Assembly: GCA_913055625.1 (NCBI GenBank) | Contig: CAJXJW010000007.1 | Coordinates: forward strand, 171,643-203,642 | From: an uncultured Pseudomonadota bacterium | GTDB taxonomy: Bacteria; Pseudomonadota; Gammaproteobacteria; Steroidobacterales; Woeseiaceae | Direction: 5' to 3' | Length of the DNA: 32,000 nt | Shown here: piece after piece, positions 1 to 32,000 of the stretch | Layout of the letters: the number at the start of each line of letters is the position of its first letter | How positions within the stretch are numbered: position 1 is the first letter of the stretch | Translations under genes and position numbers: made by a program | The notes under the pieces: generated by a model | Database searches by the model: none | Told to the model about the DNA's origin: nothing | What the model saw: the letters and a program-made list of their open reading frames with translations, nothing else

Positions 1-693
1 CGCGCCTACGTCGGGGCAGACCAGGTCGTGACCGTGTCGAACGCCATCGCCTACAGCGTGCGGGCGCGGTATCCGGCGCTGGACGCGCTGACCATTCATG
101 ACGCCCACGCGCACCTGCCGTCGGACCCGGACCGGGTCGCGGCAATACGGGCGCGGTACCCGGACCGCTTCCTGGTCGCGCACACGGGCAGCTACGTGGA
201 CCGGACCAAGGGCCAGATGACGCTCATCGAGGTCGCGCGCCGGGCCGCGGCGGAGGGGCTCGACTGGCACTTCCTGCTGATGGGGTCCGGCATGGACGAG
301 GCTCGATTCCGCGAGGCGATCGGGCCGCTGACGAACGTCGAGCTTGCCGGTTTCGTCGACAACGTCGGCGATTACCTCGCGGCCAGCGACGCGTTCGCAT
401 TCCCGTCACGCGTCGAGGGACTCGGATCAAGCCTGCTCGATGCGTTGCAGTTCGGCCTGCCGGTCGTCGCAACGCGTGTCGGCGGGATCCCGGAACTGAT
501 CGAGGACGGGATCAATGGCATCCTGATCGACCCGGATGCGCCGGACCAGCTCTACGACGGCATTCGTCGGCTGGCGGCGGGTGGTCCGGACGTCGAGCGC
601 ATGCGCGCGGTGAATCCGTGCAAGGCCGGCCAGTTCGACGCGGACGCGATGGCCGACGCCTACGAGACAGTGTATCGGCGCCTGCTCGCCTAG
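1..693 (+). CDS. Glycosyltransferase, GT-B fold (group 1 / GT4-like), C-terminal part; 5' end lies outside the window
   Basis: This frame is open from base 1 (ORF track lists 28..693). It carries the C-terminal donor-binding signature 'PSRVEGLGSSLLDALQFGLPVVATRVGGIPELIEDGINGILIDP', typical of group 1 glycosyltransferases. Confidence 0.8.
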   Translation, partial: RAYVGADQVVTVSNAIAYSVRARYPALDALTIHDAHAHLPSDPDRVAAIRARYPDRFLVAHTGSYVDRTKGQMTLIEVARRAAAEGLDWHFLLMGSGMDEARFREAIGPLTNVELAGFVDNVGDYLAASDAFAFPSRVEGLGSSLLDALQFGLPVVATRVGGIPELIEDGINGILIDPDAPDQLYDGIRRLAAGGPDVERMRAVNPCKAGQFDADAMADAYETVYRRLLA

Positions 694-780
694 GCGGTGC
701 CCCGGCCGGCATTGGCACCCACTCGGAGCGCCGTCTCGGTTAGACTTGGGCCCGGTTGAAAATTGCTACGGGGAACCAGC

Positions 781-1575
781 ATGGGATTCATGGCCGGCAA
801 GCGTGCGCTGATCGTCGGTGTCGCGAGCGATCGCTCGATCGCGACGGGAATCGCGGAGGCATTTGCACGTGAAGGCGCCGAGATCGCCTTCACTTACCAG
901 AACGAGAAGCTGAAGGGCCGGGTCACGGGCCTCGCGGAACGCCTGGGACAGGACCCCGCGTTGTGCTTCCCGTGCGATGTCACGAGCGACGACGAAATCG
1001 CGGCGGTGTTCGAGAGCCTCGGCAAGCACTGGGACGGCCTCGACGTGCTCGTACACTCGGTGGGCTTCGCGCCGCGCGACCAACTCGAGGGCGGGTTCAC
1101 GGAGTCCGTCACGCGCGAAGGCTTCGCGATTTCGCACGACATCTCGGCCTACAGTCTCGCTGCGCTGACGAAAGCCGCGCTGCCGATGCTGGATGGCCGC
1201 CAGTCGTCGGTGCTGGCACTCACCTACAACGCCGCCGTGCGGGTCGTGCCCAACTACAACGTCATGGGCCTCGCGAAGGCCAGCCTCGAAGCCTGTGTCC
1301 GGTTCCTGGCCGCGGACCTGGGCCCGCGCGGCATTCGCGTGAACGCCATCTCCGCGGGACCGATCAAGACCCTGGCGGCAGCCGGAATCGGGGGCTTTCG
1401 CAAGATGCTCTCGTACGCGGAGAAATCCGCGCCGCTGAAGCGCACGGTGACGATCGAGGAGGTCGGTAACACCGCGGCCTTCCTGTGCTCCGACCTGGCG
1501 AGCGGCATCACCGGGGAAACCACGTTCGTCGACGCGGGCGCGAACATCATGGCGATGCACTTCGACGAGGAGTAG
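781..1575 (+). CDS. fabI: Enoyl-[acyl-carrier-protein] reductase (NADH), FabI
   Basis: N-terminus '[28 protein letters not shown]', catalytic Y-x6-K in '[13 protein letters not shown]', and '[11 protein letters not shown]'. Start placed at ATG 781 inside ORF 763..1575 to match the usual FabI N-terminus. Confidence 0.9.
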
Positions 1576-1576
1576 C

Positions 1577-1599
1577 GGCGCGCGCCGATGGCGCGCGCC
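1577..1599. terminator. GC-rich hairpin between convergent fabI and mltD, possibly a bidirectional terminator
   Basis: GGCGCGCGCC (1577-1586), gat, GGCGCGCGCC (1590-1599). The 10-mer is self-complementary, so the two copies can pair. It sits exactly between the fabI stop (1573-1575) and the mltD stop (1600-1602). There is no U-tract. Confidence 0.45.
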
Positions 1600-3222
1600 T
1601 CAGGATGACTGCGCGGTGACGTCCACGTACATCGTGAGGCGCTGCCCGGGGCGCAGGATCTTGCCGGAGTCCAGGTTGTTCCAGCGGGCAATCTGCTGCA
1701 CCGTGACCCGGAATTTCTGCGCGATCAGGTACAACGAGTCGCCGTTGCGCACGGTGTAATTCAGCTTGCGCGTCGTGCTGCCGTGCAGCGACGTCGGCGC
1801 CGAGCCCGGCTTGTCCGTCCATACCACGAGCTTGCGGCCGACGGACAAGGTGTCGCCGGGCGCCATGCCGTTCCATCCTGCGAGTTGGCGGGTGGTCACG
1901 CCGTAGCGCTGGCTGATCGTCCAGAAGCTCTCCCCGCTGCGCACGATGTGTTCGACGCGGGTGCCCGAGCGTTCGCGGTTCTGCGTGTTCGCGAGGCGCG
2001 CGTCGGCGCTCTTCGTGTATTCCGTGAGCGGCTTCGTCGAGACCGGGATCATCAGGTACTGGCCGGCACGGATCGTGTTGCCGCGCAGCTCGTTCGCGCT
2101 GCGAATCGCCGCAATGGTCGTGTGGTACTGCTCGGCAATCTCGGAGATCGTCTCGCCGTTGCGAATCTTGTGCCGCTTCCAGCGGATGCGCTCGTCCTCG
2201 GGAATGCTCGTCAGCGTGTCGGCAAACGTCTCGGCGACGTCCAGCGGCAAGAGCAGGCGGTGCGGTCCCGCGGGGTCCGTGGCCCAGCGGTTGAAGCCCG
2301 GATTGAACGCGTAAACGGTGTCGACGTCGATACCGGCCAGTTCGGCGGCGAGGGCGAGGTCGATCTGCGTGTCGACGTCAGTGATCGCGAACTGCGGCTC
2401 GTCGGGGACGTCCGGCAAGGACAGGCCGAAACGCCCGGGTTCGCGGACGATGTCGACGAGGGCGAGGAGCTTCGGCACGTAGGATGCCGTCTCCCGCGGA
2501 ACCTTCAGGTTCCAGAAGTCGTCCGGCTTGCCGGCCGAGCGGTTCCTGCGGACGGCGCGCAGGACGTTGCCTTCGCCGGAGTTGTACGAGGCGATGGCGT
2601 TCAGCCAGTCGCCCTCGTTGAGGCCGTGCAGGTATTCCAGGTAGTCGAGCGCGGCGCGGGTCGAGTCCACGATGTCACGGCGGCCGTCGTACCACCAGTT
2701 CTGGCGTACCCCGAAGCGCTTCGCCGTGCCCGGGATCATCTGCCACAGGCCGGCGGCGCGGCCGTGCGAGTAGGCGAACGGGTCGTAGGCGCTCTCGACG
2801 ATGGGCAGCAGCGCGAGCTCCATCGGCAGGCCGCGGCGCTCGAGCTCCGAGCGGATGTACGGCATGTACCGCTGCGCGCGCAGCAGGACGCGTTCGAGGT
2901 AGGCGGGGTGGCGAACGTACCAGTTGCGTTCTGCCTCGATCCGCCGGTTGTCCGTGTAGGTCAGCGTGAACGAATCGCGCAGCAGGGCGAGGAGGTCGCC
3001 GGGGGCGGCGGGATCCGCCAGCGATGGCCCCAGGTCGTCGAGTTCCAGCCCCTCGATCGGCGAGACCAGTTCGAGCGACAGCGCATCCCGGTCCTTCGCG
3101 AGAAACGGCGGCGGCTCCGCACCGGCGGGGGCCGCGACGGCGAGAAGGCCGGCGCAAAAAACGGCACTGCGCACGGTGGATGGCAGCGTACTCTGCAATA
3201 ATACGGTCAGGGTGACGGGCAT
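1600..3222 (-). CDS. mltD: Membrane-bound lytic murein transglycosylase D-like (SLT domain plus three LysM repeats)
   Basis: SLT catalytic region 'LLPIVESAYDPFAYSHGRAAGLWQMIPGTAKRFG'. Three C-terminal LysM repeats: 'HKIRNGETISEIAEQY..', 'HIVRSGESFWTISQRY..', 'YTVRNGDSLYLIAQKF..'. Start set at ATG 3222, giving the signal-like 'MPVTLTVLLQS..AVAAPAGA'. The ORF-track start at 3249 is an alternative. Confidence 0.85.
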   Translation of the reverse strand: MPVTLTVLLQSTLPSTVRSAVFCAGLLAVAAPAGAEPPPFLAKDRDALSLELVSPIEGLELDDLGPSLADPAAPGDLLALLRDSFTLTYTDNRRIEAERNWYVRHPAYLERVLLRAQRYMPYIRSELERRGLPMELALLPIVESAYDPFAYSHGRAAGLWQMIPGTAKRFGVRQNWWYDGRRDIVDSTRAALDYLEYLHGLNEGDWLNAIASYNSGEGNVLRAVRRNRSAGKPDDFWNLKVPRETASYVPKLLALVDIVREPGRFGLSLPDVPDEPQFAITDVDTQIDLALAAELAGIDVDTVYAFNPGFNRWATDPAGPHRLLLPLDVAETFADTLTSIPEDERIRWKRHKIRNGETISEIAEQYHTTIAAIRSANELRGNTIRAGQYLMIPVSTKPLTEYTKSADARLANTQNRERSGTRVEHIVRSGESFWTISQRYGVTTRQLAGWNGMAPGDTLSVGRKLVVWTDKPGSAPTSLHGSTTRKLNYTVRNGDSLYLIAQKFRVTVQQIARWNNLDSGKILRPGQRLTMYVDVTAQSS

Positions 3223-3242
3223 CGGGCTATCGTACCGGCGTA

Positions 3243-4007
3243 ATGGCAATGCGCAAGTGGACAGATCACGAAACTCACGCCTGGCTGGAGACCCCGCTGG
3301 GGCAGTCCCTGCTGGCGCTGGAGGGGCGTCTCGCCGAGGACGTGCTGGACGGGGTCTTCGGCGAGGAAACGCTGCAACTCGGCTACTGGGGTGAGTCCCG
3401 CACGTTCCTGCGCTTCGCGCGCACCCAGCGGACCGCCGTCCTTGGGGCAGATTTGCCGCCGGACAACGGGACCCGCAGTGTCGTCGGCGACTATCACCGC
3501 CTGCCGGTCGCGAGCGATTCCGTCGACTCGGTCATCCTGCCGCACACCCTGGACTTCTCGGACCGGCCGCATGCCATCCTGCGCGAGGTGCACCGGGTGC
3601 TGCGGGCGGACGGGCACGTGCTGCTGCTCGGCTTTCGCCCGGGCGGGCTGTGGGGTCTGCGCCGGCTGATTCCCGGCGCCGGCATGCCGCCGGGCGCGGA
3701 ACACCTGTTGTCGGACCGGCGGCTGAAGGACTGGCTGCGGCTTCTCGACATGCGCATCCAGCACTCGCGCGGTTACTTCTTCCGCTGGCCGCTGCCGCGC
3801 GCGCGGCAGCCTCAATCGTCCCGCTGGGAGCAGCGCGGCCAGCGCTGGTGGCCGGAGTTGTCGGCTTGCTATATGCTCACGGCCCAGAAGCGCATCAGCA
3901 CGCTGACCCCGGTACGCCCTGTGTGGAAGAAGAAGCCGAAGGTCGTCGCGGGGCTGGCCGAACCGACCACACGCATCTCCCGCATTCGATTTGAGCAGGA
4001 ACATTGA
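3243..4007 (+). CDS. Class I SAM-dependent methyltransferase (type 11-like)
   Basis: '..[45 protein letters not shown]' resembles the post-motif-I/II region of Methyltransf_11 proteins. Its position directly upstream of rnhA-dnaQ is a common gammaproteobacterial arrangement. The glycine-rich motif I is weak. Confidence 0.6.
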
Positions 4008-4431
4008 GATCTATACCGACGGGGCCTGTCGCGGCAACCCGGGCCCCGGGGGCTGGGGCGCGCTGTTGATCGCCGGCGTCCATCGCAAGTCGATCTGCGG
4101 CGGCGAGCACGACACCACTAACAACCGCATGGAACTCATGGCGGCCATCCAGGCGCTGTCGGCGCTGAAGGGCCGGCAGGCCGTGCGCCTGCACACCGAT
4201 TCCAAGTACGTCATGCACGGCATCCGCGACTGGCTGCCGAACTGGAAGCGCCGCGGGTGGAAGACCGCCGGCAGGAAACCGGTCAAGAACCAGGACCTGT
4301 GGCAGGCGCTGGACGAAGTCGCCGCCAAACACGACGTCGAGTGGGTGTGGGTCAAGGGCCACGATGGCGATCCGGGCAACGAGGCCGCCGATGCGCTGGC
4401 CAACCGGGGCATTGATGAACTCGGGGGCTGA
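3991..4431 (+). CDS. rnhA: Ribonuclease HI
   Basis: '[22 protein letters not shown]', '[15 protein letters not shown]', '[18 protein letters not shown]'. Start is TTG at 3991, overlapping the upstream gene by 17 nt. Confidence 0.9.
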
Positions 4432-4470
4432 CGCGTTGCGGGGACCGTCGGCAAGGCACCGGAGCAGGGC

Positions 4471-5220
4471 ATGAGGCAGGTCGTCCTCGACACCGAGACC
4501 ACCGGACTGTCGCCGGCGCAGGGGCACCGCATCATCGAGATCGGCTGCGTCGAGTTGCAGAACCGGCGGCTGACGGGGCGCGATTTTCACCGCTTCCTGA
4601 ACCCGGAACGCGACATCGACGAAGGTGCGGAGGCCGTGCACGGCATCAGCCGCGCCGATCTCGAGAATCAGCCCCGCTTCGCCGAGATCGTCGACGACCT
4701 GCTCGCGTTCATCGCCGGCGCGGAACTCGTCATCCACAACGCGGATTTCGACGTCGGGTTCCTCGACCACGAACTGCGGCTGATGAAACACCCGCGACCG
4801 GCGCTTGCGACTCACTGCCGAATTCTCGACACGCTGGCGCTGGCGCGCGACATGCACCCCGGCCAGCGCAACAGCCTGGATGCGCTGTGCAAGCGCTACG
4901 AGGTGGACGCGTCCAAGCGCGACCTGCACGGCGCCCTGATCGACGCCGAACTGCTGGCGCGCGTTTACCTGGCCATGACCGGCGGCCAGGGCGCGCTGTT
5001 GCTGGACGAAGACCCGGAGAGCGCCGATGCCGCGCTGGCCTCCGCGGACTTCGCAGCGACGGCGGGCGTCGGCGTCGCGTCGTCCGCCGCGGCGCGGCTC
5101 GTCGTCATCGAGCCGACGAAAGCCGAACTCGAGGCGCACGAGCGGCTGCTCGCGCGGCTTCGGGAGGGCGGCGCCTGCGTCTGGGACGGGCGATCCGGGT
5201 CCGAAGCACCTGCAAAATAG
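4471..5220 (+). CDS. dnaQ: DNA polymerase III epsilon subunit (3'-5' proofreading exonuclease)
   Basis: Exo motifs 'RQVVLDTETTGL', 'LVIHNADFDVGFL' and 'HGALIDAELLARVYLAM'. Lies next to rnhA. Confidence 0.9.
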   Translation: MRQVVLDTETTGLSPAQGHRIIEIGCVELQNRRLTGRDFHRFLNPERDIDEGAEAVHGISRADLENQPRFAEIVDDLLAFIAGAELVIHNADFDVGFLDHELRLMKHPRPALATHCRILDTLALARDMHPGQRNSLDALCKRYEVDASKRDLHGALIDAELLARVYLAMTGGQGALLLDEDPESADAALASADFAATAGVGVASSAAARLVVIEPTKAELEAHERLLARLREGGACVWDGRSGSEAPAK

Positions 5221-5317
5221 GACCGGAACAGTCTAGAATGATGCGCTCGGCCGGTAGCCATCCGCCGCCGCATCGCGCCTGCGCGAAACCACAGAACAAC
5301 GAATGACAGGAGGCCGC

Positions 5318-6817
5318 ATGGCCAAAACCTTGGCACAGTCACTGCGCGCGAACTTCCTCGGAAATTCGCCGACCTGGTACAAGCTGACGATCGTCGCGTT
5401 TCTGGTCGTGAACCCGTTTCTCTACATCGTCGATCCGTTCCTCGCCGGCTGGGTCCTGGTCCTCGAGTTCATCTTCACGCTGGCGATGGCGCTCAAGTGC
5501 TACCCGCTGCAGCCGGGCGGCTTGCTGGCCGTCGAGGCGATCGTGCTCGGGCTCGCGACGCCCGAGATGGTGCTGCACGAGGCGGAGCACAACTTCCCGG
5601 TGATCCTGCTGCTGATGTTCATGGTCGCGGGCATCTATTTTTTGCGCGAGATGCTGTTGTACACGTTCACGAAGATCCTGCTGGGCGTGCGTTCGAAGAT
5701 GCTCCTGTCGCTGATGTTCTCGTTCACGGCCGCGGTACTGTCGGCGTTTCTCGATGCGCTGACGGTCACCGCCGTCATCATTACCGTGGCGGTCGGCTTT
5801 TACGGCGTGTATCACAAGGTGGCGTCCGGAAAGAATTTCACGGCATCCCACGATCACGGCCGGGATGACGAGGTGGACACGCTGCACCGCGAGGACCTCG
5901 ACCAGTTCCGGGCGTTCCTGCGCAGCCTCATGATGCACGGTGCCGTCGGCACGGCGCTCGGCGGCGTGACGACGATGGTCGGCGAGCCGCAGAACCTGTT
6001 GATCGCAGAAGTCATGGACTGGGAGTTCGTCGAGTTCTTCCTGCAGATGGCGCACATCTCGATGCCGGTGCTGGTCGTCGGGCTCCTGACCTGCTTGCTG
6101 CTCGAATACTTCGGCATCTTCGGCTATGGCACGAAGCTGGGCCCGAAGGTACGCGAAGTGCTGGAAGCCTACGACAACGAGATGTCCGCGAAGCGGACGA
6201 AGCAGGAAACCACCGTCATCGGCGTCCAGGCCGTCGTGGCGCTGGTCCTCGTTGCCGCACTCGGCCTGCACCTCGCGGAGCCCGGCATCGTCGGCCTGCT
6301 GGTCATCGTGCTCGCCACCGCGCTGAACGGCGTCACCGAGGAGCACCGTCTCGGCCACGCGTTCGAGGAGGCACTCCCGTTCACCGCGCTGCTGGTGGTC
6401 TTCTTCGCGATCGTGGCCGTCATCGACAACCAGGGGCTGTTCTCCCCGGTCATCCACTGGGTGATGGAGCACGACGGCAAGACACAGGCGGCACTCTTCT
6501 ACATGGCGAACGGCCTGCTGTCGATGATTTCCGACAACGTGTTCGTGGCCACCGTGTACATCACCGAGGTTGCCGAGATCTACGAGTCCGGCGCGTTGAC
6601 GAAAGAGCAGTTTGACGCGCTCGCCGTTGCGATCAACACGGGCACGAACATTCCGTCCGTGGCGACACCGAACGGCCAGGCGGCGTTCCTGTTCCTGCTG
6701 ACGTCGGCCCTCGCGCCCCTGATCCGGCTGTCCTACGGCAGGATGGTGGTCATGGCGCTGCCGTACACGGTCACCATGTCGATCACCGGCCTGCTGGCCC
6801 TGTGGTACCTGGGATAG
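5318..6817 (+). CDS. nhaB: Na+/H+ antiporter NhaB
   Basis: '[34 protein letters not shown]' and a polytopic hydrophobic profile throughout. AGGAGG lies 5 nt upstream of ATG 5318, which favours this start over the ORF-track start at 5303. Confidence 0.88.
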
Positions 6818-6937
6818 GGGCATTGCCACCGGCAGTACCGGCGCGCATTGCGACCTGTGCACACCAAAAACGCCACCCGTCTGTGGTATCAAGCCCAGCG
6901 TGATCTGCATGGAGGCCGGCGCGTGCCGGCAACGTGA

Positions 6938-8218
6938 ATGTCCCAGGTAACGGAAGATCGGAAAATCGGGGTCATCGGGCTTGGCTACGTCGGGCTGCCG
7001 CTGGCCGTCGAGTTCGGGAAGCACCGCGAGACGGTCGGTTTTGACATAAAACGGCACCGGATCGAGGAATTGCAGGCCGGGCGCGACTCGACGCTGGAGT
7101 GCTCCGCCGAGGAACTGGCCAGCGCCCGGAAGCTCACGTATACCGCCGACCCGGCCGTATTGGCCGATTGCCGCTTTTACGTGGTCACGGTCCCGACGCC
7201 GATCGGCGACGGGCACCGCCCGCTGCTGACGCCGCTGCGCAAGGCCAGCGAGATGCTGGCGACGATCATCAAGCCCGGCGATATCGTCGTCTACGAGTCG
7301 ACGGTGTACCCGGGTGCTACGGAGGAGTTCTGCGTTCCGATCCTCGAAGCCGGATCCGGGCTCAAGCTCAACGAGGATTTCTTCGTCGGCTACAGCCCGG
7401 AACGCATCAACCCGGGCGACAAGGAGCACCGGCTGCCATCGATCCTCAAGATTACCGCGGGGTCCACGCCCGAAGCAGCCGAGGTGATCGACACGATGTA
7501 CCGCTCGATCATCACGGCCGGCACGCACAAGGCGTCGAGCATCAAGGTCGCGGAGGCCGCGAAAGTCATCGAGAACACGCAGCGCGACGTGAACATTGCG
7601 CTCATCAACGAGCTGGCGATGATTTTCGAGCGCGTCGGCATCGATACGGAGGAAGTGCTGCTGGCCGCAGGCACGAAATGGAACTTCCTGCCGTTCCGGC
7701 CCGGGCTGGTCGGCGGCCATTGCATCGGCGTCGACCCCTACTACCTGACCTACAAGGCCGAGCAGCTGGGTTATCACCCGCAGATGATCCTGGCCGGCCG
7801 GCGCATCAACGACAACATGGCACTCTACGTCGTGTCGCGCGTGGTCAAGCGCATGCTCAAGAAGGGGATACAGCCCCTGCAAGCGAAGGTCCTGGTGATG
7901 GGGCTGACGTTCAAGGAAAACTGCCCGGACGTACGAAATACGAAAGTGGTCGACATCATCCGGGAATTCGAGAGCTACGGCTCCCGGGTCGACGTCTGGG
8001 ACCCGTGGGTGGACGCGGACGAGGCAAGAGAGGAATATGGGTTGGAGCTCATCGCGGAGCCGCGGCCGGGAGACTACGACGCCATCGTACTCGCGGTAGC
8101 GCACCAGCAGTTTGCGGCGCTCGGGGCGGACGGCATTCGCGCGCTCGGCAAGGCGGAGTCCGTGATCTTCGACATCAAGTACGTATTGCCCGCCGCCGCG
8201 AGCGACGACAGGCTCTGA
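6938..8218 (+). CDS. Nucleotide-sugar 6-dehydrogenase (TviB/WbpO/VipA-like branch of the UDP-glucose/GDP-mannose dehydrogenase family)
   Basis: N-terminal NAD fold '[19 protein letters not shown]'. The catalytic-Cys motif is '[12 protein letters not shown]', which is the variant of the hexosaminuronate-forming branch rather than the 'GGSCFPKD' of classical Ugd. The exact substrate cannot be read from sequence. Confidence 0.8.
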
Positions 8219-8236
8219 TCGGCCAAGGACGCCATT

Positions 8237-9262
8237 ATGAAGATTCTGGTTACAGGTGCCGCGGGATTCATCGGCTTTCACACGGCCCGGTACCTGCTGG
8301 AGCGCGGCGACACTGTCGTCGGGCTCGACAATTTCAACGACTACTACGACGTCCGCCTGAAGGAAGGGCGTGCGAGCCTGCTCGAGCCTTCTGAGCGATT
8401 CTCGATGGTGCGCATGGACCTCGCCGACCGGCCCGCGATGGACGCGCTGTTTGCCCGGGAGAAGTTCGACCGGGTCGTCCACCTGGCCGCACAGGCCGGC
8501 GTGCGCTATTCGCTCGAGAATCCGCATGCCTACATCGACAGCAACATCGTCGGCACACTGCACGTGCTCGAGGGTTGCAGGGAAAACGGCGTCGAACACC
8601 TGGTCTACGCGTCGTCGAGCTCGGTCTACGGCGCGAACTCCGCAATGCCGTTTTCGATCCACCAGAACGTGGATCATCCGCTCGCATTGTACGGCGCCAC
8701 CAAGAAAGCCAACGAGCTGATGGCGCACGTCTATTCGAACCTGTACGCGCTTCCGACGACGGGTTTGCGCTTCTTTACCGTCTACGGTCCGTACGGGCGT
8801 CCCGACATGGCGCTGTTTTCCTTCACGCGCAACATCCTCGAAGGCAAGCCGATCGACGTCTACAACTACGGTAATCATCGGCGCGACTTCACGTACGTCG
8901 ATGACATCGTCGAGGGGGTCGTGCGCACGCTCGACAACGTCGCGAAACCGAATGAAGACTGGGACGCGGCCAGCCCCGACCCGGGCACGAGCCGCGCTCC
9001 GTATCGGCTGTACAATATCGGCAACCAGAAGCCGGTGGAGCTGATGGACTACATTGCCGCGATCGAAGATGCGCTGGGGCGCAAGGCGGAGAAGCGGATG
9101 CTGCCGATGCAGCCGGGCGACGTCCCGGATACCTGGGCCGACACCAGCGACCTGGGCGAGGACGTCGGCTACCAGCCGTCGACGCCGGTGGAAGTCGGTA
9201 TTCGCCGTTTCGTAGACTGGTACCTCGAGTTTTACGACGACGAGTTGCGAGCCAGTGCCTGA
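8237..9262 (+). CDS. NAD-dependent extended SDR epimerase, UDP-glucuronate 4-epimerase-like
   Basis: '[15 protein letters not shown]', '[17 protein letters not shown]', and catalytic Y-x3-K in '[10 protein letters not shown]'. Confidence 0.8.
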
Positions 9263-10877
9263 CGCCTTCAGCGAACGCAAGCTGACTGCCCGATATCCCA
9301 CCGACCTGCGCGCCTGGGCCGCACTCCGCGACCATTTTCGCGACGACATCCGCGGCCGCACGCTCGGCGACCTGTTCGCGCGCGACCGGGGGCGCGTGGA
9401 GCGCTTCACGGCGTCTGCCGGTGCGCTGTCGCTCGATTACTCGAAGAATCATCTCACGGCGAAGACGCGCAAGCTGCTCGTGCGCCTGGCGAAGGAAGCC
9501 GGCGTTCCGGCGGCGATCGAGGCGATGTTTGCCGGCGAACCGATCAACGTGACGGAGCAGCGCTCCGTGTTGCACGTGGCACTGCGTTCGAAGATCGCCG
9601 ACACGATCGCACTGGATGTTCCCGGTGTCCGGGATGTCTGGAAGGTGTTGAGTGCGATGGAGGTGTTCGTGGACGGCGTGCAGTCGGGGCAGGTCGCCGG
9701 CTCGACCGGCAAGCGCCTGACGGACATCGTCAACATCGGCATCGGCGGGTCGGATCTCGGGCCCGTGATGGTCAGCCGCGCACTGCGACCCTACTGGCAG
9801 GACGGGATGCGTTTTCACAGCGTGTCGAACGTCGACGGCACGCAGCTCGCGGACCTCACGTCGGAGCTGGACCCGGAGACGACGTTGTTCGTCATCTGTT
9901 CCAAGACGTTCACGACGCTCGAAACGATGACGAACGCGCGCATGGCGCGCGAGTGGGTGGTCGGCCGCCTCGGCGCCGACGCCGTCACGGACCATTTCGT
10001 GGCCGCGTCGACGAATCACGCTGCAATGAATGCATTCGGCATTCACCCGGAGTACCGCTTCGGTTTCTGGGACTGGGTGGGCGGGCGCTATTCCGTCTGG
10101 TCAGCCGTCGGATTGTCCGTCGCCCTGGTCACCGGCATGGGCGTGTTCCGCCGCCTGCTGGCGGGCGGACGCGTCATGGACCAGCACGTTCGCCAGGCGC
10201 CGTTCGAGGAAAACCTGCCGGTCCTGCAGGCCTTGCTCGCGGTCTGGTACAACAATTTTCACGGTGCCGAGAGCCAGGCGATCCTGCCCTACGACAACCG
10301 ACTGGATCGCTTCCCGGCTTACCTGCAGCAGCTGCAGATGGAGTCGAACGGGAAATCGGTGCGCATGGACGGGCGGCCCGTCCGTTGCCGCACGGGCATG
10401 GTGATCTGGGGCGAGGCGGGAAACAACGCGCAGCACTCGTTCTACCAGCTCCTGCACCAGGGGACGCGACTGATCCCCGTGGACTTCCTGTTGCCGGTGC
10501 GCTCGTCCGGCGCAACGCAGGCGCAACAGGACCTCGCCATCGCGAATTGCCTGGCGCAGGCAGAGGCGCTGATGGACGGCTACCTGGCGGACGGATTGGA
10601 GCCGTACCGCGCGCACGCCGGCAACAACCCGTCGAGCATGCTGCTGTTCGAGGAGCTGACGCCGGAAACCCTCGGCCAGCTGATTGCACTCTACGAGCAC
10701 AAGGTGTTCGTCGAGGGCGTCATCTGGGGCATCGACTCGTTCGACCAGTGGGGCGTCGAACTCGGCAAGCGGCTGGCGAGTGCGCTCGCCGGCGCCGTCG
10801 ACGGCAATTCCCCCTACGACGGCGGCAATGCATCGACAAGCGCGCTGCTCGAGCGAGCACGCGCCTACCGGCCGTGA
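9255..10877 (+). CDS. pgi: Glucose-6-phosphate isomerase
   Basis: '[14 protein letters not shown]', '[16 protein letters not shown]', '[12 protein letters not shown]', '[24 protein letters not shown]', '[16 protein letters not shown]'. GTG start at 9255 overlaps the epimerase gene by 8 nt. Confidence 0.92.
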
Positions 10878-10890
10878 CGGACGAGGTCCG

Positions 10891-12366
10891 GTGAACGAGC
10901 TGCGCGGGCTGTGTGCCAGCCTGTTATTCCTGTTTGCAGCGCCGCCGGCACCTGCGGGGCCCCAGGTCGAGTCCGGCGACATGGCGTTGCGTCACGACAT
11001 CCAGCGACTCGCGGATGCCGGCGTCATTCGCGGCACTGTCTCGACCTGGCCGATGGCCTGGGCACCCATACTCGAGGACCTGGATGCGGCGAGCCTGGCC
11101 GGTTTGCCCCAGGACGTCGTCGATGCCCTGTACCGTGTACGCTCCCGCGGCCAGTTCGAGACGGGGCAGGGCGATGTGCAGGTTACGGCCGAAGCCGGAC
11201 TGGCGAATGACCCCGCGAGCATCCGGTCTTACCAGGATACGCCGCGCGGCACGGCAGACGTACGTGCGAGCGCGGCATGGCACAGTGACGCGGTCAACAT
11301 CGACATTGCCGTGTCGTACGTCGACGCCGAGGGAGACGACGACGTCCGGATCGACGGCAGCCATCTCGGCGTCGCCCTCGGCAACTGGGAGTTCGCCGCC
11401 AGTACCCGGCAACGTTGGTGGGGACCGAGCTGGGACGGCAGCCTGATACTGTCCAACAATGCGCGGCCGTTCCCGTCCCTCGTGCTGGATCGGACCCGTA
11501 CCGACGCGTTCGAAACGAAGTGGCTGTCCTGGCTGGGTCCGTGGGACCTCGTGGTGATGTTCGGATTGCTCGAGGAAGAGCGCTACGTGCCGAACGCGCA
11601 GTTTTTCGGCATGCGTTTCAACTTCCGGCCCGTCGATTCTCTCGAGCTCGGCCTGTTTCGATCCGCCGAATGGTGCGGCGACGGCCGTCCCTGTGGGCTC
11701 GACACCTTCGTCGACCTGTTTCTCGGCCACGACAACCGGGGTGACGAGGGCATCGACGCGTCGAACGAACCCGGCAACCAGCTCGCCGGCGTCGACTTCC
11801 GCTGGACGCCGGGGTTTCTCGGCAGGCGCACCGCGTTTTACGGGCAGTTCGTCGGCGAGGATGAGGCAGGCGGTTTTCCGAGCCGCTGGCTCGGCCAGTT
11901 CGGCGCGGAATGGACGGGCTATCTGTTCGATCGCTGGTCGACGCGCCTGTACGGCGAGGTTTCGGCGACGAGCTGCCAGTTCTACGAGTCCAGCGAGATC
12001 TTCAATTGTGCCTACAACCACAGCATCTACCAGAGCGGATATCGCTATCGCGGGCGCTCGATCGGGCACGGTGCCGACAACGACACGCGGCTGCTGAGCG
12101 CCGGCGTCGTGGCCGTCGCGGCGGACGAGACGCAGTGGCGCGCGTTGCTGCGCTACGGAAAACTCAACCGCGGCGGCGCACCGGACGAATGGAACAGCCT
12201 GACGCCGACGCCGCAGGAAATCGTATCGCTCGACGTCGCGCATGGCCGGCGTCTGCCGTTCGGAATCATCGACGTCGGGATCGGCTACGCGCTCGTCGAC
12301 GACATTGCGAGCGCGACCGACACCTCCGATGCCCGCTTCTACGTGCAATGGCGAAGCGAGTACTAG
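10891..12366 (+). CDS. wzi: Capsule assembly Wzi-family outer-membrane protein, paralog 1
   Basis: Signal-like 'VNELRGLCASLLFLFAAPPAPA' followed by 'LRHDIQRLADAGVIRGTVSTWPMAW', which matches the Wzi N-terminal helical motif. The rest is long and beta-rich and ends in an aromatic residue ('WRSEY'). Start set at GTG 10891, because the ORF-track start at 10684 lies inside pgi. Confidence 0.75.
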   Translation: MNELRGLCASLLFLFAAPPAPAGPQVESGDMALRHDIQRLADAGVIRGTVSTWPMAWAPILEDLDAASLAGLPQDVVDALYRVRSRGQFETGQGDVQVTAEAGLANDPASIRSYQDTPRGTADVRASAAWHSDAVNIDIAVSYVDAEGDDDVRIDGSHLGVALGNWEFAASTRQRWWGPSWDGSLILSNNARPFPSLVLDRTRTDAFETKWLSWLGPWDLVVMFGLLEEERYVPNAQFFGMRFNFRPVDSLELGLFRSAEWCGDGRPCGLDTFVDLFLGHDNRGDEGIDASNEPGNQLAGVDFRWTPGFLGRRTAFYGQFVGEDEAGGFPSRWLGQFGAEWTGYLFDRWSTRLYGEVSATSCQFYESSEIFNCAYNHSIYQSGYRYRGRSIGHGADNDTRLLSAGVVAVAADETQWRALLRYGKLNRGGAPDEWNSLTPTPQEIVSLDVAHGRRLPFGIIDVGIGYALVDDIASATDTSDARFYVQWRSEY

Positions 12367-13856
12367 TGCAGCGCCACACCGCCGCGCTTGCCGCGCTGCT
12401 GGCCGCTGCGTCGTTGCTTACGACGGCAGTCCGGGCGGAGGAGTTCATCGCGCCCGGCGATACGGGCATGCGTATCGACCTGGAGTCGCTGAACGATGCC
12501 GGGGTGCTCAATATTCCACTGACGGCGTGGCCGATGTCGTCGGCCGACATCGCGTCGGCGCTCGACGTGATCGACGAGGCGGCGCTGGACGCCCGCAGCC
12601 GCGACGCGGCACGGCGGATCCGCGCGAGGCTCGAGCCGTCCGGGACACCGGCAGGCGCGCGGGCATACGGCAGCCTGGCCGGGGCGTACTCGCCGTTGAT
12701 CCTGCGCGGCTTCGAGGACACGCCGCGCGCCGAAGGGGAGGCCCGCGCGGGCATCGCGTGGGGTGGCGAGCGCGTGTTCCTGCGTCTCCAGGGGACGCTG
12801 GCCGCAAACCCGGCCGACGGCGACGACGTGCGGCCCGACGGCACCTACGTCGGCATTCACGTCGGCAACTGGGTGGCGTCGGCCGGCTGGCAGGATCGCT
12901 GGTACGGGCCGGGCAGGGATTCGAGCCTCGTGTTGTCGACGAACGCGCGGCCGCCGCCGGGCATCATGCTGCAGCGACGGCACAGCACGCCGTTCGAATC
13001 CCGCTGGCTGAGCTGGATCGGGCCGTGGACGCTGACGACGTTCATGGCCGGCCTGCACGACGAGCGCGAGATTGACGACGCCTGGCAGTTCGGCATCCGC
13101 GGCAGTTTCCGACCGCTGCCCGGCCTCGAGATCGGCCTGTCGCGCGCGGCGATCTGGTGTGGCGACGGTCGCCCCTGCGACGTGTCGACGTTCGTCGACC
13201 TGCTGCTCGGCAATGACAATCGCGGGGCGAATGTCGCCGCGGAGGATGAGCCGGGCAACCAGCTCGGCGGCTTCGACCTGCGCTGGCGGCTGCCGGCGGA
13301 TATCCCGGCGGCCGTGTACCTGCAGTGGATCGGCGAGGACGGCCGCCCCGGGGCCGGGCTCGTGGGGTCGTGGCTGCGGCAGTTCGGCGTGGAAGCCTGG
13401 GGCGAGGCCGGCACGTTGTCGCACCGGTCCTACGTCGAAGTGTCCGACACGACCTGCCGCGAGGGTGGCCTCGGATTTTCCGATGTGAAGCCCGACTGCG
13501 GCTACGAGCACGGCCTGTACCGCACCGGCTACCGCTACGAGGGCCGGTCGCTGGGTCACAGCGGCGACTCGGACCTGAAGAGCATCGTCGTCGGCTCGAC
13601 GCTCCTGTGGCCGGACGGCGACCAGCTCGGCCTCGTCCTGCGCTACCGGGACATCAATCGCTACGGCACCGACACCGGCAGGCACACGCTGTCGCAATCG
13701 CCGCAGGAGGTCGCCGACATCCTGCTGACGCTGGACCGGCAGACGCGGATCGGCCGGTTGCGCGCCGGCATCGGCTATCGGCACGTCGACGGCGCGGCCG
13801 GCGGCGCCCTGTCGCCCAGCGAGGCCCAGGCCTACGTGGTTTGGAACTGGCCCTGA
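12348..13856 (+). CDS. wzi: Capsule assembly Wzi-family outer-membrane protein, paralog 2
   Basis: 'MAKRVLVQRHTAALAALLAAASLLTTAVRA' signal, then 'MRIDLESLNDAGVLNIPLTAWPMSSADI'. The core aligns with paralog 1, for example 'WLSWIGPWTLTTF' against 'WLSWLGPWDLVVMF' and 'WCGDGRPCDVSTFVDLLLGNDNRG' against 'WCGDGRPCGLDTFVDLFLGHDNRG'. ATG 12348 overlaps paralog 1 by 19 nt. Confidence 0.75.
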   Translation: MAKRVLVQRHTAALAALLAAASLLTTAVRAEEFIAPGDTGMRIDLESLNDAGVLNIPLTAWPMSSADIASALDVIDEAALDARSRDAARRIRARLEPSGTPAGARAYGSLAGAYSPLILRGFEDTPRAEGEARAGIAWGGERVFLRLQGTLAANPADGDDVRPDGTYVGIHVGNWVASAGWQDRWYGPGRDSSLVLSTNARPPPGIMLQRRHSTPFESRWLSWIGPWTLTTFMAGLHDEREIDDAWQFGIRGSFRPLPGLEIGLSRAAIWCGDGRPCDVSTFVDLLLGNDNRGANVAAEDEPGNQLGGFDLRWRLPADIPAAVYLQWIGEDGRPGAGLVGSWLRQFGVEAWGEAGTLSHRSYVEVSDTTCREGGLGFSDVKPDCGYEHGLYRTGYRYEGRSLGHSGDSDLKSIVVGSTLLWPDGDQLGLVLRYRDINRYGTDTGRHTLSQSPQEVADILLTLDRQTRIGRLRAGIGYRHVDGAAGGALSPSEAQAYVVWNWP

Positions 13857-13872
13857 GGCCCGGGCTCGCGGT

Positions 13873-14628
13873 TCAACCGGGGCCGGACCGCCTGCCGGCG
13901 AGCGAACCGAACACGTGCGGCGCCAGGTGGGCAAGGGCGCGCACACGGCCGAATTTCTCCTCCCGGCGATAGATGCGGTAGATGTCGAGCGACTTGGCCA
14001 GCTTGTTGGACGACAGCGAGCCGCGCGAGCGGTAGTAGGTCGCGTGACACCCGGGGTAGCGCCGGGCGACGGTGCCGTCGCGGGTCAGCGCGAGCCAGAG
14101 GCCCCAGTCCTGCCCGCGGCGCACGTCCGGCATGTAGCGCTTGCCGAGCTGTGCCTGGTCGAATGCGACGGTGAGGCAGCCGATCGGGCAGCCGCGGAGA
14201 AAATCCGTGTGCGTCAGTCGCTCGGGCGCCGACAGGATCCCGGCGTCGCGGCGGGTGGACGCATTGACGACGGCATAGTCGCCGTAACTGAATGCGACCT
14301 GGTGCGCCGCCATGAACGGAATCTGCGAGGCCAGCTTGGATTCGTTCCAGGTGTCGTCGCTGTCGAGAAACGCGACGTAGCGGCCGCTTGCGGCGTCGAT
14401 GCCCGCGTTGCGCGCCTGGGCGGCACCGGCGTGGGGCTGCCGCACGAGACGGACGTGCGGAAACCGGCGGCCGAGGCGCTCGACGACGAGGGCCGTGTCG
14501 TCCACCGAACCGTCGTCGACGATGATATGCTCCGCAGGTGCCAGCGACTGGGCAGCGACCGACCGGATGTTGCGCTCGATAACGCCGGCCGCGTTGTAGG
14601 CTGCAGTGATGACTGACACACCATCCAT
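13873..14628 (-). CDS. Family 2 glycosyltransferase (GT-A fold)
   Basis: 'VSVITAAYNAAGVIERNIRSVAAQS', 'IIVDDGSVDDT', and the DxD-type 'VAFLDSDDTW'. Start set at ATG 14628. The ORF-track extension to 15018 is Arg/Pro-rich and has no homology signal. Confidence 0.8.
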   Translation of the reverse strand: MDGVSVITAAYNAAGVIERNIRSVAAQSLAPAEHIIVDDGSVDDTALVVERLGRRFPHVRLVRQPHAGAAQARNAGIDAASGRYVAFLDSDDTWNESKLASQIPFMAAHQVAFSYGDYAVVNASTRRDAGILSAPERLTHTDFLRGCPIGCLTVAFDQAQLGKRYMPDVRRGQDWGLWLALTRDGTVARRYPGCHATYYRSRGSLSSNKLAKSLDIYRIYRREEKFGRVRALAHLAPHVFGSLAGRRSGPG

Positions 14629-14691
14629 CGATACATGGCTCTCCCGGTTCGGCGCCCGACCGTATCCTATCCCGCCTCTGCGACTCAAGTG

Positions 14692-15738
14692 ATGTCCCCG
14701 GCCGTATTGCCCGACGAGACGGCGGCGGGTCGGCGTCCCGGGAGCCCGTCGACGGCGCCGCGGGATGCGTTGTGGGTGGCCTGGAACGACCACCGGCGCA
14801 CGACCGGCCTGTGCGATGCCTGGGACGTCCCGCTCGAGGTGGTCCGGGCCGGTATCCGGGGGCCATTGCGCTGGATCGAGCTGCCGTTGCGGACACTTGG
14901 CCTGCTGCGGCGCCGCCGGCCCGCAACGCTGTTCGTGCAGAACCCGTCGCTGGCCCTCACGGCACTCGCGGTGCTGGTCCGTCCGCTGTTCGGCTACCGG
15001 CTGGTGGTCGACGCACACAACGAGGGCGTGCGGCCTTACGACCGTCCGTACCGGGCCGTGCGATGGCTGACACGGCGCATGCTGCGCGCGGCGGACTGGA
15101 CCGTCGTATCGAACGCCGGCCTTGAGCGGGACGTGATCGATGCCGGCGGGCGCGCGCTGGTGCTGGCGGACCCGCTGCCGCTTGCCGCGGCAACGAGAAA
15201 GGCGGCGAGGGCGTCCGTCGACGTGGTCGTCGTCGCGACGTACCGGCCCGATGAACCGATCCAGGCGCTGCTCGACGCCGCGGCGGCCTTGCCGGATCAG
15301 CGCTTCGCGTTCACGGGGGATTCGCGGCGATTCGGACGCGCCAGACCCGACATACCCAACAACGTATCGTTGACCGGGTTCCTCGACGACGCGGACTACT
15401 GGGACCTGTTGCGACAGGCCCGGGTCGTCTGCGACCTGACGCTGAAGCCCGACTGCCTGGTCTGTGGCGCTTACGAAGCGCTGGCCGTCGGCAGGGCGAT
15501 GGTGCTCTCGGACAACGTACCGACCCGAGCCCTGTTCGGCGACGCGGCGGTGCTGACCGGCAGCGCACCCGGCGAAATTGCCGGCGCAATGCGCGCGGCG
15601 CTCGATCGCAGCGACGCGCTGAGCACGGCAGCGGCGCGCTTGCGGGACCGCTATCCGGCCGATTGGGACGTCAACAGTGCGCAGGTTCAGCAGGCGATCT
15701 GGCCGTCGTCGGACCGGCAGGTGCAGGGGGCGGCCTGA
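14692..15738 (+). CDS. GT-B fold glycosyltransferase (group 1-like); start uncertain
   Basis: The C-terminal half '..VVVATYRPDEPIQALLDAA..FTGDSRR..LTGFLDDADYWDLLRQARVVCDLT..CGAYEALAVGRAMVLSD' resembles group 1 GTs. Candidate starts are ATG 14635 (only 6 nt from the divergent GT2 start) and ATG 14692. The first Rossmann strand 'ALWVAWND' begins later still. Confidence 0.55.
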   Translation: MSPAVLPDETAAGRRPGSPSTAPRDALWVAWNDHRRTTGLCDAWDVPLEVVRAGIRGPLRWIELPLRTLGLLRRRRPATLFVQNPSLALTALAVLVRPLFGYRLVVDAHNEGVRPYDRPYRAVRWLTRRMLRAADWTVVSNAGLERDVIDAGGRALVLADPLPLAAATRKAARASVDVVVVATYRPDEPIQALLDAAAALPDQRFAFTGDSRRFGRARPDIPNNVSLTGFLDDADYWDLLRQARVVCDLTLKPDCLVCGAYEALAVGRAMVLSDNVPTRALFGDAAVLTGSAPGEIAGAMRAALDRSDALSTAAARLRDRYPADWDVNSAQVQQAIWPSSDRQVQGAA

Positions 15739-16808
15739 TGGATTCGTTGCCGCGCATCGTGTTTTTCAATATCAACGGCTCGGGCATGGGACACCTGAGC
15801 CGCTGCCTCGCGTACGCGCGCCGGCTGCGTGGCCAGGCACGACCGATATTCTTCTCGCTGGCCTCGGCGATCGAGATCATCGAGGAGATGGGGTTCGAGG
15901 CGGACTACTTCGTGTCGGAGTTCTGGTCCCGGGCTCACATCAGCGCGTGGAATCGCGAACTGGCCGTGCGCTTCGGCCTGTTCCTGGAGGAGGTGCGGCC
16001 GAGTGCCGTGGTCTTCGACGGAACCTGGCCGTTTCACGGGTTCATGGATGCCTGTTTCGCGGCGAAGGTGCCGCGCAAGGTCTGGTCGAACCGCGGCCTG
16101 CACAAGCCGGGATTCGCGCCGGTGCCCGTCAGCGAACGCGAGTTCGACCTGGTGCTCGAGCCCGGCGAGATCGGGGCGGCATACGCCGTCGTGCAGGACG
16201 AAACGCCCGGCCGCAAGGTGCGAATTCCGCCGGTCACGATTTTCGCCGGGCAGGAGTTACTCGAACGGAACGACGCCCGCGACGCGCTCGGCCTGGAGCG
16301 GGATGGCCGCTACGTGTTGTTCTCACTCGGACCGGGCAACCTGAAGGACGTCGGCGAAATCGCGCAGGGACTCATTGGCGTGTTCCGGGCGAGCGAATTC
16401 AGGATCGTGTGGGCCTGTGCCCCGATATCCGTCCGCGATGTCGACGTCCCGGACGACGTACTGCCGATCAGCGTTTTCCCCCTGGCGAAGTACATGCGTG
16501 CCTTCGACGGCTTTGTCGGCGCGGCCGGGTACAACGCGTGCTGCGAGGTGCTGCAGTCCGGCGTGCCCGGCATCCTGTTGCCGAACAAGCTCGTCGCCGA
16601 CGACCAGCAGAGGCGCGCGGAGACGATTGCAGCGCATGCGCGCGTCGTCGTGTCGGCATGCGAGTCGAGCGCAGAGCAGGAGCAGGCGCTGCTGGACCTG
16701 CGTCGGCTGGCCAGCATGCCGCCGCCGGCGGGGCAGGGCCCGGATCTTGACGGTGCCGATCGTGCTACGGACGAGATTCTGCGGCTGCTGTCGGGGAGCG
16801 CGGCGTGA
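15738..16808 (+). CDS. GT-B glycosyltransferase, MurG/GT28-GT1-like, module copy A
   Basis: N-terminal glycine loop 'RIVFFNINGSGMGHLSRCLAYARRL'. The C-terminal donor site 'VGAAGYNACCEVLQSGVPGILLPNKLVADDQQRRA' resembles the MurG-type 'xAGxxTxxExxxxGxPxxxxP...DQxxNA'. ATG 15738 overlaps the preceding TGA by 1 nt. Confidence 0.6.
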   Translation: MDSLPRIVFFNINGSGMGHLSRCLAYARRLRGQARPIFFSLASAIEIIEEMGFEADYFVSEFWSRAHISAWNRELAVRFGLFLEEVRPSAVVFDGTWPFHGFMDACFAAKVPRKVWSNRGLHKPGFAPVPVSEREFDLVLEPGEIGAAYAVVQDETPGRKVRIPPVTIFAGQELLERNDARDALGLERDGRYVLFSLGPGNLKDVGEIAQGLIGVFRASEFRIVWACAPISVRDVDVPDDVLPISVFPLAKYMRAFDGFVGAAGYNACCEVLQSGVPGILLPNKLVADDQQRRAETIAAHARVVVSACESSAEQEQALLDLRRLASMPPPAGQGPDLDGADRATDEILRLLSGSAA

Positions 16809-17353
16809 GTCTCGATGATGAGATCGTCGATGTCCGTCGCACGGTACAGCGCCTGGCCGACGAATCGGAGCCCGTGCTGTTGCGCCGCTATGCGCTCTGG
16901 CACCCGGTTGGTGAACGACGAACCCTGTGCCGGCGGCTGCGCCGGGCGCTGGGTCGCGTACTGCGTGCCGTCCGACTGCGTCCCACGGCTCCGGTGGAAC
17001 CGTGGCGCGTCGACCTGGAGCATGCCGGCTGCGGCGACCCGGTCCGGCCGTTCGTCATCTGGGCAATCGGCGCCGACCGGCAGCGGCTGGCGCAGGCGTG
17101 CGTCGGCTTCCGGCGCATGCTGCAGGACTCGCCTGGACGCGTGCCGGTGCTGGTGACGGATGTGGCGGACTTTCGCGCGTTCTCGCGGCTGGGCTGGCTC
17201 GTCGAATACGTGCCCAGGCTGTCCGAACCCGCCTCGGCGTACGGTAACCGGAAACTCCGCCATCTCGCGGCGCTGTACCGGGACGTGCCGGTGCTGCCGG
17301 TCAGCGCCGGCCTGGCCCGCGACGTGACCCTGGAGCAATTGCGGCTTGACTGA
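16805..17353 (+). CDS. Hypothetical protein, small partner of module copy A (no motif I recognise)
   Basis: GTGA start/stop overlap with the upstream GT-B gene. It has a paralog at 19190..19771 that shares 'PVLVTDVAxFxxFSRLGWLVEY'. Conservation between the two copies supports real coding. Confidence 0.55.
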   Translation: MSLDDEIVDVRRTVQRLADESEPVLLRRYALWHPVGERRTLCRRLRRALGRVLRAVRLRPTAPVEPWRVDLEHAGCGDPVRPFVIWAIGADRQRLAQACVGFRRMLQDSPGRVPVLVTDVADFRAFSRLGWLVEYVPRLSEPASAYGNRKLRHLAALYRDVPVLPVSAGLARDVTLEQLRLD

Positions 17354-18416
17354 TTCCGCCGAAAAAGACCTGCCGGTCGTCGTCTTCTTCAATATCAACG
17401 GGTCCGGAATGGGCCACATGAGTACCTGCCTGGCCTATGCGAACCGCCTGCGGGGGCGCGCGCGCCCGGTCTTTTTTTCGCTGGCGTCGGCCATGGAGTT
17501 CATCCACGGCATGGGCTTCGAGGGCGACTACCTGGTTTCCCGGTTCTGGTCGCGCGCCAGCGCCTGGGACTGGGACCGTGAACTGGCCCTGCGGCTGGGG
17601 TTGCTGTTCGAGCACGTGCGGCCGAAAGTCGTGGTGTTCGACGGCACGTGGCCGTACCGCGGGCTTCTGCATGCCTGTCGCGTCTACGGCGAGGCACGCA
17701 CCGTATGGTCGAACCTCGTCCTGTACAAGAAGGACTTCCGCAAAGTGCCGGTCAGCGAGACGAACTTCGACCTCGTCATACGGCTCGGCGAGATCGGCTC
17801 GGCATTTGCCGTGGAGCGCGAGCACCGTCCCGCTCGCACGGTGGTCGTGCCGCCGGTTACCGTCATGAAGGACGACGAGTTGCTGGATCGCCGGTCCGCG
17901 CGCCGTGAACTCGGTTTGCGGGAAGACGGTCGGTATGCCCTGTTCTCGCTCGGGCCGGGGAATCTCAAGGACGTCAGCGCGATCGGGGCGGGCCTGATCG
18001 ATGAAGTGTCGAGCCGGGGCTACGAGGTGCTCTGGACGCGTACGCCGATCAGCGAGTCGGACGTTCCGTTGCCTGACGGAATCGTGCCGCTATCAGTCTT
18101 CCCCCTGGCCCGCTACATGCGGGCGTTCGACATCCTCGCCAGCGCTGCGGGCTACAACACCTGCTGCGAGGTACTGCAATCGCGAGTGCCGACGCTATTC
18201 GTTCCGAACACACTGGTCGCCGACGACCAGGCGCGCCGCGCCGCGATGGTGGCGCGTGCGGTGCCGGCCGTGATCTCGCCGTGCGAGAGCGAGGAGGAGC
18301 GTCGCCGGGCAGTCGATCGACTCGTGTCCTTGGCCGACCACACCACGCCGGACGCGAACGCGGTCGACTTATCGGGCGCGGAACGCGTCGCCGAGGAACT
18401 CCTGCAACTGGTATGA
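17346..18416 (+). CDS. GT-B glycosyltransferase, MurG/GT28-GT1-like, module copy B
   Basis: 'VVVFFNINGSGMGHMSTCLAYANRL', 'ASAAGYNTCCEVLQSRVPTLFVPNTLVADDQARRA'. It is colinear with 15738..16808 over its whole length, with roughly half or more residues identical by eye. TTG start at 17346 overlaps the upstream gene by 8 nt. Confidence 0.6.
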   Translation: MTDSAEKDLPVVVFFNINGSGMGHMSTCLAYANRLRGRARPVFFSLASAMEFIHGMGFEGDYLVSRFWSRASAWDWDRELALRLGLLFEHVRPKVVVFDGTWPYRGLLHACRVYGEARTVWSNLVLYKKDFRKVPVSETNFDLVIRLGEIGSAFAVEREHRPARTVVVPPVTVMKDDELLDRRSARRELGLREDGRYALFSLGPGNLKDVSAIGAGLIDEVSSRGYEVLWTRTPISESDVPLPDGIVPLSVFPLARYMRAFDILASAAGYNTCCEVLQSRVPTLFVPNTLVADDQARRAAMVARAVPAVISPCESEEERRRAVDRLVSLADHTTPDANAVDLSGAERVAEELLQLV

Positions 18417-18422
18417 GTGCGA

Positions 18423-19151
18423 CTAGCCGAACAGCCCCTTCAGGAACCGGCGCCGCGGCTTCAGCGCGGGTAGCGTCCCGGTGTCACCGGGCTTCCGCGC
18501 CAGTCCCCAGCGCCCGTTGTTGATGATATGCAGATCCGTGTAGCCGAGCCTGGGAACGAGGATGTCGAAAACCATGCGCACCGCCGGCGTCGCGCGCTCG
18601 TCGGCGCTGGCCTGGCGCCAGTGCGCCGGTTCCTTCGCCATGCCGGACGCGGCTTCGCCGATCGTCCACGGGAGATCGTCGAAGAGGATCCACCCTCCCG
18701 GGCGCAGCAGAAAGTCCACGAGCACGAAGCCGAATCCCGTTGCGTCCCACGTGTGGCCGCCGTCGAAATAGCAGAGATCGAACTGTGGGCGCGGCGATTG
18801 CTGGATCATTCGGGCAAGCTCCCACGTGTACGACCGTTCCGCGAAGATTGTTTCGACGCGATGGGTCAACCCGAGTCTGGCAAGGACTTGATGGATGTTC
18901 GGGTCGCGGCGAGCTGCCGTGGTTCTGTCGACCGTCACGAGGTGTCCGTGCCCGCGGTCCTCGAGGATCGCGGCGATGTACGCGCTGCTCTTGCCATGGT
19001 AGAAACCGATCTCGAGGATCTGCTGCAGGTCGTGCCGGGACATCACGTCCCGGAGCAGCGAAGCTTCGGAATGCACCATGTAGTCGAGGTCGCCGAAGGT
19101 CGTGCGAACGTTGTCAAAGTTGTCCAATTTTCCGGATTCCTGCCTCTGCAT
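18423..19151 (-). CDS. Class I SAM-dependent methyltransferase (O-methyltransferase-like)
   Basis: Motif I-like 'QILEIGFYHGKSSAYIA', 'HLVTVD', 'FDLCYFDGGHTWD', 'LLRPGGWILFDD'. Start set at ATG 19151 ('MQRQESGKL..'). The ORF-track extension to 19376 is antisense to the next gene. Confidence 0.7.
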   Translation of the reverse strand: MQRQESGKLDNFDNVRTTFGDLDYMVHSEASLLRDVMSRHDLQQILEIGFYHGKSSAYIAAILEDRGHGHLVTVDRTTAARRDPNIHQVLARLGLTHRVETIFAERSYTWELARMIQQSPRPQFDLCYFDGGHTWDATGFGFVLVDFLLRPGGWILFDDLPWTIGEAASGMAKEPAHWRQASADERATPAVRMVFDILVPRLGYTDLHIINNGRWGLARKPGDTGTLPALKPRRRFLKGLFG

Positions 19152-19189
19152 TGCAATCGGGGAGCCCCGACCGCCGGGCCACGGCACGT

Positions 19190-19771
19190 ATGATACGTGA
19201 CGACGAAACCGAATTGATCGAGCGATTTCGAGCGGCGTCGTCGCCCGGTGCGGGCGGCGAGCCCGATTCGCGTTACGCCTTGAGCCATCCGCCGCGCCCG
19301 CCGGGACTGTACTGGAGGTTGCGCTGGTTCGCGGGCCGCGTCGTTCGATGGTTGCGAGCCAGGCGGCTTCTGGCATCGAACCCCTGGCCGGTCAGCCTGA
19401 CGTACGCCGGCTTCGACGCCCGTGCGAAACCGCTGGTCGTCCTGGCAATCGGCACGCACCCGGATGCGCTGGTCGCATCCTGCCGCAAGCTTGCCGGAGT
19501 GCTCCGGTCGTTTCCGGAGTTTGCGCCGGTTCTCGTGACCGACGTGGCGCGCTTCGCGTTCTTTTCGCGGCTCGGCTGGCTCGTGGAGTATCTGCCGGAT
19601 ATCGCCGGGTCCGACGCGGACTACCCGGAGCGCAAGTTCCGCCTGCTTGCGCGTCGCTACCGCGGCGCGCCGATCATTCCGCTGGGTGCGGCGAGCGAGG
19701 CAGCGTTCGACGAATCCGGGCTGCGGGCGTTGTTGATGGCCGGGCCCCGGGGACCGGCGGCGCGGCCCTGA
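19190..19771 (+). CDS. Hypothetical protein, small partner of module copy B (paralog of 16805..17353)
   Basis: 'PLVVLAIGTHPDALVASCRKLAGVLRSFPEFAPVLVTDVARFAFFSRLGWLVEYLPDI' aligns with 'PFVIWAIGADRQRLAQACVGFRRMLQDSPGRVPVLVTDVADFRAFSRLGWLVEYVPRL'. Start set at ATG 19190, because the ORF-track start at 18740 is antisense to the methyltransferase. Confidence 0.55.
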   Translation: MIRDDETELIERFRAASSPGAGGEPDSRYALSHPPRPPGLYWRLRWFAGRVVRWLRARRLLASNPWPVSLTYAGFDARAKPLVVLAIGTHPDALVASCRKLAGVLRSFPEFAPVLVTDVARFAFFSRLGWLVEYLPDIAGSDADYPERKFRLLARRYRGAPIIPLGAASEAAFDESGLRALLMAGPRGPAARP

Positions 19772-19804
19772 GGGCCGGTATCGGCGTCAACGCGTCATGC
19801 CGGG

Positions 19805-20851
19805 CTATCGAAATCGACGCTTCGACCAATTCTCCAGCCACCGTTCGGCCGGTAGGAAGCCGTACTCGGCTGCGACACGCTCGGCATCCGGGCGCAGTTC
19901 CTCCGCGTACCGGGCCCGTTCCTCGGCCGTCAGCGAGAACCGGATTCTGCGGCGGTTCTGGGGGCGAACCGTCCACGCCATCTCGTCGATGCCGAGAAAC
20001 GCGCAGACCTGCTTCATGACCGACCGCGGTTTCCGGCACAACTGGTCGAAATCCACGAGAAGAATGTTCTCGCGCGGGATCCTGGACGCAAAGAGATCGA
20101 GGTGGGCTGCGTAGCGGGAAAGGCGAAGGCAATGCCGAACGCTCCCGGTATCGCCGGTCTTGCCCAGCGTATGAGCCAGATGCGACTCTATCCGGTCCAC
20201 CGGGTCGCGAAGGAGGTAGGCGATCCGCGTTTCGGCTCCGAGGTTTGCAATTCGGGCAGGAACGTTCTTCGTCGCCGGAAGCTTCGCGTAGTTCGGCGAT
20301 ACGTCCAGCGTCCAGGCATGTTTCGCCGGGTCGAAGTCAAAGCGCCAGTCATAGTTCAACGCTGAGTGTGAGTTCCGGTAGAGCCTGGAAAAATAGTTGA
20401 TCTCTTTCGTGAAGCTCTTTCCGGGGACTTCGACGTTCGTGCCGCACAGGGCAGGGTGCTTCGAGAGCATGCGATGCAAGGTTGTCGTTCCGGCCTTCAT
20501 GGCACCGATCACGATGAAGTGGCGGCCGACCGGCTCGATGCCGGGACCGCTGGCCACCGAGAACGCCCGTGCGCCGAGCTCGCCATCGCGTCCCTCCACG
20601 GCGCATTCGATGTGCGTCGCTGCCGGAGGCGTCTTGATGCTAACGTGATCCGTGCGCGGGCCCAGGGCCCGTCGCTCCTCCGCGAGCAGGCGTCGGCGCC
20701 TGAAGTAGCGGACGTACACACTTGAGCCGCGAACGCCGGCGGGGTCGAAGCGAATCTCTACGTGAGCGGCAGCCCTGACGCGGAAACGATTGCTGTCGTT
20801 CAGGGATTCGGTCGCGCTTCGCTGCGGCGACGTACTAGATGTCGAGCTCAT
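19805..20851 (-). CDS. Sulfotransferase (PAPS-dependent family)
   Basis: 5'-phosphosulfate-binding loop 'IVIGAMKAGTTTLHRML' and 3'-phosphate-binding motif 'YLLRDPVDRIESHLAH'. ATG 20851 gives a ~110-aa N-terminal extension and a 17-nt overlap with the upstream ADH gene. In-frame GTG 20557 is a shorter alternative. Confidence 0.8.
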   Translation of the reverse strand: MSSTSSTSPQRSATESLNDSNRFRVRAAAHVEIRFDPAGVRGSSVYVRYFRRRRLLAEERRALGPRTDHVSIKTPPAATHIECAVEGRDGELGARAFSVASGPGIEPVGRHFIVIGAMKAGTTTLHRMLSKHPALCGTNVEVPGKSFTKEINYFSRLYRNSHSALNYDWRFDFDPAKHAWTLDVSPNYAKLPATKNVPARIANLGAETRIAYLLRDPVDRIESHLAHTLGKTGDTGSVRHCLRLSRYAAHLDLFASRIPRENILLVDFDQLCRKPRSVMKQVCAFLGIDEMAWTVRPQNRRRIRFSLTAEERARYAEELRPDAERVAAEYGFLPAERWLENWSKRRFR

Positions 20852-21980
20852 CGAGCGCCTCGGTCACGATGGACCTGACGTCGGCTTCCGTCGCATCGCG
20901 CAGATTGTTCTCTGCACGGCCGGGCGCGAACATCTGATTCGACAACGCGAGGACAGATTCCTTGTCCGGCACAAACCGGGAAACGTGCTTGCTGACGTCG
21001 ATTTTCTCGAACAATGCTGACAGGCCCTCGGCCAGTTCCGAGGGCCGGCGAAACCCGACGCTGCGCGCCAGGTCCTGCAGCCTGCCGTCGTCCGCCGCGG
21101 CATTGAACCTGAGCAGTGCCGGCAGCGTGAAGCTGCAGGCCAGCCCGTGCGGCAGTTCGAAATTCGAGGTCACCGGGTAGGAGATCGCGTGCGCGAGTGC
21201 CGTTCGGCTCTGGCTGATGGCGAGGCCGGCCAGCGTGCTGGCCTGGATCATGGCAGCCCGCGCCTCGATGTTGTCGGGTTGTTCGACGACCCGGGGAAGG
21301 TTGCGGATCGATTGCTGCAGCGACCGGGTGGCGAGTCCGATCGACACCGGCGTGGCATTGCGGTTCCAGCTCGATTCCAATGCATGCGACACCGCATCGA
21401 GGCCCGACGCAACCGTCACGGACTCCGGAAGTCCCAGTGTCAGCTCGGGGTCCAGGATGGCGTGCTGCGGGAAGAGATCATTGGCGGCAAGGGAATGTTT
21501 CTTCTTGCCCGCCCGGTCCCAGACCGTACCGAACGGCGTGACCTCTGCCCCGGTTCCGGCTGTCGTTGGCACAGCGATGACCGGCAGTGCAGGCGATACG
21601 TCGATTCGGCTCGTTCCGGCGAGCAGCGCATCGAGCGCGGTTCCCGCCGGGAGACCGAGCAGCTTTGCAAGCGCCTTGGCCGTGTCGATGACGCTGCCGC
21701 CGCCCACGGCCAGCAGGATGGCCGGGTCCTCGCGGCGTACGCGCTCCGCCTGGGCCTGTATGTCGCGAACGTCGGGGTTCGGTGCGACGTCATCGAGTAC
21801 GGCGACGATTCTTTTCCCGAATGTCTGTTCGAGGTTGTCGACGAGTCCGCGGCGGCGAAAGCCGGCGGAGGTAACCACCAGTACACGCGATTCCTCGACC
21901 AGCCCGGACAGTCGCCTGGCGGCGCCGATATCGAACAGGATCCGGACGGGGTTGTTGTAGGTCCAGGTCTCGTTGCGCAT
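20835..21980 (-). CDS. Iron-containing (group III) alcohol dehydrogenase; by context a phosphonoacetaldehyde reductase (PhpC/FomC-like)
   Basis: 'AVGGGSVIDTAKALAKL' and the metal-binding His-rich region 'LAHAISYPVTSNFELPHGLACS'. It lies directly downstream of ppd in the same operon. Confidence 0.7.
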   Translation of the reverse strand: MRNETWTYNNPVRILFDIGAARRLSGLVEESRVLVVTSAGFRRRGLVDNLEQTFGKRIVAVLDDVAPNPDVRDIQAQAERVRREDPAILLAVGGGSVIDTAKALAKLLGLPAGTALDALLAGTSRIDVSPALPVIAVPTTAGTGAEVTPFGTVWDRAGKKKHSLAANDLFPQHAILDPELTLGLPESVTVASGLDAVSHALESSWNRNATPVSIGLATRSLQQSIRNLPRVVEQPDNIEARAAMIQASTLAGLAISQSRTALAHAISYPVTSNFELPHGLACSFTLPALLRFNAAADDGRLQDLARSVGFRRPSELAEGLSALFEKIDVSKHVSRFVPDKESVLALSNQMFAPGRAENNLRDATEADVRSIVTEALDELDI

Positions 21981-22013
21981 GTTTCGACTGCGTCCCGATC
22001 TCGCCGGCGCGAC

Positions 22014-23138
22014 TCAGAGCCCGAGGCTCTGCATCAGCGCGTCGCGGTTCTCGATGGGCGTCGACTTCGGTCGGCCGAGCTCAGGCCGTGCTCCCTTGTT
22101 GACGACGACTTGCAGCAGGGCCGGTCCGCGTAGCCCGAGCAGCCGTTGCAGCTCGCGCGCAAGTTCCTCTTCGTCCGTGACCGACACGGCCTCGCGATAC
22201 CCGCAGGCCCGCGCGATGGCCGGCACATCGATTTCGTAGCCTACGGTGGGCTGCCCGCCGACCGAATCATGGGCCCCATTATTGATCACGATGTGCAGCA
22301 GGTTGTCGCTGCCTTGCCGGGAGATGATGCCCATGGCGCCCATGTGCATGATCAGCGAACCGTCACCGTCCAGGCAGACGACGCGGCGCGCCGGTTGTGC
22401 GCGTGCCAGTCCCATCGCGATGGACGCCGTGTGTCCCATGCCGCCGACGGTCAGGAAATCATTGCCGGCGGTACCTTTCGCCTGCCGATACTCGTAGACC
22501 TCCCGTGACGCTTTCCCGGTCGTCGAGACGACGACATCCTCATCCCCGAGCCGTTCGAGTACGCACTGGATTGCCGCCTCACGGTTCATCGGGTAGTTCG
22601 TCGCTGACTTCTTGCGCAACTCGTAACGTGCGAACGTGTTCTTGCGCACCAGGAGGGCCACGGGCGCCGCCGCCTCCTTCATCGTGCGGCATGCCTCCGC
22701 CAACACGGTGGTCGCGTCTTCCGCCTCGGCCGGCAAGACGAACCACGGCACCTCCATCGCATCCAGCAGCTCCGTCATTCGGCGTCCTTGCTTGACGTGC
22801 TGGGGCTCGTCCTTCACGCCGGGCTCGCCGCGCCACCCGATCACCATGAGCATCGGGACGCTGTAGACCTCGCGATCCGCGAGGGACAGCAAGGGATTCA
22901 CGGCATTGCCGATACCGGAGTTCTGCATGTACACCACTGCCGGTTTCGCGCTACCCAGGTAGTGCCCCATCGCCAGTGCGACCGCATTGCCTTCGTTTGC
23001 GGCAATCACGTGATCGTCGTCGGGTGCGTTGTCACTGACGTAGGCGCAGAAGTCCTTGAGCAGGGAGTCCGGGACGCCGGTAAAAAAGTCGAAGCCGTTC
23101 TGGCGCAGAAGGTCGTAGATGAGCGCGCTTTCCAGCAT
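22014..23138 (-). CDS. ppd: Phosphonopyruvate decarboxylase (ThDP-dependent)
   Basis: '[34 protein letters not shown]', 'NEGNAVALAMGHYLG', and the ThDP motif 'GDGSLIMHMGAMGIISRQGSDNLLHIVINNGAHDSVGGQ'. The ATG at 23136-23138 overlaps the pepM TGA at 23138-23140. Only the last 374 aa of ORF 22014..24104 are real. Confidence 0.9.
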   Translation of the reverse strand: MLESALIYDLLRQNGFDFFTGVPDSLLKDFCAYVSDNAPDDDHVIAANEGNAVALAMGHYLGSAKPAVVYMQNSGIGNAVNPLLSLADREVYSVPMLMVIGWRGEPGVKDEPQHVKQGRRMTELLDAMEVPWFVLPAEAEDATTVLAEACRTMKEAAAPVALLVRKNTFARYELRKKSATNYPMNREAAIQCVLERLGDEDVVVSTTGKASREVYEYRQAKGTAGNDFLTVGGMGHTASIAMGLARAQPARRVVCLDGDGSLIMHMGAMGIISRQGSDNLLHIVINNGAHDSVGGQPTVGYEIDVPAIARACGYREAVSVTDEEELARELQRLLGLRGPALLQVVVNKGARPELGRPKSTPIENRDALMQSLGL

Positions 23139-24439
23139 CAGCGCGTTCCCGGTATCAGGTCGAGAATTTCCTTGATCGACAGGAGCTGGCTGTCCGCCTC
23201 CGCGGACCGGCCGTTCGTCAGGATCGACTTTGCCGTGCTGACCATTGCCGGGTAGGCGGCACGCAACAACTGGTTCGCGTAGATGACGACGTTGACACCG
23301 TGGTCGATCAACTCGGCTTCCGTGACCTGGTTGTAGGTCGAGGGTACGACGACAAGAGGCACGCGGCGGTCGAACGCCTGGTAGCGATCGCAAAATTCGA
23401 AGATCTCGTCCGGCGTCTTGCTCTTGCTGTGGATCAGGATGCCGTCGGCTCCGGCCTCGATGTATGCCTGTGCCCGGGCTATCGCGTCGTCGAGGCCCTG
23501 TTCGAGGATCAGGCTTTCGATGCGCGCGATGATCATGAAGTCGTCGGTGATCTGCGCGGCCTTGCCGGCCCGGATCTTGCCGCAGAAGTTCTCGATCGAG
23601 TCCTGCTGCTGCGGCACCTCGTTGCCGAAGAGCGAATTCTTTTTCAATCCGACCTTGTCTTCGATGACAGCGGCAGAGACTCCGAGACGCTCGAGTGTCC
23701 TGACCGTGAACTGGAAATGCTCCAGCTTGCCGCCGGTATCCGCGTCGTAGACGATCGGTTTGGTCGTGACTTCCAGGATGTCGTGCAGGGTCTGTGTGCG
23801 CGACGTGACGTCGACGGCCTCGATGTCGGGTTTTCCCTTCGCCGTGGATTCGGTCAGGCTGCTGCCCCACATGCCGTCGAACTCGCGCGGGCCGTTCTTG
23901 CCGTTTGCGGAAATGCTTTCGACGATCAGACCCGTCAGGCCGTTGTGTGCCTCCATTAGCCGAACGAGCGGCTTGACGCGAAGCAGCCGCCGCAACTTGT
24001 TGCGACGCATGTCCGGTGTCGTGCCGATGTCCTTCATGGCTTCGTGCAACTGCGTCGACGAGATGCCCTTCGTGTACGGAATCTCGATAAGCTCGCCGCC
24101 CCATTCAGCGAGCGCGTCGACCACTGCGGCCCGCACGTCGCGCTGGACGCCTTCGCGCCAGTCGTCGCCGTGGACGACGAAATCCGGCTTCAATGCCCGC
24201 AGGTTCGGAACGTAGTCCAGCGTCTCCTGGGGAACGACCCGCTCGACACCTTTCAACTGCTCGACCACTTCCCGGCGTTGCTCGAAGGTCATGTAGGGCA
24301 GGCGCTTGTAGCTCGCGATCGCTTCATCCGTGAGCAGACCGATGGTGACCTGGCCCAGCTTCTGAGCTTCCCTGATGATGTTCAAATGACCGGGATGAAC
24401 CAGGTCTGCGCTCATCGCGACGTACACAAGCTTCGTCAT
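23138..24439 (-). CDS. pepM: Bifunctional protein: N-terminal HIGH-type cytidylyltransferase-like domain fused to phosphoenolpyruvate phosphomutase
   Basis: aa 1-~135: '[21 protein letters not shown]' (HxGH nucleotidyltransferase motif, TagD/ECT-like). aa ~145-433: PEP mutase with the diagnostic '[10 protein letters not shown]' (23633-23662) and 'DADTGG'. The Shine-Dalgarno-like GAGGAAG lies just upstream of ATG 24439. Confidence 0.9.
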
Positions 24440-24877
24440 CTACTTCCTCTTCTGCGTTCCGATTGCCCAATGCGTCAGGCCGGCTGCGACGTCCGGCGAA
24501 ACAGGCCCAAAGACAGGGAACGACGCAGGCAGGTTGCCAAGCCGGAGATTCGGGCAGAATGAATCCGAGGGTTTCGGCCGCTGGCGCCGCTGAAACCCGG
24601 CATACAGAAAGGCGGGCGGGTTCGCGATGGTTGCCCGAGACCTCGGCCGACAAGACTGCTGGGTCGTTCCGGCGGGTATTGTATGGCCTGATCGCTTGAA
24701 TCGCCATACCGAGGGCGGTTTCGGCAATGGCTGTATTTCGCGGTGAAATCCGCGCAGGCGGTCGCTCCGCGAAGTCGAATTGGCGGGTAATACAGACCGA
24801 GTTTGATACAATCCCCCGCCGATTAACCGGACCAGGCGCGATGCGACCGGTTCAGCGCCCTGTCTTGCGGCAAGGCA
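24440..24877. promoter_or_regulatory. Divergent intergenic control region between the pepM operon (-) and the Stealth/LicD operon (+)
   Basis: At 438 nt this is the longest non-coding gap in the accessory part. Contents: an imperfect hairpin GGGTTTC(24569-24575)/GAAACCC(24592-24598); a 7-bp inverted repeat GTATGGC(24681-24687)/GCCATAC(24703-24709); an extended -10-like TGaTACAAT (24804-12) about 66 nt upstream of ATG 24878; and GGCGGGT repeated at 24615, 24671 and 24782. Confidence 0.4.
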
Positions 24878-26533
24878 ATGACGTCGCCTGTTGTGAGCTG
24901 CGTGCGCCGCCGACCCGTTCCTGGAGACTGTGTGTTCCGCTCACTGCTCAGCCGATTCGATACGTTGCCGGTCGCAGGCCGCCTTCTGCGGCGCTTCGCG
25001 GCGACAGCCGAAGACGAGGCTGGTCGTCGGGTCGGAGATGCGGACGGGCTGCCGATACGACCTGCCGATCGGCGTGCCGTGTTGCAATCCTTGCTTGCGG
25101 CCAGGTTCCACGACGCCGGAATCGAGTGCCATTGTGCCGATGGAGAATCCGCTGCCTATTGCGCCATCCTCGACAAGGATGTCGATGGTGCTGCCCGGGT
25201 TCTGCAGCGACTGGCCACTGATCTCGGCGTCAACCAGGTCGTCGTCTGGCAGGGCCGGGGGTACGGGTACGGCGCGGAGCAGCTCGCCGAGTCGCTGCAA
25301 CCGGCTGACGTTGCCGGGTCGGACTCACTCGTCGTCGCCGTACCGATCGTCCGGGAACGATTGCGGATCGGACGATCCGGTGGCGTGGAGGTGCTGATCG
25401 TCGGGCGACAGGGGCCGCGCTACGTTGCGCGACGCGACTGGGCGGGCAAGGTCGACTGGACGCAGGAGTTTGCCGGCAGCACCAGTGTGCCGGCGGCTGA
25501 TGGCGAGGCCGCTGCGCGCCCGTCATGCTCGAGGAGGCCCCGGCAGCACGTTCTCGACCGCGAGCCCGTCGATGCCGTCTATACGTGGGTCGATTCCGGC
25601 GATGCGGATTGGCTCGCGGAGATGCAACGCTGGGCATCGCGGGAACGCGGGGGTCTCGAATCTTCCCGCGAGCCAGAGCGATTCGCCGATCGGGATGAAC
25701 TGCGCTATTCGCTGCGTTCGCTATGGCTCTATGCTCCCTTCGTGCGGAACGTCTTCATCGTCACGTCCGGGCAGGTCCCTCGCTGGCTCGATGGCTCGCA
25801 CGACCGGGTTCGTGTCGTGCCGCATCGAGACATTTTCCCTGACCGTCGCGATTTGCCGACGTTCAACTCCCACGCGATCGAGGCGTGCCTGCACCGGATC
25901 GAGGGACTCGCAGAGCATTTCATCTATTTCAACGACGACGTTTTCCTGTTGCGCGAAACCACGCCGGGGACGTTCTTCACCCGGAACGGCCTCGCGAAGA
26001 GCCGGTTCTCAACGCGGGCTGCGATCCCGGCCGTCGAGCCCGGGCCCGAGTCCATCCCGACGGATTGGGCGTCATACAATGCCGCGACGTTCATCGAGAG
26101 AGACTTCGGACTGCGTTTTGACAGGAAGCTCAAACACGTTCCCATGCCCATGAAGAAAAGTGTATTGGCCGACCTGGAAACGCGATATGCCGACGAGTTC
26201 GAGGCGACTCGCCGGGCTAGGTTCCGTTCCAGCAGCGATATCGCCGTGCCGAGCATGCTGGCACATCTGTACGGCATCTGTGCCGGTCAGGCCGTGGAGT
26301 GGCAGCACGTGCCCGGCGAGTACGTTTATGCGGACAGCGGCAGGTCCGATATACGATCGAAACTGGAGCAGATGCTCGAAGGTCCGGCCACGTTCGCCTG
26401 CATCAATTCGACCCGATTCTCCGACGTCTCCACCGAGGAGCAGCGCGACCTGCTCGCCCGCTTTTTCGAGCAGCGGTTCCCGTTCCGTTCTCCGTTCGAG
26501 ATCGAAGGCCGGCGCCCGGGTGCGCAATCGTGA
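24878..26533 (+). CDS. Stealth-family hexose-1-phosphate transferase (capsule phosphotransferase/polymerase-like), copy 1
   Basis: Stealth conserved regions: CR1 'VDAVYTWVDSGDADW' (from 25568), CR2 'DRDELRYSLRSLWLYAPFVRNVFIVTSGQVPRWL' and 'LPTFNSHAIEACLHRIEGLAEHFIYFNDDVFLL'. CR3/CR4-like regions: 'KHVPMPMKKS', 'SSDIAVPSMLAHLYG'. The ~230-aa N-terminal region is unassigned and the start codon is uncertain. Confidence 0.85.
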   Translation: MTSPVVSCVRRRPVPGDCVFRSLLSRFDTLPVAGRLLRRFAATAEDEAGRRVGDADGLPIRPADRRAVLQSLLAARFHDAGIECHCADGESAAYCAILDKDVDGAARVLQRLATDLGVNQVVVWQGRGYGYGAEQLAESLQPADVAGSDSLVVAVPIVRERLRIGRSGGVEVLIVGRQGPRYVARRDWAGKVDWTQEFAGSTSVPAADGEAAARPSCSRRPRQHVLDREPVDAVYTWVDSGDADWLAEMQRWASRERGGLESSREPERFADRDELRYSLRSLWLYAPFVRNVFIVTSGQVPRWLDGSHDRVRVVPHRDIFPDRRDLPTFNSHAIEACLHRIEGLAEHFIYFNDDVFLLRETTPGTFFTRNGLAKSRFSTRAAIPAVEPGPESIPTDWASYNAATFIERDFGLRFDRKLKHVPMPMKKSVLADLETRYADEFEATRRARFRSSSDIAVPSMLAHLYGICAGQAVEWQHVPGEYVYADSGRSDIRSKLEQMLEGPATFACINSTRFSDVSTEEQRDLLARFFEQRFPFRSPFEIEGRRPGAQS

Positions 26534-28227
26534 CGGCAACGTCGAAAACCGAAGGCGGATCGCCGGTGCCGAAATCAGTGCCGAACAACAACCTGTCGGG
26601 GGTGCCGTTGTTCAAGGTCAAGCTCGAACTGGCACGTATGGTGCTGTCGATGAACCGGCTTGCGCAGGATTGCGCACTCGAGCCGAAAGTTCAGGCGAGT
26701 ATTCCCAGGCCGATGGACGTCGTGCGACTGCCACTGGAAGAGCTGGGCCGGAAATCGGAGAAGTTCGCCCGCGCGATGGCCCGGTCGCGCCCGGATTTTG
26801 AGAGTCATTTCCGGGACAACCAGAACCAGGCGATTGTCATGGCGTGGCAGATGGCGAACATCGCGGCCGGTTGCGAAAGAACGCGCTACGAGTATGCGTG
26901 CGCGTGCCTGCGTGCGCACCGTCAGGGCACCGGGTACGCGATCCTCAAGGCGCTCGCAGAGGCCGAGGACAGCAAGTCGAAGTTCGTCACCGCCGCCAGG
27001 AAACGGATCGCAAGGCTGGCCTGGAAGTCGGGGGATACCGAGGTTGCGCTGCGCGCCATGAGGTCGCAGCGTGGGCGGGCGGCGCGCGCCCAGTACCGCT
27101 CGTGGCTAGGCATCTCGACCGTGCGCGACGGCCTGTTGATGGCCGAGGCGGGCGATATCGACAGTGCCCGACTGGTCTTGGCCGGGGGCTTGCGTGCGAA
27201 CGGCATGGACGACGAGGTGGCCGATGCCGTCGCAGCGGTCTATCTCAAGGCATCGTCGCTGAACGGTGAGTTCGACGTGCCGGCCCTCGTCGCGGAGGGC
27301 CAGGCGGCCGAGGCAGACCCGCCTGGCGCGCCATTGCCCATCATCCTGTCCGGGTTCGGCTGGTCCGGCTCCGGCGCCGTCGCCGATTTCCTGACCGGAC
27401 ATTCGGACGTCGTCGACGTGTTCGCGGGTCGGGAGATGGGGCTGTGGACGGGAAAGTACGGTCTCGATCGCCTCTACGCTCACTTCCATGCGAGAGGCTA
27501 CAATCGGCGCTTGCTGCTCGAGTTCCTCACCCGCCACTGTTTCGGGCACCGCTTCCTGGGTGACAGCAAAGGCACCAAGAGCCTGGGTGGCATGTGGGCC
27601 TGGCTGGACGATGCGCAGAAGCGCCGACATCTCGCCCAACTCTGGGCATGGCTCGATGCCATCGCTCGCTGGCACGAAGATCCGGAATGCGCGCTGCTCG
27701 ACGCGTTCCAGGCGTTCTCGATGGGATTCCTGTCGTTGCTGGAGGGGCGCGAGGGCAGCAAGGTGTTCCTGTCGAACTGCATTCCATCGGACTCGATCGC
27801 CGGCATACGAATGTTTCGCGAGCCGGTCGTCATCGTCTCCTGGCGGGATCCGGGCGACGCGTACGCGTCCAAGTCCGCCGCTTTTCCCGATACCTCGCTG
27901 ACGTTCGAAGGCTGGCGATCGCAGTTGACGCGCCGCATCGACCGGTACCTGTCGGGCAAACGGGAAGTCGCCGACTGTGCCAGTGTCTGGCTGGACGTGT
28001 CGTTCGAAGAGTTCGTCCGGGACGCACGCTCGCGAGAGCGGTTGCTGGAGAGGCTCCAACTCGACAGTGCGGCGATGCAGTCGACCTTTGATCCCGCAGT
28101 CTCCGCGCGCAATATCGGCATTCATGAGCCGGGGGCGGGTGCTGCCCGCACAGGCTGGATTGAGCTTGCGCGTGCGGTCGCCGAATCGCGGCAAGTGGCG
28201 CAATCGATCGGGGCAGACCGGGACTGA
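26530..28227 (+). CDS. Two-domain protein: N-terminal alpha-helical region plus C-terminal sulfotransferase-fold domain
   Basis: The C-terminal half carries the loop 'PIILSGFGWSGSGAVADFL', 'VVIVSWRDPGDAYASKS' (RDPxD..S, a 3'-phosphate-binding-like motif) and 'VSFEEFVRDARSRERLLERLQLD'. The N-terminal ~270 aa are Ala/Arg-rich and look helical. The GTG 26530 start (GTGA overlap with the Stealth-1 stop) is inferred; a later ATG near 26638 is possible. Confidence 0.5.
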   Translation: MTATSKTEGGSPVPKSVPNNNLSGVPLFKVKLELARMVLSMNRLAQDCALEPKVQASIPRPMDVVRLPLEELGRKSEKFARAMARSRPDFESHFRDNQNQAIVMAWQMANIAAGCERTRYEYACACLRAHRQGTGYAILKALAEAEDSKSKFVTAARKRIARLAWKSGDTEVALRAMRSQRGRAARAQYRSWLGISTVRDGLLMAEAGDIDSARLVLAGGLRANGMDDEVADAVAAVYLKASSLNGEFDVPALVAEGQAAEADPPGAPLPIILSGFGWSGSGAVADFLTGHSDVVDVFAGREMGLWTGKYGLDRLYAHFHARGYNRRLLLEFLTRHCFGHRFLGDSKGTKSLGGMWAWLDDAQKRRHLAQLWAWLDAIARWHEDPECALLDAFQAFSMGFLSLLEGREGSKVFLSNCIPSDSIAGIRMFREPVVIVSWRDPGDAYASKSAAFPDTSLTFEGWRSQLTRRIDRYLSGKREVADCASVWLDVSFEEFVRDARSRERLLERLQLDSAAMQSTFDPAVSARNIGIHEPGAGAARTGWIELARAVAESRQVAQSIGADRD

Positions 28228-28308
28228 CATGCGTGGAGCGGCAACGTCTGGCGGGGCGACCCGCTACAACCGGTCTGACGTCAAACCAATTACAGCAAAC
28301 CAGGACAA

Positions 28309-29940
28309 GTGCACGTGGCTCGTTTTTCTTCCGTCATAGTACCCCTGCGATCGCGGATTGCCGCGCTCATCGCGAAACATTCCCCGGATCGGTACAAGCG
28401 CATCATCGAGAACCGACATCCGGGGGTTCTCGTGGTCGGGGACCCGATGAGCGATGTCAGGAGCCTGAAGGAGCGGGCCGCCGAGCAACTCCTGCACTCG
28501 CTCGAGCAGGTGGGACTGCCGGTGCTGGCGAAAATCGACGACCGCAACTGCTGGATCGTGCTTGCCGGCACCGGTGACGACGAGGATGACGTCGAGCGGC
28601 TGGTCGGTGAACTGATCGATGCCGGCATGCGGATCTCCGTGGCGATGCGGGGACGCCGCACCAAGAGGATTTCGAGCCGGGAACGGCTTCAGAGGCTGAA
28701 GCAGAACAAACCGCTGGACATCCTGTCGATCCGGGCGGGCTTCGTCTGGATGCGAAATCGCGGCTACAAACAGGTCGGCTGGCACGCCGCGGTACGCGTA
28801 CATTTCTACGACTGGAATACCGAACACAAGTCGTTCGTCGCACGCAGGGCCGGGAACCTGCCGCCGATGATCGATGATCTCGGGCAAGAAAAGTCCCGGA
28901 TAACGGGTCTTTGCCGGCCCGAGACCCGGCTGGACAAAGTGCGGTTTCCGATCGACGTGGTGTACACCTGGGTCGACGGCAACGACCCCCGGTGGAACGA
29001 GAAGCGCAATCGGCGTGCCGCCGAGATGGGCCGCGACCTGCATCGGGTATCCAACAGCCAGACGCGCTATATCAACCGTGACGAACTGCGCTATTCGCTG
29101 CGTTCCCTTTATTACTACGCGCCGTGGATTCGCAAGATATACCTCGTGACGGATGACCAGGTTCCGGACTGGCTGAACGCCGACAATGACCTGTTGCAGG
29201 TGATCGACCATAAGGACCTGTTTCCCGAGCATGCATCGCTGCCGACGTTCAACAGTCACGCAATCGAATCCGTGTTGCACAGAATTCCGGGGCTTTCGGA
29301 ACAGTTCCTGTACATGAACGACGACGTATTCTTCTCGTCCGTCGTGCACCCGGAATCGTTCTTCGAGGTGAGCGGTATTGCGCGGACGTTCCTGAGCCGG
29401 TCGATGATTCCGTTCTGCAACGAGAACCGCTCCGAGATCGCGTCGGAGTGGGGCGCGATGAACGCGAACGACCTCATCGTCGAGAAGTTCGGTGCCATGA
29501 TGCCGTACAAGACCAAGCACACGCCGCTTGCGTTGCGCCGGTCCTTGTTGCAGGACTTGGAAGACCAGTTCCGGGTGCATTTCGAGCGCCTGCGCAGCAC
29601 GCCGTTTCGCACCGCCAACGACCTTGCGCCGACCTCCACCCTGCACGCGTACTTCGGGCTGGCCAAAGGCTACGTCGTTCGCAGCGACATCGCCTATCGC
29701 TATGTCAACCTGGCGAGGCCGGATCTCAAGCGGGCGCTCGACGCCATCGCCTACAGCCGGCATTCCATGGTCTACTGCCTGAACGACACTGAGATCGAGG
29801 ATCATGCGGAGTTCGACTGGGACGCGCAGGAGTTTCACATCAAGACGTTCCTCAACATGATGTACCCGTACCAGGCGCCATGGGAGCAGCCGGAACCCGA
29901 CGATTCACCGCTGGAAACCAGCAGGACGGACGCACGATGA
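28309..29940 (+). CDS. Stealth-family hexose-1-phosphate transferase, copy 2
   Basis: 'IDVVYTWVDGNDPRW', 'NRDELRYSLRSLYYYAPWIRKIYLVTDDQVPDWL', 'LPTFNSHAIESVLHRIPGLSEQFLYMNDDVFF', 'KHTPLALRRS', 'NDLAPTSTLHAYFG'. Starts are GTG 28309 or GTG 28315. The ~215-aa N-terminal region is unassigned. Confidence 0.85.
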   Translation: MHVARFSSVIVPLRSRIAALIAKHSPDRYKRIIENRHPGVLVVGDPMSDVRSLKERAAEQLLHSLEQVGLPVLAKIDDRNCWIVLAGTGDDEDDVERLVGELIDAGMRISVAMRGRRTKRISSRERLQRLKQNKPLDILSIRAGFVWMRNRGYKQVGWHAAVRVHFYDWNTEHKSFVARRAGNLPPMIDDLGQEKSRITGLCRPETRLDKVRFPIDVVYTWVDGNDPRWNEKRNRRAAEMGRDLHRVSNSQTRYINRDELRYSLRSLYYYAPWIRKIYLVTDDQVPDWLNADNDLLQVIDHKDLFPEHASLPTFNSHAIESVLHRIPGLSEQFLYMNDDVFFSSVVHPESFFEVSGIARTFLSRSMIPFCNENRSEIASEWGAMNANDLIVEKFGAMMPYKTKHTPLALRRSLLQDLEDQFRVHFERLRSTPFRTANDLAPTSTLHAYFGLAKGYVVRSDIAYRYVNLARPDLKRALDAIAYSRHSMVYCLNDTEIEDHAEFDWDAQEFHIKTFLNMMYPYQAPWEQPEPDDSPLETSRTDAR

Positions 29941-31208
29941 GCGACGAGACTGCGCAGGGCGTGCTGCCGCCCAGGGCACTGATCTACAGCTTCCGGTTCG
30001 ATTCCGCGAAGGCCTTGCTGGCCCGCGCGGAGTTATCGGTGCCGGAAAAGCTCCGTGCCCGCCTGCTGAAGGCTGTCGAGTACAACGAAGCCAGCACCTT
30101 GCCCGTCGTAGCACCGCGGGACGCCGCCGAACCCGTGCCGGTCGGGCGCTGGTGGGAGGTCTGGCCGTCCGACACGCACCTCAGGGTCAAGGGATACGTA
30201 TCGGCGGAGTGCCTGCGCGTGGGCCTGTTCGTCAATGATCGACTGGTCAAGCTCGTCAACACGGTGCCCCGCCACGGCGACGCTCAAGGCCGGCGGGTAT
30301 TTCGGTTCAACCTGAAGTCCGACATCATGAAAGCCCTGCCGAAAAAGACGGTCATCGGCATCGGGTCGGAAGTGGGCTACCTCCGGCGCAGGAGCGGGGG
30401 ACTGTCGTACCGGGATCCTCGTTTGAACGGCACGGGCACCCTGTTCAGGAAGCTCGCTTCCGGACATTTCCTCACGAAGAAAGGCCGGCTGCAGCGACGG
30501 CTCGACGAGAACGAGGAATGGAAGGAATCGATACTCGATGCGTACACCGTGTTTCGGAAGTATTTCGAAGAGCGCTTCGATTACAAACCCTACATCATTT
30601 GTGGCACATTGCTGGGCCATCACAGGGAGGGTGACTTCATTGCGCACGATGACGATATGGACGTCGCCTATTTCTCGCGACACTCCCGGCCGGAAGACGT
30701 CCGGCAGGAAATGGCCACGATCGTTCAGGCAATGCTCGCGGACGGCTACGACATCAAGCTCGCTCGCAAGCCCGGGTTTTTCAAGCCGACGATCGGAGGG
30801 CTCTCGTTCGACGTGTTCCCGATGTGGCACGACCTGGACTGTCTCTGGATGATGAACACTACGCGCCAGCGCAGTGGGCCGGAACGAATCCTGCCGGTGT
30901 CGACGGCAAGATTTCGCGGCGTCGACGTGTACGTGCCGAACCAGATCGAGGCGTACATCGCCTCCGAGTACGGCCCGAACTGGCGGGTGCCGGATCCCGG
31001 TTACCGTTCGATCGGGGAACCGGGAACATCCGAGTACCTCTTGCGGAGCTGCCTCAGCGTCGAAGAGGTTGCCGAAATTCTGGATCGGGTTGCTGCGCTG
31101 CGGGCGGAAGGCATTTCGACGGGAAAACTGTCGGTGGCGGAACGGGACCTTCAGGCCTGGGTGGCCGGCGCAAACGACACGGACGGGACACTGGCGGACC
31201 AGCAATGA
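29937..31208 (+). CDS. LicD-family phospho(no)-group transferase with an unassigned ~190-aa N-terminal domain
   Basis: LicD core 'YIICGTLLGHHREGDFIAHDDDMDVAYFS' (30591-30665), then 'FDVFPMW' and 'YIASEYGPNWRVP'. ATG 29937 overlaps the Stealth-2 TGA (ATGA). Confidence 0.8.
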   Translation: MSDETAQGVLPPRALIYSFRFDSAKALLARAELSVPEKLRARLLKAVEYNEASTLPVVAPRDAAEPVPVGRWWEVWPSDTHLRVKGYVSAECLRVGLFVNDRLVKLVNTVPRHGDAQGRRVFRFNLKSDIMKALPKKTVIGIGSEVGYLRRRSGGLSYRDPRLNGTGTLFRKLASGHFLTKKGRLQRRLDENEEWKESILDAYTVFRKYFEERFDYKPYIICGTLLGHHREGDFIAHDDDMDVAYFSRHSRPEDVRQEMATIVQAMLADGYDIKLARKPGFFKPTIGGLSFDVFPMWHDLDCLWMMNTTRQRSGPERILPVSTARFRGVDVYVPNQIEAYIASEYGPNWRVPDPGYRSIGEPGTSEYLLRSCLSVEEVAEILDRVAALRAEGISTGKLSVAERDLQAWVAGANDTDGTLADQQ

Positions 31209-32000
31209 GCTCTTCGAGACCGATCTACTTTCACGTTGGCGCGCACAAGACCGCGACGACCTACATGCAGTCGAGGCTGCGTTCCAATCGTCAGCGCCTG
31301 CGCAACCACGGCGTCCATTTCGTGGACCTGTGGGCCAAGGCGCCGGCTCTCAAACGCTACCGCAAGCGTCTGAAGCGGCTCCTCGAGGCGCCGGCAGTCA
31401 ATGACCGGAAGCTCGGCAAACTGGCGGCTGTCCTGCGGCGGCTGGTCGATGCGGACTCGTCCGATGACAAATCCCGGATCGTTCTGTCGTACGAGAACGC
31501 GCTCGGCGGGTTCGACCTCACGCGGAGCGCGGCGCCGTACCCGCACGCAGCCGCGGCCGTCGCACACATCCGGGAGGCGTTCCCCGACCAGGATGTCAAG
31601 ATCCTGTTCTCCATACGGTCGCTGGACCGCTTCCTCGAATCGGGTTACCTGCAGAATGTGCTGTCGCGACAGGAAACACGCACGTTTGCCCGTTACCTTG
31701 GCGGGGTCGATATCGACGGCCTGAGTTGGTTGCCGGCGATCCGCGACATGGAGTCGGTGGTGGGCGCCGAAAACCTGCTGATCTGGAACTACGAGAATTT
31801 CCCGGCCAACGAGTCGACGGTGTGGGACCTGCTCCTGGGACTGGCGGATGCCGATAGCCTCCTTGTACGTCCTGCCAAGAAGAGCAACCAGTCGTTGTCC
31901 GCGAAAGGCCTGAAGTTCATGCGCCGCATCAACTCCGTCGCGACCCCGTCCGAGGCGAAGAAGTTCCGGACGTTCATCAAGGAAAACTTCGGGCCGGAGT
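31205..32000 (+). CDS. Sulfotransferase-fold protein (P-loop 'HKTATT' type); 3' end outside the window
   Basis: Not in the ORF track because there is no stop codon before the window ends. My manual translation from ATG 31205 (ATGA overlap with the LicD-like stop) is open to base 32000: 'MSSSRPIYFHVGAHKTATTYMQSRLRSN...ILFSIRSLDRFLESGY...'. 'GxHKTxTTxxQ' resembles the PAPS 5'-phosphosulfate-binding loop. Confidence 0.5.
   Translation, partial: MSSSRPIYFHVGAHKTATTYMQSRLRSNRQRLRNHGVHFVDLWAKAPALKRYRKRLKRLLEAPAVNDRKLGKLAAVLRRLVDADSSDDKSRIVLSYENALGGFDLTRSAAPYPHAAAAVAHIREAFPDQDVKILFSIRSLDRFLESGYLQNVLSRQETRTFARYLGGVDIDGLSWLPAIRDMESVVGAENLLIWNYENFPANESTVWDLLLGLADADSLLVRPAKKSNQSLSAKGLKFMRRINSVATPSEAKKFRTFIKENFGPE

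What the first reader, a model, noticed from the sequence alone, without database searches (positions are those of the whole stretch)
13873..32000. One locus combines Stealth phosphotransferases, a phosphonate pathway, a LicD transferase and sulfotransferase-fold genes
About 18 kb holds the following genes. There are four or five glycosyltransferases and two Stealth-family hexose-1-phosphate transferases. There is a complete PEP mutase / phosphonopyruvate decarboxylase / reductase set and a LicD-family head-group transferase. There is one canonical sulfotransferase, two divergent sulfotransferase-fold proteins and one methyltransferase. Each family is known separately. Their joint presence predicts a glycan carrying phosphodiester, C-P phosphonate and sulfate ester groups at once. 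I do not recognise this combination as a described capsule or EPS type. No export or polymerisation genes (Wza/Wzb/Wzc, Wzx/Wzy, KpsMT) are in the window, so the assembly route is unresolved.
Basis: partly seen in the sequence, partly recalled or inferred. Interest (0 to 1): 0.8.

Follow-up and report, generated by a model that had tools for sequence, protein, structure and literature searches.

The report
Phosphonate-, phosphate- and sulfate-decorated capsule locus
This is a real, conserved capsule-type gene cluster from an uncultured gammaproteobacterium that should build a sugar-phosphate polymer carrying a carbon-phosphorus group (2-hydroxyethylphosphonate) and probably sulfate and methyl groups, a surface-polysaccharide chemistry nobody has yet isolated.

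Summary
The flagged region holds four glycosyltransferases, two Stealth hexose-1-phosphate transferases, PepM/Ppd/PhpC-type reductase, a LicD-family transferase, one canonical sulfotransferase, two divergent sulfotransferase-fold proteins and one methyltransferase.

- PepM is fused to an intact cytidylyltransferase, so the pathway ends in CMP-2-hydroxyethylphosphonate, the donor LicD needs.
- Two Wzi genes directly abut the region on the left.
- An identical metagenome contig shows KpsM/T/E/D-type export genes 4-8 kb past the window's right edge, followed by a WecA-like initiating transferase. No KpsC/KpsS was seen in the window or the extension.

So assembly is cytoplasmic and ABC-transporter dependent.

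The locus is one co-inherited unit. The same gene order recurs at about 50% protein identity in independent metagenome contigs. A core of HEP pathway, Stealth and a TPR-sulfotransferase-fold protein recurs in all eight contexts examined. Reduced versions exist in cultured Natronospira bacteriovora and Stenotrophomonas mori.

I found no characterised cluster or published structure that matches. The only isolated HEP-glycans come from two actinomycetes. I rate this a new variant of known kinds. The chemistry is inferred, not shown.

The parts
6938..8218 (+). TviB-type UDP-GlcNAc C6-dehydrogenase (probable precursor supply, giving UDP-GlcNAcA); membership in the locus is uncertain
   Evidence: NCBIfam NF011729, 615 bits, above the 592 cut-off
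8237..9262 (+). NAD-dependent nucleotide-sugar epimerase/dehydratase (probable precursor supply)
   Evidence: Pfam Epimerase 1e-59; below cut-off for GalE and TviC
10891..12366 (+). Wzi capsule-assembly outer-membrane protein, copy 1
   Evidence: PF14052, 264 bits; a Wzi homolog sits next to the GT2 ortholog in L091
12366..13856 (+). Wzi capsule-assembly outer-membrane protein, copy 2
   Evidence: PF14052, 250 bits
13873..14619 (-). GT2 glycosyltransferase, TuaG-like (the longest ORF runs to 15018, but the conserved part and codon bias start near 14619)
   Evidence: PF00535 3e-30; NF047683 TuaG 183 bits, below cut-off; GC3 gene call
14770..15738 (+). GT-B glycosyltransferase, weak GT1-like (an alternative start is at 14635)
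   Evidence: PF13524 3.5e-8; orthologs at >=53% identity keep the order GT2 / this gene / GT28a
15738..16808 (+). GT28_C/MurG-like GT-B glycosyltransferase a
   Evidence: PF04101 at cut-off; PDB UDP-glycosyltransferase YjiC E=9e-4
16805..17353 (+). Conserved 182-aa protein of unknown function (unk182)
   Evidence: No Pfam or NCBIfam hit; 53-62% identical orthologs at the same position in L087, L089 and L118
17346..18416 (+). GT28_C/MurG-like GT-B glycosyltransferase b (paralog of a)
   Evidence: PF04101; 65-73% identical orthologs in L087/L089, where GT28a also aligns to the same gene at 54-55%
18423..19151 (-). SAM-dependent O-methyltransferase (Methyltransf_24); start uncertain (19151, 19127 or 19187)
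   Evidence: PF13578 6e-17; orthologs align from residue ~73-81 of the longest ORF; start candidates
19190..19771 (+). Paralog of unk182 (42% identity at protein level to the orthologous genes); replaces the spurious ORF 19348-20019
   Evidence: tblastn to L087 and L089 at 46-53% identity in this frame; ATG at 19190
19805..20851 (-). Canonical PAPS-type carbohydrate sulfotransferase with a ~105-aa N-terminal extension; overlaps the reductase gene by 17 nt
   Evidence: PF13469 7e-17 and PF00685 4e-13; motifs GAMKAGTTTL and RDPVDRIES; PDB heparan-sulfate N- and 3-O-sulfotransferases 2e-8
20835..21980 (-). PhpC-type Fe/Zn alcohol dehydrogenase (phosphonoacetaldehyde reductase, giving 2-HEP)
   Evidence: TIGR03405 366 bits, best family by far but below the 424 cut-off; next to Ppd in 71 of 77 CT-PepM loci
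22014..23138 (-). Phosphonopyruvate decarboxylase
   Evidence: TIGR03297 484 bits, above the 312 cut-off
23138..24439 (-). Fusion of cytidylyltransferase (PF01467, HxGH motif) and PEP mutase (EDKxxxxxNS)
   Evidence: PF01467 3e-14 plus PF13714 2e-57; TIGR02320 411 bits; motifs; the Fom1 precedent makes CMP-HEP (PMC6697681)
24932..26533 (+). Stealth hexose-1-phosphate transferase 1
   Evidence: Stealth CR1-CR4; PDB CpsY 1e-50 and GNPTAB 1e-40
26566..28227 (+). TPR-like helical domain plus divergent sulfotransferase-fold domain (STlike553). The P-loop is GFGWSGSGA, with no Lys/Arg; the RDPxDxYAS motif is retained
   Evidence: AlphaFold2 pLDDT 83.8; Foldseek top hits are sulfotransferases; family of only 30 proteins, none with a Pfam domain on record; directly adjacent to a Stealth gene in 8/8 contexts
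28315..29940 (+). Stealth hexose-1-phosphate transferase 2
   Evidence: Stealth CR1-CR4
29937..31208 (+). LicD-family phospho(no)-alcohol transferase (DDDMD motif)
   Evidence: PF04991 27 bits; 17/17 homologs match PF04991; family profile vs FKRP 7e-10
31205..32000 (+). Divergent sulfotransferase-fold protein (unk308), cut by the window edge; the full gene ends at window-equivalent position 32131
   Evidence: AlphaFold2 pLDDT 90.8 and Foldseek sulfotransferases 4e-5; motifs GAHKTATTYMQ and IRSLDRFLES

Best explanation
The flagged genes belong to one ~30-34 kb surface-polysaccharide (capsule/EPS) locus that depends on an ABC transporter. It lies in a high-GC gammaproteobacterial genome, and its closest PepM relatives are in Xanthomonadales, Woeseiaceae and Natronospira. 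Everything is assembled in the cytoplasm.

Proposed pathway:
1. A WecA-like transferase (just outside the window) and four glycosyltransferases build the glycan.
2. The two Stealth enzymes transfer hexose-1-phosphate from UDP-sugars, creating phosphodiester links.
3. PepM, Ppd and the PhpC-type reductase convert PEP to 2-hydroxyethylphosphonate (HEP).
4. The cytidylyltransferase domain fused to PepM activates HEP to CMP-HEP.
5. The LicD-family enzyme transfers the phosphonyl group to a sugar hydroxyl. A second LicD-like domain, on a TPR protein just outside the window, may do the same.
6. The canonical sulfotransferase and the small sulfotransferase-fold protein add sulfate from PAPS, and the methyltransferase adds O-methyl.
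7. The finished polymer leaves through KpsM/KpsT, KpsE and KpsD homologs. The two Wzi proteins may hold it on the surface.

Shown here: family assignments, catalytic motifs, folds, gene order and conservation of the locus. Inferred: every substrate, the order of steps and the polymer itself.
For: Cytidylyltransferase-PepM fusion. The HxGH and EDKxxxxxNS motifs are intact. The PF01467-PepM fusion is a known architecture whose prototype, Fom1, makes CMP-HEP, and LicD-like transferases are the proposed downstream users (PMC6697681). No aminotransferase is present, so the product should be HEP rather than AEP.

Operon-like packing.
- pepM-ppd-adh-ST1 run head to tail on the minus strand, and ST1 overlaps adh by 17 nt.
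- Stealth1-STlike553-Stealth2-LicD-unk308 run on the plus strand, with 4-nt overlaps at the last two junctions (coordinates).

Export genes. L001 is identical to the window over 8,332 bp. Beyond the edge it carries ABC2_membrane, ABC_tran, a BexC/CtrB/KpsE-family protein (303 bits), a Poly_export/SLBB protein, and then a PF00953 transferase.

Conservation.
- Full synteny at 40-80% protein identity in L087 and L089/L090.
- Reduced versions in L088 (Woeseiaceae), L127, L128, L129 and cultured N. bacteriovora L126.
- The left side, Wzi-GT2-GT1like-GT28a-unk182, is conserved in short contigs.

TPR domains on capsule enzymes are a known feature of group 2 systems (PMC5974469).
Against: - There is no expression or chemical data. 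The organism is uncultured and has no named relative within 90% identity.
- KpsC/KpsS (PF05159), which are near-universal in classical group 2 capsules as I recall, were not found in the window or the extension. The lipid anchor and initiation step are therefore unclear.
- Wzi is normally associated with Wzy-dependent group 1 capsules.
- The reductase scores below the NCBIfam cut-off.
- The two large sulfotransferase-fold proteins lack the Lys/Arg of the 5'-phosphosulfate loop.
- The canonical sulfotransferase, the methyltransferase and the GT28-like pair are missing from L088, L128 and L129. Sulfation by ST1 is therefore lineage-specific.
- No PAPS-synthesis genes are in view.
Confidence: 0.68

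Rival explanations
1. HEP is a backbone building block rather than a pendant group. LicD (or, in S. mori, a TagF-like domain) attaches HEP to a sugar. A Stealth enzyme then puts hexose-1-phosphate on the free 2-OH of HEP. The product would be a teichoic-acid-like alternating phosphonate/phosphodiester polymer.
For: - The window plus extension has two Stealth genes and two LicD-like domains.
- In S. mori the Stealth domain is fused to a weak TagF-like Glyphos_transf domain, and no LicD homolog was detected. That is the architecture of bifunctional polymerases.
- TagF-like and Stealth enzymes are both established capsule polymerases (PMC5974469).
- HEP has a free hydroxyl, analogous to glycerol phosphate (chemistry).
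Against: - The Glyphos_transf hit is only 23 bits.
- In the few characterised phosphonoglycans I know of, the phosphonate is a side-group (from memory; the primary paper was not held).
- Four ordinary glycosyltransferases in the locus suggest a conventional glycan backbone.
- There is no biochemical precedent for a Stealth enzyme using a non-sugar acceptor.
Confidence: 0.17
2. The large TPR-sulfotransferase-fold proteins (STlike553, STlike630) are not sulfotransferases. They would use another nucleotide donor, or act as non-catalytic scaffolds or chain-length and termination factors for the Stealth polymerases. Under this reading only ST1 and unk308 could add sulfate, if any is added.
For: - Invariant GFGWSGSGA replaces the PKxGTT/PRSGxT loop, leaving no basic residue.
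- The gene is always directly adjacent to a Stealth gene (8/8 contexts) and always accompanied by HEP-pathway genes. The canonical ST1 is dispensable in several of these loci.
- N-terminal TPR domains in capsule polymerases mediate oligomerisation or interactions (PMC5974469).
- There is no detectable sequence similarity to ST1 by hhalign.
Against: - The fold matches sulfotransferases best.
- The 3'-phosphate-binding R...S motif (R427, S435) is invariant, which points to a PAP-type ligand.
- The Pfam Sulfotransfer_3 hit is weak but present.
Confidence: 0.35
3. The region is a chance juxtaposition of independent systems, for example an LPS or EPS glycosyltransferase block next to a small-molecule phosphonate pathway of the fosfomycin type, where Fom1 is also a CT-PepM fusion. 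No single product would combine the chemistries.
For: - GT1-like homologs at <=52% identity sit in unrelated contexts.
- The ST1/MT/GT28 module is absent from some related loci.
- The CT-PepM/Ppd/ADH trio occurs in many unrelated neighbourhoods across phyla.
Against: - The whole gene order is preserved at ~50% identity in L087 and L089/L090.
- The HEP genes abut KpsD directly in L088, L128 and L129.
- No small-molecule tailoring enzymes are present (no HEPD/MpnS, radical-SAM or ATP-grasp-type hits).
- A LicD-family transferase is translationally coupled to Stealth2.
Confidence: 0.06

Closest known systems
HEP-containing phosphonoglycans of the actinomycetes Glycomyces sp. [quoted passage not shown] 2014, as cited in PMC8942020 and PMC13576164)
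   Same: - PepM-Ppd-PhpC pathway producing 2-HEP that ends up on an exopolysaccharide.
- Related actinobacterial loci in my set (L055 Stackebrandtia, L057 Nonomuraea) have CT-PepM, Ppd and Fe-ADH.
- L057 also has LicD-like genes beside them.
   Different: - Gram-positive hosts.
- No Stealth, sulfotransferase-fold or Kps-type genes were detected near the actinobacterial PepM loci in my set.
- I could not read the primary paper, so I did not compare cluster content directly.
Stealth capsule polymerases of group 2 capsules (N. meningitidis serogroups A and X: CsaB, CsxA)
   Same: - Stealth CR1-CR4 hexose-1-phosphate transferases.
- Encoded in a locus exported by KpsM/T/E/D-type proteins.
- Cytoplasmic assembly (PMC5974469).
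   Different: - Two Stealth genes flank a TPR-sulfotransferase-fold gene.
- The locus also encodes a phosphonate pathway, LicD, sulfotransferases and four GTs.
- No KpsC/KpsS was found, and a WecA-like PF00953 gene sits next to kpsM.
- Wzi is present.
Nucleotidyl-activated phosphonate tailoring (PntC/LicC-type, Fom1 CyTase-PepM fusion; Rice et al. 2019, PMC6697681)
   Same: - PF01467 cytidylyltransferase fused to PepM (23.6% of PepM proteins have this fusion).
- Fom1 makes CMP-HEP.
- LicD-like transferases are the proposed users of the CMP-phosphonate.
   Different: - The biochemically characterised PntCs are PF12804 enzymes acting on AEP.
- Fom1 serves a small-molecule antibiotic pathway.
- Here the context is a Gram-negative capsule locus with Stealth and sulfotransferases.
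TagF-like teichoic-acid-like capsule polymerases (Cps1B, Cps7D, CslB; PMC5974469)
   Same: [quoted passage not shown]
- Large TPR domains attached to catalytic domains.
- The S. mori relative carries a weak TagF-like domain fused to Stealth.
   Different: - No TagF-like domain was detected in the window's proteins.
- Here the TPR domains are attached to sulfotransferase-fold and LicD-like domains.
Partial versions in cultured bacteria: Natronospira bacteriovora (GCA_030848495.1, L126) and Stenotrophomonas mori CPCC 101365 (L008)
   Same: - N. bacteriovora: unk308-like (39%), Stealth (45%), STlike553 (35%), LicD, GT2 (40%), CT-PepM (81%) and Ppd (67%) in one row.
- S. mori: CT-PepM (80%), Ppd, ADH, Stealth (46%), and an STlike630-like protein (34%).
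   Different: - Neither has the canonical ST1, the methyltransferase or the GT28-like pair.
- Each has only one Stealth gene.
- S. mori uses a Wzm/Wzt-like transporter beside cbs/metB-like genes, which looks like an O-antigen-type locus.
- Neither polysaccharide has been characterised, as far as the library shows.

Membership tests
Stealth protein family (hexose-1-phosphate transferases) | Four conserved regions CR1-CR4 in order | tested here: met
   Both proteins match PF17101, PF11380, PF17102 and PF17103 above cut-off. Stealth1 matches the solved Stealth proteins CpsY and GNPTAB.
Stealth protein family (hexose-1-phosphate transferases) | Transfer of sugar-1-phosphate from a UDP-sugar with release of UMP | not testable with these tools
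   Needs an enzyme assay.
PEP mutase | EDKxxxxxNS catalytic motif that separates PepM from other isocitrate-lyase-family members | tested here: met
   [10 protein letters not shown] at residue 260; TIGR02320 411 bits, above the 320 cut-off.
PF01467 cytidylyltransferase fused to PepM (Fom1-type) | N-terminal CTP_transf_like domain with the HxGH nucleotide-binding motif | tested here: met
   PF01467 at residues 12-131. The sequence VHPGHLNII and the later KGISST motif can be read directly.
Phosphonopyruvate decarboxylase | TIGR03297 equivalog score above cut-off; TPP N- and C-terminal domains | tested here: met
   484 bits vs cut-off 312; PF02776 and PF02775.
PhpC-type phosphonoacetaldehyde reductase | Membership of the phosphonate-associated Fe-ADH equivalog (TIGR03405) and adjacency to ppd | tested here: inconclusive
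   It is the best family by 170 bits, but 366 bits is below the 424 cut-off. Adjacency to Ppd is conserved in 71 of 77 loci.
LicD family (CDP-alcohol-type phosphotransferases, including FKRP/fukutin) | LicD nucleotidyltransferase-fold domain with a DxD metal-binding motif | tested here: met
   PF04991 27 bits, above the 22.6 cut-off. All 17 family members match. Invariant D238-D239-D240-x-D242. Profile vs FKRP E=7e-10.
PAPS-dependent sulfotransferases: ST1 (19805-20851) | 5'-phosphosulfate loop (PKxGTT-like, with Lys) and 3'-phosphate motif (RDPxxRxxS) | tested here: met
   GAMKAGTTTL and RDPVDRIES; PF13469 and PF00685 above cut-off; PDB NDST/3-OST hits.
PAPS-dependent sulfotransferases: unk308 (31205-32000+) | Sulfotransferase fold plus a basic residue in the 5'-PSB loop and the R...S 3'-PB motif | tested here: met
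   Foldseek top hits are sulfotransferases. K15 is nearly invariant, R138 is invariant and S146 is nearly invariant. No Pfam hit for this protein itself.
PAPS-dependent sulfotransferases: STlike553 (26566-28227) | Sulfotransferase fold plus a basic residue in the 5'-PSB loop and the R...S 3'-PB motif | tested here: inconclusive
   Fold met. 3'-PB motif met (R427, S435 invariant). The 5'-PSB Lys/Arg is not met, because the loop is GFGWSGSGA. The Pfam score is below cut-off (19.9-20.5 bits vs 27).
ABC-transporter-dependent (group 2-like) capsule system | KpsM (ABC-2 permease), KpsT (ATPase), KpsE (PCP-3) and KpsD (OPX) homologs | tested here: met
   All four lie on L001, which is identical to the window over the overlap, at window-equivalent 35859-40193. 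TIGR01010 BexC/CtrB/KpsE scores 303 bits, below the 437 cut-off.
ABC-transporter-dependent (group 2-like) capsule system | KpsC/KpsS (PF05159) beta-Kdo linker transferases | tested here: not met
   No PF05159 hit for any gene of the window or the 9-kb extension. The rest of the genome was not available. A PF00953 WecA-like gene sits next to kpsM instead, and this is conserved in L088 and L128.
Wzi capsule-assembly lectin | Caps_assemb_Wzi domain | tested here: met
   PF14052 at 264 and 250 bits for two tandem genes. N-terminal signal-peptide-like sequences can be read.

The most novel reading that the evidence does not exclude
2-Hydroxyethylphosphonate is built into the polymer backbone as a phosphonate analogue of the glycerol-phosphate spacer in teichoic-acid-like capsules. 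LicD-type (or, in S. mori, TagF-like) transfer from CMP-HEP would alternate with Stealth-catalysed hexose-1-phosphate transfer onto the HEP hydroxyl. The always-adjacent TPR-sulfotransferase-fold proteins would be a new, polymerase-associated enzyme family whose donor or role differs from classical PAPS sulfotransferases. The result would be a phosphatase-resistant, polyanionic 'phosphono-teichoic' capsule.
Probability: 0.15. Interest if true: 0.85.

Novelty: new variant of a known kind. Interest (0 to 1): 0.58.

Why it matters
Phosphonoglycans are thought to account for much of bacterial phosphonate capacity and for a large pool of marine dissolved organic phosphorus. Almost none have a known structure or assembly route (PMC6697681, PMC8942020, PMC8931226).

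This locus gives a complete, testable genetic blueprint for a Gram-negative HEP-glycan: synthesis, CMP activation, a candidate transferase, the polymerases and the exporter.

It also predicts three kinds of acidic group on one polymer (phosphodiester, phosphonate ester, sulfate ester). Such a polymer should be highly charged and partly resistant to phosphatases.

The work defines a rare, unannotated protein family (TPR plus sulfotransferase fold, no catalytic Lys) that is strictly linked to Stealth polymerases.

It also identifies cultured strains where the chemistry can actually be checked: Natronospira bacteriovora, Stenotrophomonas mori and S. daejeonensis.

Tried and rejected
- Exact look-up of the LicD protein with the longest-ORF start (442 aa) found nothing. 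The 423-aa start was right.
- The ORF 19348-20019(+) was rejected as spurious. The conserved gene is in another frame.
- hhalign of shallow 3-sequence alignments (unk308 vs ST1, STlike553 vs ST1) gave no significant match. I treated this as uninformative, not as negative evidence, because the folds were later confirmed by structure prediction.
- The promoter and terminator scans found fewer sites than shuffled sequence, so they say nothing about operon boundaries.
- The metagenome scan with the GT1-like protein returned mostly contigs under 3 kb. Its more distant homologs (<=52% identity) sit in unrelated contexts, so that gene alone is not a marker of the locus.
- The NCBIfam name 'PsrA' for the reductase family was followed up. 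It refers to a Burkholderia homolog implicated in lipid-peroxide detoxification, not to a glycan system.
- The primary paper on actinomycete HEP-glycans (PMC3993330) is not held.
- I considered the small-molecule phosphonate antibiotic reading (Fom1-like) and rejected it, because no tailoring enzymes are present and the HEP genes abut kpsD in related loci.

Full report
**Gene map.** The window is about 65% GC, so I called genes by codon-position GC bias and annotated them with Pfam and NCBIfam.

Positions 1-10877 are ordinary gammaproteobacterial housekeeping and sugar-nucleotide genes:
- a partial GT4, FabI, an MltD-like SLT/LysM protein, a methyltransferase, RNase H, DnaQ and NhaB
- a TviB-type UDP-GlcNAc 6-dehydrogenase (615 bits, above cut-off), an NAD-dependent epimerase and PGI

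Two tandem Wzi capsule-assembly genes follow (10891-13856).

**Observation check.**
- Four glycosyltransferases: GT2/TuaG-like, a weak GT1-like, and two paralogous MurG/GT28_C-like GT-B proteins.
- Two Stealth proteins with CR1-CR4. Stealth1 matches the solved Stealth proteins CpsY and GNPTAB at 1e-50 and 1e-40.
- PepM, with its diagnostic [10 protein letters not shown] motif.
- Ppd (TIGR03297, 484 bits).
- An Fe-ADH whose best family by far is the phosphonate-associated TIGR03405, although it scores below cut-off.
- A Methyltransf_24 methyltransferase.
- A canonical sulfotransferase with GAMKAGTTTL and RDPVDRIES motifs and heparan-sulfate sulfotransferase matches.

The LicD call rested on a 27-bit Pfam hit. 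I strengthened it: all 17 aligned family members match PF04991. The family profile also hits the catalytic domain of fukutin-related protein, a CDP-ribitol phosphotransferase, at E=7e-10 across an invariant DDDxD motif.

I tested the two 'divergent sulfotransferase-fold' proteins by structure prediction.
- STlike553 (26566-28227) models at pLDDT 83.8 as an N-terminal TPR-like helical domain plus an alpha/beta domain. Its best PDB matches are Stf9, the OLS and CurM sulfotransferase domains and TPST2.
- unk308 (31205 to past the edge) models at pLDDT 90.8. Its best matches are PAP-binding sulfotransferases.

One ORF I first listed (19348-20019) is spurious. The conserved gene there is ~19190-19771, a paralog of the unknown 182-aa protein at 16805-17353.

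PepM carries an N-terminal PF01467 cytidylyltransferase domain with an intact HxGH motif.
- This fusion is known. It occurs in 23.6% of PepM proteins.
- Its prototype, Fom1, converts HEP to CMP-HEP.
- LicD-like transferases have been proposed as the users of CMP-phosphonates (PMC6697681).

No aminotransferase is present, so the phosphonate should be 2-hydroxyethylphosphonate rather than AEP. This gives an unbroken chain: PEP, phosphonopyruvate, phosphonoacetaldehyde, HEP, CMP-HEP, and LicD-catalysed transfer to a glycan.

**Export route.** An exact-protein look-up found a JGI metagenome contig (L001) that is identical to the window over the 8,332 bp they share and runs 9 kb further. Past the window edge it encodes, in order:
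- the rest of unk308
- a 535-aa TPR protein whose C-terminus is a second LicD-like domain
- a 630-aa paralog of STlike553
- Poly_export/SLBB (KpsD-like), BexC/CtrB/KpsE-family, ABC ATPase and ABC-2 permease genes
- a PF00953 WecA-like transferase

The assembly route is therefore ABC-transporter dependent and cytoplasmic. That fits enzymes that use UDP-sugars, CMP-HEP, PAPS and SAM.

No KpsC/KpsS (PF05159) is in view. The WecA-like gene beside kpsM is conserved in L088 and L128. The system is therefore better called group 2-like, or a hybrid, than a classical group 2 capsule. Wzi next to a Kps-type exporter is also unusual.

**Is it one unit?** Yes.
- STlike553 belongs to a family of only 30 proteins among 5.8 billion. 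All are unnamed or labelled hypothetical, and none has a Pfam domain on record.
- I examined eight independent contexts: the window, L087, L088, L089/90, L126, L127, L128 and L129. In every one the gene lies directly next to a Stealth gene, usually between two, and HEP-pathway genes are present.
- L087 and L089/90 reproduce nearly the whole order at 40-80% protein identity: GT28a-unk182-GT28b-MT-unk182b-ST1-ADH-Ppd-CT.PepM-Stealth-STlike-Stealth-(LicD)-unk308-TPR.LicD-STlike630-KpsD-KpsE.
- Short contigs preserve the left side, Wzi-GT2-GT1like-GT28a-unk182.
- In L088, L128 and L129 the HEP genes abut kpsD directly, and ST1, the methyltransferase and the GT28 pair are absent.

The core is therefore HEP pathway + Stealth + TPR-sulfotransferase-fold protein + Kps exporter. 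The canonical sulfotransferase, methyltransferase and GT28 module is accessory.

**How rare is the combination?** I scanned one genome per species with CT-PepM and kept the 80 best loci, of which 77 gave any tblastn hit.
- The CT-PepM/Ppd/ADH trio is common across phyla, including archaeal MAGs.
- Only 2 loci have a Stealth gene within 10 kb (S. mori and a Rhodanobacteraceae MAG).
- 9 have a large ST-like protein, 7 have a LicD-like protein, and none has ST1, the methyltransferase, the GT28-like genes or Wzi.

The nearest cultured carriers are:
- Natronospira bacteriovora, with unk308-like, Stealth, STlike553, LicD, GT2, CT-PepM and Ppd in a row.
- Stenotrophomonas mori. Here the Stealth domain is fused to a weak TagF-like domain, no LicD was detected, and the transporter is Wzm/Wzt-like beside cbs/metB-like genes.

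**Open points.**
- STlike553 and STlike630 keep the invariant R...S 3'-phosphate motif but have GFGWSGSGA where PAPS sulfotransferases carry a Lys/Arg. They may be atypical sulfotransferases, may use another donor, or may be polymerase-associated scaffolds.
- The S. mori TagF-like-Stealth fusion, together with the pairing of two Stealth and two LicD-like domains here, leaves open that HEP is a backbone spacer rather than a side group.
- Nothing here shows expression or chemistry.

**Comparison with the literature.** Full-text searches found no description of a locus or polymer combining Stealth, a phosphonate pathway and sulfotransferases.
- A survey of ppm neighbourhoods states that, of ten HEP-branch families, only two have yielded products: N. 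maritimus methylphosphonate and the S. nassauensis EPS conjugate (PMC8942020).
- A 2026 paper lists HEP in glycans only from two actinomycetes (PMC13576164).

**Verdict.** The finding is a real and coherent locus. All of its parts belong to known families, and it is a new variant in how they are combined. It has two unusual features: the Stealth-linked TPR-sulfotransferase-fold family, and a Kps exporter with Wzi and WecA but no KpsC/S in view. I score interest at 0.58. It is a strong lead with cultured organisms available for testing, but every chemical statement remains an inference.

Noticed in passing
window 10891-13856: Two tandem Wzi (PF14052) paralogs sit next to a locus that is exported by KpsMTED-type proteins. 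Wzi is normally linked to Wzy-dependent group 1 capsules. A Wzi homolog is also adjacent to the GT2 ortholog in L091.
   Followed up: partly
window 16805-17353 and ~19190-19771: A pair of paralogous ~180-190-aa proteins with no Pfam or NCBIfam hit. Both are conserved at the same positions in L087 and L089, one between the two GT28-like genes and one between the methyltransferase and ST1. Function unknown.
   Followed up: partly
L001 8426-10033 (window-equivalent 32094-33701, minus strand): A 535-aa protein with N-terminal TPR repeats and a C-terminal LicD-like domain. In this domain the DDDxD motif is replaced by HDVGGFD, so it may be a second, possibly divergent, phospho(no)transferase.
   Followed up: partly
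L008 13642-16470 (Stenotrophomonas mori): A 942-aa fusion of a weak TagF-like Glyphos_transf domain with a full Stealth domain. It lies directly after CT-PepM/Ppd/ADH in what looks like an O-antigen-type Wzm/Wzt locus beside cbs/metB-like genes.
   Followed up: partly
L028 vs L030: The loci labelled Xanthomonas chitinilytica and 'Agaricicola taiwanensis' MAG (an alphaproteobacterial name) give essentially identical hit maps. This suggests a mis-binned or contaminating contig in the MAG.
   Followed up: no
L011, L012, L070, L072, L075-L077: Archaeal MAGs (Methanomassiliicoccaceae, Methanobrevibacter) carry CT-PepM/Ppd/ADH trios with 59-74% identity to the window's PepM. This points to inter-domain transfer of the HEP module.
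   Followed up: no
window 20001-32000 vs 12001-16000: GC falls from ~0.70 (12-16 kb) to 0.60-0.66 across the phosphonate/Stealth half of the locus. This is consistent with horizontal acquisition or a mosaic origin for that half.
   Followed up: no
window 19805-20851: The canonical sulfotransferase has a ~105-residue N-terminal extension that is conserved in its L087 and L089 orthologs and has no domain hit.
   Followed up: no
L127 900-1358: In the most divergent relative, a stand-alone 152-aa PF01467 cytidylyltransferase sits between the reductase and LicD. A separate activating enzyme may therefore exist in that lineage, in addition to or instead of the PepM-fused one.
   Followed up: no

Follow-up and report, generated by a model that had tools for sequence, protein, structure and literature searches.

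An anciently duplicated gene pair for a GT-B-type glycosyltransferase and a putative small auxiliary subunit in polysaccharide loci of Woeseiaceae

Introduction

Glycosyltransferases from capsule and exopolysaccharide loci are generally treated, in annotation as in expression work, as enzymes that act alone. For MurG, no partner protein of the kind described below is known. The eukaryotic Alg13/Alg14 pair is a split MurG-like transferase. In Rhizobium, PssD/PssE is a glucuronosyl-beta-1,4-glucosyltransferase (PMC5748678). Among the GT1-family glycosyltransferases of natural-product biosynthesis, EryCIII/EryCII, DesVII/DesVIII and AknS/AknT combine the enzyme with a separately encoded auxiliary protein, which EryCIII and DesVII need, and, in EryCII, an N-terminal helix touches the N-terminal domain of the glycosyltransferase (PMC3391682).

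The module described here, a gene for a GT-B-type glycosyltransferase (GT-B) followed by one for a protein of approximately 180 residues (small), can be regarded as a variation on this 'glycosyltransferase plus helper protein' theme; a literature search found no description of it. It occurs twice in the window, i.e. the whole stretch of 32 000 nucleotides that was analysed, which comes from an uncultured member of the Woeseiaceae.

Organization of the locus

The genes of the two pairs, A and B, and their immediate neighbours are as follows:

14635..15738, plus strand: upstream glycosyltransferase, Glyco_trans_1_2/GT4-like (Pfam PF13524, E 3.5e-8)
15738..16808, plus strand: GT-B A, 356-aa GT1/GT28-like glycosyltransferase (Pfam Glyco_tran_28_C, 22.2 bits)
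16805..17353, plus strand: small A, 182-aa partner of an uncharacterised family, with a GTG start inside GTGA
17346..18416, plus strand: GT-B B, 356-aa paralog and the derived copy (Pfam Glyco_tran_28_C, 22.9 bits)
18423..19376 (mechanical ORF), minus strand: Methyltransf_24 (class I SAM-dependent) methyltransferase (Pfam PF13578, E 6e-17)
19190..19771, plus strand: small B, 193-aa paralog of small A, whose start lines up with those of its homologs

All four ORFs of the pairs are present as placed in the first-pass annotation. In pairwise alignments, GT-B A and GT-B B are 57% identical (198/348) with zero gaps (E 2e-134), and small A and small B 40% identical (66/165; E 2e-30). The small proteins had initially been described as sharing a C-terminal core; the core is indeed their most conserved part, the best conserved stretch being PVLVTDVA.F..FSRLGWLVEY.P, but the similarity is not limited to it, as the alignment of 165 residues extends over nearly the whole length of the proteins. 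The dN/dS ratios of the paralogs, a comparison that the same annotation had called for, are approximately 0.30 (GT-B) and 0.50 (small), values that are only rough and weakly informative because dS (approximately 1.3) is saturated.

The genes are tightly packed. At the first junction (TGATG), a single nucleotide belongs both to the stop codon of the Glyco_trans_1_2 gene and to the start of GT-B A; the GTGA overlap noticed at the outset links GT-B A to small A (GTG at 16805-16807, TGA at 16806-16808), with a GGGGAG sequence 7 nt 5' of the GTG start; and the 3' end of small A overlaps GT-B B by 8 nt (TTGACTGA), so that the three overlaps make a chain of four genes. The GC3 of both GT-B and both small genes (0.80-0.85) is at the level of the housekeeping genes of the window. 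A promoter and terminator scan of positions 14400-20000 gave no signal above chance.

Orthologs of the upstream Glyco_trans_1_2 gene hold the same position in the Woeseiaceae loci; this gene is context and lies outside the duplicated module. Copy B is split by the minus-strand Methyltransf_24 gene, which sits between GT-B B and small B and likely starts near 19151-19200 rather than at the mechanical ORF end at 19376. The same gene is found at this position in three other loci (L006, L008, L010), is absent from it in seven (L009, L013, L014, L017, L018, L028, L030), in which small B directly follows GT-B B, and is replaced by an unrelated 282-aa gene in three more (L001, L003, L005). Upstream of the pairs are also found a TviB-type dehydrogenase gene and an epimerase gene, and the window further encodes a PEP mutase–cytidylyltransferase (PepM) fusion. 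A 1356-aa antisense ORF at 5339-9409 exemplifies the spurious ORFs of high-GC DNA.

Conservation and history of the pair

The small ORFs are conserved far beyond this genome, as expected of translated genes: at E<=1e-3 the homologs number 388 (small A) and 680, and when 1.8 billion proteins were searched exhaustively by profile, the family fell into 111 representative clusters (50% identity). That the two families should be neighbours in other genomes, as the first-pass annotation had anticipated, was found from both search directions. In the search that began with small, which covered 63 genes from 52 non-redundant loci, GT-B lies directly upstream in 50 of the 59 assessable cases, the remaining genes being separated from GT-B by inserted genes (six), without GT-B (three) or at contig ends (four). 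Starting from GT-B in metagenomes, a small gene is downstream in 58 of 66 assessable cases, directly in 50 and farther away in eight, and is missing in the other eight. Single pairs occur in polysaccharide loci of Burkholderia/Paraburkholderia, Nitrosomonas, Accumulibacter, Methylobacillus, Desulfovibrio and Syntrophus, and the pair is the sole gene content common to loci of the Woeseiaceae type and of the Burkholderia/Desulfovibrio type. The 4-nt overlap between the two genes is itself kept from Woeseiaceae to Burkholderia. The proposal of an obligate pair is well supported in the sense of a functional unit; unpaired members also occur, such as orphan small genes in Nitrosomonas (L041, L049, L042), GT-B genes without a small gene (L078, L099, L113) and additional GT-B copies without a small gene of their own (L013, L051). 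The sugar-nucleotide genes nearby vary by lineage (TviB-type dehydrogenase in the window, Ugd in Burkholderia, Glf or APS kinase by the fusions) and, therefore, the donor is not deducible from gene context.

The locus had been read from the outset as a diverged tandem duplication of a two-gene module, which is correct; the event is also ancient and reaches beyond the source genome. Indeed, the order GT-B A, small A, GT-B B, small B is repeated across Woeseiaceae and relatives, and the A/B duplication is common to Woeseiaceae, one Rariloculaceae MAG and other gammaproteobacterial MAGs, with the GT-B B clade conserved across Woeseiaceae and small B-type orthologs present in their loci. The GT-B tree and the small-protein tree resolve matching A, B and single-copy clades, so that the pair must have been duplicated a single time and as a block. 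This would have taken place in an ancestor of the Woeseiaceae-like gammaproteobacteria.

The two copies differ in how far they have departed from the single-copy state. GT-B A is 58-61% identical to the single-copy orthologs of Burkholderia and Desulfovibrio and holds the single-copy residue at six of seven clade-specific sites. The derived residues of GT-B B (T22, L102, A106, L119, L142 and F280) are mostly in the N-terminal domain, where the clade-specific sites cluster, and the donor motif is invariant in the A, B and single-copy clades. On these sequence comparisons, GT-B A is the copy that retained the ancestral state and GT-B B the derived one.

The glycosyltransferase

A GT-B fold, with two Rossmann-like domains and membership of the GT1/GT28 clan, is predicted for the enzyme through a homolog, the natural fusion P0412, which is 48% identical to GT-B A of the window. 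The AF2 model of P0412 has alternating beta-alpha elements over residues 14-340 and yields 463 PDB matches at E<=0.001 in Foldseek, the top ones being CalG1 (3e-14), SpnP, YojK, OleI/OleD and GtfB/D, with Acinetobacter baumannii MurG at E 3e-12. At the sequence level, both paralogs pass Glyco_tran_28_C (PF04101) marginally, with 22.2 and 22.9 bits where the gathering cutoff is 22, and YjiC in the PDB gives a weak match (E 9e-4) over the region of the C-terminal motif, A262-A294, which is invariant in 128 family members. The designation 'MurG-like' of the first-pass annotation is therefore apt for fold and motifs only: the closest structures are GT1 enzymes, and with scores of 16.4 and 15.6 bits, where the cutoff is 250.25, the paralogs are not MurG proper (the TIGR01133 equivalog). 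From one phylum to another, about 70 residues do not vary, a degree of conservation that is unusual for a polysaccharide glycosyltransferase and suggests a constrained, possibly common reaction. Neither GT-B nor the small proteins have a transmembrane segment.

The small protein and its natural fusions

The small proteins have no Pfam or NCBIfam match, a PDB profile search returned nothing at E<1, and Foldseek against PDB and BFVD gave no fold match at E<0.001, the matches being generic Rossmann-like pieces only (TM ~0.3). The exhaustive profile search likewise linked them to no known family at a significant level. The AF2 model of small A (pLDDT 82.7) consists of N-terminal helices followed by a 4-stranded alpha/beta core. 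Residues 40-57 form a basic, arginine-rich amphipathic helix, with a muH of 0.65-0.88 and a net charge of +5 to +8. Conservation is stronger in the core than in the helix. In 16 residues of the protein, including S127, R128, E134, K150 and Y158, the invariance across clades is 95% or more, and D119 and D122 come close to it.

In three natural fusion proteins (P0412, P0408 and P0431), GT-B is N-terminal and small C-terminal; P0412 and P0431, the two whose context was examined, sit in otherwise orthologous operons. The model of P0412 reaches a pTM of 0.86 in spite of a 50-residue low-confidence linker, a value that, by our own arithmetic, is reached only if the small core is placed confidently against GT-B; the alignment behind the model held only three truly fused rows, with the N-termini of the small proteins misaligned.

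Two known types of partner were tried for the small protein and set aside. As a P450-like auxiliary of the DesVIII/EryCII kind it is too unlike in size (182/193 aa) and gives no P450 match by Pfam, NCBIfam, PDB profile or Foldseek. As a diverged half of a GT-B fold (Alg14-like), it is rejected by hhalign (probability 0.06, E 0.78); GT-B is complete in itself (356 aa, both Rossmann domains), so that small adds a further domain to it and is not one part of an Alg13/Alg14-type split.

A working model and its alternatives

The near-constant pairing of GT-B and small, together with their occasional fusion, suggests that the small protein is a helper subunit. The two pairs are, in our opinion, probably two paralogous two-subunit glycosyltransferases that build a decorated capsule or exopolysaccharide and in which small is the auxiliary subunit. 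Each GT-B, soluble or peripheral, would associate with the subunit of approximately 180 residues encoded downstream, probably working as a heteromer. GT-B would provide the nucleotide-sugar site through a loop (NGxGxGH) near its N-terminus and a C-terminal motif (AAGYN..E..Q...P....PN....DDQ..RA); its partner, with an arginine-rich amphipathic helix and a Rossmann-like alpha/beta core, may stabilize or activate GT-B and/or keep it at the membrane or the acceptor. Copy B is altered chiefly in the N-terminal (acceptor) domain with its donor motif unchanged, and the combination of an invariant donor motif and N-terminal changes makes it most likely that the two enzymes transfer the same sugar type to two different acceptor positions. 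The idea of a different uronic-acid donor for each pair (UDP-GlcNAcA versus UDP-GalNAcA), which arose from the TviB-type dehydrogenase and epimerase genes upstream, has been set aside: the donor motif does not vary between clades, the clade-specific changes are in the N-terminal domain, and the neighbouring sugar-nucleotide genes vary by lineage. Both pairs would act in the cytoplasmic assembly of repeat units, and the polysaccharide would additionally be methylated, sulfated and phosphonylated. That GT-B and small form a physical complex is what we infer, as are the function of the helix, the identity of donor and acceptor, and a substrate linked to a lipid.

The main competitor, clearly less probable, is that small encodes an enzyme or ligand binder in its own right, which would act on the same sugar or intermediate as GT-B, immediately before or after it (e.g. 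to modify or deliver the donor or the acceptor), the coupling being metabolic and without a stable heteromer. Many of the 16 invariant residues are polar or charged, a composition commonly seen in binding or active sites and one that could just as well reflect a ligand or catalytic site of the protein itself. The weak matches of the Rossmann-like core (TM ~0.3, E of at least 0.008) are to the nucleotide-binding halves of GT-A, GT-B and formyltransferase folds, a further protein (P0467) joins a distant small-like core to an alginate lyase rather than to GT-B, and orphan small genes occur; moreover, consecutive pathway enzymes also adjoin or fuse, as the PepM–cytidylyltransferase of the window illustrates. 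However, a conserved core of approximately 100 residues is small for an autonomous enzyme and has no significant match to an enzyme family by sequence or fold, the strict order of GT-B then small, with its 4-nt overlap, is found across phyla, and the pTM of the modelled fusion suggests a packed two-part protein. It seems rather improbable that the small protein is instead a transient chaperone, or an adaptor through which GT-B docks at the membrane or the Wzx/Wzy/Wzc export machinery, in either case with no part in the active enzyme. Such a role would suit the conserved arginine-rich amphipathic helix of proteins that have no transmembrane segments, and a folding-helper role of EryCII/DesVIII has long been debated (PMC3391682), but covalent fusions in nature indicate that a permanent 1:1 association is tolerated and selected, and the helix is less conserved than the alpha/beta core.

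The two remaining readings concern the nature of the genes themselves. That GT-B is a nucleotide-sugar hydrolase or other GT-B-fold enzyme (e.g. PseG-like), with small as its partner, is very improbable. PseG, too, has a fold of the MurG-like class, and its model (TIGR03590) gives weak N-terminal matches (E 6e-4 and 1e-4), but these score 19.5-21.8 bits, far under the cutoff of 153.55, pseudaminic-acid (pse) pathway genes are absent from the window, and every one of the top structural matches is a transferase. Finally, there is next to no chance that the small ORFs are accidents of GC-rich DNA, in which spurious ORFs are many: conservation in hundreds of homologs from several phyla already refutes it, and their GC3 (0.80-0.81), the confident AF2 model and the in-frame fusion to GT-B in three proteins all speak against it.

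If, as in the heteromer model, a dedicated subunit is needed, heterologous expression or in vitro reconstitution of these glycosyltransferases would fail without the neighbouring 'hypothetical' gene, which would concern tractable Burkholderia/Paraburkholderia, wastewater Accumulibacter and Nitrosomonas, and the abundant Woeseiaceae of marine sediments. A conserved family without a Pfam model would gain a name-worthy function, the natural fusions are potential ready-made single-chain constructs, and two diverged pairs in one operon offer a system for the evolution of partner and acceptor specificity after en bloc duplication. A broader proposal, which could equally well turn out right or wrong, is that the protein of approximately 180 aa stands for a family, new and widespread, whose members are obligate subunits of GT1/MurG-like glycosyltransferases in Gram-negative polysaccharide synthesis and either lack a catalytic role or complete the active site. 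If so, the Woeseiaceae duplication would supply natural orthogonal enzyme–subunit couples for specificity mapping, and DesVIII/EryCII or Alg14 would be analogous in function and structurally unrelated.

Comparison with known systems

With MurG, GT-B shares a similar size, the N-terminal G-rich loop ending in GH and the Glyco_tran_28_C motif; unlike MurG, which is encoded in the dcw cluster, it belongs to a capsule/exopolysaccharide locus. The latter setting is that of PssD/PssE, with which, as with Alg13/Alg14, the module would have in common that a glycosyltransferase of the GT28/GT1 clan is made of two polypeptides (the complex being here proposed) for lipid-linked saccharide assembly, one small partner being thought to give contact with the membrane or the acceptor; in those systems, however, each polypeptide is half of one GT-B fold. 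The EryCIII/EryCII group is close in other respects: the nearest structures of GT-B are the GT1 natural-product enzymes CalG1, SpnP and OleD/OleI, the partner comes from an adjoining gene, its proposed role (stabilization or allosteric activation) is the same and, like EryCII, the small protein begins with helices. The EryCII/DesVIII helpers are, however, cytochrome-P450 homologues of approximately 400 aa from actinomycete antibiotic pathways, whereas the small protein has approximately 180 aa and is found in polysaccharide loci of Proteobacteria and Desulfobacterota.

The duplicated two-gene module

The first-pass annotation had reported a diverged tandem duplication of a two-gene module, with two MurG-like GT-B paralogs (GT-B A and GT-B B) and two small unknown proteins (small A and small B). 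All four genes are found in the ORF listing, on the plus strand and at the coordinates claimed.

Features of the locus (window coordinates, strand, description)
6938-8218, +, TviB-type UDP-GlcNAc 6-dehydrogenase (NF011729, 614.9 bits, cutoff of 592 passed)
8237-9262, +, NAD-dependent epimerase
9255-10877, +, phosphoglucose isomerase
10684-12366 and ~12351-13856, +, two tandem Wzi genes (PF14052)
13873-~14640, minus, GT2
14635-15738, GT4-like (Glyco_trans_1_2) gene
15738-19771, GT-B/small module
15738-16808, +, GT-B A, 356 aa from ATG
16805-17353, +, small A, 182 aa, GTG start
17346-18416, +, GT-B B, 356 aa, TTG start
19190-19771, +, small B, 193 aa, within a longer mechanical ORF
19805-20851, minus, sulfotransferase
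20835-24439, minus, phosphonate set: PsrA-like Fe-alcohol dehydrogenase (Fe-ADH), phosphonopyruvate decarboxylase, PEP mutase-cytidylyltransferase fusion
24878-26533, +, Stealth-family protein
29880-31208, +, LicD-like protein

The similarity within both paralog pairs is far beyond chance. In BLASTP, GT-B A and GT-B B share 198/348 identities (57%, E 2e-134) without gaps, in keeping with the proposed end-to-end colinearity; small A and small B share 66/165 (40%, E 2e-30), so that their similarity, previously described as a common C-terminal core, is real but extends over nearly the full length. The dN/dS ratios proposed as a check are ~0.30 (GT-B) and ~0.50 (small), and, since dS (~1.3) is saturated, these values say only that the duplication is old and both copies are constrained. 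The upstream Glyco_trans_1_2 gene overlaps GT-B A at a TGATG junction, GT-B A overlaps small A at the GTGA already noted for copy A (with GGGGAG 7 nt upstream), and small A overlaps GT-B B by 8 nt (TTGACTGA). A minus-strand Methyltransf_24 gene lies between GT-B B and small B; here (18423-19376, minus strand) the methyltransferase gene and small B diverge from 5′ ends that are separated by no more than ~40 nt and possibly overlap.

Small A has 388 homologues at E<=1e-3, many in Woeseiaceae or gammaproteobacterial MAGs and every one named 'hypothetical protein', the only name given to the small protein in the sources. This conservation outside the genome, together with a GC3 of 0.80-0.85 in all four module genes, like that of the window's housekeeping genes, upholds the small ORFs as real genes. 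Three homologue-bearing contigs have the same order, namely GT2 (minus), GT4, GT-B, small (182 aa), GT-B, one minus-strand gene and small (~190-200 aa), and by tblastn the first GT-B and small genes of each locus are closest to copy A and the second ones to copy B. When one genome per species was scanned (49 loci), the double pair was found in Woeseiaceae, one Candidatus Rariloculaceae genome and other gammaproteobacterial MAGs, and a single pair in Paraburkholderia, Burkholderia, Nitrosomonas, Accumulibacter, Methylobacillus, Desulfovibrio, Desulfomicrobium and Syntrophus. Neighbour-joining trees of GT-B and of the small protein split in the same way into an A, a B and a single-copy clade. 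The recurrent order and the matching clades bear out the tandem duplication of a two-gene module, and the trees fit one en bloc event in the ancestor of the Woeseiaceae-like lineage.

Small B directly follows GT-B B in seven loci of other genomes (L009, L013, L014, L017, L018, L028, L030), and therefore the original arrangement was a perfect tandem. The methyltransferase gene, found in this gap in the window, L006, L008 and L010, and an unrelated 282-aa gene without Pfam matches, found there in L001, L003 and L005, are later insertions; the gap is an insertion hot spot. A third, A-type GT-B, complete and without a small gene of its own, is present in L013 and L051, and a pseudogene remnant of a third GT-B C-terminus is found at 12178-12484 of L006/L011 (Woeseia MAG).

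Seven GT-B positions (22, 85, 102, 106, 119, 142, 280) each have one fixed residue in clade A and another in clade B. Copy A has the single-copy-clade residue at six of them, and B is therefore taken as the derived copy. The acceptor site of GT-B enzymes is in the N-terminal domain, which holds 6/7 of these positions, and the donor motif is invariant; the small proteins A and B differ consistently only at positions 143 and 157. From these residue patterns we infer that the two pairs may use the same donor type and different acceptors.

Pairing of the two families

Adjacency of the two genes in other genomes was confirmed from both sides. Among 63 small genes in 52 non-redundant loci, 50 have a GT-B directly upstream on the same strand and six have one upstream with inserted genes between; three have none (L012, with a broken GT-B, and the true orphans L041 and L049 of Nitrosomonas), and four sit at contig ends, where no assignment was possible. 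Conversely, among 66 GT-B genes of metagenome contigs with at least 450 nt of downstream DNA, the small gene is directly downstream in 50, farther downstream in eight and absent in eight. Four of the last are B-type, and the <1.2 kb of sequence after them might miss a partner displaced by an inserted gene; genuine exceptions appear to be L078, L099 and L113.

The core of the single-copy loci consists of Ugd, GT-B, small, a 320-aa protein, a 446-aa GT4, a 361-aa Glyco_trans_1_2 protein and a GT2 synthase-like protein. Since most of it is absent from the Woeseiaceae loci, with only weak Glyco_trans_1_2-like matches (34-39%) elsewhere in L006 and L010, the GT-B and small pair is all that the two kinds of locus clearly have in common. 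Burkholderia, too, has the 4-nt GT-B/small overlap. The two families are a unit.

The single-copy operon (L045/L057/L058, L020-L056) is common to Burkholderiaceae, Nitrosomonas, Accumulibacter, Methylobacillus and Desulfovibrio, and looks like an as yet undescribed exopolysaccharide system of wide distribution. Behind it, the Burkholderia loci L045/L057/L058 carry an SDR and a sulfatase-like gene; the loci of GT-B/small fusions, L059/L060, have a GT2-SDR fusion instead, and L059 also a sulfatase-like gene.

Properties of the two proteins

The label 'MurG-like' holds for GT-B only as regards fold and motifs: MurG is among its strong fold matches, along with GT1 enzymes (CalG1, SpnP, YojK, OleI/OleD, GtfB/D), but the MurG equivalog threshold is missed widely. 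Identity as MurG or PseG proper was rejected, the equivalog models failing by a wide margin. The Pfam Glyco_tran_28_C match is barely at threshold, the PDB sequence match is weak, to YjiC, and one source uses COG1819/YjiC-type names. Across 128 sequences of the three clades ~70 residues are at least 95% invariant, including NGxGxGH (13-19), FDGTWP (93-98), LGPGN (197-201) and the donor motif (255-294), which is unusually high for a polysaccharide glycosyltransferase.

The small protein has no family match in Pfam or NCBIfam, no sequence relative in the PDB and no detectable relationship to either GT-B half. Its AF2 model (pLDDT 82.7) has helices at 3-19, 23-29 and 41-55 and a beta-alpha-beta-alpha-beta-alpha-beta core (81-165); Foldseek against PDB and BFVD returned nothing at E<0.001 and only generic Rossmann-like fragments. 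An amphipathic helix rich in arginine is conserved at residues ~40-57 (muH 0.65-0.88, net charge +5 to +8). No transmembrane segment was found in either protein.

Natural fusions

An exhaustive profile search yielded only 111 representative clusters, and the small family is therefore compact. Three of these clusters (P0412, P0408, P0431; 483-561 aa) are fusions with the small domain C-terminal to GT-B, and form one clade adjoining the single-copy clade. Over 359 residues P0412 shares 48% identity with GT-B A, and its residues 419-528 match small A (35%, E 3e-19); P0412 and P0431 are each called as one gene in operons orthologous to the single-copy type. The AF2 model of P0412, built from a block alignment of fusions, GT-B homologues and small-protein homologues, has a mean pLDDT of 83.5, with low confidence only in the linker (369-420), and a pTM of 0.86. 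By our own estimate an undocked C-terminal domain should give ~0.65, because GT-B is 68% of the chain; the model thus suggests, indirectly and from a partly imperfect alignment, that the small domain is confidently packed against GT-B.

A 964-aa protein (P0467) carries a distant small-like core (E 8e-4) N-terminal to an Alginate_lyase domain (PF05426); the small domain may also partner polysaccharide-degrading enzymes.

The surrounding locus

The genes of the window make up a capsule or exopolysaccharide locus, in DNA with a GC content of 60-70%. Its dehydrogenase gene (6938-8218) at first looked like a UDP-glucose dehydrogenase, and passes the NCBIfam TviB cutoff. Phosphoglucose isomerase, following the dehydrogenase and epimerase (6938-10877, plus strand), is an unusual gene to find among polysaccharide genes; all three are conserved in L001, L006, L010 and L030. 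The tandem Wzi capsule-assembly genes are paralogs and make up another tandem duplication within the locus; L010 has both copies, L006 only one. A 1356-aa ORF (5339-9409, minus strand) lies opposite the genes for the antiporter, dehydrogenase and epimerase, and is almost certainly an artefact of the high GC content.

In the phosphonate set the PsrA-like enzyme reaches 366 bits with TIGR03405, short of the cutoff of 424. Phosphonopyruvate decarboxylase scores 484 bits, and PEP mutase, which has the cytidylyltransferase domain fused at its N-terminus, scores 411 bits. The set (20835-24439) suggests a CMP-activated C2 phosphonate, possibly hydroxyethylphosphonate, decorating the polysaccharide. 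The module is flanked by sulfotransferase genes, a Stealth-family hexose-phosphate transferase and a LicD-like gene (19805-20851, minus; 24878-26533, 26299-28227 and 29880-31208, plus). The polymer made here probably bears many decorations (sulfate, sugar-phosphate, phosphonate, methyl).

Proposed mechanism and relation to known systems

Each GT-B and small pair would form a two-subunit glycosyltransferase that catalyses a single step in building the repeat unit on the inner face of the membrane; the Wzi genes and the WecA/MraY-type initiating transferase found in related loci point to a lipid-linked route. In the main rival reading the small protein would be an enzyme or binding protein in its own right, active in a neighbouring step. 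This reading draws on the invariant polar residues of the small protein, on the orphan small-gene copies and on the small-like core fused to alginate lyase in P0467.

If the two-subunit reading is correct, the small subunit would stabilise GT-B or activate it, and might in addition, through its basic helix, tether GT-B to the anionic membrane or to the acceptor, just as Alg14 tethers Alg13. A role of the first kind is played by EryCII for the glycosyltransferase EryCIII (PMC3391682); among bacteria, Rhizobium PssD/PssE exemplifies a glycosyltransferase of two polypeptides (PMC5748678). The searchable literature yielded no description of the module. Unlike P450-like auxiliaries, the small partner is not P450-like; unlike split GT-B systems, GT-B is not split; and GT-B scores below the thresholds of the MurG and PseG families. 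The module would resemble the known 'GT plus auxiliary protein' systems in its mode of action while belonging to none of them.

Follow-up and report, generated by a model that had tools for sequence, protein, structure and literature searches.

A three-gene phosphonate module lies in a capsule gene cluster of an uncultured soil gammaproteobacterium of the Woeseiaceae lineage, within the 32-kb stretch of genomic DNA analyzed (the window). The module probably serves this capsule or exopolysaccharide locus by making 2-hydroxyethylphosphonate (HEP) and activating it to CMP-HEP, from which a LicD-family enzyme would attach the phosphonate to a glycan. By analogy with characterized homologs, the PepM domain would convert PEP to phosphonopyruvate, Ppd would decarboxylate this to phosphonoacetaldehyde and so draw the unfavorable mutase equilibrium forward, a PhpC-type alcohol dehydrogenase (ADH) would turn the aldehyde into HEP, and a cytidylyltransferase (CyTase) domain fused to PepM would form CMP-HEP from HEP and CTP, as in Fom1. 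A LicD/FKRP-like enzyme of the divergent arm may then use CMP-HEP as donor to place the HEP-phosphonyl group on a sugar hydroxyl, freeing CMP. Sequence, predicted structure, and synteny establish which genes are present, how their domains are arranged, and that the module and its LicD partner are conserved. For the transfer, as for the identity of the acceptor and the roles of the sulfotransferases, gene association suggests the assignment: the acceptor polymer is probably made by two Stealth hexose-1-phosphate transferases and glycosyltransferases, and is probably sulfated, O-methylated, and Wzi-anchored.

The PepM-Ppd-ADH module

The initial annotation placed the module at 20835–24439, and the minus-strand genes pepM (24439–23138), ppd (23138–22014), and Fe-type ADH (21980–20835) are indeed co-directional and span exactly this interval. 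The 33-nt spacing between ppd and the ADH gene (22013–21981) was likewise confirmed, and the quoted motifs EDKxxxxxNS in PepM and GGGSVIDTAKA in the ADH were both found. Two details require correction. The pepM/ppd junction, described as ATGA, reads TGATG, with the TGA at 23140–23138 and the ATG at 23138–23136, giving a 1-nt overlap that is also present in related loci L086–L089. Moreover, the operon does not end in the ADH gene as had been stated, since a gene for a 348-aa sulfotransferase (20851–19805, minus strand; Sulfotransfer_1 and Sulfotransfer_3) follows as the fourth gene, its start overlapping the 3' end of the ADH gene by 17 nt.

The pepM product is a Fom1-like bifunctional cytidylyltransferase-PEP mutase of 433 aa (Pfam PF01467 and PF13714). 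Its CyTase domain (aa 4–138; window 24430–24026) carries HPGH (aa 15–18) and GISST (aa 125–129) and is 67% identical to the Fom1 CyTase domain in PDB 5X3D (E 3.4e-60), and its PepM domain (aa 149–432; 23995–23144) includes the EDKxxxxxNS motif (aa 260–269; 23662–23633). PepM scores 410.8 bits against TIGR02320, and Ppd (374 aa; TPP_enzyme_N and TPP_enzyme_C domains) scores 484.4 bits against TIGR03297, which exceed the curated equivalog cut-offs of 319.55 and 312.5, respectively. The product of Fom1 is CMP-HEP (Cho 2017, as described in PMC6697681); the identity to Fom1, together with gene co-occurrence, suggests that HEP may also be the substrate of the CyTase domain in the window. This domain and the LicD-family gene at 29937–31208 were both overlooked in the initial annotation. 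With the one predicted to provide activation and the other a candidate for transfer, the HEP prediction turns into a proposed mechanism.

The third gene encodes a PhpC-type group III (Fe/Zn) ADH of 381 aa (Pfam Fe-ADH and ADH_Fe_C), with GGGSVIDTAKA at aa 93–103, which is predicted to act as a phosphonoacetaldehyde reductase. Its top family is TIGR03405 (PhpC/PsrA type) at 366.3 bits, compared with 199 for the runner-up; this score is under the trusted cut-off of 423.7. The TIGR03405 member PsrA is described as "highly similar" to P. fungorum PhpC, shown to be HEP-specific (PMC13576164). The metal ligands (D195, H199, H264, and H278) and the predicted HEP contacts (K161, T260, Y268, and R355; residue roles from PMC13576164) occupy positions that are invariant across 72 pepM-linked ADHs. 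The "PhpC-specific" Tyr is also found in T. maritima TM0920, which is also basic at both clamp-residue positions, so that the signature fits HEP binding without being diagnostic of it. In a neighbor-joining distance tree built without the characterized PhpC, FomC, and DhpG sequences, the window ADH falls inside a single clade of all pepM-linked ADHs. This clade leaves out the closest solved Fe-ADHs, and within the tree the window ADH nests with proteins named phosphonoacetaldehyde reductase by NCBI.

The module is well conserved by synteny. The gene order PepM-Ppd-ADH, with the ADH third, occurs in 67 of 80 related genome loci, spread over more than 10 phyla; L052 (a Stackebrandtia MAG) and L054 (a Nonomuraea genome) both carry the module. 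In five related loci, a CyTase-PepM fusion has neither an ADH nor an AEP transaminase nearby, and in three of these the CyTase is 66–71% identical to Fom1. The reported lack of an aminotransferase in the window held in a Pfam scan of every coding-like ORF across the 32 kb, and when the window was searched by tblastn with a bona fide module-linked AEP transaminase as query, the best E-value was 0.17. Genes for a radical-SAM protein, a second cytidylyltransferase, or an unknown of MpnS/HEPD size are also absent from the window. Thus, several independent lines of sequence evidence support the predicted HEP over 2-aminoethylphosphonate (AEP), namely the TIGR03405 score, the residues, the ADH clade, the conserved gene order, and the identity to Fom1.

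The candidate transferase and the capsule locus

The LicD-family phosphotransferase gene (29937–31208, plus strand) has an ATG that overlaps the Stealth-2 stop codon. Its 423-aa product scores 26.7 bits against PF04991 (cut-off 22.6), and the exact protein is on record with this domain. It combines an N-terminal beta-sandwich with an FKRP-like catalytic domain carrying GTLLGHHREGDFIAHDDDMD (30603–30662), and the DDDxD motif is invariant in 23 homologs. The AF2 model has a pLDDT of 87.9, and its top PDB fold is FKRP (E 6e-6), which has been solved with bound CMP (6KAL) and CDP-ribitol (6KAM). LicD profile matches were found in 30 of the 80 genome loci, and seven of the eight matches checked pass Pfam LicD. 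In Alteromonadales loci, the LicD match begins about 100 bp or less from the ADH gene end on the same strand, and in Nonomuraea (L054) a LicD-domain gene lies directly upstream of pepM. Based on these associations, the protein is likely a CMP-HEP:glycan HEP-phosphonyl transferase and is the candidate for this role.

The LicD gene closes a Stealth-X-Stealth-LicD arrangement that is divergent from the module, and this pairing is kept in L086–L089 at about 60% identity. By gene layout, the 438-bp intergenic region between pepM (minus strand) and Stealth-1 (plus strand; 24440–24877) presumably holds the promoters of both arms, a role that we only infer because no sigma-70 consensus match was found in it. 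Stealth-1 (24878–26533, plus strand), conserved in L086–L089 and with regions CR1–CR4 all over the Pfam cut-offs, is predicted to act as a hexose-1-phosphate transferase or as a capsule polymerase. Stealth-2 (28309–29940, plus strand) also has CR1–CR4. Between them lies protein X (26533–28227, plus strand; about 564 aa with an approximate start codon), which has orthologs of 564–586 aa in L086–L089. Its C-terminal half is sulfotransferase-like, with GWSGSG, RDPGDAYAS, and a weak Sulfotransfer_3 match (20.4 bits) that is under the cut-off. Six-frame translation revealed a partial ORF (31205–32000, plus strand) that begins on the LicD stop codon and runs off the window edge. It carries a P-loop-like motif (GAHKTATT) and matched no Pfam family; a gene of about 285 aa occupies this position in L086 and L087.

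On the module side, the sulfotransferase has the PAPS-binding motifs KAGTTT (aa 119–124) and RDPVDRIES (aa 215–223), and its closest PDB entries are heparan-sulfate sulfotransferases. It has an equivalent position in L086 and L087 and is absent from L088. The left arm of the locus (10891–19771), annotated by Pfam and from the gene calls that JGI made on L001, an identical contig, has two Wzi genes (10891–12366 and 12348–13856, both plus), a GT2 (13873–14628, minus), a GT4 (14692–15738, plus), two GT28_C-like paralogs (15738–16808 and 17346–18416, both plus) flanking a 182-aa ORF (16805–17353), a SAM methyltransferase (18423–19151, minus), and a 193-aa ORF (19190–19771, plus). These left-arm genes are shared with L086 and L087.

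Alternative explanations

AEP is the commonest surface phosphonate (56% of neighborhoods; PMC8942020), and the view of the genome is limited to 32 kb, such that a PhnW-type transaminase outside the window might make AEP the true end product and leave the ADH with a side or salvage activity. Two related loci (L079 and L083) do have PF01467-PepM fusions with an AEP transaminase in place of the ADH. However, the window contains no such transaminase, none occurs within 10 kb on either side in the other 78 loci, and the ADH of the window sits in the third slot, which the transaminase holds in L079 (in L083, it directly follows pepM). Moreover, the CyTases of the transaminase-linked fusions form a clearly separate group with 38–39% identity to Fom1, compared with 50–80% for the ADH-linked ones and 67% for the window. 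An AEP end product is improbable. It is scarcely credible that the ADH is a mere operon passenger acting on a non-phosphonate substrate such as a sugar-derived aldehyde. The breadth of the Fe-ADH family, the score under the TIGR03405 cut-off, and the non-exclusive signature Tyr would allow this, but the third-gene position is kept across phyla and the enzyme nests in the pepM-linked clade with invariant K/T/Y/R.

Other readings accept HEP but not its place on a glycan. There is a slim chance that HEP or CMP-HEP is an intermediate to a small-molecule or processed phosphonate (e.g., a fosfomycin-like compound, methylphosphonate, hydroxymethylphosphonate, or dihydroxyethylphosphonate), given that fosfomycin biosynthesis opens with the Fom1/Fom2/FomC trio, that methylphosphonate and phosphinothricin both derive from HEP, and that small ORFs without assigned function are present (182 aa, 193 aa, and the partial one at 31205). 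Against this, the 32 kb contain no radical-SAM/B12 methyltransferase, epoxidase, FomD, MpnS/HEPD-like bicupin, or NRPS gene; the neighbors are all capsule genes (Wzi, glycosyltransferases, Stealth, and LicD), and in L088 the module is flanked by a KpsMT-like ABC capsule exporter. Use of CMP-HEP for phosphonolipid or protein modification, with only incidental proximity to the capsule genes, is also unlikely. Cytidylyl-activated phosphonates have been proposed for lipids as well as glycans (PMC6697681, PMC8942020), and a proposal for Prochlorococcus involves phosphonylated glycoproteins (PMC8931226), but the window lacks a CDP-alcohol phosphatidyltransferase or lipid-synthesis gene, the divergent pairing with Stealth-X-Stealth-LicD recurs in four independent lineages, and glycans are the acceptors of LicD family members.

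Comparison with known systems

The proposed route from PEP to a HEP-decorated glycan shares its beginning with the fosfomycin pathway. The three enzymes match Fom1-Fom2-FomC of Streptomyces wedmorensis, including the unusual N-terminal PF01467-PEP mutase fusion, as does the predicted chemistry from PEP through phosphonopyruvate, phosphonoacetaldehyde, and HEP to CMP-HEP. However, the window lacks Fom3, Fom4, and FomD, and the module is inside a Gram-negative capsule locus; CMP-HEP is a transient C-methylation handle in the fosfomycin pathway, whereas here it is the predicted LicD donor.

The HEP glycans of Glycomyces and Stackebrandtia reportedly bear SAM-derived O-methyl sugars, and the window likewise encodes a SAM methyltransferase. 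HEP is ester-linked to polysaccharide in those systems, as predicted for the window, but they involve actinobacterial exopolysaccharides rather than a gammaproteobacterial Wzi/Stealth/sulfotransferase capsule locus. CMP-AEP tailoring by PntC (Rice et al. 2019, PMC6697681) resembles the window in having a Ppm-cytidylyltransferase fusion, a CMP-phosphonate donor, neighboring LicD-like phosphotransferases, and cell-surface tailoring. In contrast, characterized PntCs are PF12804 (LicC-like) and AEP-specific and cluster with an AEP transaminase (PMC6697681), whereas the fusion domain in the window is PF01467 (Fom1-like) and the ADH takes the place of the transaminase. The methylphosphonate pathway PepM-Ppd-Pdh(PhpC)-MpnS, known from Nitrosopumilus maritimus and marine bacteria, shares the first three steps to HEP, and its neighborhoods also contain glycosyltransferases and LicD-type "choline phosphotransferases" (PMC9381506). 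MpnS and HepD genes are absent from the window, and therefore HEP itself is the predicted head group.

The suggestion in the initial annotation that a HEP-glycan locus would be unusual is overstated. Ppm, Ppd, and PhpC occur together in 8.5% of ppm neighborhoods in complete genomes (PMC8942020), and phpC is found in >20% of pepM genomes, with a marine metagenome abundance 64–76% that of pepM (PMC9381506). Both Glycomyces and Stackebrandtia have characterized exopolysaccharides that bear HEP (Yu et al. 2014, as cited in PMC8942020 and PMC13576164). The module is thus widespread and already recognized, and this locus is a well-supported, fairly ordinary example of it. The Stealth and sulfotransferase context is the sole undescribed part, and the searchable literature yielded no link between Stealth and a phosphonate module. 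Both Stealth proteins share CR1–CR4 with the serogroup A and X capsule polymerases of Neisseria meningitidis, CsaB and CsxA, and the exporter in L088 is also a feature of group 2 capsules. Unlike CsaB and CsxA, these loci have two or three Stealth paralogs each, and every paralog has an N-terminal extension of about 220 aa.

Organization of the phosphonate genes and the ADH

Genes in the window (about 65% G+C) were picked from codon-position GC and from the genes called on metagenomic contigs of identical sequence. Three co-directional genes on the minus strand, namely pepM (24439–23138, 433 aa), ppd (23138–22014, 374 aa), and an iron-type alcohol dehydrogenase (ADH) gene (21980–20835, 381 aa), lie where the initial annotation had placed them, and its 33-nt spacer between ppd and the ADH gene was reproduced. 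The same annotation described pepM and ppd as translationally coupled through an ATGA junction. A stop/start overlap of 1 nt exists, but the junction reads TGATG. In addition, the ADH gene is not the last of the operon as proposed, because a fourth gene, which encodes a 348-aa PAPS-type sulfotransferase (20851–19805, minus strand), starts 17 nt inside the ADH 3' end. Scans of the window for promoters and terminators and against Rfam returned nothing relevant. The operon structure is based on overlapping genes and a conserved gene order.

The pepM product is a bifunctional cytidylyltransferase–PEP mutase. It has the quoted active-site motif EDKxxxxxNS (aa 260–269) and scores 410.8 bits against TIGR02320, which is over the equivalog cut-off of 319.55 (NCBIfam), compared with 170.6 bits against the model of the sister-family phosphonopyruvate hydrolase (PPH; cut-off 374.4). 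Methylisocitrate lyase, the other sister family compared, is outscored as well. The ppd product is a phosphonopyruvate decarboxylase (Ppd/AepY/Fom2) that scores 484.4 bits against TIGR03297 (equivalog cut-off 312.5) and has both TPP domains (PF02776 and PF02775). Residues 4–138 of PepM form a PF01467 cytidylyltransferase (CyTase) domain (PF01467 match at aa 12–131) with the nucleotide-binding motifs HPGH (aa 15–18; HxGH) and GISST (aa 125–129; ISST). It matches the cytidylyltransferase domain of Fom1 (PDB 5X3D; E = 3.4e-60, 67% identity over 135 aa). Among Ppm proteins, 23.6% carry a fused PF01467 domain, as exemplified by Fom1 (PMC6697681), and the Fom1 domain is described as making CMP-HEP from 2-hydroxyethylphosphonate (HEP) and CTP (Cho et al., 2017, as cited in PMC6697681). 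Given this resemblance, the module is predicted to activate HEP besides making it, and the sequence makes it quite probable that the CyTase domain converts CTP and HEP to CMP-HEP.

The ADH (PF00465 and PF25137) carries the previously quoted motif GGGSVIDTAKA at aa 93–103. Its top curated family is TIGR03405, with 366.3 bits versus 198.7 for the runner-up, a score under the equivalog cut-off of 423.7. This family, the "phosphonate-associated Fe-ADH," is now named PsrA and was reported to be "highly similar" to PhpC of Paraburkholderia fungorum (WP_074772540), which interconverts HEP and phosphonoacetaldehyde with high specificity (PMC13576164). For biosynthetic PhpC enzymes, reported kcat/KM values are 1,200–41,000 M-1 s-1. 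The metal ligands of that PhpC are Asp191, His195, His260, and His274, and its predicted HEP contacts are a Lys157/Arg349 clamp, Thr256, and Tyr264 (PMC13576164). The window ADH has a group III Fe-ADH fold with metal ligands D195, H199, H264, and H278, and the counterparts of the HEP-binding residues are K161, T260, Y268, and R355. In an alignment of 72 pepM-adjacent ADHs, all of these positions are invariant except H199, which is either His or Gln. The position of the signature Tyr is occupied by Phe in the closest solved structure (6JKO). However, Tyr268, whose position is reported as strictly conserved in PhpC enzymes, was rejected as a diagnostic residue of PhpC because Thermotoga maritima TM0920 (1O2D/1VHD, compared with window ADH aa 264–268) also has Tyr, and the residue signature is thus supportive rather than diagnostic. 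TM0920 further has basic residues at the Lys/Arg clamp positions, so that the published signature of PhpC extends beyond phosphonate enzymes, or else TM0920 may itself bind an anionic substrate.

A surrogate neighbor-joining tree with solved Fe-ADHs as outgroups, inferred without bootstrap and without characterized PhpC, FomC, or DhpG sequences, placed all pepM-linked ADHs in a single clade, with the four closest solved Fe-ADHs outside it. Within this clade, the ADH of the window nests among homologs that NCBI names "phosphonoacetaldehyde reductase." Based on these sequence comparisons, the ADH is a predicted phosphonoacetaldehyde reductase of the PhpC type (PhpC, FomC, DhpG, AglG, and PsrA), which would convert the aldehyde to HEP with NAD(P)H.

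Related loci and the choice between HEP and AEP

A scan of one genome per species recovered 80 loci with CyTase-PepM fusions that are 56–81% identical to the window PepM. The genome of origin is outside this species-representative set, in which the top PepM match is 81%. The hosts include Gamma- and Alphaproteobacteria, Bacteroidota, Spirochaetota, Chloroflexota, Actinomycetota (including a Stackebrandtia MAG), Melainabacteria, Firmicutes, Planctomycetota, Verrucomicrobia, Helicobacter, and methanogenic archaea. PepM, Ppd, and ADH genes occur in that order in 67 of the 80 loci, and PepM-ADH pairs in four. Two loci are cut by contig ends and five have other arrangements. In the remaining two (L079 and L083), a class-V aminotransferase, i.e., a 2-aminoethylphosphonate (AEP) transaminase (AEPT), replaces the ADH. 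The CyTase domains of these AEPT-linked fusions have only 38–39% identity to Fom1, compared with 50–80% in the ADH-linked fusions. The type of activating domain thus tracks the type of the third enzyme, as would be expected of a HEP-specific Fom1-like domain.

Three other loci (L033, L035, and L076) have CyTase-PepM fusions with Fom1-like domains (66–71% identity) but lack an Fe-ADH gene within 10 kb. In L033 and L076, ppd is not detectable either, and in L035 a gene for a TagF-like glycerophosphotransferase lies immediately upstream. These loci may use another reductase or make another phosphonate. The CyTase-PepM/Ppd/ADH module is also found in methanogens, namely Methanomassiliicoccaceae (L008 and L009) and Methanobrevibacter (L067, L069, and L072–L074), with PepM proteins 59–74% identical to that of the window, which points to transfer between domains of life. 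In Pseudoxanthomonas (L004:11249–14959) and Stenotrophomonas daejeonensis (L006:13566–17186), the ADH gene is followed after about 50 bp by a gene for a multidomain protein of 1206–1236 aa. The pooled Pfam matches for these sister loci include TagF-like, LicD, and GT2 domains, and the protein may combine several enzymes as a capsule polymerase with CMP-HEP as a substrate.

The prediction of HEP rather than AEP is borne out by the ADH family, the active-site residues, the ADH clade, the PepM-Ppd-ADH synteny, and the Fom1-like CyTase domain, and we consider it very likely that the locus makes HEP. An ADH with a role unrelated to phosphonates is extremely improbable beside this evidence. The initial annotation had also noted the lack of an AEP aminotransferase gene, and a scan of every coding-like ORF in the 32 kb agreed, with no aminotransferase domain (Aminotran_5 PhnW/AEPT) detected; a tblastn search of the window with the module-linked AEPT of L079 gave a best E value of 0.17. 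An AEP transaminase may instead be encoded elsewhere in the genome, and we regard this as improbable. The same low probability applies to HEP being an intermediate to another phosphonate, against which the window contains no gene of the MpnS, HepD, Fom3, or Fom4 type.

The Stealth–LicD arm and the proposed attachment of HEP

Divergent from the phosphonate genes, the plus strand encodes Stealth-1 (24878–26533), a conserved protein of about 564 aa with a sulfotransferase-like C-terminus (protein X; 26533–28227), Stealth-2 (28309–29940), a LicD-family protein (29937–31208), and a partial ORF that runs off the window (31205–32000). Both Stealth proteins match CR1–CR4 over the Pfam cut-offs. Their N-terminal extensions of about 220 aa before CR1 (24878–25560 and 28309–28950, plus strand) have no significant family match.

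The LicD protein, assigned to the LicD/fukutin/FKRP family of CDP-alcohol phosphotransferases, narrowly passes PF04991 over a short stretch (26.7 bits; cut-off 22.6), and its catalytic motif GTLLG...DDDxD is invariant in 23 homologs. In a PDB search with its AF2 model (pLDDT 87.9), the top 13 matches are all chains of FKRP (E = 6e-6 to 8e-5; about 170 columns at 4.1–4.5 Å), a CDP-ribitol ribitol-phosphate transferase, and the matched structures were solved with CMP or CDP-ribitol. The predicted fold is thus of the nucleotidyltransferase type seen in the catalytic part of FKRP. A 442-aa ORF at 29880 was considered as a HEPD/MpnS-like dioxygenase because of its size; this assignment was rejected by the LicD motif, the Pfam match, and the FKRP-like fold. 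A profile of this protein picked up LicD-type ORFs at most 10 kb from the module in 30 of the 80 genome loci, and seven of the eight module-neighboring ORFs tested pass the Pfam LicD model. In the Alteromonadales loci, the LicD match starts within about 100 bp of the ADH end on the same strand. Because the PepM-fused domain is the sole cytidylyltransferase in the locus, CMP-HEP is the obvious candidate donor for LicD. By association, LicD-mediated transfer of HEP to the capsule is slightly more likely than not, with CMP-HEP as the proposed donor.

Independent metagenomic contigs share the arrangement of Stealth-X-Stealth-LicD genes divergent from PepM-Ppd-ADH, at a protein identity of about 60%, and two of them (L086 and L087) also have the same set of sulfotransferases and glycosyltransferases. 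On another (L088/L089), the module has a KpsMT-like ABC exporter, a Poly_export protein, and Wzi as neighbors. The sister loci in Stenotrophomonas, Pseudoxanthomonas, and Rhodanobacteraceae contain genes for ABC-2 transporters and KpsC/S-like, TagF-like, LicD, and Stealth proteins.

In the pathway that we propose, PEP would be converted to phosphonopyruvate by the mutase domain of PepM, then to phosphonoacetaldehyde by Ppd, to HEP by the ADH, and to CMP-HEP by the CyTase domain, after which LicD would use CMP-HEP to form a HEP phosphonoester on a capsule sugar. The polymer itself would probably be made by the Stealth hexose-1-phosphate transferases and glycosyltransferases, and then probably be sulfated, O-methylated, exported, and retained by Wzi. 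Close homology to characterized enzymes and strong synteny underlie the steps from PEP to CMP-HEP, and we infer by association how HEP is transferred and what kind of polymer receives it.

A lipid or protein target in place of a glycan is quite unlikely. It is also unlikely, if conceivable, that HEP is an in-chain unit of a teichoic-acid-like, C–P-containing capsule backbone and not a pendant decoration. LicD would then esterify the phosphonate of HEP to a sugar, and a Stealth hexose-1-phosphate transferase would use the free 2-hydroxyl of HEP as the acceptor, giving a poly(glycosyl-phosphate-hydroxyethylphosphonate) capsule with C–P bonds that is possibly sulfated. Such a backbone fits L088, a minimal related locus in which the HEP module is accompanied by X, LicD, an ABC exporter, and three Stealth genes, and in whose visible part classical glycosyltransferases are absent.

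Relation to described systems and surrounding genes

The locus was correctly spotted and is best interpreted as a HEP-type phosphonoglycan or capsule locus. The chemical prediction of the initial annotation (HEP) was very likely right, and its premise that such a locus would be unusual was wrong; all of the component ideas are already in the literature. Neighborhoods with Ppm, Ppd, and PhpC account for 8.5% of those in complete genomes, including those of pathogens (PMC8942020), and Glycomyces and Stackebrandtia are recorded as sources of purified exopolysaccharides that bear HEP (Yu et al., 2014, as cited in PMC8942020 and PMC13576164). Furthermore, more than 20% of the genomes with pepM contain phpC, which in marine metagenomes reaches 64–76% of the abundance of pepM and has glycosyltransferases and LicD-type transferases in its neighborhoods (PMC9381506). 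In the searchable literature, we found no account of Stealth phosphotransferases and several sulfotransferases alongside a HEP module, no explicit mention that PhpC rather than AEPT goes with the Fom1-type domain, and no use of CMP-HEP as a glycan donor. These points are incremental, and the gain from the window itself is modest, in that a sensible annotation was confirmed and no new system was revealed.

Phosphonate-bearing polysaccharides are phosphatase-resistant and account for a large share of the organic phosphorus in marine and soil environments, and HEP esters are a main part of this pool. To our knowledge, none of the enzymes that attach HEP to glycans has been characterized. This locus and its approximately 70 relatives offer a concrete and testable route, in which the Fom1-type CyTase would produce CMP-HEP and LicD would transfer HEP. 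The comparison of loci also suggests that the "transient cytidylylation" of fosfomycin biosynthesis was derived from a widespread cell-surface tailoring module.

Up to three genes in the locus are sulfotransferase-like (19805–20851, minus strand; 26533–28227 and 31205–32000, plus strand). The first is a clear case (Sulfotransfer_1/3 with PAPS motifs), protein X has a weak likeness (GWSGSG and RDPGDAYAS), and the partial ORF has only a P-loop-like motif (GAHKTATT) and no Pfam match. Together, these genes predict a sulfated capsule, and sulfated bacterial capsules are uncommon. The operon sulfotransferase resembles carbohydrate sulfotransferases, and its nearest PDB entries are heparan-sulfate sulfotransferases. 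Its action on HEP itself as a core function is deemed unlikely, as neither L088 nor any of the 80 genome loci has the gene.

Two tandem, overlapping paralogs of Wzi, a capsule-anchoring outer-membrane lectin, are encoded at 10891–12366 and 12348–13856 (plus strand). In related loci (L088), a single Wzi gene lies beside a KpsMT-like ABC exporter, which is an unusual pairing with an ABC-type capsule system. The host is probably an uncultured gammaproteobacterium. For the housekeeping PGI (9255–10877, plus strand), the nearest named relatives are from Woeseiaceae MAGs (73–76% identity), whereas the phosphonate genes are closest to those of Xanthomonadales (80–81% for PepM), suggesting that the capsule/phosphonate locus may be horizontally acquired. 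A 1356-aa ORF (5339–9409, minus strand) is an antisense shadow of the NhaB, UDP-sugar dehydrogenase, and epimerase genes on the plus strand, and its codon-position GC (0.86/0.41/0.64) is not coding-like. Finally, the region at 15738–18416 (plus strand) encodes two 356-aa paralogs (56% identity in tblastn), each of which matches only Glyco_tran_28_C, and only marginally. Between them lies a conserved 182-aa ORF that matches no family, and this trio is kept in L086 and L087.

Follow-up and report, generated by a model that had tools for sequence, protein, structure and literature searches.

A Fom1-type cytidylyltransferase/PEP mutase fusion in a probable HEP-phosphonoglycan capsule locus of an uncultured gammaproteobacterium

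Gene content and domain architecture of the locus

The 32 kb stretch of DNA analysed here (the window) comes from an uncultured, apparently Xanthomonadales-like gammaproteobacterium (GC content 65.5%) and encodes, in a single minus-strand ORF, a 433-aa fusion protein (Table 1). Its ATG (24439) is preceded by a ribosome-binding site, GAGGAAG. Two domains, and no others, were detected with Pfam: PF01467 CTP_transf_like covers aa 12-131 (54 bits, cut-off 21; E 2.6e-14), and PF13714 PEP_mutase spans aa 149-407 with E 2.2e-57. The NCBIfam equivalog TIGR02320, 'phosphoenolpyruvate mutase', matches aa 149-432 (410.8 bits, cut-off 319.55), and its NCBIfam sister models all score far under their cut-offs. 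The C-terminal domain also matches the PEP mutases of PDB entries 5unc and 1m1b (E 1e-45), has PEP mutases as its best Foldseek matches, and contains the Ppm motif EDKxxxxxNS, as defined in PMC6697681, in which E, D, K and N do not vary among the family members (81/81). Judged by sequence, it is a genuine PEP mutase, neither a methylisocitrate lyase nor a phosphonopyruvate hydrolase. The first-pass annotation of this DNA had proposed a HIGH-motif cytidylyltransferase (residues 1 to ~135) fused to a full PEP mutase (~145-433); the profile matches bear out both assignments, and the limits were accurate.

Table 1. Features of the cassette and its neighbours (window positions)
Feature	Position	Strand	Evidence
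Class I SAM methyltransferase (Methyltransf_24)	18423-19376	-	PF13578 E 6.4e-17
Canonical sulfotransferase (GAMKAGTTT, LLRDPVDRIES motifs)	19805-20851	-	Sulfotransfer_3 E 6.7e-17, Sulfotransfer_1 E 4e-13
Fe-dependent alcohol dehydrogenase (Fe-ADH), probable phosphonoacetaldehyde reductase making HEP (PhpC/FomC-like)	20835-21980	-	PF00465 + PF25137
Phosphonopyruvate decarboxylase (Ppd), 374 aa	22014-23138	-	TIGR03297; TPP_enzyme_N/C
Predicted bifunctional 2-hydroxyethylphosphonate cytidylyltransferase / PEP mutase (Fom1-type), whole gene, 433 aa + stop	23138-24439	-	ORF, PF01467 + PF13714, TIGR02320
C-terminal PEP mutase domain, aa 149-433	23141-23995	-	TIGR02320, PDB 5unc/1m1b, Foldseek
Ppm-specific EDKxxxxxNS motif, 10 residues, aa 260-269	23633-23662	-	regex match
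N-terminal CyTase domain, HIGH-type nucleotidyltransferase, aa 1-138	24026-24439	-	phmmer + Foldseek vs PDB 5x3d
Second nucleotide-binding motif, YTKGISS (aa 122-128); of RTxGISTT type, Tyr taking the place of Arg (shared with Fom1)	24056-24076	-	alignment
HPGH (aa 15-18), first nucleotide-binding motif (HxGH)	24386-24397	-	alignment with TagD HWGH, ECT HYGH, Fom1 HPGH
Stealth-family protein A (CR1-CR4), divergent from fusion gene	24878-26533	+	PF11380 E 1.4e-43 + CR1, CR3, CR4
Divergent sulfotransferase-fold protein, unnamed family; start uncertain	26299-28227	+	sequence motifs, AF2/Foldseek, synteny
Stealth-family protein B (CR1-CR4)	28309-29940	+	PF11380 E 5.3e-45 + CR1, CR3, CR4
LicD-like phosphotransferase; LicD core ~aa 215-442	29880-31208	+	PF04991, NF045866, iterated HMM

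All 120 of the best database relatives, 75-84% identical to the fusion, have both Pfam domains; nearly all are 425-443 aa long, and two reach up to 479. Gene calls on several independent metagenome contigs give the identical 433-aa protein. Hence, the fusion is not an artefact of assembly or frameshift. The nearest relatives come from Pseudoxanthomonas, Stenotrophomonas, Rhodanobacteraceae and Woeseiaceae (77-82% identity). The AF2 model of the full fusion is moderate (mean pLDDT 72, pTM 0.59) and served as the basis of per-domain fold matches only.

The fusion gene is followed by genes for Ppd and Fe-ADH. The ATG of Ppd overlaps the TGA of the fusion by 1 nt (TGATG), and its product scores above the TIGR03297 cut-off (484.4 versus 312.5 bits). 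The best NCBIfam match of the Fe-ADH is TIGR03405 Phn_Fe-ADH, at 366 bits under the cut-off of 423.7; we therefore infer the formation of 2-hydroxyethylphosphonate (HEP) from this best match together with synteny. The first-pass annotation had asked for a domain-architecture and neighbourhood search, and the outcome favours it: besides the two-domain relatives above, the order fusion-Ppd-Fe-ADH is contiguous in 67 of the 81 loci or genomes surveyed, which span many phyla and include archaea. The same cassette is present, at 65% identity, in a Ca. Stackebrandtia MAG, and some related loci (L035, L077, L078, L085) have no detectable Ppd or ADH. No aminotransferase was found among the window ORFs with Pfam or NCBIfam, which, together with the gene order, indicates HEP rather than AEP. 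The co-encoded Ppd and Fe-ADH are thus predicted to supply HEP. The survey shows the three genes to be a widely transferred module of bacteria and methanogenic archaea (56-81% identity), a spread that fits the high rank of HEP among the phosphonates of marine high-molecular-weight dissolved organic phosphorus, where it is one of the most abundant (PMC8931226).

The cytidylyltransferase domain and its substrate

The N-terminal domain matches the CyTase domain of Fom1 (PDB 5x3d) with 67% identity over 135 aa (phmmer, E 8.7e-62), and its predicted fold agrees with that structure (Foldseek, TM-score 0.92, rmsd 2.2 A). PDB 5x3d is the HEP-CMP-bound form of the domain. The corresponding E-values for ECT (3elb) and TagD (1coz) are 2.9e-17 and 5.7e-10. 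The 13-residue peptide that had been quoted for its HxGH signature lies at aa 10-22, and its histidines and glycine are almost fixed in the family (H15 and G17 in 81/81 members, H18 in 80/81). The second nucleotide-binding motif, on which the first-pass annotation had staked its reading, is present as well. YTKGISST (aa 122-129) is in register with Fom1 YTPGISST, TagD RTEGISTT and ECT RTQGVSTT, and an 11-residue segment aligns with TagD PRTEGISTTKI and ECT KRTQGVSTTDL; Y122 is conserved in 78/81 and T123 in 80/81 members. Across the 81 members, 36 positions of the domain are conserved at a level of at least 95%, and 36/36 are identical in Fom1. HxGH, GDDW and the T-x-G-I-S-S-T core are near-invariant in these homologues from many phyla, a sign that purifying selection acts on the active site.

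TagD, ECT and CCT, the cytidylyltransferases for glycerol-3-phosphate, ethanolamine-phosphate and choline-phosphate, have the superfamily, the fold, HxGH, RTxGISTT and GDDW in common with the window domain. However, their substrates are phosphate esters, and the window domain carries signatures specific to Fom1 that are missing from stand-alone TagD-type enzymes: MSAD for GTFD, a Tyr at the Arg position of motif 2, and an insertion of 10 residues following GDDW. Against the TagD equivalog TIGR01518 it scores 49.7 bits (cut-off 165.4), a relationship at the superfamily level only.

The Fom1 CyTase domain converts CTP and HEP to CMP-HEP, according to the accounts of Cho et al. 2017 given in PMC6697681, PMC9088020 and PMC8158854. 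The first-pass annotation had marked as inference that a HIGH-type domain works on phosphonates, with HEP as the possible substrate; in those accounts this is already established biochemistry for Fom1. Sequence, motifs and fold together confirm the predicted identity of the window protein as a real phosphonate-activating cytidylyltransferase joined to a PEP mutase, of the Fom1 type, and the orthologue would be expected to share the substrate. The novelty of the fusion, by contrast, had been overrated: 23.6% of all Ppm enzymes carry a fused PF01467 domain (Rice et al. 2019, PMC6697681). Architecture, catalytic function and abundance of such fusions are already published, and annotation pipelines already name them; proteins 77-84% identical to ours are called 'PEP phosphomutase / 2-hydroxyethylphosphonate cytidylyltransferase' at JGI.

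Capsule context and candidate users of CMP-HEP

The cassette lies among capsule genes: the window encodes Ugd, an epimerase, two Wzi proteins, glycosyltransferases and two Stealth proteins. In relatives, the cassette adjoins genes for ABC-type capsule export along with Glyphos_transf, Capsule_synth and LicD. Among cultivable relatives, Stenotrophomonas mori CPCC 101365 combines the cassette with Stealth and the sulfotransferase-fold gene, and S. daejeonensis JCM 16244 combines it with a LicD fusion. The canonical sulfotransferase gene overlaps the end of the ADH gene by 17 nt, and no homologue of it was found in the 81 surveyed loci. A scan of positions 18000-25200 for promoters and terminators found no promoter-like site, and its terminator-like sites did not exceed shuffle expectation; Rfam and tRNA scans of the 32 kb window gave no matches.

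The LicD-like ORF exceeds the PF04991 cut-off (26.7 versus 22.6 bits) over a match confined to a 25-aa stretch, and matches NF045866, LicD-type cholinephosphotransferase, with E 6e-9. By iterated HMM it falls together with ORFs from 33 other loci (E 3e-40); 8/9 of the grouped ORFs tested match Pfam LicD, 7 of them over the family cut-off. In the window, the gene lies 5.4 kb from the fusion in a divergent operon. As in Lic/Pnt-type surface tailoring, a putative LicD-family phosphotransferase is thus encoded with the cytidylyltransferase, and LicD-like transferases have been proposed as downstream users of cytidylyl-activated phosphonates (PMC6697681). Of the 81 loci, 33 have a LicD-like gene no more than 10 kb from the fusion, often as the next gene after the ADH, so that many genomes must rely on other transferases to use the product.

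We consider it highly probable that the fusion is a Fom1-type bifunctional enzyme and that the cassette makes CMP-HEP, which most likely serves LicD as donor of HEP to a surface glycan. The PEP mutase domain would form the C-P bond by converting PEP to phosphonopyruvate, Ppd would yield phosphonoacetaldehyde, and the Fe-ADH would reduce this to HEP. The HIGH-type CyTase domain would then convert HEP and CTP to CMP-HEP and pyrophosphate. By analogy with CDP-choline and LicD, the LicD-like protein may esterify HEP from CMP-HEP onto the glycan. The earlier suggestion of a CMP-phosphonate of the type used by LicD is supported by the 67% identity to the Fom1 CyTase and by the LicD-like gene in the window. 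Overall, the fusion marks the window as a probable HEP-phosphonoglycan capsule locus. To our knowledge, biochemistry has so far linked no PF01467-type CyTase to a glycan transferase, and in the sole characterised case, Fom1, cytidylylation is transient. Candidate users of CMP-HEP outside fosfomycin producers are the LicD, Stealth and divergent sulfotransferase-fold proteins encoded time and again next to the cassette.

Alternative readings and related systems

Fom1 itself, from the fosfomycin pathway of Streptomyces wedmorensis, has the same order of an N-terminal PF01467 CyTase and a C-terminal Ppm, and shares with the window protein the conserved residues, the Tyr-for-Arg exchange and the insertion described above. 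Its partners also have counterparts here, Fom2 as Ppd and FomC as Fe-ADH, which jointly make HEP. One could expect CMP-HEP to be a transient, carrier-like intermediate in the tailoring of a small molecule, as in methylation by Fom3 and hydrolysis by FomD, with the cluster making a diffusible phosphonate. This is the sole experimentally documented use of a Fom1-type CyTase (PMC8158854, PMC9088020), and the SAM methyltransferase and sulfotransferase directly downstream of the cassette could in principle tailor such a molecule. However, domains of Fom3 (B12/radical-SAM methyltransferase), Fom4 (HppE epoxidase), FomD (CMP-HPP hydrolase) and the FomA/B kinases are absent from the coding-type ORFs of the 32 kb window (Pfam, NCBIfam), and the cassette is surrounded instead by Wzi, glycosyltransferase, Stealth, LicD and sulfotransferase genes, with capsule export genes beside it in relatives. 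Since the cassette sits inside a capsule/exopolysaccharide locus and not in a fosfomycin cluster, CMP-HEP is probably a transfer donor rather than a transient handle, and we regard the small-molecule reading as very unlikely.

A CyTase substrate other than HEP is also unlikely, though less so. AEP, 1,2-dihydroxyethylphosphonate derived from phosphonoacetaldehyde, O-sulfated or O-methylated HEP, phosphoethanolamine and glycerol-3-phosphate come into question: PF01467-Ppm fusions are also found in AEP-transaminase neighbourhoods (GCF 743, PMC8942020), the four related loci named above offer no detectable Ppd or ADH, a sulfotransferase and a methyltransferase are co-operonic with the window cassette, and in a related capsule module (L089) the place of the cassette is taken by a TagD-type glycerol-3-phosphate cytidylyltransferase. 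Against this stand the close identity to a CyTase crystallised with HEP-CMP, including every family-conserved position, the direct coupling of Fe-ADH to Ppd in a window lacking an aminotransferase, and the separation from TagD by both score and signatures. We give hardly any credence to the idea that the N-terminal domain is catalytically dead, or a regulatory or oligomerisation appendage of the PEP mutase. It could draw on the replacement of the canonical Arg of RTxGISTT by Tyr, but the catalytically active Fom1 has the same change, and the near-invariance of the active-site motifs across the 81 homologues also speaks against it.

HEP activation for transfer has a parallel in PntC (LicC-type, PF12804; Tde1415 and Ari1348, Rice et al. 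2019), which performs the same chemistry, CTP and phosphonate to CMP-phosphonate and PPi, is often fused to Ppm, and likewise has LicD-like transferases at the cell surface proposed downstream. The folds are unrelated, PntC being a MobA-like NTP transferase with GXG(T/S)R and the window domain a HIGH-type Rossmann fold with HxGH, and characterised PntC members prefer AEP, whereas the window enzyme is expected to use HEP. With PF01467 and PF13714 as its only detected domains, the fusion is not a PntC member; the likeness is one of function.

Stackebrandtia and Glycomyces make exopolysaccharides that bear HEP, as cited in PMC8942020. These phosphonoglycans are actinomycete EPS. The high GC content and this precedent would suggest an actinomycete source for the window too, but we reject that origin in view of the nearest relatives named above. 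According to what Yu and colleagues reportedly described in 2014, HEP in Stackebrandtia nassauensis and Glycomyces sp. is ester-linked to the exopolysaccharide, the pepM clusters belong to the HEP (PhpC) type, and the glycans contain O-methylated sugars. The last of these would parallel the SAM methyltransferase of the window. We know of no Stealth or sulfotransferase module reported for these phosphonoglycans, and a search of the literature for a connection between Stealth proteins and phosphonates found no relevant paper.

The cassette might, more speculatively, feed an undescribed capsule chemistry, in which a Stealth-type hexose-1-phosphate polymer (with ABC-type export in relatives) receives HEP from LicD, and the free 2-hydroxyl of HEP is modified further, whether through sulfation by one or other of the two sulfotransferase-fold proteins or by accepting hexose-1-phosphate in a Stealth transfer. 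We hold this extension to be unlikely. If true, HEP as a Stealth acceptor would be a bridging unit, and the sulfotransferase-fold family at 26299-28227, found beside the cassette across phyla, would be a new class of capsule-modifying enzymes tied to cytidylyl-activated head groups.

Synteny among the surveyed loci shows that this unnamed, divergent sulfotransferase-fold family recurs beside the cassette. A specificity of the family for HEP is weakened by L089, where a Stealth/sulfotransferase-fold/Stealth/LicD block accompanies the TagD-type stand-alone cytidylyltransferase on a 10.7 kb contig without Ppm. The window member matches Sulfotransfer_3 under the cut-off and has a conserved core of about the last 300 aa, with conserved GFxWSGSGA and RDPxD motifs. 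Its AF2 model (pLDDT 86) has sulfotransferases as best Foldseek matches (E 6e-6).

The fusion protein and its N-terminal domain

The first-pass annotation had described a HIGH-type cytidylyltransferase domain (CyTase) fused to PEP mutase (Ppm), an observation that is confirmed. The gene starts at an ATG at 24439, with a GAGGAAG ribosome-binding site immediately 5' of it. PF01467 (CTP_transf_like) covers residues 12–131 and PF13714 (PEP_mutase) residues 149–407 (Pfam). Residues 149–432 score 410.8 bits against the NCBIfam PEP-mutase equivalog TIGR02320 (cut-off 319.55); the protein falls far under the cut-offs of the phosphonopyruvate hydrolase, methylisocitrate lyase and carboxy-PEP mutase models. 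An identical protein was called on several independent metagenome contigs, and both Pfam domains are present in all 120 best database relatives (75–84% identity, nearly all 425–443 aa). Hence, the fusion is real and the domain limits proposed for it are accurate.

In a search of all PDB sequences, residues 4–138 matched 5x3d_A, titled as the HEP-CMP-bound form of the CyTase domain of the fosfomycin-biosynthesis enzyme Fom1 (E 8.7e–62, 67% identity), followed by ethanolamine-phosphate cytidylyltransferase (ECT; 3elb, E 2.9e–17) and TagD (1coz, E 5.7e–10). The AlphaFold model of the fusion matches 5x3d (TM-score 0.92, rmsd 2.2 Å), and its C-terminal half resembles PEP mutases in structure comparison. 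HMMER alignments place HPGH on TagD HWGH and ECT HYGH, and an 11-residue stretch on TagD PRTEGISTTKI, ECT KRTQGVSTTDL and Fom1 PYTPGISSTRL. The second nucleotide-binding motif, whose absence on proper alignment would have counted against the first-pass reading, is therefore present. Three traits are common to the fusion and Fom1 but missing from TagD-type stand-alone enzymes: the Arg-to-Tyr change in this motif, an MSAD segment preceding HxGH, and an insertion of 10 residues that follows GDDW.

Proposed route to CMP-HEP

As related in PMC6697681, PMC9088020 and PMC8158854, Cho et al. 2017 (ACS Chem Biol 12:2209) showed that the Fom1 CyTase domain forms CMP-HEP from CTP and 2-hydroxyethylphosphonate (HEP), and that Fom1, Fom2 (phosphonopyruvate decarboxylase, Ppd) and FomC (Fe-dependent alcohol dehydrogenase, Fe-ADH) together convert PEP to 2-HEP-CMP. 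In the RefSeq inventory of Rice et al. 2019 (PMC6697681), 59.5% of 1485 Ppm proteins are fused, to PF12804 (33%), PF01467 (23.6%) or both (~3%), and the authors proposed that phosphonate tailoring of cell surfaces generally proceeds by cytidylyl activation and then LicD-like transfer. PF01467–Ppm fusions are listed once more by Li & Horsman 2022 (PMC8942020), who also note the HEP-exopolysaccharide producer Stackebrandtia nassauensis among those with HEP (PhpC-type) neighbourhoods. Proteins 77–84% identical to the fusion are named 'PEP phosphomutase / 2-hydroxyethylphosphonate cytidylyltransferase' by JGI. From the Fom1 biochemistry, the census and the JGI naming it follows that action of a HIGH-type domain on HEP, initially an inference, is established chemistry, and that the architecture is already known and widespread. 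The earlier interpretation of the fusion is supported, and the mildly novel part is only the capsule context, with Stealth, sulfotransferase-fold proteins and LicD around the HEP cassette (fusion, Ppd and Fe-ADH genes).

In the proposed pathway, the Ppm domain would convert PEP to phosphonopyruvate and Ppd would yield phosphonoacetaldehyde, a step that pulls the unfavourable mutase equilibrium. Fe-ADH would reduce the aldehyde to HEP, the CyTase domain would form CMP-HEP and PPi with CTP, and, in a last step that is inferred, the LicD-like enzyme would pass the HEP-phosphonyl group to a glycan hydroxyl. The TGA of the fusion and the ATG of Ppd overlap by one base. Fe-ADH scores 366 bits against phosphonate-associated TIGR03405, under the 423.7-bit cut-off, yet this is its top curated match; automated pipelines are therefore expected to give it only a generic name, despite its conserved place after Ppd.

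The CyTase step is predicted from identity to a characterised enzyme, and a different substrate for the domain is improbable. A dead N-terminal domain is extremely unlikely: in an alignment of 81 full-length members of the family, taken from species-representative genomes, H15, G17 and W94 never vary and H18, Y122 and T123 hardly do. The 36 N-domain positions conserved in at least 95% of these members are all identical in Fom1. Transient use of CMP-HEP, as in fosfomycin synthesis, is very unlikely. Searches of the window's ORFs gave no aminotransferase and no radical-SAM/B12 enzyme, HppE or FomD-type protein; lacking the last three, it is not a fosfomycin cluster. Together with the capsule genes around the cassette, this identifies a capsule/EPS locus that encloses an HEP cassette.

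Capsule setting of the cassette

The upstream stretch contains ugd, an epimerase gene, pgi, genes for two Wzi capsule-assembly paralogues and several glycosyltransferase genes, preceded by housekeeping genes (fabI, SLT-LysM transglycosylase, rnhA, dnaQ, nhaB). The canonical sulfotransferase gene overlaps the Fe-ADH gene end by 17 nt and is therefore probably co-translated with the cassette; its candidate targets are a glycan or the HEP hydroxyl, and no homologue occurs in the 81 surveyed loci. GC is 0.60–0.66 at 20000–32000 (phosphonate/Stealth part) versus 0.67–0.71 at 12000–19000 (Wzi/glycosyltransferase part), and GC3 is 0.74–0.83 versus 0.81–0.91, which is compatible with horizontal gain of the phosphonate/Stealth block.

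Features of the window, motifs of the fusion and sulfotransferase-fold members in related loci (L-numbers)
Feature	Position	Strand	Remarks
CyTase–Ppm fusion	23138-24439	minus	single ORF, 433 aa
HPGH motif	fusion aa 15-18		
YTKGISS motif	fusion aa 122-128		
Ppm-specific motif	fusion aa 260-269		10 residues
Ppd	22014-23138		TIGR03297, 484 bits (cut-off 312)
Fe-ADH	20835-21980	minus	follows Ppd; top NCBIfam match TIGR03405
Canonical sulfotransferase	19805-20851	minus	GAMKAGTTT, LLRDPVDRIES; next after Fe-ADH
SAM methyltransferase	18423-19376		beyond the sulfotransferase
Stealth protein	24878-26533	plus	divergent from fusion
Sulfotransferase-fold protein	26299-28227	plus	divergent from fusion
Second Stealth protein	28309-29940	plus	divergent from fusion
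LicD-like protein	29880-31208		divergent from fusion
Wzi-type tandem paralogues	10684-12366; 11910-13856	plus	PF14052, E 3e-78 and 8e-74; maximal ORFs overlap, starts approximate
Sulfotransferase-fold members	L007:17668-19590; L012:8492-9457; L027:8326-9984; L039:13572-15665		
Sulfotransferase-fold members	L065:8341-9525; L086:10001-11599; L087:10001-11530; L088:10001-11596; L089:4319-5938		

The divergent sulfotransferase-fold ORF matches Pfam Sulfotransfer_3 only below threshold. Its confidently predicted AF2 structure (pLDDT 86) has sulfotransferases as its nearest PDB folds, a weak match (E 6e–6, TM-score 0.41–0.49). The conserved family core is the C-terminal ~300 aa, with GFxWSGSGA and RDPxD motifs. 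Only 19 relatives were retrieved from a 5.8-billion-protein set, all named ones hypothetical, and most members have no Pfam match. Four of the 19 sit on contigs >10 kb, chosen for carrying the family. The gene directly adjoins the fusion–Ppd–ADH cassette on three, two of which also carry Stealth and genes for ABC-type capsule export. The fourth (L089, a 10.7 kb contig on which no Ppm was found) has at 900-7466 a Stealth/sulfotransferase-fold/Stealth/LicD block with a TagD-type stand-alone cytidylyltransferase (GTFDLFHIGH, LPRTEGVSTT), which suggests that this capsule module can take either HEP or a phosphate ester, probably glycerol-phosphate, as head group. Hence, the family belongs to a capsule module that draws on head groups activated by cytidylylation: HEP or, probably, glycerol-phosphate. 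Beside the cassette, the sulfotransferase-fold gene stands between the two Stealth genes, which are of a hexose-1-phosphate transferase-type family. Loci L007, L039, L086 and L087 repeat this pairing; they belong to Stenotrophomonas mori, a Rhodanobacteraceae MAG and Woeseiaceae contigs, and the Woeseiaceae contigs also carry ABC-type capsule export genes. We found no literature tying Stealth capsules to phosphonates.

Distribution among related loci

One scan of species-representative genomes gave 152 relatives, of which 80 loci (56–81% full-length identity) were kept and analysed with one further locus. The 80 come from Xanthomonadales, Alteromonadaceae, Alphaproteobacteria, Bacteroidota, Spirochaetota, Bacillota, Actinomycetota (including Ca. 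Stackebrandtia and Nonomuraea), Gastranaerophilales, Helicobacter and the archaea Methanomassiliicoccaceae and Methanobrevibacter. Ppd is present in 74/81 loci and Fe-ADH in 72, with contiguous fusion–Ppd–ADH order in 67; 15 loci, spread over several phyla, have a sulfotransferase-fold homologue no more than 10 kb from the fusion. Iterated HMM searching that started from the LicD-like domain of the window found homologues within 10 kb in 33/81 loci, often immediately 3' of ADH; eight of nine tested match Pfam LicD, seven above the family's cut-off. In Stenotrophomonas daejeonensis the post-ADH gene encodes a 1206-aa protein that joins Glyphos_transf, Capsule_synth and LicD domains. These neighbours support a role of CMP-HEP as donor in decorating surface polymers.

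The same cassette occurs in methanogens (L010 and L011, Methanomassiliicoccaceae; L069, L071 and L074–L076, Methanobrevibacter). Their proteins are 59–74% identical to the gammaproteobacterial copy in the window, which implies that horizontal exchange of the three-gene module between the domains has been extensive. A minority of loci (L077:10001-12262, L082:10001-12171, L035, L078, L085) carry the fusion without detectable Ppd and/or Fe-ADH, L077 and L082 with a LicD gene immediately after it; such loci may activate another phosphonate.

Follow-up and report, generated by a model that had tools for sequence, protein, structure and literature searches.

Related enzymes and gene clusters

Enzymes of the LicD family, such as those that transfer phosphocholine in Streptococcus pneumoniae and Haemophilus influenzae, decorate surface glycans, and roughly half of the phosphonate gene clusters in bacteria are believed to serve in cell-surface decoration. 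Among the forms that phosphonate takes in marine dissolved organic matter, polysaccharide bearing 2-hydroxyethylphosphonate (HEP) is a major one (PMC8942020); LicD is not mentioned in that marine phosphonate paper. LicD-like genes in phosphonate gene clusters have been noted already (Rice et al. 2019, PMC6697681). In the aminoethylphosphonate (AEP) clusters considered in that work, the LicC-like cytidylyltransferase PntC activates the phosphonate, which a LicD-like enzyme is then presumed to attach to a glycan of the cell wall. The glycan-transfer steps for CMP-activated phosphonates were called enigmatic there, and the papers searched contain neither biochemical nor genetic support for a phosphonate transferase of the LicD type.

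A structural parallel is provided by human FKRP, a ribitol-5-phosphate transferase (PDB 6KAJ-6KAN) with a nucleotidyltransferase fold, four acidic residues and an hGG/S-type motif. The donor of this enzyme is CDP-activated, CMP being released on transfer, and its non-catalytic N-terminal domain, a GT-A-like stem, helps to recognise the phosphate-bearing acceptor. The four acidic residues, D360, D362, D364 and D416, are essential for FKRP (PMC6965139).

A LicD-like gene opposite a phosphonate operon

The window, by which we mean the entire 32,000-nucleotide stretch of DNA that was analysed, contains a gene for a LicD/FKRP-type phosphotransferase of 423 amino acids (P0002; 29937-31208, forward strand). 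Because this LicD-like protein has a LicD/FKRP-type fold and its gene travels with genes for making CMP-HEP, it is the best candidate for the enzyme that attaches a carbon-phosphorus group to a bacterial capsule sugar. The start codon at 29937 agrees with the N-termini of about 30 full-length homologues (45-65% identity, E-values down to 1e-174), which marks the reading frame as a genuine gene rather than a chance ORF. The protein is predicted from its sequence to be soluble, with no transmembrane segment.

The gene overlaps both of its neighbours on the forward strand. Its ATG lies within the TGA of a Stealth hexose-1-phosphate transferase gene (28309-29940, carrying CR1-CR4), and its own stop codon (31206-31208) overlaps the ATG at 31205 of a downstream gene, so that both junctions are ATGA overlaps. 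The downstream gene leaves the window at position 32000 (its end is equivalent to 32131) and encodes 308 amino acids, including a P-loop that resembles the PAPS loop of sulfotransferases; no family match was found for this protein. Farther upstream are another Stealth hexose-1-phosphate transferase gene (24878-26533) and a gene whose product appears to combine TPR-like helices with a sulfotransferase-fold domain (26530-28227). The two large unknown proteins that we considered as rival transferases resemble proteins of this TPR plus sulfotransferase-fold type, and we treat these assignments as leads only.

On the opposite strand, at 24439-20835, is the pepM-cytidylyltransferase operon that the original prediction had placed there; the coupling of the LicD-like gene to a Stealth gene through ATGA, also part of that prediction, is likewise as described. 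The operon begins with a Fom1-type fusion of a cytidylyltransferase (CyTase) domain and PEP mutase (23138-24439; TIGR02320, 411 bits), the predicted source of CMP-HEP, whose PepM part carries the EDKxxxxxNS motif. Next is phosphonopyruvate decarboxylase (Ppd; 22014-23141; TIGR03297, 484 bits), with an ATG that overlaps the pepM stop codon, and then an iron-dependent alcohol dehydrogenase (Fe-ADH; 20835-21980) that is predicted to be a phosphonoacetaldehyde reductase making HEP. As with Ppd, the best model for this dehydrogenase is a phosphonate-specific one, TIGR03405, which leads by far (366 bits, E = 1e-109), yet the score is under the curated cut-off of 423.7. The last gene of the operon encodes a canonical sulfotransferase (19805-20851), which is conserved in three related loci (L001, L002 and L101).

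For the CyTase domain, a match was obtained to the PDB 5x3d chain (E = 6.9e-62), which is recorded under the name "phosphoenolpyruvate phosphomutase" and which we take to represent the CyTase domain at the N-terminus of Fom1. The CyTase domain of Fom1 makes CMP-HEP (Rice et al. 2019, PMC6697681). The combination of a Fom1-type CyTase-PepM fusion, Ppd and Fe-ADH therefore leads us to predict CMP-2-hydroxyethylphosphonate (CMP-HEP), rather than an aminophosphonate, as the donor. The underlying idea is the same as in the AEP/PntC clusters, although those clusters use AEP and PntC, whereas the present locus has a Fom1-type (PF01467) domain and an alcohol dehydrogenase leading to HEP. The match to 5x3d also makes the donor-producing half of the locus similar to the Fom1-Fom2-FomC part of fosfomycin synthesis. 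However, that pathway includes a radical-SAM methyltransferase, an epoxidase and a CMP hydrolase, none of which is present among the ORFs scanned here, and the surroundings are those of a Kps-type capsule locus. We have therefore rejected a fosfomycin-like small-molecule pathway.

The catalytic domain

An AlphaFold model of the LicD-like protein (pLDDT 88.4) exhibits a nucleotidyltransferase fold over amino acids ~181-356, and structure and profile matches together place the catalytic domain at amino acids 193-360 (30513-31016). The FKRP catalytic domain superimposes on the model with a Z-score of 13.6 and an rmsd of 3.2 A over 160 residues, whereas the next families (MenT, LnuA and ANT(2'')) reach Z-scores of 8-9.5, well under that of FKRP. 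A Foldseek match of the catalytic domain has an E-value of 3.9e-6, and FKRP is also recovered with a sequence profile of the family (E = 3.3e-7).

The predicted metal- and donor-binding motif D238-D239-D240-M-D242 (30648-30662) is followed by D292 (30810-30812). D238, D240, D242 and D292 align with D360, D362, D364 and D416 of FKRP, respectively, and are invariant in all 18 aligned relatives. The position of the hG[GS] motif is occupied by C222-G223-T224, in which Thr replaces Gly/Ser. Overall identity to FKRP is 18%, and the LicD-like protein differs in being bacterial and cytoplasmic, and in its predicted phosphonate donor. FKRP also has a zinc-finger loop with four cysteines, whereas the LicD-like protein has no cysteine in amino acids 160-221, and the FKRP stem has as its counterpart an Ig-like sandwich. 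By analogy, the LicD-like protein would work in the manner of FKRP, and it is not an FKRP orthologue.

Similarity to the LicD family is seen in the shared motif GTLLG...R...FI.HDDD.D and the C-terminal motif YG..W..PD. With 27 bits, the protein exceeds the cut-off of 22.6 for the Pfam LicD model (PF04991), but the alignment covers only amino acids 220-244 (profile positions 10-34, or 25 of 227), and the gene did not reach significance (E of 0.001) in a six-frame search of the genome with the same model. The LicD motif on which the gene was originally recognised is located at amino acids 223-243, and the assignment of a LicD core to the C-terminal part holds, given the fold and the PF04991 match above threshold. 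Compared with the LicD proteins of S. pneumoniae and H. influenzae, the present protein carries ~190 additional N-terminal residues, occurs in a genome with no choline pathway and has CMP-HEP as its predicted donor.

The N-terminal module

The original prediction had stated that the first ~190 amino acids resemble nothing recognisable. Indeed, no Pfam or NCBIfam family was found for this region, but structure prediction shows that it is folded, and it is conserved and not an orphan. Modelled alone, the module has a pLDDT of 92.4. It consists of a TPR-like hairpin of three short helices (amino acids 10-52, 29964-30092; Z-scores of 6.0 to 5wrv_B and 5.6 to 3rkv_A, both TPR proteins, over ~51 residues), an Ig/FN3-like beta-sandwich (amino acids 66-165, 30132-30431; pLDDT above 90) and a linker (amino acids 166-192, 30432-30512) with a K181-K182-G183 motif that is invariant or nearly so. 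Distant relatives have full TPR arrays in place of the hairpin. The linker, which lacks cysteines, occupies the position of the FKRP zinc-finger loop, and the VIA alignment begins at model residue 181, equivalent to FKRP residue 303.

When the module was compared with 48,161 PDB representatives and the ESM Atlas, only generic Ig/FN3 sandwiches, TPR-like helices and methyltransferase-containing bacterial proteins were recovered. The beta-sandwich matches are to Ig receptors (the best, with Z-scores of 7.3-8.0), CBM21, a carbohydrate-binding module (Z-score of 6.5), and the Ig-like domain of CelD (Z-scores of 5.7-7.4), and these searches found no specific solved relative of the sandwich. The methyltransferase-containing matches have TM-scores up to 0.50, and may be fusions like homologues P0032-P0034.

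The module precedes the LicD core in every relative found. It is not unique to this protein; rather, its beta-sandwich is a conserved feature of a subfamily of LicD proteins. Across all 18 aligned relatives, the net charge of the N-terminal region ranges from +7 to +17, whereas the core is neutral or acidic. Because short LicD proteins in other Fom1-type loci do without the module, it is not needed for use of the donor. Together with the conserved basic charge, the Ig-like fold and the precedent of the FKRP stem, these short proteins suggest that the module may choose the acceptor. If so, a basic Ig-like domain would be a new case of the division of labour seen in FKRP, where one domain carries out catalysis and another holds the acceptor.

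Association with Fom1-type PepM

Among close homologues on long contigs, all seven (L001, L002, L100, L101, L102, L103 and L105) lie within 10 kb of a Fom1-type CyTase-PepM/Ppd/Fe-ADH operon, so the co-occurrence with pepM that was proposed as a check is observed. The linkage persists despite differing gene order; in L105, for example, the LicD-like gene is downstream of pepM-ppd-adh on the same strand. A tree built from 116 LicD cores places the gene in a clade of eight rows that are all PepM-linked (SH-aLRT 94). A 33%-identical relative (L025) follows pepM-ppd-adh in a single operon and shares the beta-sandwich (HHalign 96%), and three members of the wider clade (L026, L033 and L036) have a Fom1-type PepM elsewhere in the genome. 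When 40 related genomes were searched, both the LicD-like gene and a Fom1-type PepM were absent from the matches.

Viewed from the side of PepM, the association is looser. A detectable LicD is present in 6 of 37 metagenome loci of at least 10 kb with a Fom1-type PepM, and is found in 5 of 17 such loci with Fe-ADH versus 1 of 20 without. The low frequency suggests either that LicD is one partner among several, or that our detector missed some.

Proposed function and alternatives

We consider that the LicD-like enzyme probably transfers HEP from CMP-HEP to a capsule polymer or a lipid-linked precursor, with the basic N-terminal module holding the acceptor or the membrane. In the proposed pathway, PEP mutase and phosphonopyruvate decarboxylase would yield phosphonoacetaldehyde, which Fe-ADH would reduce to HEP, and the Fom1-type CyTase domain fused to PEP mutase would couple HEP with CMP. 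As in FKRP, the donor may be bound by two Mg2+ ions that D238, D240, D242 and D292 coordinate, so that an activated sugar hydroxyl could attack the phosphonyl phosphorus as CMP leaves, giving the phosphonate ester sugar-O-P(O)(O-)-CH2CH2OH. The acceptor polymer or precursor would be made by the two co-transcribed Stealth sugar-1-phosphate transferases, and its modification in the cytoplasm would precede export through the Kps-type ABC system. The basic beta-sandwich and KKG linker may keep the polyanionic acceptor, or the membrane, beside the active site.

The LicD-like family offers a tangible candidate that is soluble and has its active site intact, and its predicted donor could be made by known enzymes. 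Nature also provides variants for comparison, namely proteins with and without the N-terminal module, and loci with and without Stealth partners. Given the candidate, the accessible donor and these variants, the phosphonate-transfer step is directly testable.

An alternative donor would make the proximity to pepM a consequence of a shared capsule locus only, with the enzyme transferring a different phospho-alcohol, such as glycerol phosphate, phosphoethanolamine or phosphocholine, from a CDP donor. The subfamily evidently extends beyond phosphonates. The nearest relatives outside the clade, from Hansschlegelia, Massilia and Shinella (35-39% identity), have no PepM that we could find in their genomes, and two of the three adjoin a stand-alone PF01467 cytidylyltransferase, which implies that non-phosphonate donors are also used. 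Approximately 33 of 80 distant relatives are similarly located beside a stand-alone PF01467 cytidylyltransferase without PepM, and the best NCBIfam match of the LicD-like protein is to a cholinephosphotransferase, although its 36 bits fall far short of the cut-off of 225. However, the source genome, which is 99.45% complete, has no detected pathway for phosphocholine, CDP-glycerol, CDP-ribitol or CDP-ethanolamine, and lacks LicA/LicC, TagD, TarI/TarJ or a further free cytidylyltransferase. Searches for other CDP donors (choline kinase/LicC, TagD, TarI/IspD and generic NTP transferases) turned up only housekeeping nucleotidyltransferases (CoaD, NadD, HldE, RibF, MobA, MocA, GlmU, ManC, GalU, GlgC and KdsB), and the choline-kinase-like match is a weak thiamine-kinase/APH-like protein. 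Moreover, the linkage to pepM outlasts changes in gene order and the loss of Stealth genes, and we regard a non-phosphonate donor as very unlikely in this organism. Phosphocholine and ribitol-phosphate donors had been named at the outset as a possible refutation of the assignment; their absence, the pepM linkage and the intact LicD/FKRP centre support the original view that this gene is the logical phosphonate transferase.

CMP-HEP could also be the donor for a different product, in which HEP is part of the backbone or serves in priming and a Stealth enzyme extends its 2-hydroxyl, giving an alternating phosphodiester/phosphonate-ester chain resembling teichoic acid. We judge this unlikely, although several features are consistent with it: translation of the LicD-like gene is coupled to that of a Stealth polymerase, the cassette always has two Stealth and two LicD-like genes, the L025/L026 loci contain three beta-sandwich LicD paralogues, and the chemistry implies that HEP would keep a free hydroxyl. 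In addition, enzymes of the FKTN/FKRP type insert ribitol phosphate as an in-chain unit from which the chain is subsequently elongated (PMC6965139). On the other hand, known HEP glycans are described as exopolysaccharide conjugates (PMC8942020), no Stealth gene was found near the L105 homologue on its 14-kb contig, and pendant and in-chain HEP are not separable by computation. A more elaborate version, which we think distinctly unlikely, has the LicD-like enzyme, a LicD paralogue encoded just beyond the window and the two Stealth enzymes building a capsule with in-chain HEP (sugar-1-P-O-CH2CH2-P-O-sugar) that is sulfated by the sulfotransferases of the cassette. Such a teichoic-acid-like surface polymer would have carbon-phosphorus bonds in its backbone, a chemistry not yet described.

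The same paralogue, which has TPR repeats, a beta-sandwich and a LicD core, might instead install HEP itself, as might a sulfotransferase-fold protein, leaving the LicD-like gene with a different or merely structural role. The paralogue is conserved in the source genome and in L001, L002, L101 and L103, the cassette has three to five sulfotransferase-fold genes, and PAPS and CMP-HEP are both nucleotide mixed anhydrides. A predicted complex of the LicD-like protein (amino acids 1-411) with the paralogue (amino acids 84-618) scored 0.00, which is uninformative either way. We find this division of roles highly improbable, since phosphonyl transfer is not known to us for any sulfotransferase-fold enzyme, and L105 and L100/L102 have an active LicD with no paralogue detected in the stretch covered. 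Furthermore, the paralogue has HDVGGFD in place of HDDDMD and has lost the equivalent of FKRP D362, whereas the LicD-like gene retains all catalytic residues.

Genomic context

The LicD-like gene (window 29937-31208, + strand; product P0002, 423 amino acids) starts with an ATG that runs into the TGA stop of the Stealth gene before it (28309-29940), forming an ATGA overlap, and its own TGA overlaps the ATG (31205) of the next gene in the same way. It thus stands fourth in a compact + strand operon, preceded by a Stealth gene (24878-26533), a gene for a TPR/sulfotransferase-fold-like protein (26530-28227) and the second Stealth gene, and followed by a gene for a 308-amino-acid P-loop protein resembling a sulfotransferase (31205-32000, extending to position 1774 of L104, the stretch that continues past the window end). 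The start at 29937 agrees with the N-termini of relatives, approximately 30 of which are full-length (45-65% identity, E-values down to 1e-174) in a search among 5.8 billion proteins. No hydrophobic segment was found (Kyte-Doolittle, 19-residue window; highest mean 0.89), and the protein is thus soluble and cytoplasmic. The original prediction described this gene as coupled to a Stealth gene and opposite a pepM-cytidylyltransferase operon, and both observations are confirmed, the latter operon being divergent on the - strand. The pepM stop and ppd start also overlap by ATGA (23138-23141, - strand), so that translational coupling runs through the whole of both divergent operons.

Catalytic core

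Pfam LicD matches P0002 above threshold, yet over 25 residues only. AlphaFold2, given 18 relatives, yields a confident model (pLDDT 88.4, pTM 0.81), in which residues 181-356 superpose with the human FKRP catalytic domain (Z 13.6, rmsd 3.2 Å, 160 residues), clearly above the next nucleotidyltransferase-fold proteins (Z 8-9.5). The LicD core does occupy the C-terminal part, as proposed. A sequence profile of the LicD-like family also recovers FKRP (E 3.3e-7), and in the family-profile alignment D238, D240, D242 and D292 correspond to FKRP D360, D362, D364 and D416, which hold two Mg2+ ions and are all required for FKRP to transfer ribitol phosphate from its donor CDP-ribitol (PMC6965139). All four are invariant across the 18 aligned relatives. 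P0002 thus shares the catalytic fold and aspartates of FKRP, but is not an FKRP orthologue.

A second LicD-like gene lies just past the window end (L104:1737-3593, - strand, equivalent to window ~32094-33950 and G000:C7 ~203736-205592). This paralogue (~535-618 amino acids) has TPR repeats, the same beta-sandwich and KxG linker as P0002, and a LicD core. It shares 27% identity with P0002, and four related cassettes (L001, L002, L101 and L103) conserve it. Its metal motif is HDVGGFD, versus HDDDMD in P0002; only one orthologue, that of L101 (HDVDGFD), retains the counterpart of FKRP D362, whereas the third aspartate is kept. The paralogue may act as a non-catalytic (pseudoenzyme) partner, or may be an enzyme whose chemistry has changed. 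P0002 keeps the full catalytic set and for that reason is still the stronger candidate to carry out the transfer.

Linkage to phosphonate genes

The divergent operon encodes a fusion of a PF01467 cytidylyltransferase and PEP mutase (23138-24439; TIGR02320, 411 bits) with the Ppm-specific motif, phosphonopyruvate decarboxylase (22014-23141; TIGR03297, 484 bits), an Fe-alcohol dehydrogenase (20835-21980) and, as last gene, a canonical sulfotransferase (19805-20851), all on the - strand. By far the best model for the dehydrogenase is TIGR03405, a phosphonate-cluster enzyme, although its 366 bits fall under the 423.7 cut-off. The cytidylyltransferase domain matches the PDB 5x3d chain (E 6.9e-62 over 135 residues), which is named 'phosphoenolpyruvate phosphomutase' in the record and is presumably the Fom1 N-terminal domain. 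In Fom1, the cytidylyltransferase domain produces CMP-HEP from CTP and 2-hydroxyethylphosphonate (HEP), as described by Rice et al. 2019 (PMC6697681). Given this Fom1-type match, the operon should make CMP-HEP rather than an aminophosphonate.

Co-occurrence with pepM holds in all seven close homologues that lie on long contigs. Six of these, judged on sufficiently long contigs (L001, L002 and L100-L103; 57-65% identity), lie within 10 kb of a cytidylyltransferase-PepM/Ppd/Fe-alcohol dehydrogenase operon, and gene order and orientation vary among their loci. The seventh, reached from the PepM side on the 14-kb contig L105, comes after pepM-ppd-adh, with all these genes on one strand, in a locus that includes a PAPS synthase (ATP-sulfurylase/APS-kinase) gene. 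No Stealth gene was found in the L105 locus; the LicD-like gene is therefore linked to the phosphonate genes, and not to Stealth. In locus L025, a distant relative (33% identity) comes directly after pepM-ppd-adh within a single operon, and has the same sandwich (HHalign, 96% probability). A maximum-likelihood tree built from 116 LicD cores places the LicD-like gene in a clade of eight rows, every one of them PepM-linked (SH-aLRT 94), and shuffled labels cluster far less than the PepM label does. Three tree neighbours scored as unlinked (L026, L033 and L036) have a Fom1-type PepM just beyond the fetched stretch or on another contig. Neither the LicD-like gene nor Fom1-type PepM was found in the 24 same-genus and 16 same-order genomes searched, which fits gain of the cassette as a unit. 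It has the look of a variable capsule module gained by horizontal transfer.

Alternative donors and partners

A phosphocholine or ribitol-phosphate donor pathway could explain a LicD-type gene better than a phosphonate. However, no LicA/LicC, TagD or TarI was found in the source genome (3.63 Mb, 99.45% complete), whose other nucleotidyltransferases are CoaD, NadD, HldE, RibF, MobA, MocA, GlmU, ManC, GalU, GlgC and KdsB. Viewed from the phosphonate side the association is weaker: LicD is detectable in only 6 of 37 Fom1-type PepM metagenome loci of at least 10 kb (5/17 with the Fe-alcohol dehydrogenase versus 1/20 without), suggesting that LicD is one of several partners of such operons. No PepM was found in the genomes of the Hansschlegelia, Massilia and Shinella relatives, the nearest outside the PepM-linked clade, and a stand-alone PF01467 cytidylyltransferase adjoins two of these three and ~33 of 80 more distant relatives. 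The subfamily overall therefore works with products of this cytidylyltransferase family, phosphonate use being a trait of particular clades.

The aspartate set, the PepM linkage and the absence of rival donors support the original prediction of a phosphonate-installing transferase, with CMP-HEP as the refined donor; we consider this the best available reading, and a moderately probable one. P0002 is a new architecture within a known enzyme kind. That LicD-like enzymes install phosphonates is already presumed in the literature, where our searches found no biochemically characterised example; Rice et al. only remark on LicD-like genes near AEP clusters (PMC6697681). This family offers a clean system for testing LicD-type phosphonate installation.

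Separately, no IspD homologue was found in the source genome by PF01128 or TIGR00453, which gave only weak GlmU-type matches. Isoprenoids may be made by a different route in this organism, or its IspD enzyme may have diverged strongly.

N-terminal module

Residues 1 to ~190 match no family in Pfam or NCBIfam, in agreement with the original prediction of an unrecognisable N-terminal domain. They are nonetheless well folded, in the whole model and alone (pLDDT 92.4 alone), and comprise a three-helix, TPR-hairpin-like segment (residues 10-52; Z ~6 versus TPR proteins), an Ig/FN3-like beta-sandwich (66-165) and a linker (166-192) with an invariant or nearly invariant K181-K182-G183 motif, which enters the catalytic domain where FKRP instead has a zinc-finger loop. 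The best solved matches to the sandwich are generic: Ig receptors (Z 7.3-8.0), the endoglucanase CelD Ig-like domain (5.7-7.4) and CBM21 (6.5).

An exhaustive phmmer search with residues 1-200 against 1.8 billion representatives recovered 24 proteins. In all 10 scanned, the sandwich is directly N-terminal of the LicD core, often with long TPR arrays ahead of it and once with a sulfatase domain; methyltransferase-LicD fusions occur among relatives from the full-protein search. Sandwich and LicD core thus form a two-domain unit that is conserved across a LicD subfamily; the sandwich is not a one-off addition.

Residues 60-195 are basic in all 18 relatives (net charge +7 to +17, pI 9.9-11.5), in contrast to the neutral or acidic catalytic core. 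A basic, sugar-binding-like sandwich beside the active site would be suited to bind the membrane or a polyanionic acceptor, for example a sulfated or sugar-phosphate polymer. FKRP offers a precedent, since its N-terminal domain recognises the acceptor phosphate (PMC6965139). Several of the LicDs detected in the Fom1-type loci are short and lack the module, which is therefore unneeded for a phosphonate donor; this would fit an acceptor-side role.

Sulfation and export genes

The P-loop of the 308-amino-acid protein (HVGAHKTATTYMQ) resembles a sulfotransferase PAPS loop, and family searches with this protein gave no match. Up to four sulfotransferase-fold genes are present in the one capsule cassette (19805-20851, 26530-28227, 31205-32000 and L104:3499-5427, - strand), and the chemistry of the cassette seems to include sulfation, either of the polymer or of the hydroxyl of HEP. 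Two tandem Wzi-family genes (window 10684-13856 and L104:5502-9836) share the locus with export genes of Kps/ABC type (Poly_export, ABC2_membrane and ABC_tran). This combination is unusual, since Wzi normally goes with group 1 capsules, which are Wzy-dependent. The L025 HEP cluster carries a 712-amino-acid fusion of a family-2 glycosyltransferase and Fe-alcohol dehydrogenase (L025:2784-4922, + strand). It also holds three LicD paralogues of the beta-sandwich type, and each of them has its orthologue in L026, a Treponemataceae locus.
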